DNA from: a virus
Taxonomy: Duplodnaviria > Caudoviricetes
IMG/VR virus record: IMGVR_UViG_3300028591_000104
Span: 86,487 to 150,486 of that record
Direction: 5' to 3' (one strand)
Length of the DNA stretch: 64,000 nt
Made by a program: the position numbers and the translations under genes. This document shows, piece after piece, positions 1 to 64,000 of this stretch. The number at the start of each line of letters is the position of its first letter. Position 1 is the stretch's first letter. Under the pieces are notes generated by a model that saw nothing but the letters and a program-made list of their open reading frames with translations, was not told where the DNA came from and ran no database searches.

Positions 1-477
1 ATTTTGGAAGAAATTAGTAGAAGAAGTGGTGGAGTAAAATTAAGGGAAGATAATGCACTATTCATGTTATCCGTAACTTTAAAAGATATTTGCACAAAGA
101 ATGATGTATTTATTATGTCATCAACACAGCTTAATGGAGATTGGAAAGAAAGTGAAACACCTGACCAGAACTTATTAAGAGGTGCGAAGAGTATCGCGGA
201 TAAGATAGACTGGGGAGCTATTATGCTTCCTGTCACGCAGACAGATAAAGAAAAGCTTCAAAGAATACTTCAAACAACAGCATTTGATGTTCCTAATATT
301 AAAATCTCAATTTATAAAAATAGACGAGGTAAATATAAGGGAGTATATCTTTGGTGTAAAGCAGATTTAGGTATTTGCAGAGTAGAACCAATGTTTGTAA
401 CTGATTTTAGTTTTGAACTACAACAAGTACCAGAAATAAAGATTATAATGGAAGAAGATTTAGGCGGGGCCTGGTAA
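1..477 (+). CDS. DnaB-like replicative helicase, C-terminal part (gene starts before the window)
   Basis: Open frame from base 1. Motifs STQLN, LRGAKSIADKID and IYKNRRG match the SF4/DnaB C-terminus. The TAA stop overlaps the primase ATG. Confidence 0.8.
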   Translation: MLEEISRRSGGVKLREDNALFMLSVTLKDICTKNDVFIMSSTQLNGDWKESETPDQNLLRGAKSIADKIDWGAIMLPVTQTDKEKLQRILQTTAFDVPNIKISIYKNRRGKYKGVYLWCKADLGICRVEPMFVTDFSFELQQVPEIKIIMEEDLGGAW

Positions 478-1610
478 TGGGATATGATAAAAAGGTAGTT
501 AAAGATTTAATAAGCACCGATCAAATATTCGAACTATTGGAAGAATATGGCGGTGAACCTGAATATGCTTTTGAGGGTAATATTATATCTCGTACCATTT
601 GTCATAACCACCCCAATGATGATGCTTCGCGTAAGTTGTATTATTATACAAATAGCAGATTATTTCATTGTTATACTGGTTGCGCCGAGCCTTCATTTGA
701 TGTTTTTCAGTTAATCATAAAAATAGCAGATATACAATTTCATCAAGAGTGGGATTTAGACCAAGCTGTAAGATTTTTGGTTTATAGACTTGGCATCGAT
801 GTTCCAAGAGAAGAAAATGAAGAAGATCCAGTTCTACTAAAGCAAGATTTTGATTACTTTGATAAAATTAATAGAGTAAAAGAATTGGATATAAAAAATT
901 ATACAACTTTACTTAATCCTTATGATGAAAAAATATTAAATAGATTTAACTATAATGTAAAAATAACCCCGTGGATTAATGAAGGTATGAACCAAGAGAC
1001 ATTAGATAAATATAAGATAGGTTTTTATCCAGGCACTGATGTAATCACTATACCACATTATGATATTAATAATAATTTTGTAGGATTGCGCGGGCGCGCT
1101 TTGGTGCGCGAAGATGCGGAGAAGTATGGTAAGTACAGACCCGTTCGCATTGGAAAAACTTTATATAACCATCCTCTTGGATTTAATCTATACGGACTTG
1201 AAAAAAATAAAGAAAGAATAAAACTTATGCAAAAGGCCGTGGTCTTTGAGGGGGAAAAGAGCGTCTTGTTATTTGACTCTTATTTTGGTTCAGAAAATAA
1301 TATCTCGGTGGCATGTTGCGGAAGTAGCTTTACAATTTATCAGTTTTATCTATTAAAAAATCTTGGAGTTAAAGAGATAATTATTGCATTTGATAAACAG
1401 TATCAACAATTCGGAGATGCTGAACATTTGCATTTAGTAAAAAATTTTTATAAAATATTAAATAGACACATAAATGATGTAATGGTGAGCTTTATATTTG
1501 ATGGTGAACAAAACCTAGGATACAAGGATTCTCCAATTGACAGAGGAGCAGATACATTTATGAAATTATTTCAGGAAAGAAGAGTGTTTGAAGGAGGAGT
1601 GTTTAAATGA
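477..1610 (+). CDS. DNA primase (DnaG-like)
   Basis: N-terminal Zn-binding CHN...HCYTGC, GLRGR, TOPRIM motifs VFEGEKS and IAFD. Located next to the helicase. No in-frame TAG. Confidence 0.85.
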   Translation: MGYDKKVVKDLISTDQIFELLEEYGGEPEYAFEGNIISRTICHNHPNDDASRKLYYYTNSRLFHCYTGCAEPSFDVFQLIIKIADIQFHQEWDLDQAVRFLVYRLGIDVPREENEEDPVLLKQDFDYFDKINRVKELDIKNYTTLLNPYDEKILNRFNYNVKITPWINEGMNQETLDKYKIGFYPGTDVITIPHYDINNNFVGLRGRALVREDAEKYGKYRPVRIGKTLYNHPLGFNLYGLEKNKERIKLMQKAVVFEGEKSVLLFDSYFGSENNISVACCGSSFTIYQFYLLKNLGVKEIIIAFDKQYQQFGDAEHLHLVKNFYKILNRHINDVMVSFIFDGEQNLGYKDSPIDRGADTFMKLFQERRVFEGGVFK

Positions 1611-3328
1611 ATTAGGAATTGCGGCAGCCGGTTGATAGAAACCTTTCACCGCTGCAAAATATATTTAAAAATAGAGGAATGCTTTAGGGAAAAGATGATA
1701 TATTAACTTATGTTTAGCCTCCCGCTTCAGTTCAATATGATTTAACTCTCATAGAGAACTTGCGAGAGGGTGCTTCTATGTTAATGAAACATATTAAAAA
1801 TAATGATAAGGTTCTTTTGGTAGTCGATGAAGACTGTGATGGATATACTTCTTCAGCTTACTTCTTGAATTACTTTAATAAACTATTTCCAGCTTTCGTA
1901 CAAAATAACATAAAATATGTTGTTCACCCAAATAAGGCGCATGGTATACCGACTAATCTAATAACAGATGAAAAATTAATTATAGTGCCCGATGCGAGTA
2001 GTAATGAATATGATATTCATAAAGAATTAAAGGAAAAAGGAATAGATGTATTGGTCATTGACCACCACGAAGCACCAGAGTTCTCTCAGTACGCATGTGT
2101 TATTAATAATCAACTTGGTAACTACCCAAATAAGTCATTATCTGGTGTGGGAATGGTATATAAGTTCTGTAGTTTCTTTGATAAGCTAATGAACACTAAT
2201 TATGCTAACACAATGTTAGATATTGTTGCTCTTGGACTTGTTGGAGATATGATGGACTTACGAAATCTTGAAACAAGGTATCTCGTAAGAGAAGGTTTTA
2301 CCACTATTACTAACCCTTTTCTTAAGGCTATGGTAATAAAACAGGAGTATTCTGTTAAAGGTCATTTAAATCCCCATAAAGCAGCATTTTATATAGTTCC
2401 TGGTATTAACTCCGTTACGAGAATAGGAACGGTAGAAGAAAAATTAGTTTTATTTGAGTCAATGGTAGAATATAAAGCCTTTGAAATGATACCTTCAAAT
2501 GGTAGAGGTAAAAAGGGAACTTTAGAGCCGAGAGTTGAACAGGCTGTCCGCAACTGTGTAAATATTCGCAATAGGCAAAACCGCATTAAAGACGATTTGG
2601 TAGAGAGTATAGACGAATTAATTAACAGAAAGAATTTGCTAGAACACAAACTTCTTGTTATTAAAGTTGAAAATCCTATAAATACAGGTATTACTGGTCT
2701 TGTAGCTAACCAGATAGCTAATAAGTATCAACGTCCAACTTTAATATTAAACTGGCGCAAAGAGCAACGCACCTGGGAAGGGTCCGGCCGCAACTACTCA
2801 AACTCCCCGCTTAAAGACTTTAGAAGTTTCCTTGAATCTACTGGACTTATTTTGTATGCACAAGGACATGCCTCAGCTTTTGGTTTTGGTATAAGCGATG
2901 AAAATTTTGAAACTTTTATCGGAAAAACCGATAAAAGTTTATCAGATGTAGAGTTTAACTATAAATATGATATAGACCTTGAATATGAAAATAATGATCT
3001 ACTTAATGGAGATATTATAGATATAGCTGAATGCGAAGACCTGTGGGGACAAAATATTGAAGAGCCACTTATCTTAATTAAAAATGTTACTGTTAATAAA
3101 GATAATATCTTTTTATACAAGGAAAAAGTATTAAAGATAGAGAATCAAAACGGTATTAGTTTTGTGAATTTATCTTCTAACCAAGAAGAGTTTGATGCCC
3201 TTTATCCTAATGATGGATATGTAAATTTAAATATAATAGGCACTTGTTCTATTAATGATTTTAATCAAATGGGGCAAATAAAAATTAAAGATTATGAAGT
3301 AGTTAGAAAGGGGGAATATTAGTTTTGA
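1607..3328 (+). CDS. recJ: RecJ-like DHH ssDNA exonuclease (4 in-frame TAG read through)
   Basis: DEDCDG, IDHH, GSGR and GHASAFG motifs. ATG at 1607 with GGAGG RBS overlaps the primase stop. TAG at 1613, 1685, 1715 and 3320. Read-through gives MN*ELR...FKNRG at the N-terminus and ...GEY*F-TGA at the C-terminus. Confidence 0.85.
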
Positions 3329-4086
3329 AAAAGTTTACTTTATTAATTTGTCAAGGAATAGTATTGTTATTTTCTCTTGTAGTTGGCTGTAATATTAAGG
3401 AAGAAGAAATAATAGAAACTGTTCCTACTACTACTGCTACAGAACAAAGTATTCCACCCCCTCCTATAACCCCTAAACCTTTACCAACCCCCGAGTAGAG
3501 AAGACCTTATGAATATGATGCCTCTTTATCATTAAAAGAAAAAGAAAAGATGGTAGAAGAGTGTAATTCTTATGTCAGTTATTTAAATTATTTTATTTGG
3601 GACGTAGATAAAGATGATGTAATTTTAGACACTGAAGAAGTAATAGAATTGTATCTTGAGGATATAGGAATTTGGAAAGAAAAAGTAAAAGAATATCCAG
3701 TAGCAGCTACAGTATGGCGCTGGGCAATCGAAGAAAAAGGATACTCAGAATATGTAGCTGCTGGGATTATAGGTAATATGATGGTTGAAGTGGGTGGTCA
3801 TACAATGGTTTTAAAACATATGACAAGAGTAGAAAAATATTTTGGATTATGTATGTGGTATTTACCCTATAGCCCAGAAGTTGATGGAAAAAGTCTAAGA
3901 GACCAACTTAATTTTTTAGGAAAAACTATGGAAAAAAATATGGGTTCTGCTCATTATAAAGAACTTTTAAATAGTAAAAATGAAAAAGAAGCATCTATTA
4001 TTTTTGCGATGTATTATGAAAGATGTATAAGGCCGTATGGAAGACAATCTGAAGCGTCTCGTGCATACAGATATTTTACCAGTTGA
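3325..4086 (+). CDS. Putative lipoprotein with phage-tail-lysozyme-like (Phage_lysozyme2) domain (1 TAG)
   Basis: TTG start overlaps the RecJ TGA. MKKFTLL...VVGC signal/lipobox, Pro/Thr-rich linker, TAG at 3496, then AAGIIGNMMVE...FGLCMW...QLNFL...YYER. Confidence 0.6.
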
Positions 4087-4162
4087 GCCGAGCGCAAACA
4101 CACAGGTTAACCGCCTTCCAAATAAAAATGGCCCTGGGAATTTTTTAAGATGGAGTTAAAGA

Positions 4163-5347
4163 ATGGAACTAAATATAGAACAAAAAGAAGCATTAAAATT
4201 AGCGATTGAGCGTTATAAGGCAGGATTTCCTTATACTTATATTGCAGGACCAGCTGGATCAGGAAAGAGTTTCTTGGTTCAGCATATTGTTGCTGCCCTT
4301 GGACTCGACCCGAGTCTTGACGTATGTTATGCTACGTACACAGGTAAGGCCGCTCTTAATCTTCAAAGGAAAAATTGTCCTAACGCTCATACACTTCATA
4401 AATTATTATATAATGCGAGACAAAATAAGAACACAGGAATATATTATTTTACACCAAAGCCAATAGGTGAATTAGAATATAAATTAATTGTTATAGATGA
4501 GATATCGATGGTAACTCAAGAGATGTGGGACTTGTTATTAGAGCATGGTATACATGTAATAGCTTTAGGAGATATTGCTCAGTTACCAGCTATTGGAGCT
4601 ACCAATGATATTTTGGATAAGCCTCATGCCGTTTTAAATGAGATTATGCGCCAAGAGGCAGATAGTGAAATTATACAAATAGCTACACTTGCGAGAACAC
4701 ATCAAGAAATTCCTTTTATGAAAGGAAAACAAGTTCAAGTTATTCATAGTTATGAATTTCAAGATGCGATGTTGGAATGGGCAGATATGACATTATGTGC
4801 AACCAATAGGCTAAGACACCAGTTAAATAGAACAGCGCGCGAGCGCAAATGGGGCGACGCAAAGGCTTTGCCGCAGAAGGGCGATAGAATCGTTTGCCTT
4901 CATAACGAATGGGGCGAGGTAACGAAGAGTGGCGACGTATTAGTCAACGGTTTAGTCGGATACATAAACGACCCGCCGCGAATCAATCCTATGCCTTCTC
5001 TTTATAGAAAATATTGCGACAAACAGGTAATATTAAATTTTATTCCAGACTTTAGAGAGCCGGGAGATACCGATGCTGTTTTTAAAAACATGAAAGCAGA
5101 TTGGAAAATCTTTACAGATGGAGAGCCTACTGTAAATTCAAAAAACTTTAAGTTTATTCCTAAGGTATTGCGTCCTTATCAATTTGATTATGCTTATGCG
5201 ATGTCTGTGTGGAAGGCACAAGGCAGTGAGTATGGGAAGGTATTACTCTTTGAAGAATCGTTTCCTTCAGGCGATGCTCATTGGCAGTATTTATACACTG
5301 GTATCACGCGTGCGGTAGACAAGCTGGTGTTAGTTAGAAAAAATTGA
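4163..5347 (+). CDS. SF1 RecD/Dda-like DNA helicase
   Basis: Walker A GPAGSGKS, IDEISM, GDIAQL, KAQGSEY and YTGITRA motifs. Confidence 0.85.
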   Translation: MELNIEQKEALKLAIERYKAGFPYTYIAGPAGSGKSFLVQHIVAALGLDPSLDVCYATYTGKAALNLQRKNCPNAHTLHKLLYNARQNKNTGIYYFTPKPIGELEYKLIVIDEISMVTQEMWDLLLEHGIHVIALGDIAQLPAIGATNDILDKPHAVLNEIMRQEADSEIIQIATLARTHQEIPFMKGKQVQVIHSYEFQDAMLEWADMTLCATNRLRHQLNRTARERKWGDAKALPQKGDRIVCLHNEWGEVTKSGDVLVNGLVGYINDPPRINPMPSLYRKYCDKQVILNFIPDFREPGDTDAVFKNMKADWKIFTDGEPTVNSKNFKFIPKVLRPYQFDYAYAMSVWKAQGSEYGKVLLFEESFPSGDAHWQYLYTGITRAVDKLVLVRKN

Positions 5348-5372
5348 CAATATATAAAAAATATGTTATAAT
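5344..5372 (+). promoter_or_regulatory. Consensus sigma70/sigmaA promoter for dnaE
   Basis: TTGACA (5344-5349), 17 nt spacer, TATAAT (5367-5372) with extended -10 TG. AAGGAGG RBS follows. Confidence 0.85.
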
Positions 5373-5409
5373 AAAGTATAAAAAGTAAAAAAGGAGGTTT
5401 TGTGAAGCG

Positions 5410-8400
5410 ATGAAGTTTCCAGGTAGCGTGCATAACCATACCGATTTTAGTAACTTTAGATTACGTGATTCTATTAATCGCGTGAATACTTTAATAGATT
5501 ATGCCATTGAATTAGGGCATGATGGTATAGCATTCACAGAACACGAGACTATTGCTAACGCAATAAGAATTGAAGAGTATAGAGATAAGATTAAAGAAAA
5601 GCATCCAAACTTTAAGATAATTCGTGGAAATGAGATTTATTTGGTTAGAAATGACCTTACACCAGAGAATTATGATAGAACTAAAGATAGATACTATCAT
5701 TTTATTTTATTGGCTAAAGATGCAGAAGGTCATAAGCAAATAAGAGAATTATCTACAAGAGCTTGGATGCGTTCGTATACTCAAAATAATATGGTTCGTG
5801 TACCGACACATTATCAAGATTTAATTGATATTATTAAAGCTAACCCAGGTCATGTAATTGGTTCCACCGCTTGTATTGGTGGAGCTTTGCCAACTCAACT
5901 TTTGAGATGGAGATTATTAGGTGATAATAGAATATATGACGCATGTGTTAAGTGGTGTCAGAATATGGTCGGAATTTTTGGAGAAAGTAATTTCTTTTTA
6001 GAATTGCAGCCTTCATTTAATAAAGACCAGATTTTTGTAAATAAGGAATTAATTAAACTTTCAAATAAGTTAAACATTCCTTATATTATAACTAATGATG
6101 CTCATTATTTGAAAAAAGAGGATGCCCCTATTCATGCGGCATTTCTTAGAGCACAGGATGGAGAAAGAGAGGTTGAGGAGTTTTACTCATCCACTTATCT
6201 TATGTCTGATGATGAAGTAAGAAATTATTTAAAAGATTATATAACTGAAGAAGAGCTTCAGACCGCATATCAGAATATAAAAAAGATAATAGATATGTGT
6301 GAAGATTATAGTATTAAAAAGGAATTAACTATTCCTCGTTTGACCTGGAAAGAACCAACAGAAGAAGTAACAGCAGAAGAAAAGCAATTTTGGTCAAAAA
6401 AGATTCCTTATATTGAAAAGTTCTTAAAGAGCGAATATAAGGAAGATGTTTTATTGGCTGAAAATATTATAGATAGAATTAGAAATGATAATGAATTAAA
6501 AAATGATAGGACTTGTGAAGAAATTAATGCGTGTCTTGAAGATACCTGGGTATCTAGTGAAAAGAATAATGCAAGATGGAGTGCATATTTTTTAAATCTT
6601 CAGAAGATAGTAGATACATGTTGGGATGCTGGTTCACTTGTAGGGTGCGGCCGTGGCTCAGGCGTAGGATTTATCCTCTTGTATTTATTAGGAATAACAC
6701 AGATTAACCCATTAAAAGAAAAGACCGCAACTTATAGATGGAGATTTTTGAACCCAGACCGTGTATCAGTACTTGATGTTGATGTAGATATTGAATCGAC
6801 AAAACGTGAACAGGTTCTTACAAAGCTCAGAGAAGTGTATGGAGAAGATAGAGTTGCGAATGTTTTAACTTTGGGCACAGAACAGAGCAAGTCCGCCATT
6901 CAAACGGCCGCCCGTGGTTTAGGAATTGATGTAGATATTGCAAGATATTTATCTTCAATGATTGAGGCAGATCGTGGTAAGACAAGGACCTTAGCGCAAA
7001 CTTTTTATGGTGATGAAGAAAATGATATAAAGCCTAATAAGCAGTTTGTTTATGAAATGACAAACAATTATCCTGAATTATGGAAAGTAGCCCAAAAGAT
7101 AGAAGGATTAATTTGCCGTACAGGTATTCATGCGGGTGGTGTAATATTTGTTGATGAACCATTCACAAACTCAACGGCTTTAATGCGCGCTCCGAGTGGT
7201 GAAATTATAACTCAATTTGAGTTGCATGATAGTGAAAAAGCAAGTTTGATTAAGTATGACTTGTTGAGCGTAGAAGCTTTGGATAAGATACATATTTGTT
7301 TAGATTTGTTACAAGAACATGACTATATTGATGATAAGGGTAGCTTGAAAGCAACTTATGAAGATACTATTGGAATATATAAGTTAGAGCGTACCGCAGA
7401 AGATATGTGGAAGATGTGCTGGGAACATAAAGTATTAAGTTTGTTCCAGATGGAGAAACAAAGTGGTATTAAGGGTATAGCTTTGTTAAAGCCTAACTCA
7501 GTAGATGAATTGGCGATTTTGAACTCAACGATTCGACTTATGGCGACTGAAAAGGGTGGCGAAATGCCAACAGAGAAGTTAACTAGGTTTAAGAATAATC
7601 CTAAATTGTGGGATGCGGAATTGCGGCAGTACGGTCTAGGGCCGGCGGAAAAAGCAGTGATTGAACCAGTGGTTGGAATCTCATATGGCTTATGTATTGC
7701 GCAAGAGCAGTTTATGCAGTTAGTACAATTGCCGGAGCTTGGTGGTTTCTCATTGACCTTTGCAGATAAACTTCGTAAATCTATTGCAAAGAAGAACCCG
7801 GCAGATTATGAAAAGATAACTAAAGAGTTTTTTAAAGAAACTAAGGAAAAAGGCTGTAACATGCAGCTTTGCCATTATGTGTGGGACGTGCTTATAGCGA
7901 TGTCTCGTGGGTATGGATTTAACCAGTCTCACACTTTGGCTTATTCATTAATTGGATTGCAAGAATTAAATTTGGCTTATAAGTTTCCTACGATATTTTG
8001 GGATACAGCTTGTTTGATTGCAAATAGCGGTGGTGAAGGAGCTTCCACAGACTATACGAAGCTTGCACAGGCAATAGGCACTGTCCGCAGAGAAGGTATT
8101 AAAGTAGGTCTTCCTAATATTAATATTTCACAGCTGGGTTTTGAACCTGATGTTGCAAGTGACCAGATTTTGTTTGGACTTAAAGCGATGTTGGGTATTG
8201 GTGATGAAGTTGTAGAGTCAATTATAGCAAACAGACCTTATACATCAATAAAAGATTTTATTAATAAAGTAAAACCGAAGAGAAGTGTAATGATTTCTTT
8301 AATAAAAGGTGGAGCTTTTGACTCAATGATGGATCGTAAATTTGCGATGGCATGGTATCTTTGGGAAACTTGCGATAAGAAAAAGCGTATTACCCTTCAG

Positions 8401-9270
8401 AATATGAATGGTTTAAAAACTTATGGTTTATTGCCAATGACGCCAGACTACATTCCATCTTTTAAGATTTATGAGTTTAATAGATATTTAAAAGCAAAAT
8501 GTAAGTTAGATTCAGTTTCTTATCAATTAGATGAAAGAGGAATTGATTTTCTTGTTTCTATTGGTTATGACACCTTAATTAACCAAGACTCTACTTTAAA
8601 AATAAAAGAGTGGGATAAAGTATATCAGAATGCGATGGACGTTTATCGTTTATGGATAAAAGAAAACCATGACCAGATATTAAAAGATTTAAATGTTAAG
8701 ATATTTAAAGAAGATTGGGACAAATATGCGACAGGTAACTTATCTTCTTGGGAAATGGACGTATTGTGTTTCTACTATCATGAGCACGAACTCGCGCACA
8801 TTGATAAAGATAAATATGGAATTGATGATTTTAATGATATTCCAGAAGAGCCTTTAGTAGAATATACTTTCCCTCGTGGTGGTATCTACATCCCGATTTA
8901 TAAATTAAATAAGATAATTGGAACAGTTATCGCAAGAGATAAAAATAAAGCTATAGTTTATCTTTTAACAACAGATGGCGTAGTTCCAGTTAAGTTCAGA
9001 AAAGAATATTTTGCATTATTTGATAAGCAAATTTCTGAAAGGAACCCAGATGGTACAAAGACCGTTAAAGAAAAGAGTTGGTTTACTAGAGGAAATAAGA
9101 TTATGGTAATGGGAATAAGGAATAATGAAGAGTTTGTAGTTAAAAAATATGCTTCTTCTATAGGGCATCAATTATATAAGATAACTGATTATTTTGAAGA
9201 TGGAACTTTAAATCTTACAAGTGATAGGTATCAAGGTGGAATAGAAGAAGAGGAAGGAGGAATGTCATGA
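5410..9270 (+). CDS. dnaE: DNA polymerase III alpha subunit (family C)
   Basis: PHP domain HNHT/TEH/GNE, GRGSG, LDVDVD, GIHAGG, KYDLL and YGFNQSH motifs. 1286 aa with no in-frame TAG. Confidence 0.95.
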   Translation: MKFPGSVHNHTDFSNFRLRDSINRVNTLIDYAIELGHDGIAFTEHETIANAIRIEEYRDKIKEKHPNFKIIRGNEIYLVRNDLTPENYDRTKDRYYHFILLAKDAEGHKQIRELSTRAWMRSYTQNNMVRVPTHYQDLIDIIKANPGHVIGSTACIGGALPTQLLRWRLLGDNRIYDACVKWCQNMVGIFGESNFFLELQPSFNKDQIFVNKELIKLSNKLNIPYIITNDAHYLKKEDAPIHAAFLRAQDGEREVEEFYSSTYLMSDDEVRNYLKDYITEEELQTAYQNIKKIIDMCEDYSIKKELTIPRLTWKEPTEEVTAEEKQFWSKKIPYIEKFLKSEYKEDVLLAENIIDRIRNDNELKNDRTCEEINACLEDTWVSSEKNNARWSAYFLNLQKIVDTCWDAGSLVGCGRGSGVGFILLYLLGITQINPLKEKTATYRWRFLNPDRVSVLDVDVDIESTKREQVLTKLREVYGEDRVANVLTLGTEQSKSAIQTAARGLGIDVDIARYLSSMIEADRGKTRTLAQTFYGDEENDIKPNKQFVYEMTNNYPELWKVAQKIEGLICRTGIHAGGVIFVDEPFTNSTALMRAPSGEIITQFELHDSEKASLIKYDLLSVEALDKIHICLDLLQEHDYIDDKGSLKATYEDTIGIYKLERTAEDMWKMCWEHKVLSLFQMEKQSGIKGIALLKPNSVDELAILNSTIRLMATEKGGEMPTEKLTRFKNNPKLWDAELRQYGLGPAEKAVIEPVVGISYGLCIAQEQFMQLVQLPELGGFSLTFADKLRKSIAKKNPADYEKITKEFFKETKEKGCNMQLCHYVWDVLIAMSRGYGFNQSHTLAYSLIGLQELNLAYKFPTIFWDTACLIANSGGEGASTDYTKLAQAIGTVRREGIKVGLPNINISQLGFEPDVASDQILFGLKAMLGIGDEVVESIIANRPYTSIKDFINKVKPKRSVMISLIKGGAFDSMMDRKFAMAWYLWETCDKKKRITLQNMNGLKTYGLLPMTPDYIPSFKIYEFNRYLKAKCKLDSVSYQLDERGIDFLVSIGYDTLINQDSTLKIKEWDKVYQNAMDVYRLWIKENHDQILKDLNVKIFKEDWDKYATGNLSSWEMDVLCFYYHEHELAHIDKDKYGIDDFNDIPEEPLVEYTFPRGGIYIPIYKLNKIIGTVIARDKNKAIVYLLTTDGVVPVKFRKEYFALFDKQISERNPDGTKTVKEKSWFTRGNKIMVMGIRNNEEFVVKKYASSIGHQLYKITDYFEDGTLNLTSDRYQGGIEEEEGGMS

Positions 9271-9596
9271 CCGCAACATTAATTATTATTTGGTCCATTT
9301 GTTTCTTATTTTGGCTTATTATGTGCGTCTCGGCTATTGTAGATCGTAGACCTTTAGCTGCCATAGCTTACGGTTTACTTACGATTCTTTGTTTTATGCT
9401 TACTGCCGTCTGTGCATACAAATTTGAGAATGAGACTTTAGAACCTACGACAGTTATTATTGTAAAAGATGTAAATGAAACTGAGGTATATGAAGATGCT
9501 ACAATTAGCCGAAAGGCTTGTTACGTAGTAACAGATAAAGACGGAAATGAACATTTGTATTCTACAGATGTAGATTACATCAGAAAGGATAAGTAA
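9267..9596 (+). CDS. Small membrane protein (two N-terminal hydrophobic helices)
   Basis: ORF coupled to dnaE (ATGA overlap) with GGAGG RBS and hydrophobic segments. Confidence 0.6.
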   Translation: MTATLIIIWSICFLFWLIMCVSAIVDRRPLAAIAYGLLTILCFMLTAVCAYKFENETLEPTTVIIVKDVNETEVYEDATISRKACYVVTDKDGNEHLYSTDVDYIRKDK

Positions 9597-10807
9597 TGGA
9601 AAATAAATGGATAAGGGCGGCAGTCCCCGCCCTACTCATACATTGTTCTATTGGTACAGTGTATTGTTGGAGTACTTTTAAAGAGTCTATAGCTAATGCT
9701 ATAGGAATGTCAACATTCTCGGTAGGTTGGGCTTTCTCGTTAGCAATATTCTTTTTAGGCATGTCAGCTGCATTCGCTGGTAAGATTGTGGAACTTAATA
9801 TTCATAAATCTTCTTTAATTGCCGCAATTTGTTTTACTGTTGGTATGCTGGGAACTGGATTAACTATTAAGTTTTTCACTGGCCCATTAGCTTTAATTTT
9901 AATTTATTTATTTTATGGTTGTATAATGGGAATTGGATTAGGCGTCGGATATCTAACTCCAGTTAAAACTTTAATGCTATGGTTTAAAGACCACAAAGGT
10001 TTAGCAACAGGTATTTCTATTATGGGTTTTGGCCTTGCAAAAGCTATTGCAACACCAATTATGGAATTTCTTCAGAATAAATTTGGTATCACAGCCATGT
10101 TTGTTATTTTGGGGATACTTTATTTTATAATGATGTTTGCTGGACACCTTCTTCTTCGTAAGCCAAAAGGATGGGTAGAAAGTAAAACAACTAATAATAG
10201 TTTTAAAGTTAGCTCAATGTTTAAAAATAAAATGTTTATTGGAATTTGGCTAATGTTTTATATAAACATTCATTGTGGTTTAATGTTAATTACTTATGAA
10301 AAACAGTTACTTAATACTAAGTTTATGGGCGCAGCGGCCTTGCCTCTTATAATCAGCATCATACCTTCGGTTACTGCGGTATGCAATGCCCTCGGCCGCA
10401 TCGGTTATTCTACAGTATCCGATAAAATGAAAGATAGAGCTACTGTTTATCAAATTATTTTTATCTCATGCGTTGCGATTTGTCTCTTGACTTTAGGAAT
10501 AAATTTTGGTATAATAATTATAGCATTGTTAATGATAGTTAATCTTGGTTATGGTGGTGGTTTTAGTACTTTACCTGCTCTGTTGGACTCAAGATTTGGA
10601 ATGGAAAATATTTCTAAAATCCACGGTCTTGCGCTATCCGCCTGGGCAATAGCTGGACTCACTGGTAACAACCTTTCAGAAATTATACTGAAAAATACTA
10701 ATAATAATTATAACATTGTAATTTCAGTAGCTATGGTACTTTATGCAGTTGCATTATTAATTTGTATAACAATGACTACTAAAAAGAGGATAAAAAATTA
10801 TGAATGA
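9596..10807 (+). CDS. MFS transporter, oxalate/formate antiporter (OFA) family-like
   Basis: About 12 hydrophobic segments. IHCSIGTVYCWSTF, GIGLGVGYLTPVKTLMLWF..HKGLATG..IMGFG and YGGGFSTLPA resemble OFA-family signatures. Confidence 0.8.
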   Translation: MENKWIRAAVPALLIHCSIGTVYCWSTFKESIANAIGMSTFSVGWAFSLAIFFLGMSAAFAGKIVELNIHKSSLIAAICFTVGMLGTGLTIKFFTGPLALILIYLFYGCIMGIGLGVGYLTPVKTLMLWFKDHKGLATGISIMGFGLAKAIATPIMEFLQNKFGITAMFVILGILYFIMMFAGHLLLRKPKGWVESKTTNNSFKVSSMFKNKMFIGIWLMFYINIHCGLMLITYEKQLLNTKFMGAAALPLIISIIPSVTAVCNALGRIGYSTVSDKMKDRATVYQIIFISCVAICLLTLGINFGIIIIALLMIVNLGYGGGFSTLPALLDSRFGMENISKIHGLALSAWAIAGLTGNNLSEIILKNTNNNYNIVISVAMVLYAVALLICITMTTKKRIKNYE

Positions 10808-10949
10808 AGAGCAAAGAAGAGAAGTGGAAAGGGAAGAGATTGATACATCTCTTCCCCCTTCAGAACTCCAAAGTTATGCGATAATGCGCAAACTTGGACA
10901 AATGAAAAACTTAGAACATTACTATGAAAGAGAAGACGAGTGGAATTAA
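10800..10949 (+). CDS. Small hypothetical protein (49 aa)
   Basis: ATG 10800 with GAGG RBS overlapping the MFS end. MNEEQRREVERE...REDEWN, TAA stop. Confidence 0.5.
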   Translation: MNEEQRREVEREEIDTSLPPSELQSYAIMRKLGQMKNLEHYYEREDEWN

Positions 10950-11039
10950 TCCAGAACAAGTAATTATCTTAAATAATTTTTCATAATATTAAAGGTCAGA
11001 CCTTAGAAATGACCTAAAATAGCAAAGGAGAAAAGAATT

Positions 11040-13295
11040 ATGGTAGTAATGATTCAAAAGAGAGATGGGAGAACAGTTCCCTTTAGTCGTGAAAAGATTG
11101 AGTCTGCTGTATTAAAAGCTTTTAAAGCAGTTGACTTTGAAATTAGCGACTATGCTTTAACAAAAGCAAGTAGTATAGCAGATTAGATAGAAAAGGTTGC
11201 TTATACTAAAACTTTAACGGTCGAAGAAATCCAGGACATGGTGCAAGCCGGTCTTATGAAAACTCGTAGACCAGATGTGGCGCAAGAATTTGTAACTTAT
11301 CGTTATGAAAGACAGAAGGCTAGAGAGCAGCGTTCAACTCTTATGAAGAAGATTGGTGAAAAGCTTACTGCATCAGCAGTGGCTAACCAAAATGCTAATG
11401 TAGATGAACGAAGCTTTGGTGGCAGAAAAGGCGAAGCAGATAGTGTGCTTATGAAGAAATATGCTTTAGATAATATAATTTCTCCTAAAGCTAGATTCCT
11501 TCACGAAAATAATGAAGTGTATATTCACGACCTTGATGCTTAGGCTGTTGGCATGCACAATTGTCTGTCGGTACCTTTCGACGATTTACTTGCAAAAGGT
11601 TTTAACACAAGACAAACAGATGTTCGTCCTGCAAATTCTATAAATACAGCTTTTCAATTAGTAGCAGTTTTATTCCAGCTTCAGAGTCTACAACAGTTTG
11701 GCGGAGTGGCGGCTACTCATCTTGATTGGACAATGGTTCCTTATGTGAGAAAGAGCTTTGCAAAGCACTATAAAGATGGTTGGACTTATATAGAGAATAA
11801 ACCAATAGAAGAAATAGATTATGAAATAGAAAATATGCTTACTAATTGCACCGATTATTCTATTGATGACCCAGAATATAAAGCATATAATGAAAAAATT
11901 TATAATTATGCAATACAGATGACTACACGGGAACTTAACCAGGCGGTCGAAGGTATGTATCACAATCTAAATACATTACAATCACGTAGCGGGAATCAAT
12001 TACCCTTCACCTCTGTGAATTACGGCACCTGCACTTCTATGGAAGGACGTATGGTGATAAAAGCATTGCTTGAAGGTAGTTTAAAAGGTGTAGGTAAGTT
12101 CCACAAAACACCGATATTCCCCTGTGGTATATTTCAATTGGGTAAGGGGATAAATAGAGAACCAGGAGATCCTAATTATGATTTATATCAATTAGCTATA
12201 AAGTCAACAGCTCAAAGACTTTATCCTAATTATGCTAATATAGATTGGTCAGGCAACGCGGGTTAGGATAAGAATGATCCCCGGACATAGTTCAGTACGA
12301 TGGGGTGCAGGACAGCGAACGGTTGGGATGTGAACGGATTTGGGCAACTTAAAGATGGTCGTGGAAATATATGTCCTGTCACAATTATAATGCCTACACT
12401 TGCTATGGAAGCTATTACACAAGAGGATGAAGATCCTGTTGAATATTTTATGAAACTATTAGATACTCGTATCCATGATGCAAAGGATATGCTTATTGAA
12501 CGTTTTGAATATATTTGTTCTCAAAGTCCAGAAAGTGCTAAATTTATGTATGAAAATGGTACTATGGCTGGATATATTCCTGAGGAGGGGATTAGATCAG
12601 CACTTAAGCATGGGACTTTAGCTTTGGGCCAATTAGGTCTTGCTGAGACTTTACAAATATTAATTGGTAAAGACCATACAACAGATAGCGGTATGGAACT
12701 AGCCAAGAGAATAGAACAATTATTTAAAGATAGATGTGCAGAATTTAAAAAGAAATATAGTTTAAATTTTGGTGTGTATATGACCCCGGCGGAGAACCTT
12801 TGCTATACGGCTATGCAGAAGTTCAAAGACAAGTGGGGAGAATTAGAAAACATATCAGATAAAGATTACTTTACTAATTCAATTCATGTTCCTGTTTGGA
12901 AGGAAATCAATCCTTTTGAAAAAATTGATATTGAAAGTCAATTAACAGGTTATAGTTCTGCTGGATGTATCACCTATGTAGAACTTGATGCAGGAGTTAA
13001 AAATAATCTTGAAGCCGTTGAACAGATTATAAACTATGCTATGGATAAAGATATACCTTATTTTGCTATTAATGTTCCTAATGATTTATGTTTAGGATGT
13101 GGATATACCGATGAAATTGGAGAAAAATGTCCACAGTGCGGTTGTACCAATATTCAGAGATTACGTCGTGTGACTGGATATTTGACCGGCGATTATAAAA
13201 CCGCATTTAATCTTGGTAAACAACAAGAAGTTGAAATGCGTTATAAGCATAGTAAAAAGTTAAGAGGTTGGTGCAATGAGAATAGCAAGGATTGA
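11040..13295 (+). CDS. nrdD: Class III anaerobic ribonucleoside-triphosphate reductase with N-terminal ATP cone (4 TAG read through)
   Basis: ATP cone IQKRDGR..PF, IHDLD, thiyl motif TMGCR, TPAENLC, Zn CxxC..CxxC, glycyl-radical loop RRVTGYL. All fragments are in one frame, joined by TAG at 11184, 11541, 12264 and 12288 (751 aa). Confidence 0.95.
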
Positions 13296-13779
13296 TAGTT
13301 GTGATATAGCCAATGGCCCAGGCGCTAGATTAAGCGTCTGGGTGAGCGGCTGCTCACATCATTGTAAAAATTGTTTTAATTCTGAATTATGGGATTTTGA
13401 AAAAGGTATAGAGTATAATGATACCATAGAGCAAAAAATAATAGTTGATTTAGGTAGAGAATATATAACAGGATTAAGCATTCTAGGAGGAGACCCGCTA
13501 GAACCAATTCACCAAAAGGACATTTGCAAACTAGTCCAAAAGGTTAAAGAAAAATATCCTAATAAAACAATTTTTATGTGGACAGGTTATCTTTGGGAAG
13601 AAATAAAAGACTATGAAGTTTTAAAATATATAGATGTTTTGATAGATGGACCTTTTATTGAAGAATTAAAAGATTTATCTTTGCCCCTTAGAGGATCTTC
13701 AAATCAAAGAATTATTGACGTCCAACAGTCATTAAAAAATAACGAGGTAATGGAGGATAAAAGATGGCAGAAAACATAA
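13276..13779 (+). CDS. nrdG: Anaerobic RNR activase (radical SAM)
   Basis: NGPGAR, GCSHHCKNCFN, LGGDPL, DGPF and RGSSNQR motifs. Confidence 0.95.
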   Translation: MRIARIDSCDIANGPGARLSVWVSGCSHHCKNCFNSELWDFEKGIEYNDTIEQKIIVDLGREYITGLSILGGDPLEPIHQKDICKLVQKVKEKYPNKTIFMWTGYLWEEIKDYEVLKYIDVLIDGPFIEELKDLSLPLRGSSNQRIIDVQQSLKNNEVMEDKRWQKT

Positions 13780-14102
13780 ATCATCCATCATATTATGGAG
13801 GAGAATCAAATCCTTATGAAGCTATTAAAGTGATAGAGGCTTGGGGATTAGATTTTTGTCTTGGTAATACAATAAAATATATTTCTAGAGCTGGATATAA
13901 AAATCCTGAGACTGAAATAGAAGATTTAGAAAAAGCTGCTTGGTATTTAAACCATTATATTGAAAGTTTAAAAAAAGACCAAGAGAAGAAACAAAAAGAA
14001 AATATTAAATCTTATCCTTATGGTTTTTGTAAAGATGAGTCATTGGCTGCCAAGTATCACGGCTTTACTAGAGAAGATGGAACGAGGTTTGAAGTAAAAT
14101 GA
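13764..14102 (+). CDS. DUF3310-like protein
   Basis: INHPSYY...FCLGNTIKYISRAGYK...EDLEKAAWYL pattern. Confidence 0.8.
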   Translation: MAENINHPSYYGGESNPYEAIKVIEAWGLDFCLGNTIKYISRAGYKNPETEIEDLEKAAWYLNHYIESLKKDQEKKQKENIKSYPYGFCKDESLAAKYHGFTREDGTRFEVK

Positions 14103-14614
14103 TTACAGTAGATAGTTTATCAATTTTAAACAGTCTTAAAATTAAAGAGATTGGTGACACAGCTTATGTTAATAAAGAGCAGAAGGTGTATGAATATACA
14201 GAGGGCGGCTGGGCGCCTAAAGCACTGCCAGAGGGCAAGATTAATTTATCTGTTTATGATATGAATAAGCAGATTGTATCACAACTTGGAGTAGCAGATG
14301 ACATCTCTCTCCTAACCCCCGTCCGCAAATTTAAAAATAAGGGTGGAAAGTATTTCATGCTCATATGTCGTGATATTAACTACTATACTCTTTTCGCTAC
14401 TATTGGAGATGATAAGATCCCCCTTGAACCGCCAGAAAGGATTGAAAAAGAAGTGCTGGCTTGTGTAAAGGATATCGGAGAGCTCCGTTCAGCAGAGGAA
14501 ATTGAAGGTACAGAAGCTGTAGAAATTTGGGTGCAGCCTAAAGAAGAATATGGACCTGACCCATTAGTTATGTATTTCTTTAATTATGATAAGGGGGTAA
14601 TCAGATGTCGGTAA
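14099..14614 (+). CDS. Hypothetical protein
   Basis: 171-aa ORF translationally coupled to the previous gene. Confidence 0.7.
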   Translation: MITVDSLSILNSLKIKEIGDTAYVNKEQKVYEYTEGGWAPKALPEGKINLSVYDMNKQIVSQLGVADDISLLTPVRKFKNKGGKYFMLICRDINYYTLFATIGDDKIPLEPPERIEKEVLACVKDIGELRSAEEIEGTEAVEIWVQPKEEYGPDPLVMYFFNYDKGVIRCR

Positions 14615-14877
14615 AACATACTTAGGTAGTTAATTTTACTAACTTTACCTTATAGGCAAGTATTTTTAATTATGTAGAAGGAAATGATGTTGTTATAGAG
14701 CATGTTCCTCACAATCAAACAGTAGATTTTTTAAAAGAAAAAATCGCGACTAAAGATGTAGAGCAGATAAAATTAGTAGGGCCGAAATCTTACACGGAAA
14801 ATATAAAAAATCAACTATACAGTTCACTAGAGTTCAGTGAAAACCCAATAAAAATAGAGTTAACGGAGGAATTTTAA
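14605..14877 (+). CDS. Hypothetical protein missing from the ORF track (2 TAG)
   Basis: ATG 14605 after AAGGGGG, TAG at 14623 and 14653, TAA at 14875. Fills the gap exactly. Confidence 0.65.
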
Positions 14878-14880
14878 TTT

Positions 14881-15126
14881 ATGAAGTATTTAGTACAAAC
14901 AGTAGAAACTTATAGAGTAGAATCAGAATCACAGGCAGCCGCCCTTATCGAGGAGGCTAAGCAGGACCGCAATTTTATTCTCACCAAGTATAATTGTGAA
15001 CATAAGGAGAAGAAACAGAAGGGAGAAGTCATAGATTCATGGTATCGTGTAACTTTAACTAAATTTTTTACCGACGAACGTGAGCCTGCACTTAACCACA
15101 AAATAACTTATGAGGTAGATGCGTAA
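14881..15126 (+). CDS. Hypothetical protein
   Basis: 81-aa ORF with GGAGG RBS. Confidence 0.7.
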   Translation: MKYLVQTVETYRVESESQAAALIEEAKQDRNFILTKYNCEHKEKKQKGEVIDSWYRVTLTKFFTDEREPALNHKITYEVDA

Positions 15127-15824
15127 TGGACGAAGAAAATAAGGTTACAAATCCAGAAGAGCCTGATGTATGGGGTGGTGTTCCAGTAGAAGAAAGAATG
15201 AATTATATTGACCCCATTACCTATGGCAAAATTGAAAGTAATGAATATGGTTTAAATTTCAGAGTATGGGATAACAACAAGAAGGCTCATACTTATTTTG
15301 AAAAAGTAAGTAGATTTGCGGATACAGATTTAATTACACCTATGCGAAAAACTCTTTTCTCTGCTGGATATGATATGGCGGCCGCGGAGGATATTGTGAT
15401 TCCATCATACCAGAAGCTAATGAATAAGTTCCAGGCTGATGAACCGGGAGCAGTATATAGCTTAAATGAAATGAGCTCTATAACTAAAGCCTATAAGATT
15501 AAACCCACTCTTATTTCTACTGGTTACAAGTGTCGTATAAATGGAGACCAATTTATTCAACTTTCTATTCGTTCAAGTTCCCCTCTTAAATATTGGCTTG
15601 TGTTGGCTAATGGCGTGGGTATAATCGACGCAGATTATTATAACAACCCCGATAATGAAGGTGAGATTTTCTTCCAGGTTATTAATCTTTCACCTTTTAA
15701 TATTCAAATTAAAAAGGGTGACATTATTGGTCAAGCTATTGTTATGAATTATAATACTTTAGATATTGATATATCAGGAGGACTGCGCAATGGGGGCTTT
15801 GGCAGTACAACTACTCAGTCTTGA
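15126..15824 (+). CDS. dut: Trimeric dUTPase with N-terminal extension and internal insertion
   Basis: SAGYD, RSS, GIIDADYY, GDIIGQ and RNGGFGST motifs. Confidence 0.9.
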   Translation: MDEENKVTNPEEPDVWGGVPVEERMNYIDPITYGKIESNEYGLNFRVWDNNKKAHTYFEKVSRFADTDLITPMRKTLFSAGYDMAAAEDIVIPSYQKLMNKFQADEPGAVYSLNEMSSITKAYKIKPTLISTGYKCRINGDQFIQLSIRSSSPLKYWLVLANGVGIIDADYYNNPDNEGEIFFQVINLSPFNIQIKKGDIIGQAIVMNYNTLDIDISGGLRNGGFGSTTTQS

Positions 15825-16284
15825 CCAAAGCACACGCGTTTCCGGCTGGGCAGTGTTCGGACAAGAGGGGCTCGAAGATTGCGGAAAGTTCGAAGCCTCC
15901 GGAGAAATTGGAGAGCGATTAGTATATATTAAAGAAGAAATTATTTCTCTTATAGAAAAATAGAACATAACTAAAGTAGCATTTGAAGATATTCAGTTGC
16001 AGAATAATGTAGTTAATAACGTAGTAACTTATAAAAATTTGGCTATGGTTTTTGGAGTTATTTTAGAATATCTCGAAGAAGAAAATATTCCTTATGAAAT
16101 AGTTCCTTCATCAACCTGGAAAAGTAAATTAGGAATAAAAGGAAGAACAAGACCTGAACAGAAAAAGGCAGCTCAACAATAGGTATTAGATACTTATAAA
16201 GTTAAAGCTTCTCAAGATACTTGTGATGCAATTTGTATCGGAGCTTCAACTTTAATAGTTGAAGGACATGATTGGTCAACTTAA
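15790..16284 (+). CDS. RuvC-like Holliday junction resolvase (2 TAG)
   Basis: LSLDQST..SGWAVF, FEDIQLQ, WKSKLGI and QDTCDAICIG motifs, joined by TAG at 15961 and 16180. AGGAGG before ATG 15790. Confidence 0.85.
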
Positions 16285-16369
16285 TATAATTATCAATTTT
16301 ATTTTTTTAATATAAACGGAGGAATGAGAATTCTTCCGTTTATATTTATTTGAAAGGAAGTACAGAGTT

Positions 16370-16768
16370 ATGTTAGAATGGTTGGCCAAGTACTGGTTAG
16401 AAGTAGTTTTTGGCTTAATCCTTGCAGGCTTTGGCTGGGGCGGAAGACAACTTGTTCACTTTTATGTTAAAGAAATGAAAAACATGCTTAAAGAAACCGA
16501 AGAGCGTATTCTTAACCAGAGAGAAGAAAGGGATAGACAATATGAAAAGAAAATTGATGAAATAAGAAATGGATTATTGTCTGTCCAAGGTCAGTCTTTT
16601 AAGGAAAAATGTCATAAACTTTTATCTCAAGACCATCAAATTGATGTAGAGGAGTTAGAAAACATTACGAGAGATCATGATGCCTATAAAGGTTTAGGGG
16701 GTAATCATGAAGGAGACACGCTTTTTAGTTTAATAATTGAAAAGGCAAAAAAAGATATTACCCAATAA
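16370..16768 (+). CDS. Holin-like membrane protein
   Basis: N-terminal TM helix, coiled-coil region and AYKGLGGN motif typical of Bacillota phage holin-region proteins. Confidence 0.55.
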   Translation: MLEWLAKYWLEVVFGLILAGFGWGGRQLVHFYVKEMKNMLKETEERILNQREERDRQYEKKIDEIRNGLLSVQGQSFKEKCHKLLSQDHQIDVEELENITRDHDAYKGLGGNHEGDTLFSLIIEKAKKDITQ

Positions 16769-16812
16769 GAAAAAGGGGCAATTAGAAATTAATCTAATTG
16801 CCCCTCTTTTTT
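16769..16812. terminator. Bidirectional intrinsic terminator between the convergent modules
   Basis: AGGGGCAATTAG-loop-CTAATTGCCCCT, flanked by an A-tract and a T-tract. Confidence 0.85.
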
Positions 16813-17207
16813 TATGCCTGTTTATTTAAATTAACCTGAGCTTCAATTTGAGTATTAATATATTTGTTCAAATCTCCATAGGCTAATTCAAGATATTTCT
16901 TACCTTCTTCGGTAAGTGTGGCAAGTACAGCATTTTTTGTCTTATCAAAGGCTTTAAGCTGTGCTTCTTTATCAAACCTACCCTCTTTCTTAAGAGTTTC
17001 TACATAAGTTTGATTTGTAGCAATAACACAGGTAGAAATTGTATCAGCCAACTGGTCAATATACTTTTTAATTAAGTCATTTTCTGTCTGTGTCTTAATT
17101 TTTTCTTTCTGTACATTGATGTACTTAACTAGATAAGCGGTTAAAACTCCAAGAAGGGGTAATATACATACCTTGAAAATTTCACTTAAAATTTCTGCCC
17201 AATTCAT
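16812..17207 (-). CDS. Putative phage holin (LL-H-like)
   Basis: N-terminal TM helix followed by a charged domain (QTYVETLKK.G.FD...QIEAQV). Last gene of the structural operon. Confidence 0.6.
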   Translation of the reverse strand: MNWAEILSEIFKVCILPLLGVLTAYLVKYINVQKEKIKTQTENDLIKKYIDQLADTISTCVIATNQTYVETLKKEGRFDKEAQLKAFDKTKNAVLATLTEEGKKYLELAYGDLNKYINTQIEAQVNLNKQA

Positions 17208-17219
17208 ATAATTTCCTCC

Positions 17220-18842
17220 TTATCTTGCATAAACTTTAATATTATATTTATTATTACTAGAAGGATTTGGTTTCATAGTAAACCATCCATCTCTCCATGA
17301 AATATTATAAGTAGTTCCAGAAGTAGAACATTGTAAAGCATAATTTAACAAATAGCCTGAACTGTAATAATAGCCTCCAAATATACATTCAGTAGCAGAT
17401 GGACCTGGAAGAGTACCGCCATCTGCAATAGGAATAATATGACTACCTTTGTAACAGTCTGTTGCAGAAACATTTGTGATATAAACTATTACCATAAGTT
17501 CGCTATAGTCTGTATAATTTGAGACAGGGACAATACCAGATGCGCCTGTTACGTCGAATCCTGTTTCATCAATGAAAGTCCATTCATTTGTTGCCTTTTT
17601 TAAAAGGTTAGAAGCAGTTACAGTATTATTATCTGTAATAGATAATAAAGTATCTACTCTTTCGCCTCCATTACCATCGTCTCCTATAGATTGAATATAT
17701 CGAGTATCACCATTACTATTTCTATGGAAATATAAATCTTTAGTCCAAGTTGTAACATCAATCCAAACATAATTATCTACATTTAAATGGTCATATAGTT
17801 TTAAATTTGTTGATCTTAATTCTTGATTATGAGGATTAAAATATAATAATGATGATTTTTTAGTCCCACTAGTTATATTATCAGCAATAGCAGTAGTAGA
17901 GTCTGAAAATAATATTGGATAATCTGAATTAGTAGTACTATCTGTAGTTTGTAAAACTTTATTATCCGTATACTCTATTATTTTTTCTCCATTATGATAA
18001 TAAATCGGATGATTTGGTGCTATTGTACATTGATACCTAGAATACATATTACCAACATAGTAATAATAATAACCATCATTAGTAGTAGGTAAATCTACTG
18101 CCCACCAAGGTGCATTTGCAATGTATAACAATCCATTACTCATAGTACATTTAATATAGATTGATTTACCTACTGCTGTAGTTGGTAAAGTAGTAGTATT
18201 ACAATTTGTCCAATATCTTATACTATTAGAAGTTAACCACCATACATGGTTTTGACCTATAGCTTGTCCCGCACTTGCTGAAGTGGTCGCACAAATGATA
18301 TTGCCATTTGGTAAAAATCCTAATGAAGAAGGTTGTTTTGAAGTTCCTGTCCCACCTGTTTTTGTTATTGACGACCATCTTGGTGGATTGAGTTGTGTCT
18401 GTAATACTATCGAATTGTCAAATATAGCACCATTTTCATCAGCAACTACAGAACCCGCATATTCGCCTATTGTATTACTATCGTTTTCATAGTAAGCCAA
18501 TTGCATTACCCAATAATCATTTGCATAATCAAATACAAATAAATATTCACTATTTAATTCGTATGCTGTACTTATTCTACTATTTGTTTTACTATTATAT
18601 ACTGCTTTACCTCCCAAACCATTAAGATTAATAACCCAGTTAGTAGCACTTCTGATTTTTGTATTTTTCATTATAATAGTAAGTCCATCATACAATTCTG
18701 TAATATTCGGAGCCGTCGCAATAAAATTTGTTGAAGTTGAGGTCGAGTCCAATGTAGCCCTAACTATTCCTCTTGTCATTTTACTATTTATTTCATGTTG
18801 CTGACCACTAGAATCTTCTATTTTAATAATATCTTCCGGCAC
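17220..18842 (-). CDS. Tail fibre / receptor-binding-like protein
   Basis: Thr/Asn/Ser-rich beta-type sequence with INLNGLGGKAVY motif. Lies in the fibre cluster. No TAG. Confidence 0.6.
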   Translation of the reverse strand: MPEDIIKIEDSSGQQHEINSKMTRGIVRATLDSTSTSTNFIATAPNITELYDGLTIIMKNTKIRSATNWVINLNGLGGKAVYNSKTNSRISTAYELNSEYLFVFDYANDYWVMQLAYYENDSNTIGEYAGSVVADENGAIFDNSIVLQTQLNPPRWSSITKTGGTGTSKQPSSLGFLPNGNIICATTSASAGQAIGQNHVWWLTSNSIRYWTNCNTTTLPTTAVGKSIYIKCTMSNGLLYIANAPWWAVDLPTTNDGYYYYYVGNMYSRYQCTIAPNHPIYYHNGEKIIEYTDNKVLQTTDSTTNSDYPILFSDSTTAIADNITSGTKKSSLLYFNPHNQELRSTNLKLYDHLNVDNYVWIDVTTWTKDLYFHRNSNGDTRYIQSIGDDGNGGERVDTLLSITDNNTVTASNLLKKATNEWTFIDETGFDVTGASGIVPVSNYTDYSELMVIVYITNVSATDCYKGSHIIPIADGGTLPGPSATECIFGGYYYSSGYLLNYALQCSTSGTTYNISWRDGWFTMKPNPSSNNKYNIKVYAR

Positions 18843-18855
18843 TTTTATCCCTCCT

Positions 18856-21537
18856 TTAACTCAATGTGTGTGTATGTCCATTATCTGTAACAGTGTGTGT
18901 TTTACCTGTCACTACAGTCGTAGCAGAATCATTCTTAATAGGTACAGTTACATTTGCAACCGAAGTAACATTTGGAATTGAAATTTCAGTGCCAAGTGTC
19001 GGTGCAATATGAGTATGTGTATCTGGATCGTGCGTTGCCGCAACATGTGTATGACTAAAAGATAAAACTCCATTAGTTACAGTAGCTGTAAATGAACCAC
19101 TACCTCCAAAAAATGCGCCTGAAGTAAAATCACCACTACCTGCTGAAGTCACGTTTGGTACACTAATTGCTGTTCCTAATGTAACTTTAGAAGCGGTTGT
19201 TGTAGTAGATTTTACTCCATAAATTGAACCAGTGCTATGGTCTGATATACTTATACCTGTCGTACTAGTAGCGGCAGACGTGCCATGGGGATTGCCTGTT
19301 ACCTGTGAATGGTCATACGCAATCTTTCCCCTGTCGCCTCTATACGCCGTTGAGCTTGTTTCACCTAATGCAAGTGAAGGACTTATTTCAACATAATTAG
19401 AGCCACCCCATCTATAAGTAAGATTGGTATCAAGTGCAACATATATTTTTCCAGTTTCACCAGTAGTAGGAAAACTAGACTTATTAGCATATTCTAACAC
19501 ATCATCTACATATGAAGGAAGCTGCGATGCTGGGACTAATCCATTTGCATCTAATTCAGCTACGCCATTTGCCGCGCCTTTAGCACTAGTTGCTATTGCA
19601 TTAACATCAGCTGCAGTTGTAGGCACTGTAATATTTGCAGTTACATCAGATGAAGCATTTGCTGTAAAAGTTTTTACTGTAGTACCATTCTTTTGAATAG
19701 TAAGTGTGGCATTATTTACAGTTGGATAACTAGGAACTTGCCAAGTACCATCATTCCTCAAGAACTTTGTTGTATCTGAACCTAAAGCTGGTCCATTAGT
19801 AACTGTATTTGCACCATTAAACTTTGCCAAATATCCACTTGTACCTGAACCTGTTATATTATTTGCGATACTTGGAGTGACCGTGACAGTTTGAACAGTA
19901 CCTCCTGAAGGGGTTACTGTAAATCCATTAGTTCCATTAGCAAAAGTATATGTTGTATTATTATCAGGAATAGTTACTGTTTGAGCTGTACCACTTGAAG
20001 GAGTAAGTGTAATTTTATGCCCGTCAGAACTATCTTGTGTAAGACTGTAAGTTGTGTTAGTATCTGTTGTTGCTATTGTAATTTTATCATTAGTAGCATC
20101 AGGAGTTAATGTAACATTACTGCCTGCAACTAATTCTAAAGTGTCTGTTTTACTATCTGCAGCTATTGTAGTTGAGCCAACCTTAACATTACTAAAAGCA
20201 TTTTGATTAGCTTCAGCTGTTGTGCTAATAACATGAGTAGAAGAATTAACAGAGATTGCTCCAGTTCCTGTGTAAGTAGTATCAGTAAATACAGCATCGC
20301 TAGGTACATCTTTGTCTACAGTATGACTATTAACTGTTCTTGCGTCATCAACAATTTCAATCAGATTTGTACCATTATAACGATACCATTTATTTTGTTC
20401 ATACAGAGTGATACGACAATACGATGTTGTACTGTCAAAACAAGACCCTACAAGTACATATACTTTATTTGGATCATTTGGTGTTTGTGTCCACCAAACA
20501 TCATCTAAATAATATAAATTATCTTCTGGATTGATTGTACCAACAAGATATAATAGACTCTAGGGAGTTAAAGAGTTTGCTACAAGTGAAGTATTAAATG
20601 AGTACCTTGAATCAAATATTGAAATAGAACTATATACAACAGATGCTCCTGAAATATTAGTATTAGCTGCGTAAGTGGTATTAGTATACCATATTGAGCT
20701 ACCAACTTTAAATCCATTTGAATTTGGAAGTTTAGTAGCAGCAACAGTACGACTACCTAATGAAGTTTCAGTAGCATCAGACCCCATACATATATTCTGA
20801 AATCTGCCCGTTTCATCTTCCATAAATAATGATGTTGCCCAGACACCCCTAGTACCTGTTTTACCTGCAAAATATCCAATTCTATTTTCAGTAGTAGTAT
20901 TACTATCACTAGTTTCCTGTAAACCACGAGTAACAGCATCAGGGCCTGACAAATTATTATAATTAGTAGTGCCTGAACCAGTCCAATCAGCCCATTTTAC
21001 TGGAGTATCAAGAATTGTAACAGTACAGTTTTCACATTCATAATAATCAATTTCAAATGTCCTATAATAAGTAGGATTTGTATAACCGCCTCCATAAAGA
21101 ATGCTAATACCTATTGCATGTCCATACCCAGCATCATAACCTGCTTTCTTCAAGGTGTAAATAGGCATGTAATAATGAGCTGCATCTTGTCTCTCGTTCC
21201 AGTTAGATACAATATATCCATCAGACCTACCACAAAAAGTAGACCAAGTATAAGACTGATAACTTGCATGATTAGAACAATAGGTATGAACTTTGAATTT
21301 TACCCTCCAAGGTTTATACCAATCATCAGGCCTAATTGACATAAAATACCAAGAGGATGTTTCCCATGAACCCGCTGAAGTCGCATAGTAATTTGTACTT
21401 TCATAGGTTTTATGAACTATAGGCACTATGTCTTTTTCATAGTGCCTATGATCACTTTTACTTTGTGAATTATCTTTAAAATGATAGGTATTTGTATCAT
21501 TGGGAAGTTTTATTTTACTTACATCTATATCTGCCAT
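18856..21537 (-). CDS. Tail fibre protein, 893 aa (1 TAG)
   Basis: ORFs 20560-21537 and 18856-19830 are in frame with only the TAG at 20560-20562 between them. Fibre motifs FLRNDGTW and GLVPASQLPSYVDDVLEY. Confidence 0.8.
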
Positions 21538-21553
21538 TGTCTCTCACCTACCT

Positions 21554-22741
21554 TTAAGCAGGATTTACAGTAGCAGCACCAAGAGCAGTAATAGCATCAG
21601 CAGTATTACCAGAAGTAGCAAAAGTAACTGGATTAGTTCCACTTGTACTTACCGCAGTAATAACCCCCGGACCATCTGTAGAAGTTGTGGTTGTACTAGC
21701 TGTAACATCTTTTAAGAAAGTATCAGAAGTAGGTGCCGCATAATCAGTTATCGCGCTCGCAGTTGTAGGCGTACCTAATCCAACCATTACCGAAGCACCA
21801 CTAGAACCAGTAGCTACAGCACCAGTTGCTACAGTTGTTGCTGAAGTATTTTTAATTGGAACAGTTACATCAGCAAAGGTATAAGGAGTAATACTACCAT
21901 TTGAAACCGCAGGTGTTACTGAAGTAGTAGATAATGGTTTAAAAGTAAAACTTAAAGTTTCATTTTCAACTGTAGCCCCCCACATTGGAGTATTAGCAGT
22001 TCTTGTAGCAGTTTCAGTGCCCAAAGAGCCTGAAGCTACAGTAGCGGCAGTGCCAGCTTTTGCCACGGCAACAGCCGTTCCCGCAGTTGCCTTAGAAGCA
22101 GTGGTTGTACTAGACTGAACCCCCGTAACAGAAGTAGTAGTTAATTTAGAAGTACTACCAGGATAAGACTTTACAAAGGTATCGGTAGAAGGATCTCCCA
22201 AACCCGTAAGCGCATTTCCTGTAGTTTTAGTAAGTTTTAAATATTTAGTAGCTCCACTTGGTTTAGGAACTGTCGCGGTTACAGAAGATTTTAATACTGT
22301 AGCTTTAGTATGATTACCCCAGCTAACGGTACCAGTATCTGCATAAGCAAAATTGCCCGCAGTTCCACCAGAATGCCCTGATTTATTTTTAACATAATCC
22401 GTCATATCAGGAAGATGTGTACTACCAAAAGGCTCCCAAGCATAAGTTGTTCCACTAGGATTTACAGTAATATATTCTCGATATGCTCCTTCATCACCAG
22501 AATGAGTTTCCATATTGTCTGGCACTAACTATATTTTATACATAGTAGTAGAAGCTGCTGCTAAAGTACCAGTAATAGTTGTAGTGCCACTTTTCCATTG
22601 AATGTCTTTAGGAGTATTGCCAGCTTCAGTACAAACTATATATTCAAATTGGTGAATATTGGCTATAGCACTTCTCGCTGTAGCATCTTTTAAATCATAA
22701 GTTGTACCGGAAGGTAAAGTAATTTTTGATATATCTGCCAT
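21554..22741 (-). CDS. Thr-rich fibre/structural protein (1 TAG)
   Basis: ORFs 22529-22741 and 21554-22525 are joined by TAG 22529-22531 (YKI*LVP). Confidence 0.75.
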
Positions 22742-22756
22742 TCATTTTCTCCTTTC

Positions 22757-23134
22757 TCAATTAGTTGTGAAAATAAGCTCTTCGGCGTCAACAGTGGGGT
22801 CGGTATAACATCTTACCTTATTATTCCAAAATGTCCTTTCAGAAGCAGTAATATGAATTATATTATCCGCAATATGTTGAGCCTCTAATTCATTAGCAAA
22901 AGGAAGATCTACTACCTAAGCAAGGCCATCCCCTACTTTAAATCCAGGTAAATCTTCTCCTTGGCTATTCTGTTGATAATCTGTGTATATATAAATAGTT
23001 CCTTGTTTAGAAACTAAAGAAGTCTTAGTGGCCCAATTTGCACTGGTGTCACTAATTACATTATTTTGCTCTTTTATTTTTTCCCAAAGGTGAGCTAAAC
23101 CTTCTTCATCTAACTATTTCAACGGTGTCGGCAT
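22757..23134 (-). CDS. Small fibre-associated protein with KVGDG motif, missing from the ORF track (2 TAG)
   Basis: AAGGAGG RBS. MPTPLK*LDEEGLAHLWEKIK...FKVGDGLA*VVDLPF...HITASERTFWNNK, TGA stop. TAG at 23114 and 22916. Confidence 0.75.
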
Positions 23135-23152
23135 AGCTCTTTACCTCCTTAA

Positions 23153-24034
23153 TTAATTGGAACAAATCGTATCAATTTCTTGATTGGTAATAGGAGTTAA
23201 ATCAGTAAATTGAACATAATTGCTTAAATCTATTTGTGTTGTACCAATTTTTTCATAACGCCCTACATTAGAAACTACTATCCAAACATATTCATCATAA
23301 CTGTTAGGTGCACTTCCAGAATTTGGAACTAAATAAATAACACCTTTTTCACCAGTAACAGGTAAATCCGAATAACTTGCTACTATTTGAAATTCAATTC
23401 CAGTTATATCAGCTAAAGCATCTTCAATAGCTTGAGCTACTTCCACATCAGTTTGATAATTAGCATCATTAGTTAATTCACTTACATTAGTAGGTAAATC
23501 AGCTGAAGTAATATAACCAGCATCATTAGTTAAATCACTAACTAATGTTGGCACAGTAATATCTACAATTTTATTACCATCAGGATTCACTAAAGTTCCA
23601 TTAACTTTAATACCTTCAATAGTATTTACTTCACCATTATCCGGTATAGTAATAGTAGTTGAAGATTGGTCAGAACCTGCAAAAGTAAGAATATGACCGT
23701 CACTTTGATTTTGTGTTAAAGTATAAGTGGTATCAGTGGTTACAAAACCACTATCATTAGTTAAATCAGAAACTTTAGTAGGTACTGTAACATCCACAGC
23801 TTTATTAGCATCTGGAGTCAACGCAGAACCATTAACCTTAACTGATTCAATAATATTAACCTCTGCACCAGTTTCAATCCCACTTAACTTTGTTTGTTCA
23901 GCAGTTGTATAGTCATTAGTAGAAAGACCTTTACCAGCTTCTTTATCTACCTTATCCCCTAACTTTGCCTTTAGTAAGGTCCAAAAGTAAAGTAAGCCAT
24001 TATAATCTAACTACTTTATTGGTGTATTAGGCAT
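23153..24034 (-). CDS. Fibre/head-fibre-like protein (1 TAG)
   Basis: MPNTPIK*LDYNGLLYFW...KVDKEAGKGLSTNDYT, three VS(D/E)LTND repeats. TAG at 24011. Confidence 0.75.
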
Positions 24035-24037
24035 TGT

Positions 24038-24661
24038 TTATTCCTCCTTCATCATATTGTATATATCAAGATTAGAAATTAAATCTAAATCAACATCTTC
24101 ACTATTTAATCTATCCCAAGTCCCGTCACCTTTTAAATATTTATTCTGCGCGCCGGCGCTTGGGGTCGGCACAAGACCATGCCTTCCAGGATTCATCTGA
24201 GTAGCTCCTATAAAGTCTGTTGCTATAAGTGCTAAAATCTCATCTAGGCCTTTATTAACCCACTATCCATTTTCATAAACTAAAAGTGAATCTGGACTAA
24301 CTTCCGCACTAATAAGTACATCACTTAAATCACTAAGTTTTGTTTTCTTAGAAACTTGAGAAGCTATTAATTTATTTCCAAGATACAATACCCCTTCATC
24401 ATCTTCTACCTCAGAAACAAACTACAAAGTATCAGGATGTTTTTCTGGAAGTTGTTCATAGGCCTCGGGAGTCCCACGAACAAAGATTACATAAGGGGGC
24501 AATTCCGATGGATCGCCACTTCCTTTAACCTCCGGCCGCAAATTCATAGCCTTAATTTCTTCTATAGTACTTAACACTCTTGGCTTAAGCTATTCTTCAG
24601 TAGGTTCAAAAGAATAGCTTAAATCTTCTTTTTTCTTTTTATTAAAGCCTTTAAGTATCAT
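24038..24661 (-). CDS. Fibre-associated protein missing from the ORF track (3 TAG)
   Basis: AAAGGAGG RBS. FVRGTPEAY...HPDTL*FVSE..GVLYLGNKLI and GLVPTP...YLKGDGTW. TAG at 24590, 24422 and 24263. Confidence 0.75.
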
Positions 24662-24722
24662 TTAAACCTCCTTTGCCGCACAATTCCCCCCGGCAGTGAC
24701 CTCATACCGGGGGCGCGGAGCT

Positions 24723-27700
24723 TTAATATAATTTATCAACTGCCTTAATGGCGTTAATATTCATTGTACCATTATAAGTTAATGGTATTGAAATACTATT
24801 AATAATATATTCACCACTTAATTTAATATTATCATCATGGATACTAATACGATTATTTGGTTCAAGTGTATAGATAGGGATACAATTAATACTTACAGAT
24901 TCATTCGCCTATGTGAATTGATATAACCACTGGTCAAGCACGTCCTTACAGCTCTTGCCGCAATTGGCTACCTTAAAGTAGTCATACACCCACTCGCCGC
25001 ACTGCATTATATTATATCCACTTCTTGTATAATCAATTAGTTTATTATACCTCTCATCATCAGCTTTACTAGTTCTCTGGTAAACAATGTTTAAAGTATC
25101 TCTATAATATATAGCTTTTACATTAGATTCATTACTTGCTTTTGACCTATCCATAACATTATTCACCCCGTATTTGCCAATTTCACTAGTCTGTGAATCT
25201 AAAAAGTCAAACCAGAATAATAACAACTCAGGTGATTCCTTCACCAAAGTATTCCACTTACCACTATATCCTTCCAAATTATCATAATAATAAGTTTCTT
25301 GATAATAAGCTATGGTTAAATGCGTATAAGTATAATCATCATTAATATCAATTACTGGCACGTCATAATTATTAAACTTAATATATGTATAATAATTATA
25401 ATAACTACTAGTATCATATTTAAACATAGACCGAACATAAGCTGGTTGGTCTGCTAAATTAATCTAGCCGTTATCATCCTTAGATAAAAACATTGCACTA
25501 TTCTCAAAATTATCTGTTCCTGTGAAATTAAAGAAAGGGTGTTCTTTAAACTCTTCCCACTTATAAGCTCCAGAAACTTCAGCATATCTTTCGATCGGAA
25601 CTTTATAAAAATCTTTCCAAGTAAAAGTAGAAGGTAAGCTATTTAAAACACCAACTTTTGAATAACATTCTCCATGACGAGAAAATCTATAAACATAATC
25701 GCTAGAATTATAATATTGTATACCTGTAAATACAGGATACTTAACCCTAGCTAATTCAAAAATTAATTCGCCAATTACACCAGTTTTTTTCTTTTCTAAC
25801 ATCTAATAGAGATTATCTCCCGTCTTATAAACTGTAAAAGTATTATAAGTTGTATAATCAACAACATTAGTGTGTAAGTTTAAATTACAAATTTCTTCTA
25901 ATTCTTGTTGTGTGATATCTTCTCTATAATTTATTAATAAATTATATTTAGTTAAACGCCCAGAAAGTTCTGTACCATTATTTATTATTTTATTGTAACG
26001 GTCATATCTTATATCTTGTTCTGCTCCATTATCATAATAAAATCCACAATAACCATCACCAACTGATTCAAAAACAGCAGGAACATAAAGATAATCATAT
26101 TCTGCGGCCGCATCCCAGTTTCCTTCTGCTCCATTAAATTCCCAAGCAGAAAGATTTTTTTCAGACCAAATTTTAGGATTTAATCTTCTTGGGTTCTCCA
26201 CCAACAGACGTTCATCATCTATATAAGTAACATAATATTCTTCACACTCTTTTTCAGCTGGTTTATCTGCTACATTATACCAATGGTCTCTAACATAAAC
26301 ATTTTTAGTTAAGTCTAATTCACTAACAGATTTAATAGAAAATCCTGTGCTGAGCCCTTTATCATAATCGGGTTTATACAAATATCTCCAAAAACCTTCA
26401 AGGTCAACATAATATTGTTCATAACCTGTTATTCCTTTTGGATAAAGAACTTCAAAACCACCATCTGCTTTTGGTATTGTATTATTCTGTAATATTCTAG
26501 CGTTAAAAGTATCAAAATGATTAAATCTTCTATAATCCAAAGCCATTTGATAAATTAATTCTCGCCAGTCTTCTTCATAACATTCAATGCCAGTAGGCAA
26601 TTCACCTTCATAATCTTCGGTATAATAAACTTTAGAAGGCCAATTCCCATTACTATCCACTTCTTTAAAGCCATTTGCAAACTCTGGATATAATTTCTTA
26701 TAAGCACTTAATTCTTCAGCAGTTACAGCAATAGATTTATAATAAACTGGTTTTTTATCTACTGCATATCTCATGTGAATAGGAAGTGTATTATCTCCAC
26801 TTTCCCTTTCTCCCCAAATCGCATAATCATTTTTAATATTACCAATATTAGGAGAATTATCAAAACTAACTACTAATTCACTTCCTTCAAACAACCAAGA
26901 GGTAGGTAAATAAGATAACAAAGTATAATCATTTCCCATACTTACTGTATCAAAATCATTAGCGTTCCAATTTGTATCAAGCCATTTATCTTTCTTTTGG
27001 AAAATAAAATTACCATCTACATCAAAGAAATATTCATAGTTTCCTAAGAAATCTACTATTTTATCTAATACAGAAGTTACGCTATCACCAACAGAAGTGA
27101 TTAAACCACTCTCTTCTCCATTGCGCGGGTAGGTTAGTTCCGTCACATCATATCCAGCTGTTTGTCCGGGATTTATCTTACATACATAATAAGTTTTACC
27201 ACTATCTCCCACTGTAACTACAGTGTATTGAGATTTATCAACTAAATTTAATTCATTAGTAGATAAATAAACTGGAATATTATCAATGGTTGTAGCCGCT
27301 CCATCTACATAAACTGTTGTAGATTGATTAATATATACATTAGAAGCTTCATCAGAAGCATCAGTAGGAATTAAAGCATACATAGGTTTATCACCCTGCC
27401 ACTCTAAAAGATACAAACCATATTTTGCTATGTCTTTTATAATAATTCTTTCCCAAGGTTCATGTCCATATTCATGCACAGCCTCACGAATTATATCTTC
27501 AATATTTATATCTACTAATTCTTTACTGCCATCTGCCGCAATTTCTTCTCTAGTGCCGAAATCTACGGAAGCGTAAATAGCTCCACCTACGTCACCATTA
27601 ATAAGGCACATTTTATCTTTACCCGAAATTGAAATGCTCATACCAGAAGTAGAGTAATTATAAGAAAATGAGGTTATAACATAAGTACCTAATTTAAACC

Positions 27701-28001
27701 AAATAATTTCAGGATAATCAGAATTAATGGTATTTTTTAAACCTAGCATTAATTTATATTTACTATTTAAAGTCCAATAGTAATCAGTAATATTAGTGTC
27801 ATAATTACAAGTAAATGTTAAGTTGCTGGTGCGGCGGAGCGATGAGGCGCCATCCAAATTCACTGATCCCTGGGTTATTCTACCCTGGACTTCTTCGAGC
27901 GGCTCCTCATCTATATTTAAAGAAATAACACGAGCGTAAGTTTCTCTGTATTTTTGAGAGAACAGCTCTTTTAAAAATTCATTATCTAACAATGGATCCA
28001 C
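24723..28001 (-). CDS. Large minor tail / baseplate-hub-like protein, about 1092 aa (3 TAG)
   Basis: Four in-frame segments joined by TAG at 25803, 25464 and 24909. N-terminal GRITQGSVNLDG..LRRT and EYFFDVDGNFIFQK, C-terminal IPIYTLEPN. TAA at 24723. Confidence 0.75.
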
Positions 28002-28017
28002 TTACACTCCACCTCCT

Positions 28018-29613
28018 TTAACTCAAATTTATAATTTTATTTCTAACCAACGCCTCATAGTCGTGGTCATCGCACTCATATGCTTGACTACTAAATGAAT
28101 AAATCATACGACTAGTAGTCTGGTCGGGAGACATTGAGCATCCCATTAAACGTACCAACATATTACCTTCAGAAGACGAGCGGAACAATTTTACTTGACC
28201 GTTATTTAACCACTCCAGCACTTCTTCACGGAATTTTCTTTCATGCGTAAAGTTCTTTCCAGTGAGATCGGTAGATAGAGAGAAATCTTCTATGTCGGGC
28301 ATAGGAGTATAGGTTTTCTCACGACCCGGCTGGTCCTCAACCCCATAAACACTGAACAATCTTTGCTCATCCATGTGGAATGACACAAGACCTCCTAATG
28401 TAAAATCTCTATATTTTACATCACCATTTCTAAAGAAAAATGGATATTTACCACCAATCGTATCAGTTTTGCTTTCCAGAATGGTTTCGTGTATACCACT
28501 TACTGAAGGGTTAAAGCGCACCTTAAGCTGGCGCGCGCCATCATACAAGAAAATATCTTCAAAATCAACCTTAACAGTATCAAAAGCAGTACTAATTTTA
28601 TCTTCTACCATAATTTGATACTTATAAGTCTTTCCTTGTTCAACAGTAAAATCTCTAAATGCCTCTTCAGGATTTATATTTCCAATCTTTACACGTTCAC
28701 CAGTCTCTAAATCAGTCCTTAACCAATAACCGTCATTGTCATCATAGTCTGTAATCAGGGTGACATAACCATTATCAAAATCATAACGCAATACAACAGT
28801 ACCTAAATCATCGGTTGTTGTCGTGTCAACAAGCGGCTAGGCCGCACTTTCAGCATCTATTCCACTGTTGGTTTCTATCAAATATTGAATAACAATATTT
28901 TCTTCATCTGGTAATTGATCTACATATTCCCATCGGTCATAAGATTCATACTCAGATTCGTCGGTTGATGCGTCATGAAGCATCCAACCACTATCTATTA
29001 CTGGCGTAACAGTCTCTCCTTCTAAAGTTCCAATTACAAATCTATATTTATAAACTTTCTCGGTAGAGTCTGCTATTTCTCCCCCTTGAGTGGTTTGGCT
29101 CTATCTACCAAAATATTCGTAAGTATGGTTGTTATCACTAGTTTCATCTAATCCATCTATATATACTGTAGGATACCAAGAGAACTTAGATATACCAACT
29201 TCACTATAATAACCTACATGTTGAGCGCATTCTTCAGGTGTAGGCTCTTCTTCAGCTGGAGTAAAAGCAGCAATATAAGCTAATTGAATTTTATAAAATT
29301 GACCGATGTTTAACATATCTTCATAATCTTCGGGTTCAATTTTAAAAGTGACTAATCCTTCATTCCAAGCATTGGTAACCTTTTGGTCTAAGTCCTCCCC
29401 CTCTTCAATATAAGCATAACCATTAATCGCTCTAAAATCATTCGTTATAGTTTTAAGTTTTAGGGCAAACGTTTTTATGTCTGCCCTAGAAACAGAACGA
29501 TTATTTTGAAAAGGAATTGTAATAAAAACTTCATTAGTTTCTACGTCCTGCTAAAAGGCAGGAATACGATTACCAATAGTTGGAGGATATAACTTACGTG
29601 TTATCGTCGGCAT
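28018..29613 (-). CDS. Tail/baseplate protein, 531 aa (3 TAG)
   Basis: ATG 29613 (KLYPPTI..IPAF*), TAG at 29551, 29101 and 28837. C-terminal KTDTIGGKYPFF and KLFRSSSEGN. Confidence 0.75.
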
Positions 29614-29752
29614 CCTCCTTTACCTCCTTTGACTGTAATTCTTTAGCTAATTGGCGCAGCTGCATTAAGCACTGCGCCATAACTATTGTATCTTCACCTT
29701 TAGTGGAAATACCACATAAAGCATTGTGTATATTAACTATTTGTTCTAACAT
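29594..29752 (-). CDS. Small hypothetical protein (52 aa)
   Basis: AAGGAG RBS. MLEQIVNIHNAL...GEDTIVMAQCL, TAA stop. Confidence 0.6.
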   Translation of the reverse strand: MLEQIVNIHNALCGISTKGEDTIVMAQCLMQLRQLAKELQSKEVKEDADDNT

Positions 29753-29783
29753 ATCCTTTGTCTCCTTTTAAAATAAAAATTAT

Positions 29784-32700
29784 TTATAATGGTTGATAAC
29801 CTATATAATGAATTTCACGAGTAGATAAAGTAACTCCGGTCACCACGGTTTGTCCATCTATTTGTGTAGTAGTAACATTAAGTGCATGATCAGTAGAAGG
29901 AATGTCAGCTACATAATAATTACAATCCTATAAACCAATTTTTAATCCTCCACTAATTTCTAAACCTCCACTAATTGTTAACTTAGTTCCATTTACGGCT
30001 AAAGAGGCTCCATTATCAGCTTTTATTTCTCCTCCGCCATCTAAAATAATACCTTTATCTAAATGTAAATATTCGTCGGCGCCAATGCTTAATCCATTAC
30101 CATTACTATTTACCATTTTTGAATTTTTCATAATAACTTTTTCAATAACGGTATTATTATCAGCTGCTTTAATAGCGCCACTAAGTGTACCGCCGTCAAT
30201 AACAATATCTTTAGCATGTACTGTACCATCCCATTCTACAGAAAGATTAGGATTATCATTAGTACCTATTTTTAAAGGCTAAATATTATTTTGAGCGTCT
30301 AAAGTAATAAAACCATTATAAGTAGTTTCGCTCTTAGTAAATGGATGTTTCATACTAATTTTCGCGTCATCAAAGTCAATTAACATACCATTTTTAGCTG
30401 TATCATAATTAGCACTTTGAATAATCGAACTATTACCATCTAATAACAACTGACCTTTACCAGCTTTACCTAAAAACATAGTACCATCAGCTTTTAATCC
30501 AAAAGATTGAACATTGTTATTATAACCATAAAGTCCATAAACGCTTCTACTTACACTCTGGTCTATCTTACCTATTTCACCCATAAGTAAACCATTATAC
30601 ATACCACCAACTTTAGTACCGGCACCTATTACAGGAGAAAAGATAGCATCTTCACCGATTTGTACTTTTTCGCCGGTCCACTGATTAAAATCGTCTCTAA
30701 ACAATTGTCTCTGCTGGAAAACTATAGGTAAATAATAATCTTCAGCATAAGGCAAATTAGAATTTGCCAGACATTCTCCCAATGTCTCTGCAGGGTAATC
30801 ATTACCTTCACCAATTTCTTTATAATTAACTGTAAAGCCTATATTATCAAATCTTAATATATAATGAGAAAAAGAATCTTCTTCATTAGCTCTAGTAACC
30901 ACTGGAGCAAGAACATTAGCTGTAGAAAATTCATAAGGAATTAAACTAGGATTTATATGTATAAGGTCAAATAAAAAATCCTATGGAAATTCTGGATTTA
31001 CTAAATCAATACGAGAAATAGGAGTAGGAGGGTAATGAATACCGACTTGAGAGAAATATGCTTCTCCCGGTCCCATATTTTTTTCTCTTATTACTCCACT
31101 TGCATCGCACTATAATTTATTTATACCTTCAATAAGATAAATTCTAGCTTCTTCTAAAGTATGAACAAGTTCTCCTTCATCATCATAATCTGAATCCCAT
31201 GTCTCTCGATAAAAATAAATTGGAATTTCTTTAATAGAAGTAATACCATAAGTTTTAGACTGTAATGCTAAAAACTTATAATAATCACTATCTAAAGATG
31301 GACATCTTAAAGTGTACCACTTAATTTCTTTATTTTGAACAGTATCACTTTGAACAAATTCATTTGAATCATTATAATACCAATAACCTTCTTTAAAGAA
31401 GTTAGTATAACCATCAACAATATAATTACTTAATATAGAAAGAATATTATCTTCTATGTATTCTTCTTTGTTATCTTCTGTATTAACAGTATAAGTATTT
31501 ATTGGATGAGTTACTTCTTGTTCTATAACGTAAGTTTTATAATGTTGAAATTTAATCTTTATATTATTACTATTGGTAAAAGTAAAAGTATTTTTAACAT
31601 GGTAAGTTTGGTCTCGATTTTTTCTATCACTAGCCTCTTGAGCATTAGGTGCTCCTAATTTAACCCACTTTCCGCCGTCTCCAATATCTTCTACTATAGT
31701 ATCTAAAGTACATTCTTCCCATTTAGTTGGGTCCCATGGATCACTTCCATCCTGAGAATCTAATGCTTTATATACCACATTTTCATATATACATCTATCT
31801 CCTGTGAGCCAATAGTCCGTTTCATAGGGATAAACATTCATATAATAAATCTCAGTAGGATCAAACTCTTCACTAATATTACCACTAGTAAGGGCAGGAA
31901 GATAAGAATGGTCTATATTATCATCCATCGGTTTGACATTAAAGAAATAAAAATAATAACGAATTACATTATCATTTACTTTCTTCAAAATAAAATTATA
32001 TTTTAATCCTTTAGATATTTTACTTGTTTGTTTGTAATAATTTGAAAAAACATTACTACCAATCCAAACTATACAACTCTTAAAATCTTGAAAATCTGAT
32101 AAAGACTCATCAAATATATTCTGACCAGTAGCCTCACCTCCAAGAGGACGCAATAATGAAAGCAGCCCAGACTTTTTTAAAGTTCCATTATAATCATTCT
32201 GATAAAAGCAGAAATGGAATAATTTTTCTTCTGTAGCCGTAACAGATGTATGCTCATAATCTAGAGGGACAGTATGTTTATTTATTAAATAAGGCTTTTC
32301 AAAATCTTCAGTAAGAATAAAAGTCTTATTTCCTGTCTCTGAATATCTAACATTTGCTATAGGAATTTCATATTTTCCTTCAAATATTATATTTTCTTTT
32401 TTAATAGTACAATAAATAGTATTATTAACCATTGTTGGTAAAAAATACTCTTTAGGTCTAAATGTAAGAGTTAAAGCTTGCATTGTTAACCAATTAGTTT
32501 GATCTGTATCACCATAGTAATATTTTTTATTCCTTTGACCTAAATCATAGATAAAATCATCACTTAATGTTACATCCCAAACCATATAAGTTATACCTTC
32601 TATGGTTTCAAAACGAACCGTATCATTGGTAGAACTATACTCATAACCAGCGCGCGGCCGCATAAATACCGTGGAAGACTCAAAATTAAATCTTAAGCTA

Positions 32701-34265
32701 GCTTGCTCATATAAGCTTTTTTGCTTTATACTTTCTGTGTATTCAAAAGCTGGAACCTTCCAAGTAACAGTTGCTCCTGCAAGATAACTAGGACTTTGGA
32801 AATTAGCGGTTATAGGACTCCAATCTAAATGAATACAATGTGGTAGTATAAATTCATATTGAGTATAAAGCTGATTTTCCATGTCATTATACCTTAATTC
32901 GGTATAAATTTTATCCTCTCCATCTATGTTTTTATCCTAATATTCATAACTGAATTGAATAGCGTTACTTGCATCTATCTCTTCAGAAGTAATTATAGGT
33001 TGGTATCTATATAAAGTAATAGTATTACTATATAAATTAGAATATCTTAAAGCTGACTGAGAGTCAAAATTTTCTTTTTGTATTCTAACCCTAAATTTAA
33101 CTTCTGGACTACCAATCAAATCGGAGCCAATTAAATAATCTAACTCTCCCCCACCATGAGACACTTCTATTGGCTCAGGAGGAGTATAGTTATCATTATA
33201 AAAACAACTAAACCAGTCTTTATTGTTAATACAATATTCAAAATAAGCAGGGGGAAATCTATTATTATTTTCACTACTTCTTTTTAGTTGTCCTAGGCTA
33301 TCTCTATACCAATAGACCCATGAAAAATGTTTTTTATTTTCTGTATCTTCCCACTTTTCAAAATATTGCGCGGGGTTGCTGAGTAAGAGCGTCACGTCAC
33401 CTTCATGATACTCTTCTTTGCCATAGCCGAAATAAAGTTTTAAATCTTTAGCAAAAATATTTACTTGAACGTCACTTTCGGGCATCGGATAAACCAAAGG
33501 AGTTACTTGTCCAGTTGTAGTATTATAACAAGTAAAATCATTATTTTGAAATACAGAAACTTGAATACTTTTAACCAAAGCCATATCTTCAGGTGCTACA
33601 GGTACTAAAAGTTTCTGAATAACATAATCATTAAAATTATAAAGATTGCCAAACATTTGAGTAGAATTAAACTCATATATAATAAAAGGTACAAGAGAAT
33701 TAGTATCTTTAAATAGTTTAATTCTAATTCCATAAGTACCAGCATTAACATTCTATATACTACCTAATTCACCAGTCTTTAAAGCAATTTCTATACCCAT
33801 TCTGGTATAAGGTTCATTATACAATTTGGCAAAATCATATTCATCTGTTAATGTAAAAGTACGTTCTGACCAGGGAAGAATATTAGCTTTTACGCCTATC
33901 TCTTCCACATCTACTAAAGAAGGCTTACCTTCATTTACATCAAGAAAATCACTAAATGGATCTAATGATTTAAATTCTATTTCTTTAGAATATAGTTTAT
34001 TTAATATAACTTTAGGATTATCCCAATTATTCTCTGGAATACTAACCATAACAGTATCATTTACTTTGTAAGTGTTTTCAGCACCAACAGCAGTAAAAGT
34101 TGTGCCACCATACTTACAAGAATAAGTTCCTGTATCTGCAGAATCTATTGAAATGATTTGAGCTTTTATGGTTTTATCATAGCCAGCTTTTGACACAGCG
34201 TCTTTAGCGATGGTAGCAATAGCTTCTATAATATTATTTCCTAAAGCTTCTTCCTTATTAGCCAT
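29784..34265 (-). CDS. Very large tail protein, about 1493 aa (6 TAG)
   Basis: One continuous frame broken only by TAG at 33753, 32937, 31110, 30981, 30279 and 29928. TAA at 29784. Lies directly after the tape measure gene. Confidence 0.75.
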
Positions 34266-34345
34266 ATCTTCTCTCCTTTCTCTCCAAAATATCTCTTATA
34301 TTAAATATGAAAAAAATATGTGTTAAATTATTTTAAATTGCCCAA

Positions 34346-34380
34346 TAAAAAAGAGGGGACTCTTAATAGAGTCCCCTTCT
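34346..34380 (-). terminator. Intrinsic terminator after the tape measure gene
   Basis: AGGGGACTCT-loop-AGAGTCCCCT with a U-tract on the minus strand. Confidence 0.8.
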
Positions 34381-34382
34381 TA

Positions 34383-37300
34383 TTAAAGGTTCTTTCTTCC
34401 TATATACTGTGATGCACGATTAACCAAATTGGTAAGTGCCAATTCAATTTCGTTGTGGTCAGTAGCATTAGGGAAGTTGGCTTCTATGTGAACATTCTGA
34501 TTAAGGTCTTGCGGGCCGGCGGTTGCAGCACTCGCATAAGCATTGTTGATATTGACCGCCCCGGCAGCAGCCGCGCGCACATCAATGCTAGCAACAATGT
34601 CTCTAACCATCTGAATAGTATTCAACATATTCTCAGTGTCATGAGCATTAAGTACTAATTCCTTTTGGTGAAGCATAGCCAAACGACCTTCACTTCCCCA
34701 AGAACCGGTATATCCACCAGTGTCAAAAGTAAAACCTTCTCTTTTATATAAATCATAAAAACTTTTTTTGTTATTTTTGTTTCCTATTAATTTATTTTTA
34801 ATATCTTTAATATCTGTATCAGTTAAAGTGGTTCTTATCCAGGCAATTAAAGCACTTTCATTTTTACCAGATCCCACCAAGGATTTTAGAGCAGAAACAT
34901 CTTTAGCAGCTTTATTCATTTGTGATTGAGAACTACCGTCTGTACCAGTACCTATCTATCCTAAAAAGTCTGCTAAATCTTGAGTTTTTGCAGCATCTAA
35001 GCTATTTTTTTCACTATAAGGTTTAGATCCCTTTTTTCCTCCTCCACCAGAATCATCCGTAGTATTTGTACTATAAGTGGTTTTATTAACTCCAGTATTA
35101 TTTTTCTTATTATTAACTTCATCCATTTGTCTTGATAATTCTTTATATTTACTAATTAAATTATTAACTTGATTTACAGTATTACTAATATCTTTTCTAA
35201 GTTTATCTAATTTCTGATTATTAACATCATTAATTTTATTAATAACATCATCAAATGCTCTTCTCATATCTTTAGCAGCTTCTTCCACAGACCCAGCGGC
35301 ATCCTTTGAACTCTGCTCTGCAGTCTTCATAGCACCACTTACTAAATCAGCATAATCTGCAAGGCTAGTACCTGCTGCGCCCAATACTTCTTCCTGTTTA
35401 AGTTTAAAATTTCCAAGAGCATTCATAATACTAGGGAAATAACCGCCTTCACCAACAGTAGCTTCAGTAAATTGTTTAAGAAGGTCAGAAGCGCTTTGTA
35501 CGTTAGGCTGCAGTACTCCAGTGTATGTATCTTCAATCTTAGTCTGATAATCTTCTAGTTTACTGATTTTATAACCAGTTGTTTTAGAATAATCTAACCA
35601 ATCTTTATTATACAATTCAGAGTTCTTATCAATAGCAATACCAAGTTGATCGCTCATTATCTCAGCCATACGCTGATAATATTCTTGTGTCTCTTGGAGT
35701 CTACGCTCTTTATCTTCTTCATTGAGACTAGAATCTTGAGCGATTTTAGTCATTTCTTCAACATACTGATTTTCAAGATTTAAAAAATTCTCTTGCTGTT
35801 CTTTAATAAAATCACTATTTAACTTTTGATACTCATAAAGTTTATCTTCATAGTTCTGGCGTGCTTTATCAACGTTATCTTCATCAGCCGTATAAATATA
35901 ACTCCAGTTACCATCATTATCCCTTGACATGCGGACGGTCTGCTTAGCGGCCTGTGCATCTTCAAGAGCTATTTCAGCAAGTCTTAATTCATACTTTTTA
36001 CGAAGAGCATCAACCTCAAACTGACTTACTTCCTTACCAGAAGCTTCAATATCAGCTATTTCTTGAGTAATTTCTCTTAATCTTTCCTTCTGTCTTATAG
36101 TATCTGCATCATCAATAGAATTATTAATATCACGAGTTAATTTACTAAATTCATAAATCTTCTCATAATCATCAAGATACTGTTCATCAAGTTTCTTTAA
36201 TCTATCGAATTTGGTCATATCCCAATCAGAAGTATTAACCATCTCTTTGAAATTGTTAGACATATCTTCAACAGCTTTTTTGAAAATATCTTCAGCTTGC
36301 TTTAAAGCTTCTTCTGTTTTCTTAAGCATATCTGATTGAGAATTTTCTACTTCAGATTCCATCTCACGAAGGTCATTACGGAAAGCAGTTAATGTTTGCT
36401 CACTAGCTCCAGAAGCTATAAGTCTTTCATACTCAGCTTTTGCCTGTTCTAAACTTGCTCTCTGAGAAGCCAATCTAGCATAAGCTGCTTCAACTCCATT
36501 AACCATTTGCGCGTATTGAGAACCCATTACATCAGTAATAAATTGATTAGTAACGCCAGGAGAATTGGAATAGATTAAATCAGCAATATCTTGATATTGT
36601 TTTAATAAATCGATATTAGAAGCAATTTTATTTTGCTGATAATCAAATTCTTCATTCCATTCTTCAAACGCATCTACCATTCCATGTATGATAGACTCTT
36701 GAAGTTCATCTATAGTCTTTTGGGTTTCAAGAAGACTACTATTATAGTCTAATAAAGTATTAACCTCATCTTCAGTAAAACCAAGATTAGCTATTGTATC
36801 ATCGGAAAGATTACCTATATCATTAATACTTGCTATACCATGATTAGCGAGAATCTGATTAACAGCTTCATCATAAGTAGTTTGACTACTAAGATTAACA
36901 CCAAGCTGTTCACTCATCTTAGCAATAGATTCAGCTGTTGAAAATGCTTTTTTCTGAATGCGGTCAAGGTCATATTCCAGTTTTTCAAGCTCTGCATCAT
37001 TGACCTGGATATCCATTTCTACTTTAGTAGTAATTTTTTCAAGAGCTTTATCATATATTTCATACTCAAGCTGTTGAATCTCTTCAAGCTTTTTCTGATA
37101 TAATTCATTAGTATCGTCATACTGTTTTAACTTTTTCTTGAAATCTTCATAACGCTGGCTAGCTTTATTAAATTCAGCTTCAGACATTTTACCAGAATTA
37201 TATTTTTTAACAGCATCATTATAACGTTTAAGTTCTTTCTCAATCATCTCGTCATAATTTGTAACGACACCATTTTCATCATATTTAGCGCCAAAGAAGT

Positions 37301-40300
37301 TAAGATTTTCTTGGTCTAACTTATAATAATCTTCAATTTCTTTTAAGTATTGCTTTTGGATATCAAGTTCTTTTTCTAAGGCTTCTGTTTCTCTATCTAT
37401 GTAATCAAGTTTAGCTTTACCCCAAGCACGAGATTTAGCTTTATCAAGTTTCTTGAGAATGTCAAGTTGGTCTTGAAGTTGACGACTTATAACATAGTAA
37501 CGCTCTTTCTCATCTTTAAGTTCTTTCTTATCCTTTTTAGAACGAGATTTACCAGATCCAGAAGATTTAGTGGTTTTAGAAGTTGTTACTTTATCTCTTG
37601 TATAATGAACAGAATCTAAACCTACTAATTGTTTATGGCTACCAATTTTATTACCATGGGCGTCAAAATCATCTACTTCTTCAAATCTAAGTTCTCCAGA
37701 CCAGCCAGATTTTTCTAAAGCTTTATTTATTTGTTCACTGCTATATCCTGCAGCAACCATAGCGTCTAAAAGCTGTTTCATAAATTCACTATTGTCTAAA
37801 GTCATTCCAAAAGTGAATTCATTATCCAACTCATCCATTTTTGCCATAGCTTCATCGAAGTCCATACCCATTTTGTCTTTAAATGCTTGAGACTCGTTTA
37901 AAGCTTGATTTTCAAAAGCGAAATAGGCATTGCCTAAATCTCTGATAGCTTCGGCATCTCCAGTAGAAGCTTTTTTAATTAAATCTAAATTATTTAAAAT
38001 AAATGAAGTATCAATATCTTCATTTGTACTAAATACATTTTGTAAATCTTTATTAATATTTTCTAAGGCATTAGTATATTCTGTAGTACCTTTTAAAGCT
38101 GGATCTAAAGATTTTTCATAACTATCAAAATTAGAATTTAAATCTTGAATTCCTTTACTTAATCTAGCATAAGCTAATGCTACATCTAAAGAAGCTTCTT
38201 TATTACCTTTTAAATAAGCGTTATGTTTTTTTAAATAATCAGCATTATTTTTTAATTCTTCGGTGTCTATACCAAGAGCTTTTGCACTAGCATAAACAGC
38301 GGTTTCAAGCTGTTCATTCATAGTTACATTTTCTTTTATTTCTTCCGGTAAAGAACGATAAATTTCTTCTAATTCGTCTAACGTTAATGTAGAAGTGTCT
38401 GGTACAACATTTTTTAAAGCTTCTTCTAATCCTTTTCCAGATTCTAAAGATTCAAGCATCTGTTGATATTTTAAAAGAGGTGCTAAATCACTATAATCTC
38501 CCCCACCTTCTAAGGTTTTTCTATATTTATTAATAGCTTCTTCATTTGCTGAATATACATAACGTCCAGAATCTTCTCCATAGGCATGATGTTCTATATT
38601 ATAAAATTTGCTAACTTCTTCAGCTGTTATATCTTCTACATTTTTACCAAGCATTTTTACAAGAGAAGGTTTTAATGATTCTATAAGATCATTATAAGCA
38701 GATTCTGCCGTTGTTCCCTTAGTAGTGTTATAATCTAATAAATCAGACTAATTAGATCTAAGCTCTAGTTTATTAGCCTCTTCGGCCATTTGGTTAATTT
38801 GTTCTGCTGTTTTACCAGCTGTTAATTGTTCTACAGCTGTAATATCACTTTCACCTAATAATTTATCTAATTCTGCTTTAGATTCTGATAAATTTTTCCC
38901 TTGTCCTGCCTCAAAAACTTCTTTAATATTTTCTTTTGTAGAATCTACCATTGCACGATGCATTTCTTCTGTACTTTTTGTTATTACATAAGTACCATCA
39001 GCACATTCTTTAGTAAATTGAGATATATCTATACCTAAAGCTTCAAATTGGGCTTTTAATTTATCAAATCCTTCTTTATCTAAAACATCACCAATTTTTA
39101 AATTATTTATAGCATTTACAAAAGAAGTAATTTTACCAGATAATTCTTCTAGTTCTAACTTTTCAATATCTGCTTGTAAAATAGTAAGAGTGCGACTTAA
39201 ATTTCTTCCAGTAGCTTCGTAAGTAGCAAAAAATAACTCAGAATCATTTTTTAATGTATTTACTATTTTTTGAGTTTGTTCGCTATCTTTATCAAAACCA
39301 AGTGCACTTAATTGTTCCTAAAATACTTTTTCTCTACGCTCTGCTTCTTCTTCGCCACTTTTTGTTTTGCTTCCATTTTGAGCATAAGCATATTTATTAC
39401 TAAAGGCAGAAGTAATTGCAACACTTTGCTGCATTGTTTTTAACTGATCAGAATTTAAAAGTTGAGACATTTGATTAATAAATTCTGACTATAGTTCTTC
39501 AGCAGGAACATCATTTCCCCAACGTTTAACCCAATTGCCATAAACTGCATTTTCAATTTCTTTAAAATCAGTTACTTTAAAACCACCATTAGCTTCAGCT
39601 GCATTAATTTTTGCTTGAATACCCGCTTTATTATTTTGGAAGCTTTCTACCGCAATTTGCTTTCCTTGATTTGCAATAATTTTATCCATTTTCTTTTGGA
39701 CGTCACCAAAATCAATTCCAACATCTTGTAAAGATTCGAGTAAATCATTATCTTCAGCGGTTCCATATCTATAAGTATTTTTTTGAGCTTCTGCAATAAA
39801 TTTACTAAATTTAGCTAGAGTTTGATCGTCCATTTCACTAAGATTGTATGAGAAATCTTTTTCATTTACTTTAACTCCAGATAAATTTAAAGCTTTTAAA
39901 TCTTTTAAAAAGTTACTTTCTTTTTCATTTAAACTATAATTTTGATTGGTGAGTAAATTTGTTCCCCATTTTAATATACCATCATTATGTTTAGTACCAA
40001 TTCCAGTAACTCCTTTATCATTCTGCTGTAAAGAAGCAGCTCCAGCAGAAGACATACCATATCTTACTGATTGACTTTCTTCTATATTTAATTGTTTATT
40101 TTCTTCAACTAATTCTTTTTTCTTTTTATCAATTTGATATTCTAATTGATCATAAGCGCCAGCTTGAGCCAAAATAGCAGCGTTTTCTACTTTTAAAGCT
40201 TCTGCCACTTTAAGCAATTCATCACGATAAGCTTGTTTAGATTCTGTAGCCCCATCTTGTGCTGCTTTTAATTTTTCTAAAGCATCAATTTGAGTTAATA

Positions 40301-43300
40301 AAGCATTATTTTGTTCTACAGTTTCTTCCAATTCTGTAGCATGTTCTAATGCTTGTTCAGATTCTTCTTTTATTTTATTTATTTCATTTGCTACATAAGC
40401 TACCGTTCCAACAACAGCTGCTATAGCTACTATAGGTATTATTGCTTTTGCTGCACTAAGTGCTAAATAGCTTAAAGCTTGACCAAAAGACATAGTTGCG
40501 GCCTTAGCAGCTACTGAAGCAGCAGTAACCTCTACTTCAGAAGCTGCTAACAATTTTGCGGCGGCTGCATTTTTTATAGTAGTAACTATATTTACCTTTT
40601 GTAAATTACTAAGACCAGCAAATACTTTTTGTGCGCCCTTAATTCCATTAGTTAATGAAGGAATTATAAACCCTATACTAGTTATTGTCTGTAACATTGC
40701 TTGGCCTACAGTCATATTACCTTTAGCCACTTGATCCCAAGCTCGTTGTATAGATATAGCTTGATTAACGGCAGAACCAAGTCCCGTAAAAGCTTGGGCG
40801 GTTCCAGTAATTACATTACCTAAAGCTTGGGCATTGGCCGTAGCTGCTGCCATATTATCTGCTGTTGCATCTATATCTTGTTGAGATAAAACTCTTCCAG
40901 CAACTGTATTTTCAGCTTGCATGCCATGCGCTTGAGCTATATTCTCACCCTGTTTAGCAGCAGATTCTTCAAGCTCTTCAGCCCTTTTTTGGGCAGCTGC
41001 TGCCATTTTATCTTCCATGTCTTGAGCTTTTTTTATTTTATCAGTTGCTTCTTTCAAAGCTTGCTTATAGTCTTCTTTAATATTTATTTCATCATTAGTG
41101 TTCTCTGGAAGCGAGTTAATAAAATCATTTATTCTTACCTTCACGGCCGCAGCCTGTGAATTATATTGTGAAAAACTACCAAAGAAACCTTTATTAATTC
41201 TTTGCTGATTACCTTCTTTATCTGTCTAAGTTAAACCTTGAAATGTACGCTTCAACTGAGTCACTGCTTCATTTCTTAAATCATCAACTTCTGCTGTTAT
41301 ATCATCCTCTATCTCAGTTTGTAATTTTGCAAAAGTATCACTTTGACTTTGAAATAAATTCTGCTCAGCCTGTCCTGATTGTTCATTATATGCAGTAACT
41401 AAATCTCCACGTCTCTTTTTTAAATTATTAGTTACTTCTTTAGCTTCTTCTTCTGAAATAGTAGAATCACGTATTGCTTTATCTAACAATTCAGCATCTT
41501 TGTTTAATTTATCAAATTCTTCTGCTAATTTTTGTAATGAGTTAACCTAAGAATCATCGAATTTATAAAGACTTTGATTTTTTGCTGCAAACTGCGCGGC
41601 TTGCTCAACTCGCGCCCCCATAAGCTGCCAATTTCCTTCACCATTTTCTCCTGGCTCTGGTAATTGAGTTAAAATATTACTTACAGCCACTCTTCCAACA
41701 TGAGGATTTAATATATCTTTTACATCTTGCTCACGTGAAGGAATATAAAAATTTTGCTGACTTATTAATTCATTTGTATTTCTTTTTAAAACTTCATTTT
41801 GCTTTTCTAATTTACTAATATCTTCTTGTCTTTGTTTTTGTAATTCATATCCCTTAAGGGCTTGTTCTTGCATTATTTTTAATTGTTCTTTTTGTTCAAA
41901 AGTTAAATCTTTATTATATTTATTTAAAGTTTCTTGATACCTAATCATCGTATCAAATTGTTTATATTCTATAGAATCTGGTCCATATAAAGATTTAGCA
42001 GTATTCAAACCTTGTTGAACTGTTCTTTGTTTTTCTAATTCCATTGCTTCGCGGACACCGGGAAGCATCATTTTAATATTAGAAACAGTATTTGTAATAC
42101 TTTGCTGTAGCTTATCTCCAAACATAGACATTAAAAGCGGAGAAACTGTTAATAATACTCCTTTTATTCCACCCATATTGTCTATAAATAAATTTAAGGT
42201 TTTTAAAACGTCGGCTAAGTTATTATTTAAGTCTATAAAAAAATCATCTTCAATAAAAGTATCATAAAGATCTTCCCAAGCAGCTTTTACTCTCTTAGCA
42301 GAAGCTTCCCAACCTTCAGCATATATATTTTGCTGTTCTTGTAATTTTCCTTCAGCTCCACGAGCGACACTTAAATTATCTTTGAAGAAATCATAATTAT
42401 CCATTAAAGCAATAAGTTGGTTATACTGTCTCATACCACCAACAGTCTGAGCTAAAGCAACTTGGCTATTCTTGTCTAATGTTTTCCATTTGGCGCCCAT
42501 ATCATCAAGAATTTCATCCATATCTTTTAACTGACCATTAGCTTGGAAAATATTAACCCCAACCTGTTCTAATGCTTGTGAATATTTATTTAAACTTACA
42601 GTAGTTCCATTTTCATCAGTAAAACTACCTTCTAATTTTAAAGACTCTAAACGAGCAAACAAAGTTTTAAAAGCGGTACCTACTACATCCGCGCTCTGTC
42701 GTGTCTGTGCAACAACCGTTGCTAATGCAGAAGTAGCATAATCATAGCTTAAACCCACAGTATCAGCTACGGCCGCAAATTTCTCAAGACCTTGCGCGAT
42801 TTCGTCTGATGATGAAGCTGTGGCCGCGCCAAGTGCTGTAATCTTATCTGCGTAAGACTCAAGGCTCTCAGAGCCATCATAGAAGTTATTCCAAATAGCT
42901 GTCATCTGAGAAGAAACTTCTTCTGCAGATTGTCTACTTACATTAGCCAATTTTAAAGTAACTTCTGCTCTTTCTTTAACCTGCTCTTCGTCTAAACCTT
43001 GCTGATAGTAAATCAAAGCGGCATTAGTTACATCAGTAGTAGAAGTACTAAGTCTCTGAGCGGCCTGGTTAGCATAATTCGCGAACTGTGCCATTTCCTC
43101 AGTAGACTGTCCAGTTACTATTCTTATATTATTTAAAGATTTATTTAAATCCTGAGCATATCCATAAGCAGTTTGAATAGCTCCCATAAAACCATGAAGA
43201 ACACTAGAAGAGATTTGCCATCTAATCGTATTAGCTAAAGTAACACCCATTTCTTTCATAGTATTACTTACTCTGCGTAGCGGGATTTCTGACTGGCTTA

Positions 43301-43646
43301 TGCTCTTCGTTAATTGCATAAAAGCCTGTTGTCCTTCAGGACCCAACTGGTTTAATGTCATTGCATAATCTTTTAAAGTAGTGCCAGACATTTTTATTTG
43401 CTGATTAAATTTAGTAAAATCTAACTTACCAGTATCCATATTGGTAGCAGACTTTAAAGCTACTTGTAATTCAGCAATTTGTGCTTTAGCTTTTTGCATA
43501 TCTTTAGTAAAGCCGGTGCCAAAGCCTTTACCAAAATCTAATCCTGTATTAAGTTTATTTAATGACTGTAATAAAGAATTCATTTCTCGCTTGGCTTGAG
43601 AAGCATCAGCTGTTACAGTTAATTGCATGTTCAAATTTTTTGCCAT
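34383..43646 (-). CDS. Tail tape measure protein, about 3087 aa (6 TAG)
   Basis: TMP core (IRIVTG...YADKITALGA..SSDEIA), long helical/coiled-coil regions and C-terminal FDTGGYTG..LHQKELVLN. In-frame TAG at 41547, 41226, 39489, 39318, 38748 and 34956. Confidence 0.9.
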
Positions 43647-43677
43647 TGTATCCTCTCCTTTCTCTCTTTCTTTATAT

Positions 43678-43716
43678 AAAAAGAAAAAATCCCCTCTACA
43701 CCAAAGTAGAGGGGAT
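43678..43716 (-). terminator. Terminator-like hairpin upstream of the tape measure RBS
   Basis: ATCCCCTCTAC-loop-GTAGAGGGGAT followed by a U-rich tract on the minus strand. Confidence 0.7.
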
Positions 43717-43769
43717 TAAAATTTCTACTTCTATATAAAATAAAAATTACTTTATATAGATTATTTAAA

Positions 43770-44291
43770 TTAGCCCAGCTTCTTTACGACTTCGTCAACA
43801 AGCTCAAGGCCTTCCTTATCTTTTATTTTCTTCTGGAGGGCTTCAATATCAAAATCTAAATTTTTATAATCTTTCTTTAAACTATCAAGAATACCATAAG
43901 CACTAGTCTGATAATTTTCAAGCTTTCTTACATTTTCATCCAATAACCAGATAAAAATCCGTATATCTTCATTTTCTCTTAAAATTTCCATAATCTGTTC
44001 ATGGAAAGGAGCAACCATAATCTTATCATAAATAGGCATAGGGTTATCTATATCTTCATCAGTAAACTCTATATCAGTATAAAGTTTAAGAATAAAAATT
44101 TCCTTATAAACATCAAGATGTCCAGGAAGATAAAAACCAGTATCAGAATTAAGACTTAAAGATAAAATAGTAGAAATCGCATTAAGCTTTTCTTCTATTG
44201 GTACATATCCCTTAATTGTAATAGTCTCACCTTCATAAGTAATTGTATTATCTTTAGGAAATTCTATTTTTTCAAAATCAATTTTTGCCAT
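43770..44291 (-). CDS. Hypothetical protein (tail assembly chaperone position)
   Basis: 173-aa ORF with AAGGAGG RBS immediately before the TMP gene. Function inferred from position only. Confidence 0.6.
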   Translation of the reverse strand: MAKIDFEKIEFPKDNTITYEGETITIKGYVPIEEKLNAISTILSLSLNSDTGFYLPGHLDVYKEIFILKLYTDIEFTDEDIDNPMPIYDKIMVAPFHEQIMEILRENEDIRIFIWLLDENVRKLENYQTSAYGILDSLKKDYKNLDFDIEALQKKIKDKEGLELVDEVVKKLG

Positions 44292-44334
44292 TGTATAATG
44301 ACCTCCTTTTTCTCTTTTTATATTCTATGTTTAT

Positions 44335-44363
44335 ATTATAACATAAAAATTTTTAGTTGTCAA
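44335..44363 (-). promoter_or_regulatory. Consensus sigmaA promoter
   Basis: Minus strand TTGACA-17-TATAAT with extended TG. Confidence 0.8.
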
Positions 44364-44365
44364 AA

Positions 44366-46069
44366 TTAATGCTGATGGCGACCTAATTCAGTAATTTGCT
44401 TAATAGCTAAACTAACATGAGTAGACACACTAAATAAAGATAACATTAAATTTCTCATACGTCTAAAAGCCATAGCATAATCATTATAACCACCTGTCTT
44501 TTTTTCACTCTTTTCCCAACTATTTTTTAAATCAAGAGCAGGTTTACCATTATATTTAATATCTATCCCACCAGTATTTTTTTCTTTAAATAAAGTTGGG
44601 AAAGCACTAATAGGAATAACAACAAAATGTCCTACAGTACTATCGTTAAATACAAAATAGTTAGCTTCTAAAGTATATTGATCAAGAGCAGTTGTTCTAA
44701 CCCCTCCTGCTAAAGCCTTATAAAAAGTATATTCTTTCATTATATCCTTAGCTTTTGTGACTAAATCTGAACCACCCGTTCTATTCCATTCTCTCTTTTT
44801 TTCATTGTGGCGAGAATCTCCAGAAGCAGTTCTGGTAGTAGCGATATTTAAATAATGATTAATAAATTCATCTCTACCCTGAATTAAACGTATAAGACTG
44901 CCGCTATGTAGAGAAACTTTATCAAATTTCGCAGACTGATAATTTTTAATTGAAAGATTTAAATCTTCCTCTCCATCCATAGTAATAACGGCATCAACTT
45001 TATCTTGTGTGGCTTTAACAGATATTAATCCAGCATCACCATTAGCTTGATATTCTAAATAATTATTTCTACTATTTAAATCCCCTGCAAAAGTATGACC
45101 CTCATAATTTTCACCTGATAAATTTAAGTTTATAGCATAATTAGCTTGAAATAAACCTTTATGACTTGTATCCTTACCAGTAATACTATATCCATTATTA
45201 CTTTTTCCCTTCTTCATGCTTTCAGTAAAATTTTTCATCATATCATCAGTTATTTCTTTAGTTACTTTATTACCTTTTTGCTGTAACATAAATAATATTC
45301 CCATAGTCATAAATTCACCTAAATGTCCATTAGCCATAGCCTGATGAAAAATATAATCTCGCATTAAACTATTATATTTTTCTACGAAAGATAATGCATT
45401 CTCATTAGCCGTATGAGTAGTTACTCCATTTTTATTTACTACATCTTGTAAATAATATACTTTTTCACCTGTTTGTTTTAAATCTTTAGTTAATTGTTTA
45501 TCTAATTGTATTAATTCTTTTACTCTAGCCTCTATATCAGAACCTTTAGTAAATTTAGAATTATTATATGCTCTGTTTAATGCCATTATTCTTTGCTTAA
45601 TTGTTGAAGCTCTTACACTTTTAGCTTCACCAGTTTTATTAATATAATCTCCTTTAAGTCCCACTAATTCTCTAGGGTCTTTTCCTTCAGCGTAATCAAA
45701 ACGCAAATGTTCAAAATTTCCTTTTAAAACATCTGTTCTATTAAGTTGACTTTCTACCTATTCTAAAGCATATTTTTCCAAAAGTTTATATTCTTCTTCT
45801 GTAAGCTGAGCCCCTGTTAGAGGTGTCTTACCACGACTATTATAATAAAAATTCAATTTTTTAGCTAAATCATTAGCTTTTGTCCAATTTCCTAAACCTT
45901 TCTAATAATTAACAATATTATTATGTGCATCTTCTAATACTTTTTCAGGTCCTCCTGATGTTTTTTCCCAAGTTCCCGAATCAAACCTGCGGCCTGCCTT
46001 AGATTGCAAACCAAAAGCTAAATAATAATCTCTATTATAGTGAATATAATTATCAATAATACTGCTCAT
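44366..46069 (-). CDS. Hypothetical protein, 567 aa (2 TAG); possible PD-(D/E)XK-like motif
   Basis: ATG 46069 with AAGGAG RBS. TAG at 45902 and 45758. KVDAVI...LSIKNY motif. Confidence 0.65.
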
Positions 46070-46097
46070 TTTCTCCTTTTCCTCCTTTCCCGCATAA

Positions 46098-46135
46098 TAA
46101 AAAAATGGGAGTATAGAAATTAATCTATACCCCCA
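46098..46135 (-). terminator. Intrinsic terminator after the tail tube genes
   Basis: TGGGAGTATAG-loop-CTATACCCCCA with a U-tract on the minus strand. Confidence 0.7.
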
Positions 46136-46144
46136 TATAATTAA

Positions 46145-46303
46145 TTAGCCTAAGCCGTTCTCTACACTTTCTTCTTCATCATCTAAAAAAATTACTTCTT
46201 CTTCAATGATTTCAACTTTTGGCTCTTCCTTTTTAGCAACAGGAGCAGAAGGTTTAATACTTCTACTTCCGTTTGACCAAGCTCTTTTAGAATTAACTCT
46301 CAT
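46145..46303 (-). CDS. Small acidic protein (52 aa)
   Basis: MRVNSKRAWSNG...DDEEESVENGLG, TAA stop. Starts 2 nt after the tail tube stop. Confidence 0.45.
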   Translation of the reverse strand: MRVNSKRAWSNGSRSIKPSAPVAKKEEPKVEIIEEEVIFLDDEEESVENGLG

Positions 46304-46305
46304 AA

Positions 46306-47430
46306 TTAAAGAATACTTGTGTCAACCCCAGGAGCAGCTGTGTATGTTCTCTCACGAGCAGCATCACTAACTGCACCATCCTGGATAATCTGAACAGCTG
46401 CAAGAACCTTCTTACTTCTGTCAAATCTTGTGTAATCAGGCATAGCATCTACTGTAAATGTGAATGTAGAAGGATCACCTGTAGCAGCCATTGAAAGTGT
46501 GAAGTTAGACTGAATCTTACCATTAGGAATAATGAACTCAGCTGGCATATCAAGACCTTGCTGTGTTCTGAAGAGTGTATCAGCTTCAATGTAGAAAGAA
46601 CCACCAAACTTATCAGCTGTGATTTCAATCTGCTGAGCGCCAGATGCTTTCTCTGTATAGTAATCTACAAGAACTGCATCCTTACCAGAACCAACAAACA
46701 ACTTACCAAGAGGGATATCATCACCAAAGACTGGAGCTTTATTAGTAGCATAATTTGTCTTAGCTAAGTCATCACCTGTCTTCAATGTGATCTTATAACC
46801 ACCAATTTTTTCTGTAGAACCAGAAGTAATTTCTTCCCAGCTATCTCCATCCCAATAAACAGGAACAAAAGCTGCATCAGGATCAACAGGAGCATCTACT
46901 GTTCCAACATTAGGAATAAAAGGCTCAGAGAAAACTTCACCGTACTCATCAAGAACCATTACATAAATGTAATTAGAAGTAGGGTCTACTTTACCAGCAC
47001 TTGTCAAAGCCCAATAAGGCTTTTGAGGTAATACGATACTTACGCTGTCTACATAAGCTGAAGAACCAGAACCAGTAACATGAGTAATAATATCATTACC
47101 AGAAAGCTGAGAAGTAGTATGAACCTTCAAAGTCTCTTTACTAGAAGCTTCAAGAAGTCCTGCACCAGCAAGAATCTGAAGACCTTCAGAACTGATAAGA
47201 GCATCTTCCATGTTGAATGTTAATGTACGGTCACCATCCCAAGCAATAAGTCTAGGATTACCACGGCCACCCTGTGCATAAACAGTAGCTGAAGCAGCTT
47301 CAAGAGAAGAAGTCTTAAGAGTATCGAAATACATTACGGGCTCGTCTTTATAGAAAATTCTATTACCGACCTTCATTACGCCCTTTGCTTTGAAAACAAC
47401 ATCGCAAATTTCACGAACGCCATATTTCAT
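46306..47430 (-). CDS. Major tail (tube) protein
   Basis: KYGVREICDVVF, YAQGGRGNPRLIAWDG and GDPSTFTF motifs. Located between head-tail genes and TMP. No TAG. Confidence 0.75.
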   Translation of the reverse strand: MKYGVREICDVVFKAKGVMKVGNRIFYKDEPVMYFDTLKTSSLEAASATVYAQGGRGNPRLIAWDGDRTLTFNMEDALISSEGLQILAGAGLLEASSKETLKVHTTSQLSGNDIITHVTGSGSSAYVDSVSIVLPQKPYWALTSAGKVDPTSNYIYVMVLDEYGEVFSEPFIPNVGTVDAPVDPDAAFVPVYWDGDSWEEITSGSTEKIGGYKITLKTGDDLAKTNYATNKAPVFGDDIPLGKLFVGSGKDAVLVDYYTEKASGAQQIEITADKFGGSFYIEADTLFRTQQGLDMPAEFIIPNGKIQSNFTLSMAATGDPSTFTFTVDAMPDYTRFDRSKKVLAAVQIIQDGAVSDAARERTYTAAPGVDTSIL

Positions 47431-47462
47431 TTGTCTTTTTCCTCCTTAATTTAATTTTTTCT

Positions 47463-48203
47463 TTAATGTAAAGGTTTCATCCAGTTCTCAGGCTGATCAT
47501 TTGGAGTACCTCCAGCTAATCTTACACGAAGATCAATATCATTCTGAGTCCATAGACTAAACCTTTCAAATAAATCTGTGATTTGAAAAACTGTTAAATT
47601 ATTCAAATCTTCTATTGACATATGTAAACCAATAGCCAAAATAGAAATAAATCTAGACTACATAGAATCATCAGGATTCGCTTCAGCTTTTCTTTTAGCT
47701 AATTCAGCTCGTCCTTTATAAATCTTTTCTGCTATGCGTCTAGCTTTTTCATTTGCGGGATTGTAGACTTCGTGGATCTCGCCATCTTGATCCCTCTGTT
47801 TATCTAAACCACAAATCTTTTTAGCAATCTTTTGAAAATTATCAAAATTGCCTTCATCTATTATGAGATTTTCTTCATCTTTTTTACATAAGATTGACCT
47901 AGGAGTAATCATTATTTGCTATTGCGGCAGGAGCATTGATAACAGTGTCTTGACCGTTACCTTTTTATCTCTTGCCTCATCTTGTTGCAAAATAAACATT
48001 AGCAAATTAAAGTTCGACTCTATATTTATATCTTGGTCTTTAAAATCTTCTTTCGTAACGCACAATAATTGCGCTCCAACTAAAAAATCTCTTTCACCCA
48101 TTTTTGAAATTTCTTTAATAGTAGGCTGTTTAACTGTTAATTGACACTCGGGGATTGGAATATCAACCCCAGTCATCAATGCCAACCTATAATCAAATTC
48201 CAT
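47463..48203 (-). CDS. Hypothetical tail-region protein, 246 aa (2 TAG)
   Basis: Fragments joined by TAG at 47919 and 47658. Ends ...NWMKPLH, TAA. Confidence 0.7.
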
Positions 48204-48805
48204 TAATCCCCTCTAAATTCTTCAGGATTAAACAACTGATTAAATTCATCAATATATGCTTGCTCGTCAGCTGGATTGGGCATACCATAATTATCCTCGC
48301 CACCATGAACAGCCGCATACATTAAAGTTACTCCAGCAAATTCATCATTTAAAATAATTTGATTCATCCCCATAAACTGAAGTTTTCCAATACCGGTTAA
48401 ATGCCTATTATTAAAACAGGTGTCTATCTCCGCGGCAATACGCTACGGCCGCAACTGATTATCTTTGAGTTCCCACTGGTCAAAATGACAAATAATATCA
48501 AATGTAATTACATTGTCACGAAATTCTGGATTGTTCAAATTAAGGGTAAAGTTATCAAAACTTATTATTATCTAGTTCAATACAGACCCGTCTACATATA
48601 ATTTTGGTACACGCTTAATATTTTTTCCCATTAATTCCACGGTTTGCTCTTCAGTTAAATTAGGTTGATCTAAGGCTGTTTTTTCTGTATAATACAAAAG
48701 CTTTTTAAATCTTTCGTCTTTTAACAGCCAGCCTATAATAATGTCCATGTCCTTATCTACTGATAAAAAACTGGATTCAGGCTATCTATATCTATTAACT
48801 TTCAT
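48203..48805 (-). CDS. Putative tail completion/neck protein missing from the ORF track, 200 aa (3 TAG)
   Basis: AAAGGAG RBS. MKVNRYR*PESSFLS...SVLN*IIISFDNF...QLRP*RIAAEID. TAG at 48782, 48572 and 48443. Confidence 0.75.
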
Positions 48806-48826
48806 ATTACTCTCCTTTGTCTCTCA

Positions 48827-49795
48827 TTAAAGGGAATCTACCACGATAACCCTTTCAGCAGAGCCATACTTAAGAGTAAACTGGCCACTGTAACTCTGTT
48901 GCCATTTAACCTTAATAGTTTTACCATCTATAGCCTTTTGAATAGTTTTATTATCGCTAATAAGTTCCCATTGACCCTCTTCACTACCTTCATAAGTATA
49001 AACATAAGTTAATTTAGGCTTAATAAAATTTTCACCAACTATTAAATCCGAAGCAGGCTCAGGAGGGATAGGATCCACAATCAATCCACCAGCTATACCA
49101 TTTTCTAAATCATCTTCCATTTCATTTGAATAATATTCAACTGCTGTAAGTTCAATGATACCAGGAGTACTAATAGTATCGAATCCTTCAACTCGCCAAC
49201 AAATATCAGCTTCATTATCTTCTAAGGTTCTTAAATAAAATTTATTATATCTCTTAAAATATCTTAATGTTTCTGGGTTTTTAGGTAGTATTATATTTAA
49301 AGAGTGATTAGGTTCATCAACACTAATTCCACTCTTTTGGATGAAATTAATCTTGGTTTCTACTGGGCCACGAACCGCTGCCTAAGTAGTAACCACTTCA
49401 CCATTTTCACTCTTCCAACTTATAGTATAACGACATTTTCTTATGTCCCCACGGAAATAAGCTAATTCAGTTAAATCTTGTAAATAAACTATCCAATAGG
49501 TATCAGTATTTAACCATTTAAAAATATCACCCGGTTTATAATCATACTCATATCCTACGGATAAAATTTTATTGTCATAATCCATTGTAAGCTTGTTTGG
49601 GTTTACCAAAGCTCTAGCTACAACATCACTATCTAATTTTTGCACTTTAGCACCTTGCTATGAGTACAATACTGCTTTATCCAAAGAACGCCTTTTATCT
49701 TTAATCATTCTATCTTGCTGCGGGAACCCGCCATGTTGCTTCAAGCGAGCGGCCATGCCGCCCAAAGCACTGGGATAAGGTACATTAATTTTCAT
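48827..49795 (-). CDS. Putative head closure / head-tail protein, about 322 aa (2 TAG)
   Basis: AVLYS*QGA and VVTT*AAVRGPVETKI. TAG at 49658 and 49382. The start could instead be the ATG at 49756. Confidence 0.7.
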
Positions 49796-50078
49796 CTTGA
49801 AGCCCTCTTACCAAACTGATACATTCAAACACAGTCTTTCGATAAAAATCAAAAGCTGACTCACTATGAAGCAAACCTTCAAGTTTAGCCAATAAAATAA
49901 GATAGTCGTTTTGCGAGACATAAATCTCATTTAAACCAACTATCTCATTTATAACTGTTTCTAATTGTAAAATGTAATTTTCTTCGTTCTCTCTCATTGG
50001 GATAAGCTTATAAAGATGATTAATTAATCGGCCACTTTCCTGACGTACAGGAATATCAAAACCGTATTTAGTCATCAA
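49785..50078 (-). CDS. Hypothetical protein
   Basis: 97-aa ORF (LYKLIPMRE...RKTVFECI) with GGGAGG RBS. Confidence 0.7.
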   Translation of the reverse strand: MMTKYGFDIPVRQESGRLINHLYKLIPMRENEENYILQLETVINEIVGLNEIYVSQNDYLILLAKLEGLLHSESAFDFYRKTVFECISLVRGLQDEN

Positions 50079-50658
50079 TCGCTGATACCTCCCTTAGAAC
50101 ACCCCAGTTAGAACTAATAGAACCATCTTCTGCTACCTTACGGCGCTTATATAGACGTTGATAATGAAAGTCCTGTCTCTGACACTCAGTTAACAAGGCT
50201 AGTAACTTTGATAAATGATTTGCCTGAGAAGTAAATTTAAAATCACTTCCACTCTATTTCATTCTGGTATTCTCAATAGAAGTAACTTGGCGCTGAAGCC
50301 AGCCGCATTTCATGATTAAAGCTAAAATAAAAATTTCTTCTGAAGTAAGGTCAGCCGCGAAAGTGCTACGCTCAACAATAACTTTTGCTACTGTTGGGTC
50401 ACCTTCTTGCCCCGGCTCTAACTCATTCCATATAATACCAATTACAAAATCATTTTCAGTTAAATCTTTTTCATCAATAACTTCTGTTTCAATGGTATAA
50501 TCAGTAAGATTTTTTCTTGGAAATTCAAATCTCGGTATACCATTAAGTAATAAATTCTGTAAATCTTTTAAAGTATCCTCTGGTGTAAGCTCGACCTACA
50601 TATCATCAGTAATCTGGTCTAGGAAAGCATTATATACTTTAGTAAAACTTGTTGCCAT
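50068..50658 (-). CDS. Putative head-tail adaptor missing from the ORF track, 196 aa (1 TAG)
   Basis: AAAGGAG RBS. MATSFTKVYNAFLDQITDDM*VELT...FEFPR...DFKFTSQANHLSKL. TAG at 50596. Confidence 0.75.
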
Positions 50659-50683
50659 AATATAACGCTCCTTTCAAAAATGA

Positions 50684-51247
50684 TTACTTACTAGGTGTTA
50701 CTACTCTACGTCCTGTCGTAGTCTTTTTAGGCTCTGAAACAACTCTTCTTGTAGGAGTCTTTGCCTCTTCAGGCTTTTCTTCTTTCTCTTCTTCTACGTG
50801 TCTAATTGCGGCAGCCGCATCAAATCCTGTCTGCTCTTTAATTGCTTCTAGCTTACGAGTATCTGTAACAGGAAGAGAAACTGCATATTTCTTAATCAAA
50901 TCGATTACTCCTGTTGGAGCAAAATCAAGACAATCAAGGAAAGCATCAAAATTATCTGGTGTTGCAGGATTTAATAAATTAATTATATCCTGCTCTGAAT
51001 AATTATATTCAAGCTGAGGCTCGCCAAAATCTAAATCTTTAATGTCAGCCTCACTAAGCTGTAAATATTGCTTAAGAATTGTCTCTCCTCCAGGCTGATA
51101 AGAATAATCTTTCATATCCGCAAAAGTTAGAGAATTAACAACCTGACCAGGCTGTAGAGTAAGTTTTATATTTCTATTAGGTATATTGATTATAACTGTA
51201 GCTGCACTACGATTTTTAACCAATATTTTTCTGTTTTCATCTTCCAT
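50684..51247 (-). CDS. Hypothetical protein downstream of the capsid gene
   Basis: 187-aa ORF with AAGGAG RBS. Confidence 0.7.
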   Translation of the reverse strand: MEDENRKILVKNRSAATVIINIPNRNIKLTLQPGQVVNSLTFADMKDYSYQPGGETILKQYLQLSEADIKDLDFGEPQLEYNYSEQDIINLLNPATPDNFDAFLDCLDFAPTGVIDLIKKYAVSLPVTDTRKLEAIKEQTGFDAAAAIRHVEEEKEEKPEEAKTPTRRVVSEPKKTTTGRRVVTPSK

Positions 51248-51274
51248 AATTTTTCTCCTTTGTCTCTTAAAAAT

Positions 51275-51306
51275 AAAAAAACGGGAGGGAGGTTAGTCCC
51301 TCCCGC
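51275..51306 (-). terminator. Intrinsic terminator after the major capsid gene
   Basis: CGGGAGGGA-loop-TCCCTCCCG with a U-tract on the minus strand. Confidence 0.85.
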
Positions 51307-51317
51307 TTTAATTTAAA

Positions 51318-52415
51318 TCAGCTCTCTGAATTATTAACATCAACAGGGAAACTCATTGTTGTAGCGAAGTTCCAGTTAGTAATTGTCTTGTCAAGAGATG
51401 TATCTCTGTAGCAGCAAATGTCGTTAGCAAGCATAGCAACTACACCAATCTTCTTGTACATATGAAGCTCTCTGCTCCAATCATCATTACTATCAACTTC
51501 CTTAACAGCTGTATCGCCTTCGATAACAACCTTTACAGGCTTATTATCAGCGCCATTAGGGATAATCCATACATAAGAAGGATCAAGAGCCTTTGCGCTA
51601 TTTGTTTCATCAGCTACAACATTAGAGAAGATAACTACTCTATGTCCCTTATAACCCTGAAGGTGACCAGAAGTCCATACTTCTTCCTTCATTCTGTCAG
51701 AGTATCTCCAAGCCTCAGCAGGAATCATCTTACGAGCAAATTCATCGAAGCAATAAATTGTAGCATCACCATAGGAATCAGCGATAACAAGCAACTTATC
51801 AAAATCAGCCTCAGAGAAACCAGTTGTAACAACGACATTGTTTGTAGGAAGCTGTGTAATAGCAGCCTTCAAAGAAGCCTCGATTTCATAGGCGATAAGG
51901 TCATCCATTCCCTCAAGTACAATGTTAAGCATTTCTGCCCAATCTACTCTACCGTCAAGGAATTCCTCAAAACCGATCTGAATAGCTGTACCAATAGCAG
52001 ATGTAGGAACTTCAAAGCTCTCACCAGCTGCCATCTTCCAAACTTCGTAACGTCCAGCAAGACCAACTCTTGTAACGAACTGCTTTGCTCTTAGACGGTT
52101 ATTAACCTTTCTACGGAACAAGGGCTTATCACCCTGGCCAACTACTTTAATCTCAGCAAGACCAGAATAAATATCCTGAGCTCTCTTAGGAAGTACTTCA
52201 TCAATTGTCTCTTCGATAATAGCGAAGATTGTATTCTTATTTTCACGATAAGAACGATTATCACCAGCAAGAGCACTTAACTCAGTATAAAGAGTTTCAT
52301 TAAGCTCAGCGTATGAAAAATTCTTACCTTCATAGCTATATGCAACGGGAGCAGAAGGAGTAGCTTTTGCAGCTGCAATAGCTAAAGCAACTAAATTCTT
52401 TTTATCTAAAGCCAT
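51318..52415 (-). CDS. Major capsid protein
   Basis: 365 aa, follows the scaffold and decoration genes, is followed by a strong terminator and shows codon bias typical of high expression. No TAG. Confidence 0.75.
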   Translation of the reverse strand: MALDKKNLVALAIAAAKATPSAPVAYSYEGKNFSYAELNETLYTELSALAGDNRSYRENKNTIFAIIEETIDEVLPKRAQDIYSGLAEIKVVGQGDKPLFRRKVNNRLRAKQFVTRVGLAGRYEVWKMAAGESFEVPTSAIGTAIQIGFEEFLDGRVDWAEMLNIVLEGMDDLIAYEIEASLKAAITQLPTNNVVVTTGFSEADFDKLLVIADSYGDATIYCFDEFARKMIPAEAWRYSDRMKEEVWTSGHLQGYKGHRVVIFSNVVADETNSAKALDPSYVWIIPNGADNKPVKVVIEGDTAVKEVDSNDDWSRELHMYKKIGVVAMLANDICCYRDTSLDKTITNWNFATTMSFPVDVNNSES

Positions 52416-52432
52416 TTTCTTTTCTCCTTTCC

Positions 52433-53110
52433 TTATGCAATTCTCATAATCTTAACGCCCTTCTGGCCATCGGGCATTGTGTAAACCTTAACTACCTGCC
52501 ATACATCAGATGTAGCAGCAGATGCGCCAGTCTTTGTAAGGTATCCATCTGTACCAACAGTAAGTAAGTCTGTTACTGCAAGTGTTGTTTCCTTAATAGT
52601 ATTTGTTGTGAAAATATCACCAACTACTGTACCAAATACTCTAGGAACCATTGTTGTGCCTGCAGGCATATTCAAAGGCTGTGAGTACTTAGTAATAGAG
52701 AAAGGTGTAGCTGTGCTATCTACCTCATAAGGATCAGCGGGAGTTGTGATTGAAGAATAATCACGAGCCTGAGCTGATGCAGCAGAGCTTCCATCTACAG
52801 GGCTATAAACCTTAGCCGCATAATTTGATTTTAACATAGCGAAATCACAATCTGATTCGCCAGGTCTATAAACTTTTACTTCGTTATAAACGAGCATCCA
52901 GGCACCTGTATCACCTGTAGTGCCAAAATTAACTTCTCCGCGAGCGTAATCATACTTTACGAACTGACCATTCTCAAGCATATCAATATTTGGGTTGGCA
53001 GGAAGCTGAGCATAAATCTGACCATTTTTCTGAGCAGAAAGATGGTTAGGCTCAACCTGACCGTAGCCACGCTCAACGTAAGTAGCATTACTTAATCTTG
53101 TTTTTGCCAT
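52433..53110 (-). CDS. Capsid-associated/decoration protein
   Basis: GYGQVEPNHLSAQ..GQIYAQLP and YTMPDGQ.GVK motifs. Located between scaffold and capsid genes. Confidence 0.6.
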   Translation of the reverse strand: MAKTRLSNATYVERGYGQVEPNHLSAQKNGQIYAQLPANPNIDMLENGQFVKYDYARGEVNFGTTGDTGAWMLVYNEVKVYRPGESDCDFAMLKSNYAAKVYSPVDGSSAASAQARDYSSITTPADPYEVDSTATPFSITKYSQPLNMPAGTTMVPRVFGTVVGDIFTTNTIKETTLAVTDLLTVGTDGYLTKTGASAATSDVWQVVKVYTMPDGQKGVKIMRIA

Positions 53111-53141
53111 TTTTCAAGTTTCCTCCTTATAAATTTTTTTC

Positions 53142-54410
53142 TTATTTCTTACTATGCTGCTCAACTGCTTTAATCCAAGCCGGTGTAGCATCGTAACTGT
53201 CATGCAAATTATAAACGGTAACATCATCTTCTTTTTCTGAATTATCAGAGAAACTAATACCTTTTCTAAAGCAAATAACGCATAATTTAGCTTCAATATC
53301 ATCTAAACTATAAGTATCAATATTACCAATTACATCTGCTTTATCTTCGTCAGAAAGCATATAAAATTTATCAATCATTTCTTGCTTTTCTGTACGTTCG
53401 ATACCTAACTTAAAAGCCTTTAATTCAGCAATTTCAGCTTTAAGACTTTCGTTCTCTTCCTGTAAAGCTGTAAACTCTTCTGCGCTAATAGCAGGAGTTT
53501 CTTCAACAGGAGCTTCTTCTTCAGCAGGTGCTTCCTCAGCAACTACTTCAGCTTCTTCTGTAGAAACTTCGGCTGGAGCTTCTTCTTCAACAGCAGGAGC
53601 TTCTTCCTCAATTTCTGCAGCAGCAGGTTCAGTAGCGCCTTCAGGCTGCTCTGCCGCAAATTCTTCAGTAACTTCAGGTGTATCAGTTACTTCTACTTCT
53701 GAAGTCTCAATTAATTCCTTATCCACTGATTCTCCTCCTTTACTTAGAATTTCTTTAATTTCACTAATCATAGAGAATAACTGTTCTTTAAAATTATTTT
53801 CTAATGAAAACTGAACTTTACCTTTGTAAATAGAAGCACCCTCAAAACAAGGTTCTACATCTTCGCCCAAAATGCAAAGAGCAGATATTACTGCTTCATT
53901 TATTATGAAAAATTCATAATATCCATTTTCATCTTTGGACCAAGTTCCTTGTAAACTTTTATTATCCAATTCCATAGATTGATTATTACCTTGTTCGATA
54001 ATTCTCTGCGTCTCTGGATAACGTCCTGTCCAAAGTAAACCTTCAGTCATGAGATATTCATGCTCAACACCATCATCTAGAAATTTCTGAAACCAGCATT
54101 GTGCATTCTCGGGAACAAAACCATAAGGCTGTGTTAAATCCTTAAATTTTAATTCGCCATCTTCAATAACCATCTCACGGCTATGTTCTTCAAAATCCTC
54201 TTTATCTTTTAAGTAACGACCTACAATAGGTGAACAAGGAAGGCTATTAGCCATTTCTGTAGCTACTTCCTTTGTAATAATAGATCCGTTACGGTTGGGG
54301 GTATCCCCAACGTAACAAACCTTTATTTGACATTTACTTACAAGAGGATTAATGGGAGTTACGTTAATGAACTCCGCAGGAGTATTCATTTTAATACTAA
54401 CATGCTTCAT
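53142..54410 (-). CDS. Prohead protease/scaffold protein
   Basis: NRNGS, QSMEL and LCILG.DVEPCFEGA motifs, followed by an acidic EEAPA-repeat linker and a coiled-coil. Confidence 0.7.
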   Translation of the reverse strand: MKHVSIKMNTPAEFINVTPINPLVSKCQIKVCYVGDTPNRNGSIITKEVATEMANSLPCSPIVGRYLKDKEDFEEHSREMVIEDGELKFKDLTQPYGFVPENAQCWFQKFLDDGVEHEYLMTEGLLWTGRYPETQRIIEQGNNQSMELDNKSLQGTWSKDENGYYEFFIINEAVISALCILGEDVEPCFEGASIYKGKVQFSLENNFKEQLFSMISEIKEILSKGGESVDKELIETSEVEVTDTPEVTEEFAAEQPEGATEPAAAEIEEEAPAVEEEAPAEVSTEEAEVVAEEAPAEEEAPVEETPAISAEEFTALQEENESLKAEIAELKAFKLGIERTEKQEMIDKFYMLSDEDKADVIGNIDTYSLDDIEAKLCVICFRKGISFSDNSEKEDDVTVYNLHDSYDATPAWIKAVEQHSKK

Positions 54411-54421
54411 TTTTTATCTCC

Positions 54422-56035
54422 TTATCCCATACTCTCTCTATTGGCAATTGTTTTATCGCTCTTTTCACTGTCTTCCTTTTCAGGACGTCCAGCTTGACCA
54501 TTAGATTCATCCATCAACTTAGTGCCTTTACTTCCAACCTCTTTAATAGTTTCAATATTCATTGTACTACTCATAAGAGGAGGTATCATAATAGCTGGCA
54601 AGTTCAAAATGTCATTCTCAAATACGACTGTATTCATAATCATAGATTGTGAATGTCCAAGAGCAATTTGAGGTAAACACTTCGAGAAACCAAGTTGAGT
54701 CTGTTCTTTATACATTTTAGCTAATTCTTTATAGTTATACTGAGTTGTTTCTAGCATGAAAAATCTGAAACCATATTTCTTATTATTCATACCTTTCTTC
54801 GTTTTCTGTCTAACTAATCTATCAAAAAAAGAACTAAATTGTAATACCATGGTTTTAACCTATGCTTCATCGTTTAAAATTGAGTTAGCTAAAGCAACAT
54901 TACCAGTAGAATTAAAAATGCTTTGAGGAGTACCAAAAGCATTATAAACAGTTCTTTCAACTCTTGCCAAATCATCATTAGAACTTGTAGTATTATCATC
55001 AGAAACATCAATCGAATCAACATCTGTAGGAGTAGTTAACACATCAACTCCAATAGCATTAGCTAGCATTTGAACTGCATTATTATGCAAATCTCTAGCT
55101 TCATCTACATCAAATATTAAATCACCATTTTTATCTCTTGGAAGTTTCTGAACAAAAACTTTTAAAAGTTTTTGTAACTGCTTGCGGCGGTCTAGGTCTT
55201 GTGCCGCGTCTAAATCGATGAGTTCGGGAATCGCAGAAGCGAACAGCGGCAAATCTCCTGAGCCAAGGCCAAAATCAAATTTAACTGTTGCTCCTTGGTC
55301 AAGTAACTACCAAGCTCCCAAACGACATCCATCACCATCGTGTTCAACTGGTATTTTACCTTCTTTGTAAAGTTGATAACCCTTTTTAAACTCTTTAGGG
55401 AACATATTTAAAACTTTTAAACGATAGATAGGATCGGAAAACGCTATATCAAACCATCTCATATCAAATTCAATAGCAGGTAACGGTCCTCTATTATATC
55501 TTGTACGGCAATATTTTCTAGGTAACTCTTGGAGCACAAACCCTTCAGAACCCTCAACAACATAGCCGTAATAACAACCATACTTTATAACATTTAAAGC
55601 TATAACAGCACAAGTTTTTTTAATATAACTATCATCTAAATATCTAAGTAATTCTCTGAAATCTTTCTTTACTTTATCTTCTTTTATCTTATCAGAGTCT
55701 GTGTATAACTCTGCACTAATATACCAGTCATATCTATACATTGTAGCAAAATAGCAACACACTCTTTGATAAATACCATTGGTAATAAAGAAGTAATCTG
55801 AAATTTCTCTTAAAGCTTCTGCATTTTTTTGTTGTAATGCTTGTAATACATAAGCCTTATTACCCAACATATTTCTTGTTTCTGGTTTATTATACTTCCC
55901 TAAATTTATAGTAGCATCATCAAGTTTTTTAACATCGACTTTGATAGAGCCAAAATCAACGTTGGGATTAGAAGTGTCGTTTGATCGATATAAATTAAAT
56001 CCTTTTTCATGGATTTCTTGCTGTCTATCTTCCAA
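54422..56035 (-). CDS. Portal protein, 537 aa (2 TAG)
   Basis: Three in-frame fragments joined by TAG at 55307 and 54860. C-terminal PPLMSST and GRP motifs. Positioned between terminase and protease. Confidence 0.75.
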
Positions 56036-56049
56036 AGTGTCACCTCCTT

Positions 56050-56418
56050 TTAGTACCCGGCTTTTCTCATAATATAATCATAAGATAATAATACTTCTTC
56101 AGTATAAGGTATTATAACTAATTTTATATTATGTAAACCGCAATATCTTACTTTTAAGTTATCATTATATTGTTGGCGGTATAAACCAGTAGCTCCTCCA
56201 AATTTATTACTAGCTTCATAGTGCTGTTTTCCTTGATACTCTATCAAAAAATCTAAATTTCCATCGTCATCAAAAACCGCAAAATCAAATCTTAAAAGAG
56301 TACCATTGGGAGCTTTTAAATCTTCAAAACTATATTCTTCTTTAAAGTTCATTTCATTTTCTTTTAAAATTTCTTCTATTGTTATTTCTCCTCTAGAAGC
56401 TCTCAATGTTCTCACCAC
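56050..56418 (-). CDS. Small PD-(D/E)XK / DUF559-like endonuclease
   Basis: SRGE..IEEIL, LRFDFAV, LIEYQGKQHY and IKLVIIPY motifs. Confidence 0.7.
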   Translation of the reverse strand: MVRTLRASRGEITIEEILKENEMNFKEEYSFEDLKAPNGTLLRFDFAVFDDDGNLDFLIEYQGKQHYEASNKFGGATGLYRQQYNDNLKVRYCGLHNIKLVIIPYTEEVLLSYDYIMRKAGY

Positions 56419-56489
56419 CTTTTTAAATATAATTCAACTCTTTATATATTATATAAAAAATTGAAATAATAGTTTGTAAAATTTTGACC

Positions 56490-58229
56490 TTAGTTCATAA
56501 AACAAAAATCTGAAGCTTTAAATCTCTTTCTCTTTTTCTTACCTTCTGTTTCTCTAATATACCATAATCCATATTCAAAAGCTGAAAATTTATCTTTTTG
56601 GATGTTTTTATTAGCTTGTTTTAACAAAATATTCATACCTTGATTTTCTTCTCTTAAATTTAACATTTCATACTTTAGAATTGTTGTAAGTTCATAAGGC
56701 ATTAAATAAATCTTTCTCTGCTCAGGAGTCATATTTTTACCCATCATAGTACCTAATAATTTCTGTTTAGCAGTTCTTTCATCAATTAAGAATTTTACTT
56801 TGCCCGCGCTCATCTGCGTTACAACATTTGAATGACACTCTGTATTAATTTCCGCATTAGCTTTCATAATATACATTGCATCATCTTCTGTACGAGGAGT
56901 TCTATACTTTTTATATTCTCCGTCTTTATCATTCTGAACACCAAAGTCTGGATAATTCTCACCAGTTTCTGGGTCATCCTGACTTTTAACCATCGCGTCT
57001 ACAAGACCTTGACCAAGACCATTACCATCGACTAAAATTGTTCTTGCGTGATATTTATAAAATAATCTTTTAAGAACAACTGCTTGATCCAATAGGTTCT
57101 CATCATTAATAACATAAATATTTACTAAGTTGGTTATGGGCGCGCCAACCTCCTGCGGCCGCACCTTAAACACACATACTACAGTATCACATTTGATACG
57201 ACCTACGTCGCAAGCAAGAATATAATAACTTCTATCACTAGAACGTCCGCTATATTCATATTCTGGCTTTTGGAGTGTACGATTTCTTTCAAAAGCATCT
57301 CCATTAAAGAATGAACCTTCAACAACGCCCGTCCACATAGATTCATATTCTCTTTGGAAACTTGCTTCATCATAAGTAGTATCTCGTTTTAAGTCCTGAA
57401 TAAAGCTCTTATCTTGAAGCCCCATCAGAACTGGTATTCTCCAAGTACCGCCCATAATAAATGCTTTTTCTGGTTCAACTACCATCCATACAAGATACTG
57501 TATCAATTTAGTATAACTAAAAGTAGATTTATAACCTGCTGTAGTAATCCAAACTTGAGATTTATTTAAAGGTTCTTTATCGTATTTTTGTCCATTCATC
57601 GCCTGTCGAGATACGTTCATCATAGGAATAATTACCTGGGATAGAATAGTACCATCAACACCAACGCATTCCTCGACTACACCCCCGTGTCTTCTTTTAC
57701 CTCTTGACTTTTCACTAGCAGGGACATTATCAAACTATGAACCATTTTTAAATCTATAAATTACATAGTCTTTACCAATACGAGTCTTACCAGGTCTCCA
57801 GTCAATCTCACGTGCCAGATTAGGTACCATTGAGCAAAGCTCATCTACCTTCTCTTTAACAATGCCCGCAGACTGTTCCTTACCTCCAGAAGTAACGAAT
57901 AACTTGGCACCTGGATATAAAATACATTTAATTATTAAACTTAAAACAGTTAAGAAAGATTTAGAATAAGCTCTAGGAAAAACAAAATAAGTCTAACGAT
58001 ATCTTAAACATACTCTTAAAAAAACTCTTTGATAAAAGAAAAACTTTAATCCATCTTTAGGTACTTCTCCATTTTCTCCCTTTTGGAGGAAATCTATAAA
58101 TAAATCTGGATAAGCCTTCCAAAAACTAATGTATTGAGCAAGACGAGGCCGAATTGCTTCGAACCTCTCTTCACTCATACCTATTTTTTTATTCATAGAG
58201 GAAGTATTAAGTAAGTCTTGTAATCCCAT
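56490..58229 (-). CDS. Terminase large subunit, 579 aa (2 TAG)
   Basis: FPRAYSKSF (Walker A-like), RGKRRHGGVVEE (Walker B), ITTAG, FQREYES, CDVGR, VDGNGLG and KDKFSA motifs. TAG at 57993 and 57735. Confidence 0.9.
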
Positions 58230-59492
58230 TTAATCTTCCCCCTTCTTTTTCTTTTTAATGTTTACAACTGATGGTTTCTTTTTCTTCTCATTAGCTTTGA
58301 TTTCTTTCTTTATTTCTTGTTTTTTCTCTTGTAAACTTAGATTATCTGATTTTTCTAGCTCTTCTTCAAATTCCCTAAACTTCACTATATCTTCGTCCGT
58401 GACCGTGTCAGAGACCTCGTCCGCAAACAACTCTTGCTCGAAACCATCTTCATCAGCTTCTTTATCTTCTTCTCTTTCCCTATCTTCTTCAATATCTTTA
58501 AGTGCTTTATCAAGTAAGTCAGCCAAATTCATTTCTTCTGTAACAAGTTTCTTAACATAATTTTGATTATCTTTAATTACCCAATCTACTTTATCTTCTG
58601 GCTGTTCTGTGTAATAAACTGGAATAAATTCATGCTTTTCACACATCATAGCTATTTCACCAATAGAATCAACAAATTCACCAGATTCAGCCTTATTTTG
58701 CGCGGCAGTGAACTTACCAGATTTCATTAATGTATCATAAGCACGAGTCATTTTTAAAGCACCATCTACATCACCTATATCCAACAGCTGATTAGCTTTT
58801 AAGCTGGTCTTACATATCATTTTTAAAGTATCTATGTGACCTGCGGTCTGAATATCGTAAGAAGCCATCATATCATTATAAAGTTGTTCAAGTTGAACAT
58901 ATTCAAAGGGACGGTAATTACGTCCCCACTTTAGTCTAAGATATGTTAAATCTTCTTGAGTTAAATCTAATTCTAGATCTGAATCATCCGTACTTATAAA
59001 ACTGGCGCTGTCGGTGGTTTTGTTCTGCCCAAAGTTCTCTGGTTTTGGCGGTGCCTCGACCTGCCCGGCCGCAATCATTTCTTGAATTTCACTTTCGGAC
59101 TATTTACCTTGTCTTTCAAGAGCTTCTCTTTTTTCTTTTTCATCAATCTTTTGAAGTGTTTCACTATCTGCGAAACGATATTTCTTAAATTGATTAAGTT
59201 TCATTTTAGCTAACTACTTACCAATAATGGTAGTAGGAGTCATTTTTTCAGGGTTTCCCGCATAATTAGCTAATAATCTATTCCATTCATTTGGAACATA
59301 AGGTACATCAACTTCTTCCAACAGAGGAACATAAGTTGCAGGGTCCCAATTATCAAGATGCGCCACAAAGCATTGTTTACATAAATCTACATGGCCATCT
59401 GGATATTTTTCTGTATTATTAGATTTATAAAAATCACTTATTTTTAATACTTTGCCGCATCTAACACAAAATTTAGTTTCTGTTTCTGCCAT
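58230..59492 (-). CDS. Zn-finger protein upstream of TerL (possible small terminase / DNA-binding), 420 aa (2 TAG)
   Basis: CVRC...CKQC at the N-terminus. TAG at 59214 and 59100. Abuts the TerL start. Confidence 0.65.
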
Positions 59493-59541
59493 TTTTATCT
59501 CTCCTTTCTTATATATTATTTTAAAAACTTAGGAGAGTTTT

Positions 59542-60615
59542 TTAGCTCTGGACCTTTTTCTTTTTACGATTTTTAGACCGACAGGTTTTGCACTGTGAAT
59601 AAAAACCATCCTTAGAAGTGGAATTGCGGTTGAAGAATCGTGGATGTGCAATGAGCACCCGGCCGCAGCAAGAACAAGTTTTATATGTTCCTTTTTCTTC
59701 ATACATCTACCAATAGTCAATGAAATTATCAGTTGCTTTTTCTGCTATTAATTCGGGGATTTTATTACAATAAATATTTGATATATATTCTGGTGTATAT
59801 TGTTTTCCAAATTCCGCATATAATTCTTGCGCTATTTCATTGTTGGACATGGAAGACCATTTATATTCGGTAATAGCTTGGTAGATAGGCTTATCTTCAA
59901 GGGCTTCAAATAAACAATTCTCAAAGTCCATAATTAAAAACCACATGTCATTGAACTTGCCCCAATTCTTTCCTTTTAGTTTGATGTAAGATTGAAGAAG
60001 TTCGCGGCAAAGAGATTTTTTCATAAGAGAAGCACCTTCGTAATGGATTGTACCGTCTGAGTCAATCCATTCTTTTACGGGATATTCTTGCGGCAAAGGT
60101 GCCTATGTGGGGGGCGATGAGCTTAGGTTAACGCCCTAGTGCATATCTCTGAGTTCATAACAAAGGGCCTTATCTTCGCGGAAGGCCTTGGCCGCAATCC
60201 ATGCGCGACGTCCGGTAGAACTTTTTTGAATTTCTTTCCAGAGTTGCGCTGCTTCAAGGCGGTCGCGCAAACCAGGAATTTCATCTAAATCTCTTTGTGT
60301 AATAGCACGTGGTTTTCTAGTAATTTTTTCATTTGTGACTGAACGAGATTGTGATAACGCTTCGATTGCATCTGCACCAGCTTCAAATTTGGCAGAAAGA
60401 GACTGATAGGAAGTTTCATGCTCTCTAATTACTTTCATACGGTTTTCAGTTGTAATTTTACGCTCACGAATTCGTTCTTGTTTATCTAAAGGGTAAACTA
60501 ACTAGTCAGCTAACCATTCTAATTCTTTTTCATTTGGATTAGGATTATCTTTTAAGTAGTTATTTACAAATTCTAATCTACCCTCTGATGTTTCTATTTT
60601 AGTATCTAAGAACAA
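59542..60615 (-). CDS. Putative transcriptional regulator (HTH-like region plus C-terminal Cys Zn-finger), 357 aa (4 TAG)
   Basis: TTG start with AAAGGAGG RBS. TAG at 60502, 60136, 60103 and 59707. MSNNEIAQEL..YISNI and CSCC...CKTC motifs. Confidence 0.6.
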
Positions 60616-60654
60616 GGTATTTTAACCTCCTTTCTATTTTCGTTCGGTAACTAT

Positions 60655-60683
60655 ATTATAACAAAAAATTTTTGTAGTGTCAA
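60655..60683 (-). promoter_or_regulatory. Consensus sigmaA promoter at the head of the morphogenesis strand
   Basis: Minus strand TTGACA-17-TATAAT with extended TG. Confidence 0.85.
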
Positions 60684-60959
60684 CTTTTTCGTCTTTTGGA
60701 ATAAAAATTGCTTTGAGTTTGTGGGGGATGGAGAGAAAGCCCGGGGATGCAGTAACTGCGGGCGTTTCCCAAAATCCCTGCCCCCTTCAAAGATCTTCAA
60801 ACGCAGTAACTACGGGGCTTTCCAGCACCAGGCGGCGACTTGCAAATTTTGCTGTACTGTGTCCCCGCCGTGTTGTATCATTCAATCATCAAGCAAGGGA
60901 ACATCAAAACCGAGCTTGACACCGTACCTTAACACAACCTACCTAAAGACGTTTTAGTG

Positions 60960-61327
60960 ATTAAGTCAATACAAAGGCGCTTAGTCGTATTGATTAAAGC
61001 TATGCGTAGAAATTGCATAAATCATCGTGTCCGCAAGGGTTAATGATGGGTGCATAATGTAGCGGACTTGCACTTCGCTATAAGGTCGTATCTTGACAAT
61101 TGGGCTATATGTTGCCGTATAGGGCTACCATACATACTACTATTGCGTGCTTTTACTGCACCACGACTGCGCATAAGTTAAGGGTTGCGCCTCGTGGTAG
61201 CAAGTCGGTGGCAGATACCTACTAACCGATAAGCCACAAGCGGGCGCGCAATAAAACAAAATACCGCTTGCGGTAATGTGCCTATAGGCGTATAATGTCT
61301 ATAGGTAGATTATCGCATAAGCGATAA
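60960..61327 (+). ncRNA. Candidate structured non-coding RNA or leader (unassigned family)
   Basis: No credible ORF and at least 8 consecutive inverted repeats. Strand inferred from downstream genes. Confidence 0.35.
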
Positions 61328-61351
61328 AATAATAGTTTGGAGGACAAAATT

Positions 61352-61669
61352 ATGACAGACACATTCATCTACAAGATCTATGACGCAAACTCGATAGGAG
61401 CTATGCGTTGCGAAAAAATCGTAAGCGCTATCCTTAGCGACATTAAGGGTGAACCGGTCGCATACTCGATGCCAAGGTCTTTCAAGACATACTTGATGTA
61501 TAGCGATGCGAATGGAAGGCTGGACGTTACTGTCTATGCAAAATATAGGCGTGGCAGGTTCTACACTGTCACAAAGCGTGACGAAAGGCGCAGAAAGTGT
61601 ATGGTACTTGATGTCCATATACGCGACGACGGACAACACTCAGCAAGAGTGCACACTTGGGCAATATAA
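61352..61669 (+). CDS. Small early-region hypothetical protein
   Basis: GGAGG RBS at 61339-61343, ATG 61352, TAA stop. Confidence 0.65.
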   Translation: MTDTFIYKIYDANSIGAMRCEKIVSAILSDIKGEPVAYSMPRSFKTYLMYSDANGRLDVTVYAKYRRGRFYTVTKRDERRRKCMVLDVHIRDDGQHSARVHTWAI

Positions 61670-61678
61670 CACGCCACA

Positions 61679-61706
61679 GGATAGGCAGGGGCAACTCTGC
61701 CTATCC
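61679..61706 (+). terminator. Stable GNRA-loop hairpin between early genes
   Basis: GGATAGGCAGGG-GCAA-CTCTGCCTATCC. No clear U-tract. Confidence 0.5.
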
Positions 61707-61757
61707 GATGGCTTGCTATAAGGCAAGACTATATTATAATAGAGGAGGAACATAAAG

Positions 61758-62042
61758 ATGTTCACAGTATCAGATGTAATCGTTAAGGCAGGCAAGGCAA
61801 GAGTGTACGCATACAGTGATAAGGGGTTGTCGTATATCATCACGACAGACGGCAAGCGCAACAGAGCATACAAGGTATCAGACACAAGTAACAAAGGACT
61901 TGTGTTGATGTCTTGGGCAGTATCAAGGGCACGTATGAAGTTACTTGCTGATAAGTTGGTTGATGTTGTCACCAATGGCAACGTTAAGCTATTACGCGGC
62001 ACAAAGGGACCGCAGACAATCAAGGTAGGAAGGGAGGTATAA
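61758..62042 (+). CDS. Small basic hypothetical protein
   Basis: GAGGAGG RBS, 94 aa. Confidence 0.7.
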   Translation: MFTVSDVIVKAGKARVYAYSDKGLSYIITTDGKRNRAYKVSDTSNKGLVLMSWAVSRARMKLLADKLVDVVTNGNVKLLRGTKGPQTIKVGREV

Positions 62043-62046
62043 CACA

Positions 62047-62193
62047 ATGAGTGTAGAGTTCTTTAGAGAATACGGAAGGGACATGCTCGAACAGGGCATG
62101 TCCTTATCCTACATAGCACACTATTTCGGTAATAATGTGTACGAGTGGTATAACACTGAGTACACACACAATCTTAATAAAAAGGAGGCATAA
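62047..62193 (+). CDS. Small hypothetical protein (48 aa)
   Basis: GGGAGG RBS. MSVEFFREYGRDMLEQG...NKKEA, TAA stop. Confidence 0.55.
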   Translation: MSVEFFREYGRDMLEQGMSLSYIAHYFGNNVYEWYNTEYTHNLNKKEA

Positions 62194-62194
62194 T

Positions 62195-62548
62195 ATGGAA
62201 CTTATATTAACAGAAATTGATTATACAACAATATATTATATGATCGAAGAATTCGCAGTCACAGAAAAGACTGAAATATACAAGCACAATGATGAGATTG
62301 TGGGATATATGGACGCACGACTTGGCGAGGCGTATGTAAATATTGCCTTTGCTCTTGATGAGGACGGCTGGATGCTCACAATTGGCGTTTTTAAGGACGC
62401 ATATTGTAGAGAGGCAGTATGTCTCATGTATGTGGCAACAAAGATTGATAGGTCATGTCCAATTATTACACCGCTAAACGAAGAGCAATATATAGGTTTG
62501 GCAGGTGTGCCAGAGGCAGCAATAAGGCAGGGGGCAAGGCGCCTATAA
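62195..62548 (+). CDS. Hypothetical protein
   Basis: AAGGAGG RBS before ATG 62195 (a better start than 62135). The stop lies in a GC hairpin. Confidence 0.7.
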   Translation: MELILTEIDYTTIYYMIEEFAVTEKTEIYKHNDEIVGYMDARLGEAYVNIAFALDEDGWMLTIGVFKDAYCREAVCLMYVATKIDRSCPIITPLNEEQYIGLAGVPEAAIRQGARRL

Positions 62549-62578
62549 GGCGCCCCCTATTTTTAGAGAGGAACAAAT

Positions 62579-62635
62579 ATGGGAACTTTCATAGCAATTT
62601 TAATAATAATTATTGTGGCTGTAGCCAATAGATAA
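62579..62635 (+). CDS. Tiny hydrophobic peptide (18 aa)
   Basis: GAGAGG RBS. MGTFIAILIIIIVAVANR, TAA overlapping the next RBS. Confidence 0.45.
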   Translation: MGTFIAILIIIIVAVANR

Positions 62636-62648
62636 GGAGGAATTAAAA

Positions 62649-62984
62649 ATGGAATTTAAAGTTTGTGATACGATCGACGTTATCGCCTATGATATAAGGG
62701 CGACATTTGAACACCCGGACTATAGCTCAAAGCTCGTTTGGGGTACAATGTATTCCGATGATAAAGACAATTTCACGGCAACAGTTAGAACATTCCGTGA
62801 GTTGTGGAACAAGCATAATGCATACGGGCATTATCACGAGCTCATGTTGGAAGTAATAACATACTTTGAGGTTGAAAACGAAGTTTTAAAACTTACGTGG
62901 ACTCTCAAAGGAAACGACCTCTTATCAGATGAGGAGCTGTATAATAGCGTAAGTAAAAAAGTGGAGAGTTTCAGGGGGGCATAA
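62649..62984 (+). CDS. Hypothetical protein
   Basis: AAGGAGG RBS. The stop lies in the terminator hairpin GGGGGGC-ATAA-GCCCCCC followed by a T-tract. Confidence 0.7.
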   Translation: MEFKVCDTIDVIAYDIRATFEHPDYSSKLVWGTMYSDDKDNFTATVRTFRELWNKHNAYGHYHELMLEVITYFEVENEVLKLTWTLKGNDLLSDEELYNSVSKKVESFRGA

Positions 62985-63043
62985 GCCCCCCCATTTTTCA
63001 AATCACATATACAATAATAATTCCAATAGAGGAGGAAAATAAA

Positions 63044-63304
63044 ATGAAAACTATAACAATTGAATCGGTAAATAATATGTATCGTTGGTCAAAAGGTGAT
63101 TTGTTCGAGGCATACGGCAAGCCCTCAATGGCTAAGATAGCATCATGGCGCCGCATACAAGATAGGATGACACATAGCGGCGGCAGAGACTTAGTAGTGC
63201 GCAGTAGGAACTGCCACGTATACACCGCGATGTGGAGAACAAATGACAGACTGTATATCGAATATCCCAATAGGACAGAAGAATTTGAGATAACGGGGGC
63301 ATAG
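63044..63304 (+). CDS. Hypothetical protein (the only credible gene ending in TAG)
   Basis: GAGGAGG RBS. TAG 63302-63304 lies in a terminator-like hairpin loop. A TAA follows 5 codons later. Confidence 0.65.
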   Translation: MKTITIESVNNMYRWSKGDLFEAYGKPSMAKIASWRRIQDRMTHSGGRDLVVRSRNCHVYTAMWRTNDRLYIEYPNRTEEFEITGA

Positions 63305-63529
63305 CGCCCCCGATTTTAAATCTACATTTGCACAAATAATTCCTGGTCAGTTTGTGCAAATGTAAATTTTAAATTTTGTGCACTTGCATAAAGTTTTCAT
63401 CCCGGCTTTGTGCAATATGTAGAAAATAAAGTTTGTGCACCTGCACAAATATGCGGCGGCCCGGTTGTGCAATATGCACAAAGGTAGATTGCCCCAGCGC
63501 GCCCGGCCCTCGCGCTGGGCTTTTCAAAA

Positions 63530-63543
63530 CGAACATACATTCG
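63530..63543. promoter_or_regulatory. LexA (SOS) box, one mismatch
   Basis: CGAACATACATTCG versus the Gram-positive consensus CGAACN4GTTCG. Confidence 0.5.
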
Positions 63544-63598
63544 GAAAAAATTTACAATTTGTTCACAATTTGTTTACATATGGTTTATTCCCATAAAC

Positions 63599-63612
63599 CG
63601 AACGAATGTTCG
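63599..63612. promoter_or_regulatory. LexA (SOS/Cheo) box, perfect match
   Basis: CGAACGAATGTTCG matches CGAACN4GTTCG. Confidence 0.7.
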
Positions 63613-63645
63613 TTTTTATCGAGTACCGGCCGACCAGGCCGGAAA

Positions 63646-63674
63646 ATTATACCACAGTGCCGCCACAAAGTCAA
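63646..63674 (-). promoter_or_regulatory. sigmaA promoter pointing leftwards into the LexA boxes and repeats
   Basis: Minus strand TTGACT-17-TATAAT with extended TG. Confidence 0.65.
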
Positions 63675-63875
63675 GCACTTTTTTTCTACATTTTGCACAA
63701 ATTTTCACACTCCCGATTTGTGCAAAATGTAGAAAAAAATTTTTTGTGCAAAATGTAGAATTTTTACTTTTTAATTTGTGCAAATGTAAAAACGAACTTT
63801 TATTTTTGTGCAAAATGTAGAAATTCACCCGCGATTTTTGTGATTATTTGGTGAAAATGTAGAAAAATTTGGGTA

Positions 63876-63904
63876 TTGACAAACTCCGCCCCAACCCTTA
63901 TAAT
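63876..63904 (+). promoter_or_regulatory. Consensus sigmaA promoter
   Basis: TTGACA (63876-63881), 17 nt spacer, TATAAT (63899-63904). Confidence 0.85.
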
Positions 63905-63966
63905 AGAGGCATGAGTTGAGGGGACGCCCAAGGCTCAAGAGATTACTTTTAGAGGAGGATTTAGAA

Positions 63967-64000
63967 ATGACAAGGACAGAATTTAAGGTATCAGTAGACT
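63967..64000 (+). CDS. Start of a CDS truncated by the window end
   Basis: GAGGAGG RBS, ATG 63967 (MTRTEFKVSVD...). Confidence 0.55.
   Translation, partial: MTRTEFKVSVD

Follow-up and report, generated by a model that had tools for sequence, protein, structure and literature searches.

A gut phage clade that appears to read TAG as tyrosine with a phage-borne tRNA-Tyr-like amber suppressor

The window analysed here is a stretch of 64,000 nt from the 150-kb genome of a sheep-gut phage. Between positions 1607 and 60615, genes for replication and lysis and most virion genes are interrupted by in-frame TAG codons (Table 1). An ORF table made with TAG as sense gave 60 such codons across 23 genes, i.e., 58 in 22 ORFs of at least 100 aa and two in the 90-aa gene at 14605-14877. 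The hand count of the initial annotation had the same number of genes and 59 TAGs. The ORFs are long and tightly packed, in line with the earlier observation that read-through of TAG restores full-length, closely packed genes. TAA or TGA is the stop codon of all 23 genes, none of which contains a TAA or TGA break or requires a frameshift, as was also noted initially. Pfam and PHROG matches supported the identification of the interrupted essential genes (RecJ-like, NrdD, tape-measure protein, portal and TerL), and further confirmed the tail lysozyme, the RuvC-like resolvase and the sigma-like protein. The motifs quoted for NrdD, IHDLDA(TAG)AVGMHNC and DPRT(TAG)FSTMGCR, and for TerL, RYR(TAG)TYFVFPRA and FKNGS(TAG)FDN, are indeed present in the translations.

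Table 1. Genes with in-frame TAG codons in the window, with profile matches and the codons that relatives carry at the TAG sites.
Product	Position	Strand	Length (aa)	In-frame TAGs	Matches and codons in relatives
RecJ-like DHH exonuclease	1607-3328	+	573	aa 3, 27, 37, 572	Pfam DHH, RecJ_OB; aa 27 TAT; aa 3 TAG; aa 37 AAC/AAT in a poorly aligned stretch
Tail lysozyme	3325-4086	+	253	aa 58	Pfam Phage_lysozyme2; TAG in relative
NrdD, anaerobic ribonucleotide reductase	11040-13295	+	751	aa 49, 168, 409, 417 (11184-6, 11541-3, 12264-6, 12288-90)	Pfam NRDD, 6.8e-146
Small gene	14605-14877	+	90	2	ORF table with TAG as sense
RuvC-like Holliday junction resolvase	15766-16284	+	172	aa 66, 139	PHROG 159/827; aa 66 TAG; aa 139 TAT or TAG
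Virion or tail-associated protein	18856-21537	-	893	aa 326	PHROG matches lie past the TAG
Tail-region gene	21554-22741	-		1	
Tail-region gene	22757-23134	-		2	aa 73 TAG in relative
Tail-region gene	23153-24034	-		1	
Tail-region gene	24038-24661	-		3	aa 80 TAT in relative
Tail protein	24723-28001	-	1092	3	Orthologue of 1065 aa in L002/L008; TAT or TAG
Tail protein	28018-29613	-	531	3	Orthologue of 540 aa in L002/L008; TAT or TAG
Tail fibre-like protein	29784-34265	-	1493	6	aa 171, 1052 TAT in relative; aa 443 AAG at low local identity; 3 of 6 sites unaligned
Tape-measure protein	34383-43646	-	3087	6	Pfam PhageMin_Tail; one gene each in relatives (3056 and 3004 aa), sites not reliably alignable
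567-aa protein	44366-46069	-	567	2	Relatives poorly aligned at both
Virion gene	47463-48203	-		2	PHROG virion family
Virion gene	48203-48805	-		3	PHROG virion family
Virion gene	48827-49795	-		2	PHROG virion family
Virion gene	50068-50658	-		2	PHROG virion family
Portal protein	54422-56035	-	537	aa 243, 392	PHROG 2739, 7.7e-77; L005 and L006 TAT at both; L169 TAT at aa 243, TTC at aa 392
TerL	56490-58229	-	579	aa 79, 165	PHROG 2 and 15503
YonG-like protein	58230-59492	-	420	aa 93, 131	PHROG 3314; aa 93 TAG, TAG, TAT
Sigma-like protein with C-terminal zinc-finger/HNH-like region	59542-60615	-	357	aa 38, 160, 171, 303	PHROG 5767; TAT/TAC in at least one relative at each site

NrdD aligns over residues 2-737 to the solved NrdD structure 8p23, spanning all four TAGs, and TerL and portal likewise have their full length. 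In the 893-aa gene the TAG is followed by 567 open codons, the first 243 of which include no ATG, GTG or TTG. Over the whole genome, coding density is 91.5% with TAG as sense versus 82% under code 11. The 91 genes of at least 150 aa contain 113 in-frame TAGs and not a single in-frame TAA or TGA. TAA is the main stop codon, ending 141 of the 204 predicted genes. The absence of in-frame TAA from the long genes bears out the initial view that TAA is still a stop, which makes NCBI table 29 inapplicable. In that code, used in the nucleus of the ciliate Mesodinium, TAG is Tyr as proposed here for a bacterial virus, but TAA is Tyr as well.

Sequencing or assembly errors and pseudogenising mutations have a negligible probability as the source of these codons. 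TAG recurs at identical positions in independent assemblies of related phages, which rules out assembly error as the source. Several TAG sites are also covered by contigs of an independent sheep-gut sample and of an RNA library, with no difference among the matches listed. Furthermore, 23 genes, several of them essential, are interrupted by TAG alone and never by TAA or TGA.

The meaning of TAG was examined from homologue columns. The initial annotation had concluded from family motifs that the TAG positions match Tyr, and alignments of 120 homologues each of NrdD (70-87% identity) and TerL gave columns dominated by Tyr and not by Gln. In NrdD, Tyr was found in 119, 119 and 117 sequences at aa 168, 409 and 417, respectively, and in TerL in 119 sequences at aa 79 and 109 at aa 165, where nine have Phe. 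Thus, five of the six sites are 91-99% Tyr, while the sixth, aa 49 of NrdD, is divided between Tyr (65) and Phe (44). Gln occurs at these columns only in the nearest relatives, whose proteins match their DNA solely with TAG translated as Gln. The database Gln at these positions is therefore a code 15 rendering of TAG.

Codon comparison with four related contigs gave the same answer. At sites with a local identity of at least 0.5, the codons opposite the TAGs of this phage were TAT or TAC in 27 cases, TAG in 19 and other codons in three. Conversely, TAGs of the relatives fell on 30 of 608 Tyr and 3 of 466 Phe residues of this phage, and on none of its Lys (0/856) or Glu (0/885) residues. At well-aligned sites in the Tyr clade, TAG swaps with TAT or TAC and never with CAG or CAA. 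Per site, 27 of the 58 TAGs examined had direct Tyr support and seven aligned with TAG only. Another 13, in the tape-measure and fibre proteins, had no aligned relative, and 11 were opposite other codons, mostly at a local identity below 0.4. In the four virion genes between 47463 and 50658, seven of the nine sites are TAT or TAC in at least one relative. Seven TAGs that L002/L008 carry on their own in the tail proteins at 24723-29613 sit on TAT (6) or TTT (1) of this phage. The TerL of L169 is 70% identical; at eight aligned TAG sites this contig carries TAT (6) or TTC (2), and no TAG was seen in four genes that it shares.

Glutamine, the meaning of TAG in NCBI table 15, is a very improbable reading for this phage. 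Protein databases translate the clade in this way, and TAG does stand for Gln in phAss-1 and in a sister clade (TerL 68% identical), as judged from their codons. With the same codon method, TAGs of the sister-clade contig L006 were found on Gln of this phage five times, at CAG codons, and on Tyr zero times, giving a Gln call. In one case, aa 8 of g48203, a TAG of this phage is opposite CAA in L006. phAss-1 is placed in the same broad group of phages, with 35% identity in portal and 39% in TerL; one TAG in its TerL lies on a Gln column that is invariant in 109 of 109 sequences, and its TAG was assigned to Gln (Babkin et al. 2023, PMC10607447). Within the Tyr clade, on the other hand, TAG is opposite 0 of 462 Gln residues, compared with the 30 of 608 Tyr residues, and the NrdD and TerL columns are Tyr as described above. 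The suppressor tRNA is also of the class II Tyr type and not of the Gln type.

ARAGORN detected this tRNA(CUA) about 44 kb upstream of the window, at genome positions 42607-42697. With 91 nt, a long variable arm and A73, it is a class II tRNA, and its score with the Rfam tRNA model is 44 bits. Of the genes that the initial annotation had envisaged elsewhere in the genome, a CUA tRNA with long variable arm, A73 and a Tyr-like body was thus found, while a TyrRS and a release factor were not: the TyrRS/TrpRS-family profile (PF00579) and the RF1/RF2 profiles had no match in the phage genome. All annotated matches of the tRNA in 50,697 phage records were tRNA-Tyr, and two more were unannotated. Among tRNAs from 151 Lachnospiraceae genomes, the best full-length match was tRNA-Tyr(GTA) with a score of 33, whereas Leu and Ser tRNAs scored at most 17.5. 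The D-arm is near-identical between the phage tRNA and the Lachnospiraceae tRNA-Tyr(GTA), and the phage bins with Lachnospiraceae/Clostridia MAGs, which is a weak indication of the host. The tRNA appears to be a Clostridia-type tRNA-Tyr derivative that arose by a G34-to-C34 change. ARAGORN labels it 'Pyl', a name given to any CUA tRNA. Apart from this name nothing points to pyrrolysine, which we rejected and consider as negligible as sequencing errors: the PylS profile had no match in the phage genome and TAG lies on Tyr columns.

Five related contigs likewise have Tyr-type tRNA(CUA) genes. Those of L163 and L165/L167 are in syntenic position, and L166 and L168 have one as well. The terminal pair is C1-G72 in this phage, L163 and L165/L167, and G1-C72, the typical pair of bacterial tRNA-Tyr, in L166 and L168. 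The variable arm of the phage tRNA is about 5 nt longer than that of the relatives. The supF (su3) suppressor of E. coli is a tRNA-Tyr with CUA in place of the GUA anticodon, and it inserts Tyr at UAG by means of the TyrRS of the cell. The phage tRNA resembles supF in combining a tRNA-Tyr body (long variable arm, A73) with a CUA anticodon, and differs in having C1-G72. Whereas supF is a laboratory or host suppressor acting on occasional nonsense codons, the present tRNA is carried by a phage in which about 113 sites in long genes depend on it. Tyr-type suppressors may be present in other phages: with tRNAscan-SE isotype models, 1.1% of 180 phage tRNA-Sup genes were classified as 'Tyr', with the remark 'code 29' (Kienbeck et al. 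2024, PMC10879173). These genes might be of the same type as the present tRNA, but the classification is an isotype prediction, without codon or protein evidence, a TAG-only Tyr code or a lineage.

Taken together, the data suggest, with a probability of about 0.9, that TAG is a sparingly used Tyr sense codon in this phage, that TAA and TGA are stops, and that TAG is decoded by a phage-borne tRNA-Tyr-like amber suppressor. Decoding would be performed by the class II tRNA with its CUA anticodon. Because the TyrRS/TrpRS-family profile had no match in the phage genome, we infer that charging of this tRNA is left to the tyrosyl-tRNA synthetase of the host; we put it no more strongly because the pair is C1-G72 here and either pair occurs among relatives. 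The charged tRNA would then compete with host release factor 1 at UAG. The TAG codons probably originated from TAT and TAC by a single third-position change.

The C1-G72 pair and the unusually long variable arm could also indicate that TAG is sense but decoded ambiguously or partially. Mischarging would then mix Leu, Ser or Phe with Tyr, or substantial RF1 termination would give truncated next to full-length products. LeuRS and SerRS select their tRNAs without reading the anticodon, the search of the phage genome gave no RF1 antagonist, and TAG is rare, making up about 6% (5.9%) of Tyr codons. Such decoding is nevertheless improbable, in that selection has placed TAG nearly only at Tyr positions, with few at Phe. 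If another residue were commonly inserted at the invariant Tyr sites of NrdD and TerL, this placement would not persist.

Tyr decoding of TAG very likely extends to a monophyletic clade of large gut siphophages from ruminant and other guts, which share an SPbeta-like virion module and would read TAG, and TAG alone, as Tyr with a host-derived tRNA-Tyr(CUA). The Tyr clade lies beside the Gln-reading sister clade and near L169, a relative whose shared genes showed no TAG. Because sister clades read TAG as Tyr versus Gln, this stop codon would have been captured at least twice in one family, with different meanings.

The phage shares many properties with the gut phages that read TAG as Gln (crAss-like, Lak, Garnet/Topaz, phAss-1). 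Essential virion genes, too, use TAG as sense, TAA and TGA still terminate translation, and a phage tRNA(CUA) is present without a cognate synthetase gene, in a host that presumably uses the standard code. As expected for a recoded phage, TAGs in essential genes have homology on both sides and coding density increases when TAG is sense. Unlike in those phages, TAG here stands for Tyr, and the suppressor derives from a class II tRNA-Tyr instead of a tRNA-Gln. Stop recoding in phages is treated as two cases, TAG-to-Gln and TGA-to-Trp, a pattern attributed to the unusual ease with which GlnRS and TrpRS can be hijacked. These two were the only codes seen in a survey of phages with a code unlike that of the host (Borges et al., bioRxiv 10.1101/2021.08.26.457843). 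The initial statement that a TAG-only Tyr code is not known from phages agrees with our literature search, which gave no description of such a code in a phage or in any other virus or cell; it has no NCBI table either.

Since the phage carries its own Tyr-type suppressor tRNA, this looks like a new genetic-code variant that current pipelines mistranslate. A TAG-to-Tyr lineage implies that recruitment is open to a third synthetase, so the codon by itself should not be taken to define the amino acid. Gene callers that switch to code 15 enter Gln at all these sites, and the deposited NrdD, TerL and portal proteins thereby have it in place of invariant tyrosines; such errors touch annotation, structure prediction and phylogeny. 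Sister clades with differing meanings of TAG and a relative that showed no TAG offer a natural comparison for the onset and switching of code changes. A natural, phage-borne family of Tyr amber suppressors from Clostridia-type hosts may also serve genetic-code work in Gram-positive anaerobes.

Partitioned codes, as described for other recoded phages, are compatible with Tyr decoding: TAG would be Tyr in middle and late genes and a stop in some small early genes. We regard this as a tentative possibility, on the unlikely side. Outside the window, several small genes, for instance at genome positions 5746-6237, 17876-18304 and 61908-62462, have a TAG that precedes the next TAA or TGA by 3-20 codons, and TAG density has its lowest values, 1.75 and 1.79 per 1000 codons, at 0-30 kb and 60-90 kb of the genome, respectively. 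A late TAG need not be a stop, however, because the TAG at aa 572 of RecJ, one codon before the last residue, is TAT in relatives.

The window is the terminal 64 kb of an IMG/VR phage record, a single contig of 150,486 bp with a GC content of 35% and a completeness of 93% by CheckV. Translated with the standard bacterial code (table 11) the region is fragmented, and reading through TAG restores long genes that abut or slightly overlap. We counted 58 in-frame TAG codons in 22 open reading frames of at least 100 aa and two more in a 90-aa gene, i.e., 60 in 23 genes, in line with the 59 in 23 genes of the initial annotation. All 23 genes terminate with TAA or TGA, and the observation made in the initial annotation is confirmed. 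Across the whole genome, the 91 genes with 150 aa or more contain 113 in-frame TAG codons and no in-frame TAA or TGA. Coding density increases from 82% to 91.5% with TAG as a sense codon, as compared to 83.5% with TGA and 88.7% with TAA. In one gene (18856-21537), 567 codons are open past the TAG. As no possible start codon occurs in the initial 243 of these, this stretch can be translated by read-through only. Sequencing errors do not explain the TAG codons, since they recur at the same positions in independently assembled related phages, and contigs of a second sheep sample and of an RNA library span several TAG sites, with no difference among those listed. That TAG is a sense codon in this phage is virtually certain. 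The codon is used in replication genes as well as virion genes; several long genes lack it, among them those for Pol III alpha, the helicases and a protein matching the YonB family. In four small early genes a TAG lies 3-20 codons ahead of the next TAA or TGA; these are candidates for a TAG that is still a stop, or for a short tyrosine-containing tail.

Coordinates of features in the phage (genome, whole 150-kb record; window, 64-kb stretch)
Feature	Coordinates	Strand	Content
Replication and nucleotide-metabolism block	window	+	DnaB-like helicase, RecJ-like DHH protein, lysozyme, PIF1-type helicase, Pol III alpha, NrdD/NrdG, dUTPase, RuvC
Virion block, long	window	-	tail genes, 3087-aa tape-measure protein, portal, TerL, sigma-like protein
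403-aa gene	window 9596-10807	+	upstream of NrdD
90-aa gene	window 14605-14877		two in-frame TAG
Small early genes	genome 5746-6237, 17876-18304, 56364-57140, 61908-62462		TAG shortly ahead of TAA/TGA
tRNA cluster	genome 34.5-48.2 kb		26 tRNA genes and tmRNA
tRNA(CUA)	genome 42607-42697		91 nt; Rfam tRNA model, 44 bits
tmRNA	genome 38982-39351		tag peptide ANDYALAA; Rfam, 131 bits
GIY-YIG-type gene	genome 63822-64509		TAG at aa 30
Repeated segment	genome 1-330, window 61805-62140		127 identical bases

The residues found opposite TAG in homologous proteins point to the inserted amino acid. In the 120 nearest homologues of NrdD (70-87% identity), tyrosine stands opposite TAG at aa 168 and aa 409 in 119 of 120 sequences each and at aa 417 in 117, while the column at aa 49 holds 65 Tyr and 44 Phe. 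The 120 closest TerL homologues have Tyr in 119 cases at aa 79, and 109 Tyr and 9 Phe at aa 165. The comparison, which the initial annotation had proposed as a check, thus shows tyrosine dominating the columns of both proteins. Glutamine is found in these columns in few sequences, confined to the nearest relatives, and their proteins fit their own DNA only when TAG is translated as Gln. These residues consequently represent a code-15 (TAG-to-Gln) guess made in the databases at TAG codons. Public records of the clade called in this way have Gln at conserved tyrosines (P0001-P0004, P0007, P0008, P0121, P0124 and P0126-P0129); the TerL in P0124, for instance, reads LRQRQTQFVF, whereas other TerLs have LRYRYTYFVF. 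The many unusual glutamines in the database protein P0130 raised the suspicion of a third meaning of TAG, which was ruled out because this TerL translates by table 11 and its glutamines are ordinary ones.

To compare codons directly, TAG-bearing proteins of the window were aligned with orthologues in four related contigs, considering sites with a local identity of at least 0.5. Opposite our TAG codons, the relatives have a tyrosine codon 27 times, TAG 19 times and another codon 3 times. In the reverse direction, TAG codons of the relatives coincide with 30 of our 608 aligned tyrosines and 3 of 466 phenylalanines, and with none of the aligned Gln (0/462), Lys (0/856), Glu (0/885), Leu (0/921) or Trp (0/131) residues. 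Since 80% of our ordinary tyrosine codons are conserved as Tyr in these alignments, TAG behaves as a tyrosine codon. Counted per site (n = 58), at least one relative has TAT or TAC at 27 sites, only TAG is found at 7, and no relative aligns at 13; other codons stand opposite the last 11, for the most part at a local identity below 0.4. The TAG sites of the tape-measure protein, those of the gene at 44366-46069 and half of those in fibre proteins align reliably with no relative. The homologue columns, the codon comparison and a tyrosine-type tRNA(CUA) together support the reading proposed in the initial annotation, and we put the probability that TAG means tyrosine in this phage at about 0.9.

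This tRNA is encoded outside the window, within the tRNA cluster of the phage. Its D-stem has 3 bp, its variable arm is long and its discriminator base is A73, as opposed to G73 in the two serine tRNAs of the phage. In a search of 50,697 phage genomes, all annotated matches were tRNA-Tyr, and two more matches were unannotated. Among the tRNAs recovered from 151 Lachnospiraceae genomes, the best full-length match was tRNA-Tyr(GTA) (score 33), as compared to scores no higher than 17.5 for leucine or serine tRNAs; blastn hits were mostly T-arm/acceptor matches to tRNA-Pro and tRNA-Gln, which were set aside, and the full-length match was kept. The D-arm TATGCAAGTGGnnAAAG is nearly identical in tRNA(CUA) and Lachnospiraceae tRNA-Tyr(GTA). 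The tRNA(CUA) is no copy of the tRNA-Tyr(GTA) that the phage itself encodes. Related class II tRNA(CUA) genes with A73 are syntenic in related contigs L163 (144.5 kb) and L165/L167 and present in L166 and L168; positions 1 and 72 pair as C-G in our phage, L163 and L165/L167, and as G-C in L166 and L168. The combined D-arm and anticodon pattern retrieved four contigs from JGI metagenomes and gave no match in IMG/VR, where the 47 loci found with a loose anticodon-arm pattern were for the most part class I Gln-like suppressors with no relationship to our tRNA(CUA). The finding of a CUA tRNA with tyrosine-type features elsewhere in the genome agrees with what the initial annotation anticipated; for the synthetase or release factor that it also suggested, a profile search of the genome gave no match to the TyrRS/TrpRS family (PF00579) or RF1/RF2, nor to PylS.

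TAG therefore stands where tyrosine stands, and a tyrosine-type tRNA(CUA) is encoded by the phage and conserved in its clade. The suppressor supF is charged by E. coli TyrRS, and by analogy the host TyrRS would charge the phage tRNA(CUA), after which the charged suppressor would compete with host RF1. The TAG codons may have arisen from TAT or TAC by a single third-position change, which fits the TAT-rich tyrosine usage of the genome (TAT 1565, TAC 252, TAG 113).

Other tRNA-like genes were encountered during these searches. A 91-nt class II tRNA(CUA) with C1-G72 and A73 occurs in a very large phage contig (L131:8018-8108; IMG/VR, 435,804 bp), suggesting possible TAG-to-Tyr recoding in an unrelated huge phage. 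Gln-like tRNA(CUA) genes of 88-91 nt, with U1 and a 3' end ...CCCCA, were found in L121, L127, L143, L152, L155, L156 and other IMG/VR contigs; these genes have about 15 extra nucleotides after the anticodon stem, which is unusual for a tRNA-Gln-type suppressor. In our phage, the tmRNA lies inside the tRNA cluster, and Rfam detects an extra tRNA (L004:10356-10427, a part of the genome outside the window) that is absent from the ARAGORN list.

Relatives with other codes served as controls. In L006 (ENA, 162 kb), whose TerL is 68% identical to ours, TAG codons coincide with our CAG codons at five sites and with our Tyr codons at none, while our TAG sites correspond to TAT or TAC (L006:1-21743). 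Judged by these codons, this sister-clade phage reads TAG as glutamine. The TerL of phage phAss-1 has two alignable TAG codons, one of them on a Gln column invariant in 109 of 109 sequences, consistent with the published Gln assignment. L169 (ENA, 12 kb), with 70% identity in TerL, lacks in-frame TAG codons in four shared genes, i.e., the sigma-like, YonG-like, TerL and portal genes (L169:1-9999). Opposite the eight of our TAG sites that align there, it has TAT six times and TTC twice; this relative possibly belongs to the clade as a member with the standard code. In a TerL tree rooted with phAss-1, our phage and the sequences with Gln on conserved tyrosines form a 12-member clade (support 1.0) that includes the L169 TerL and is sister to a 109-member group holding that of L006. 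Among alignable sites, no TAG position is common to Tyr-type and Gln-type genomes. The stretch examined of L164, a 172-kb contig, contained no CUA tRNA and no informative TAG pairs.

The recoding works in the same way as in TAG-to-Gln recoded gut phages, but differs in the amino acid and the suppressor class. The code is not table 15, since the Gln test fails, nor table 29 (TAA and TAG as Tyr), since TAA is a stop. Borges et al. (10.1101/2021.08.26.457843) observed only TAG-to-Gln and TGA-to-Trp in phages with a code unlike that of the host, and Gln was assumed for the group of phAss-1 (PMC10607447). Our full-text literature search turned up no phage described as using TAG-to-Tyr; the sole hint found is a tRNAscan isotype call of Tyr for 1.1% of 180 phage suppressor tRNAs (PMC10879173). 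A phage code of this kind is of high interest for genetic-code evolution and phage annotation.

The closest GenBank phage is phAss-1 from the human gut, with 35% identity in the portal protein and 39% in TerL; large siphophages of Enterococcus and Bacillus come next. Orthologues in the relatives match Pfam families YonG, YonD, YonB, YomW, YomV and YomU, which we take to be named after proteins of Bacillus phage SPbeta. Metagenome runs from sheep gut contain DNA of the phage, and runs from goat and bovine gut match it in part. Relatives used for comparison came from ENA and Logan assemblies; searching IMG/VR with the TerL protein alone returned no relatives, and megablast of 16.7 kb against GenBank phages gave no matches. 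NrdD relatives with 69-77% identity occur on contigs L010-L014, one of them 165 kb long, binned to Lachnospiraceae, Acetatifactor, Clostridium and Bacilli MAGs. Phage contigs have probably been caught up in these bins, and the binning gives a weak lead to the host, with Lachnospiraceae as the foremost candidate.

Some further features of the genome were observed. The GIY-YIG-type gene outside the window has its TAG where three GIY-YIG paralogues of L163 have TAT. The start of the contig is repeated near its end, and a clean terminal repeat was ruled out because the perfect match stops at 127 bases, after which substitutions diverge the copies; the pair represents either a direct repeat that has diverged or small genes that are paralogues. 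Finally, the orthologue of the 403-aa gene in L002, equal in length and position, matches Pfam MFS_1, and a major-facilitator transporter is uncommon phage cargo.
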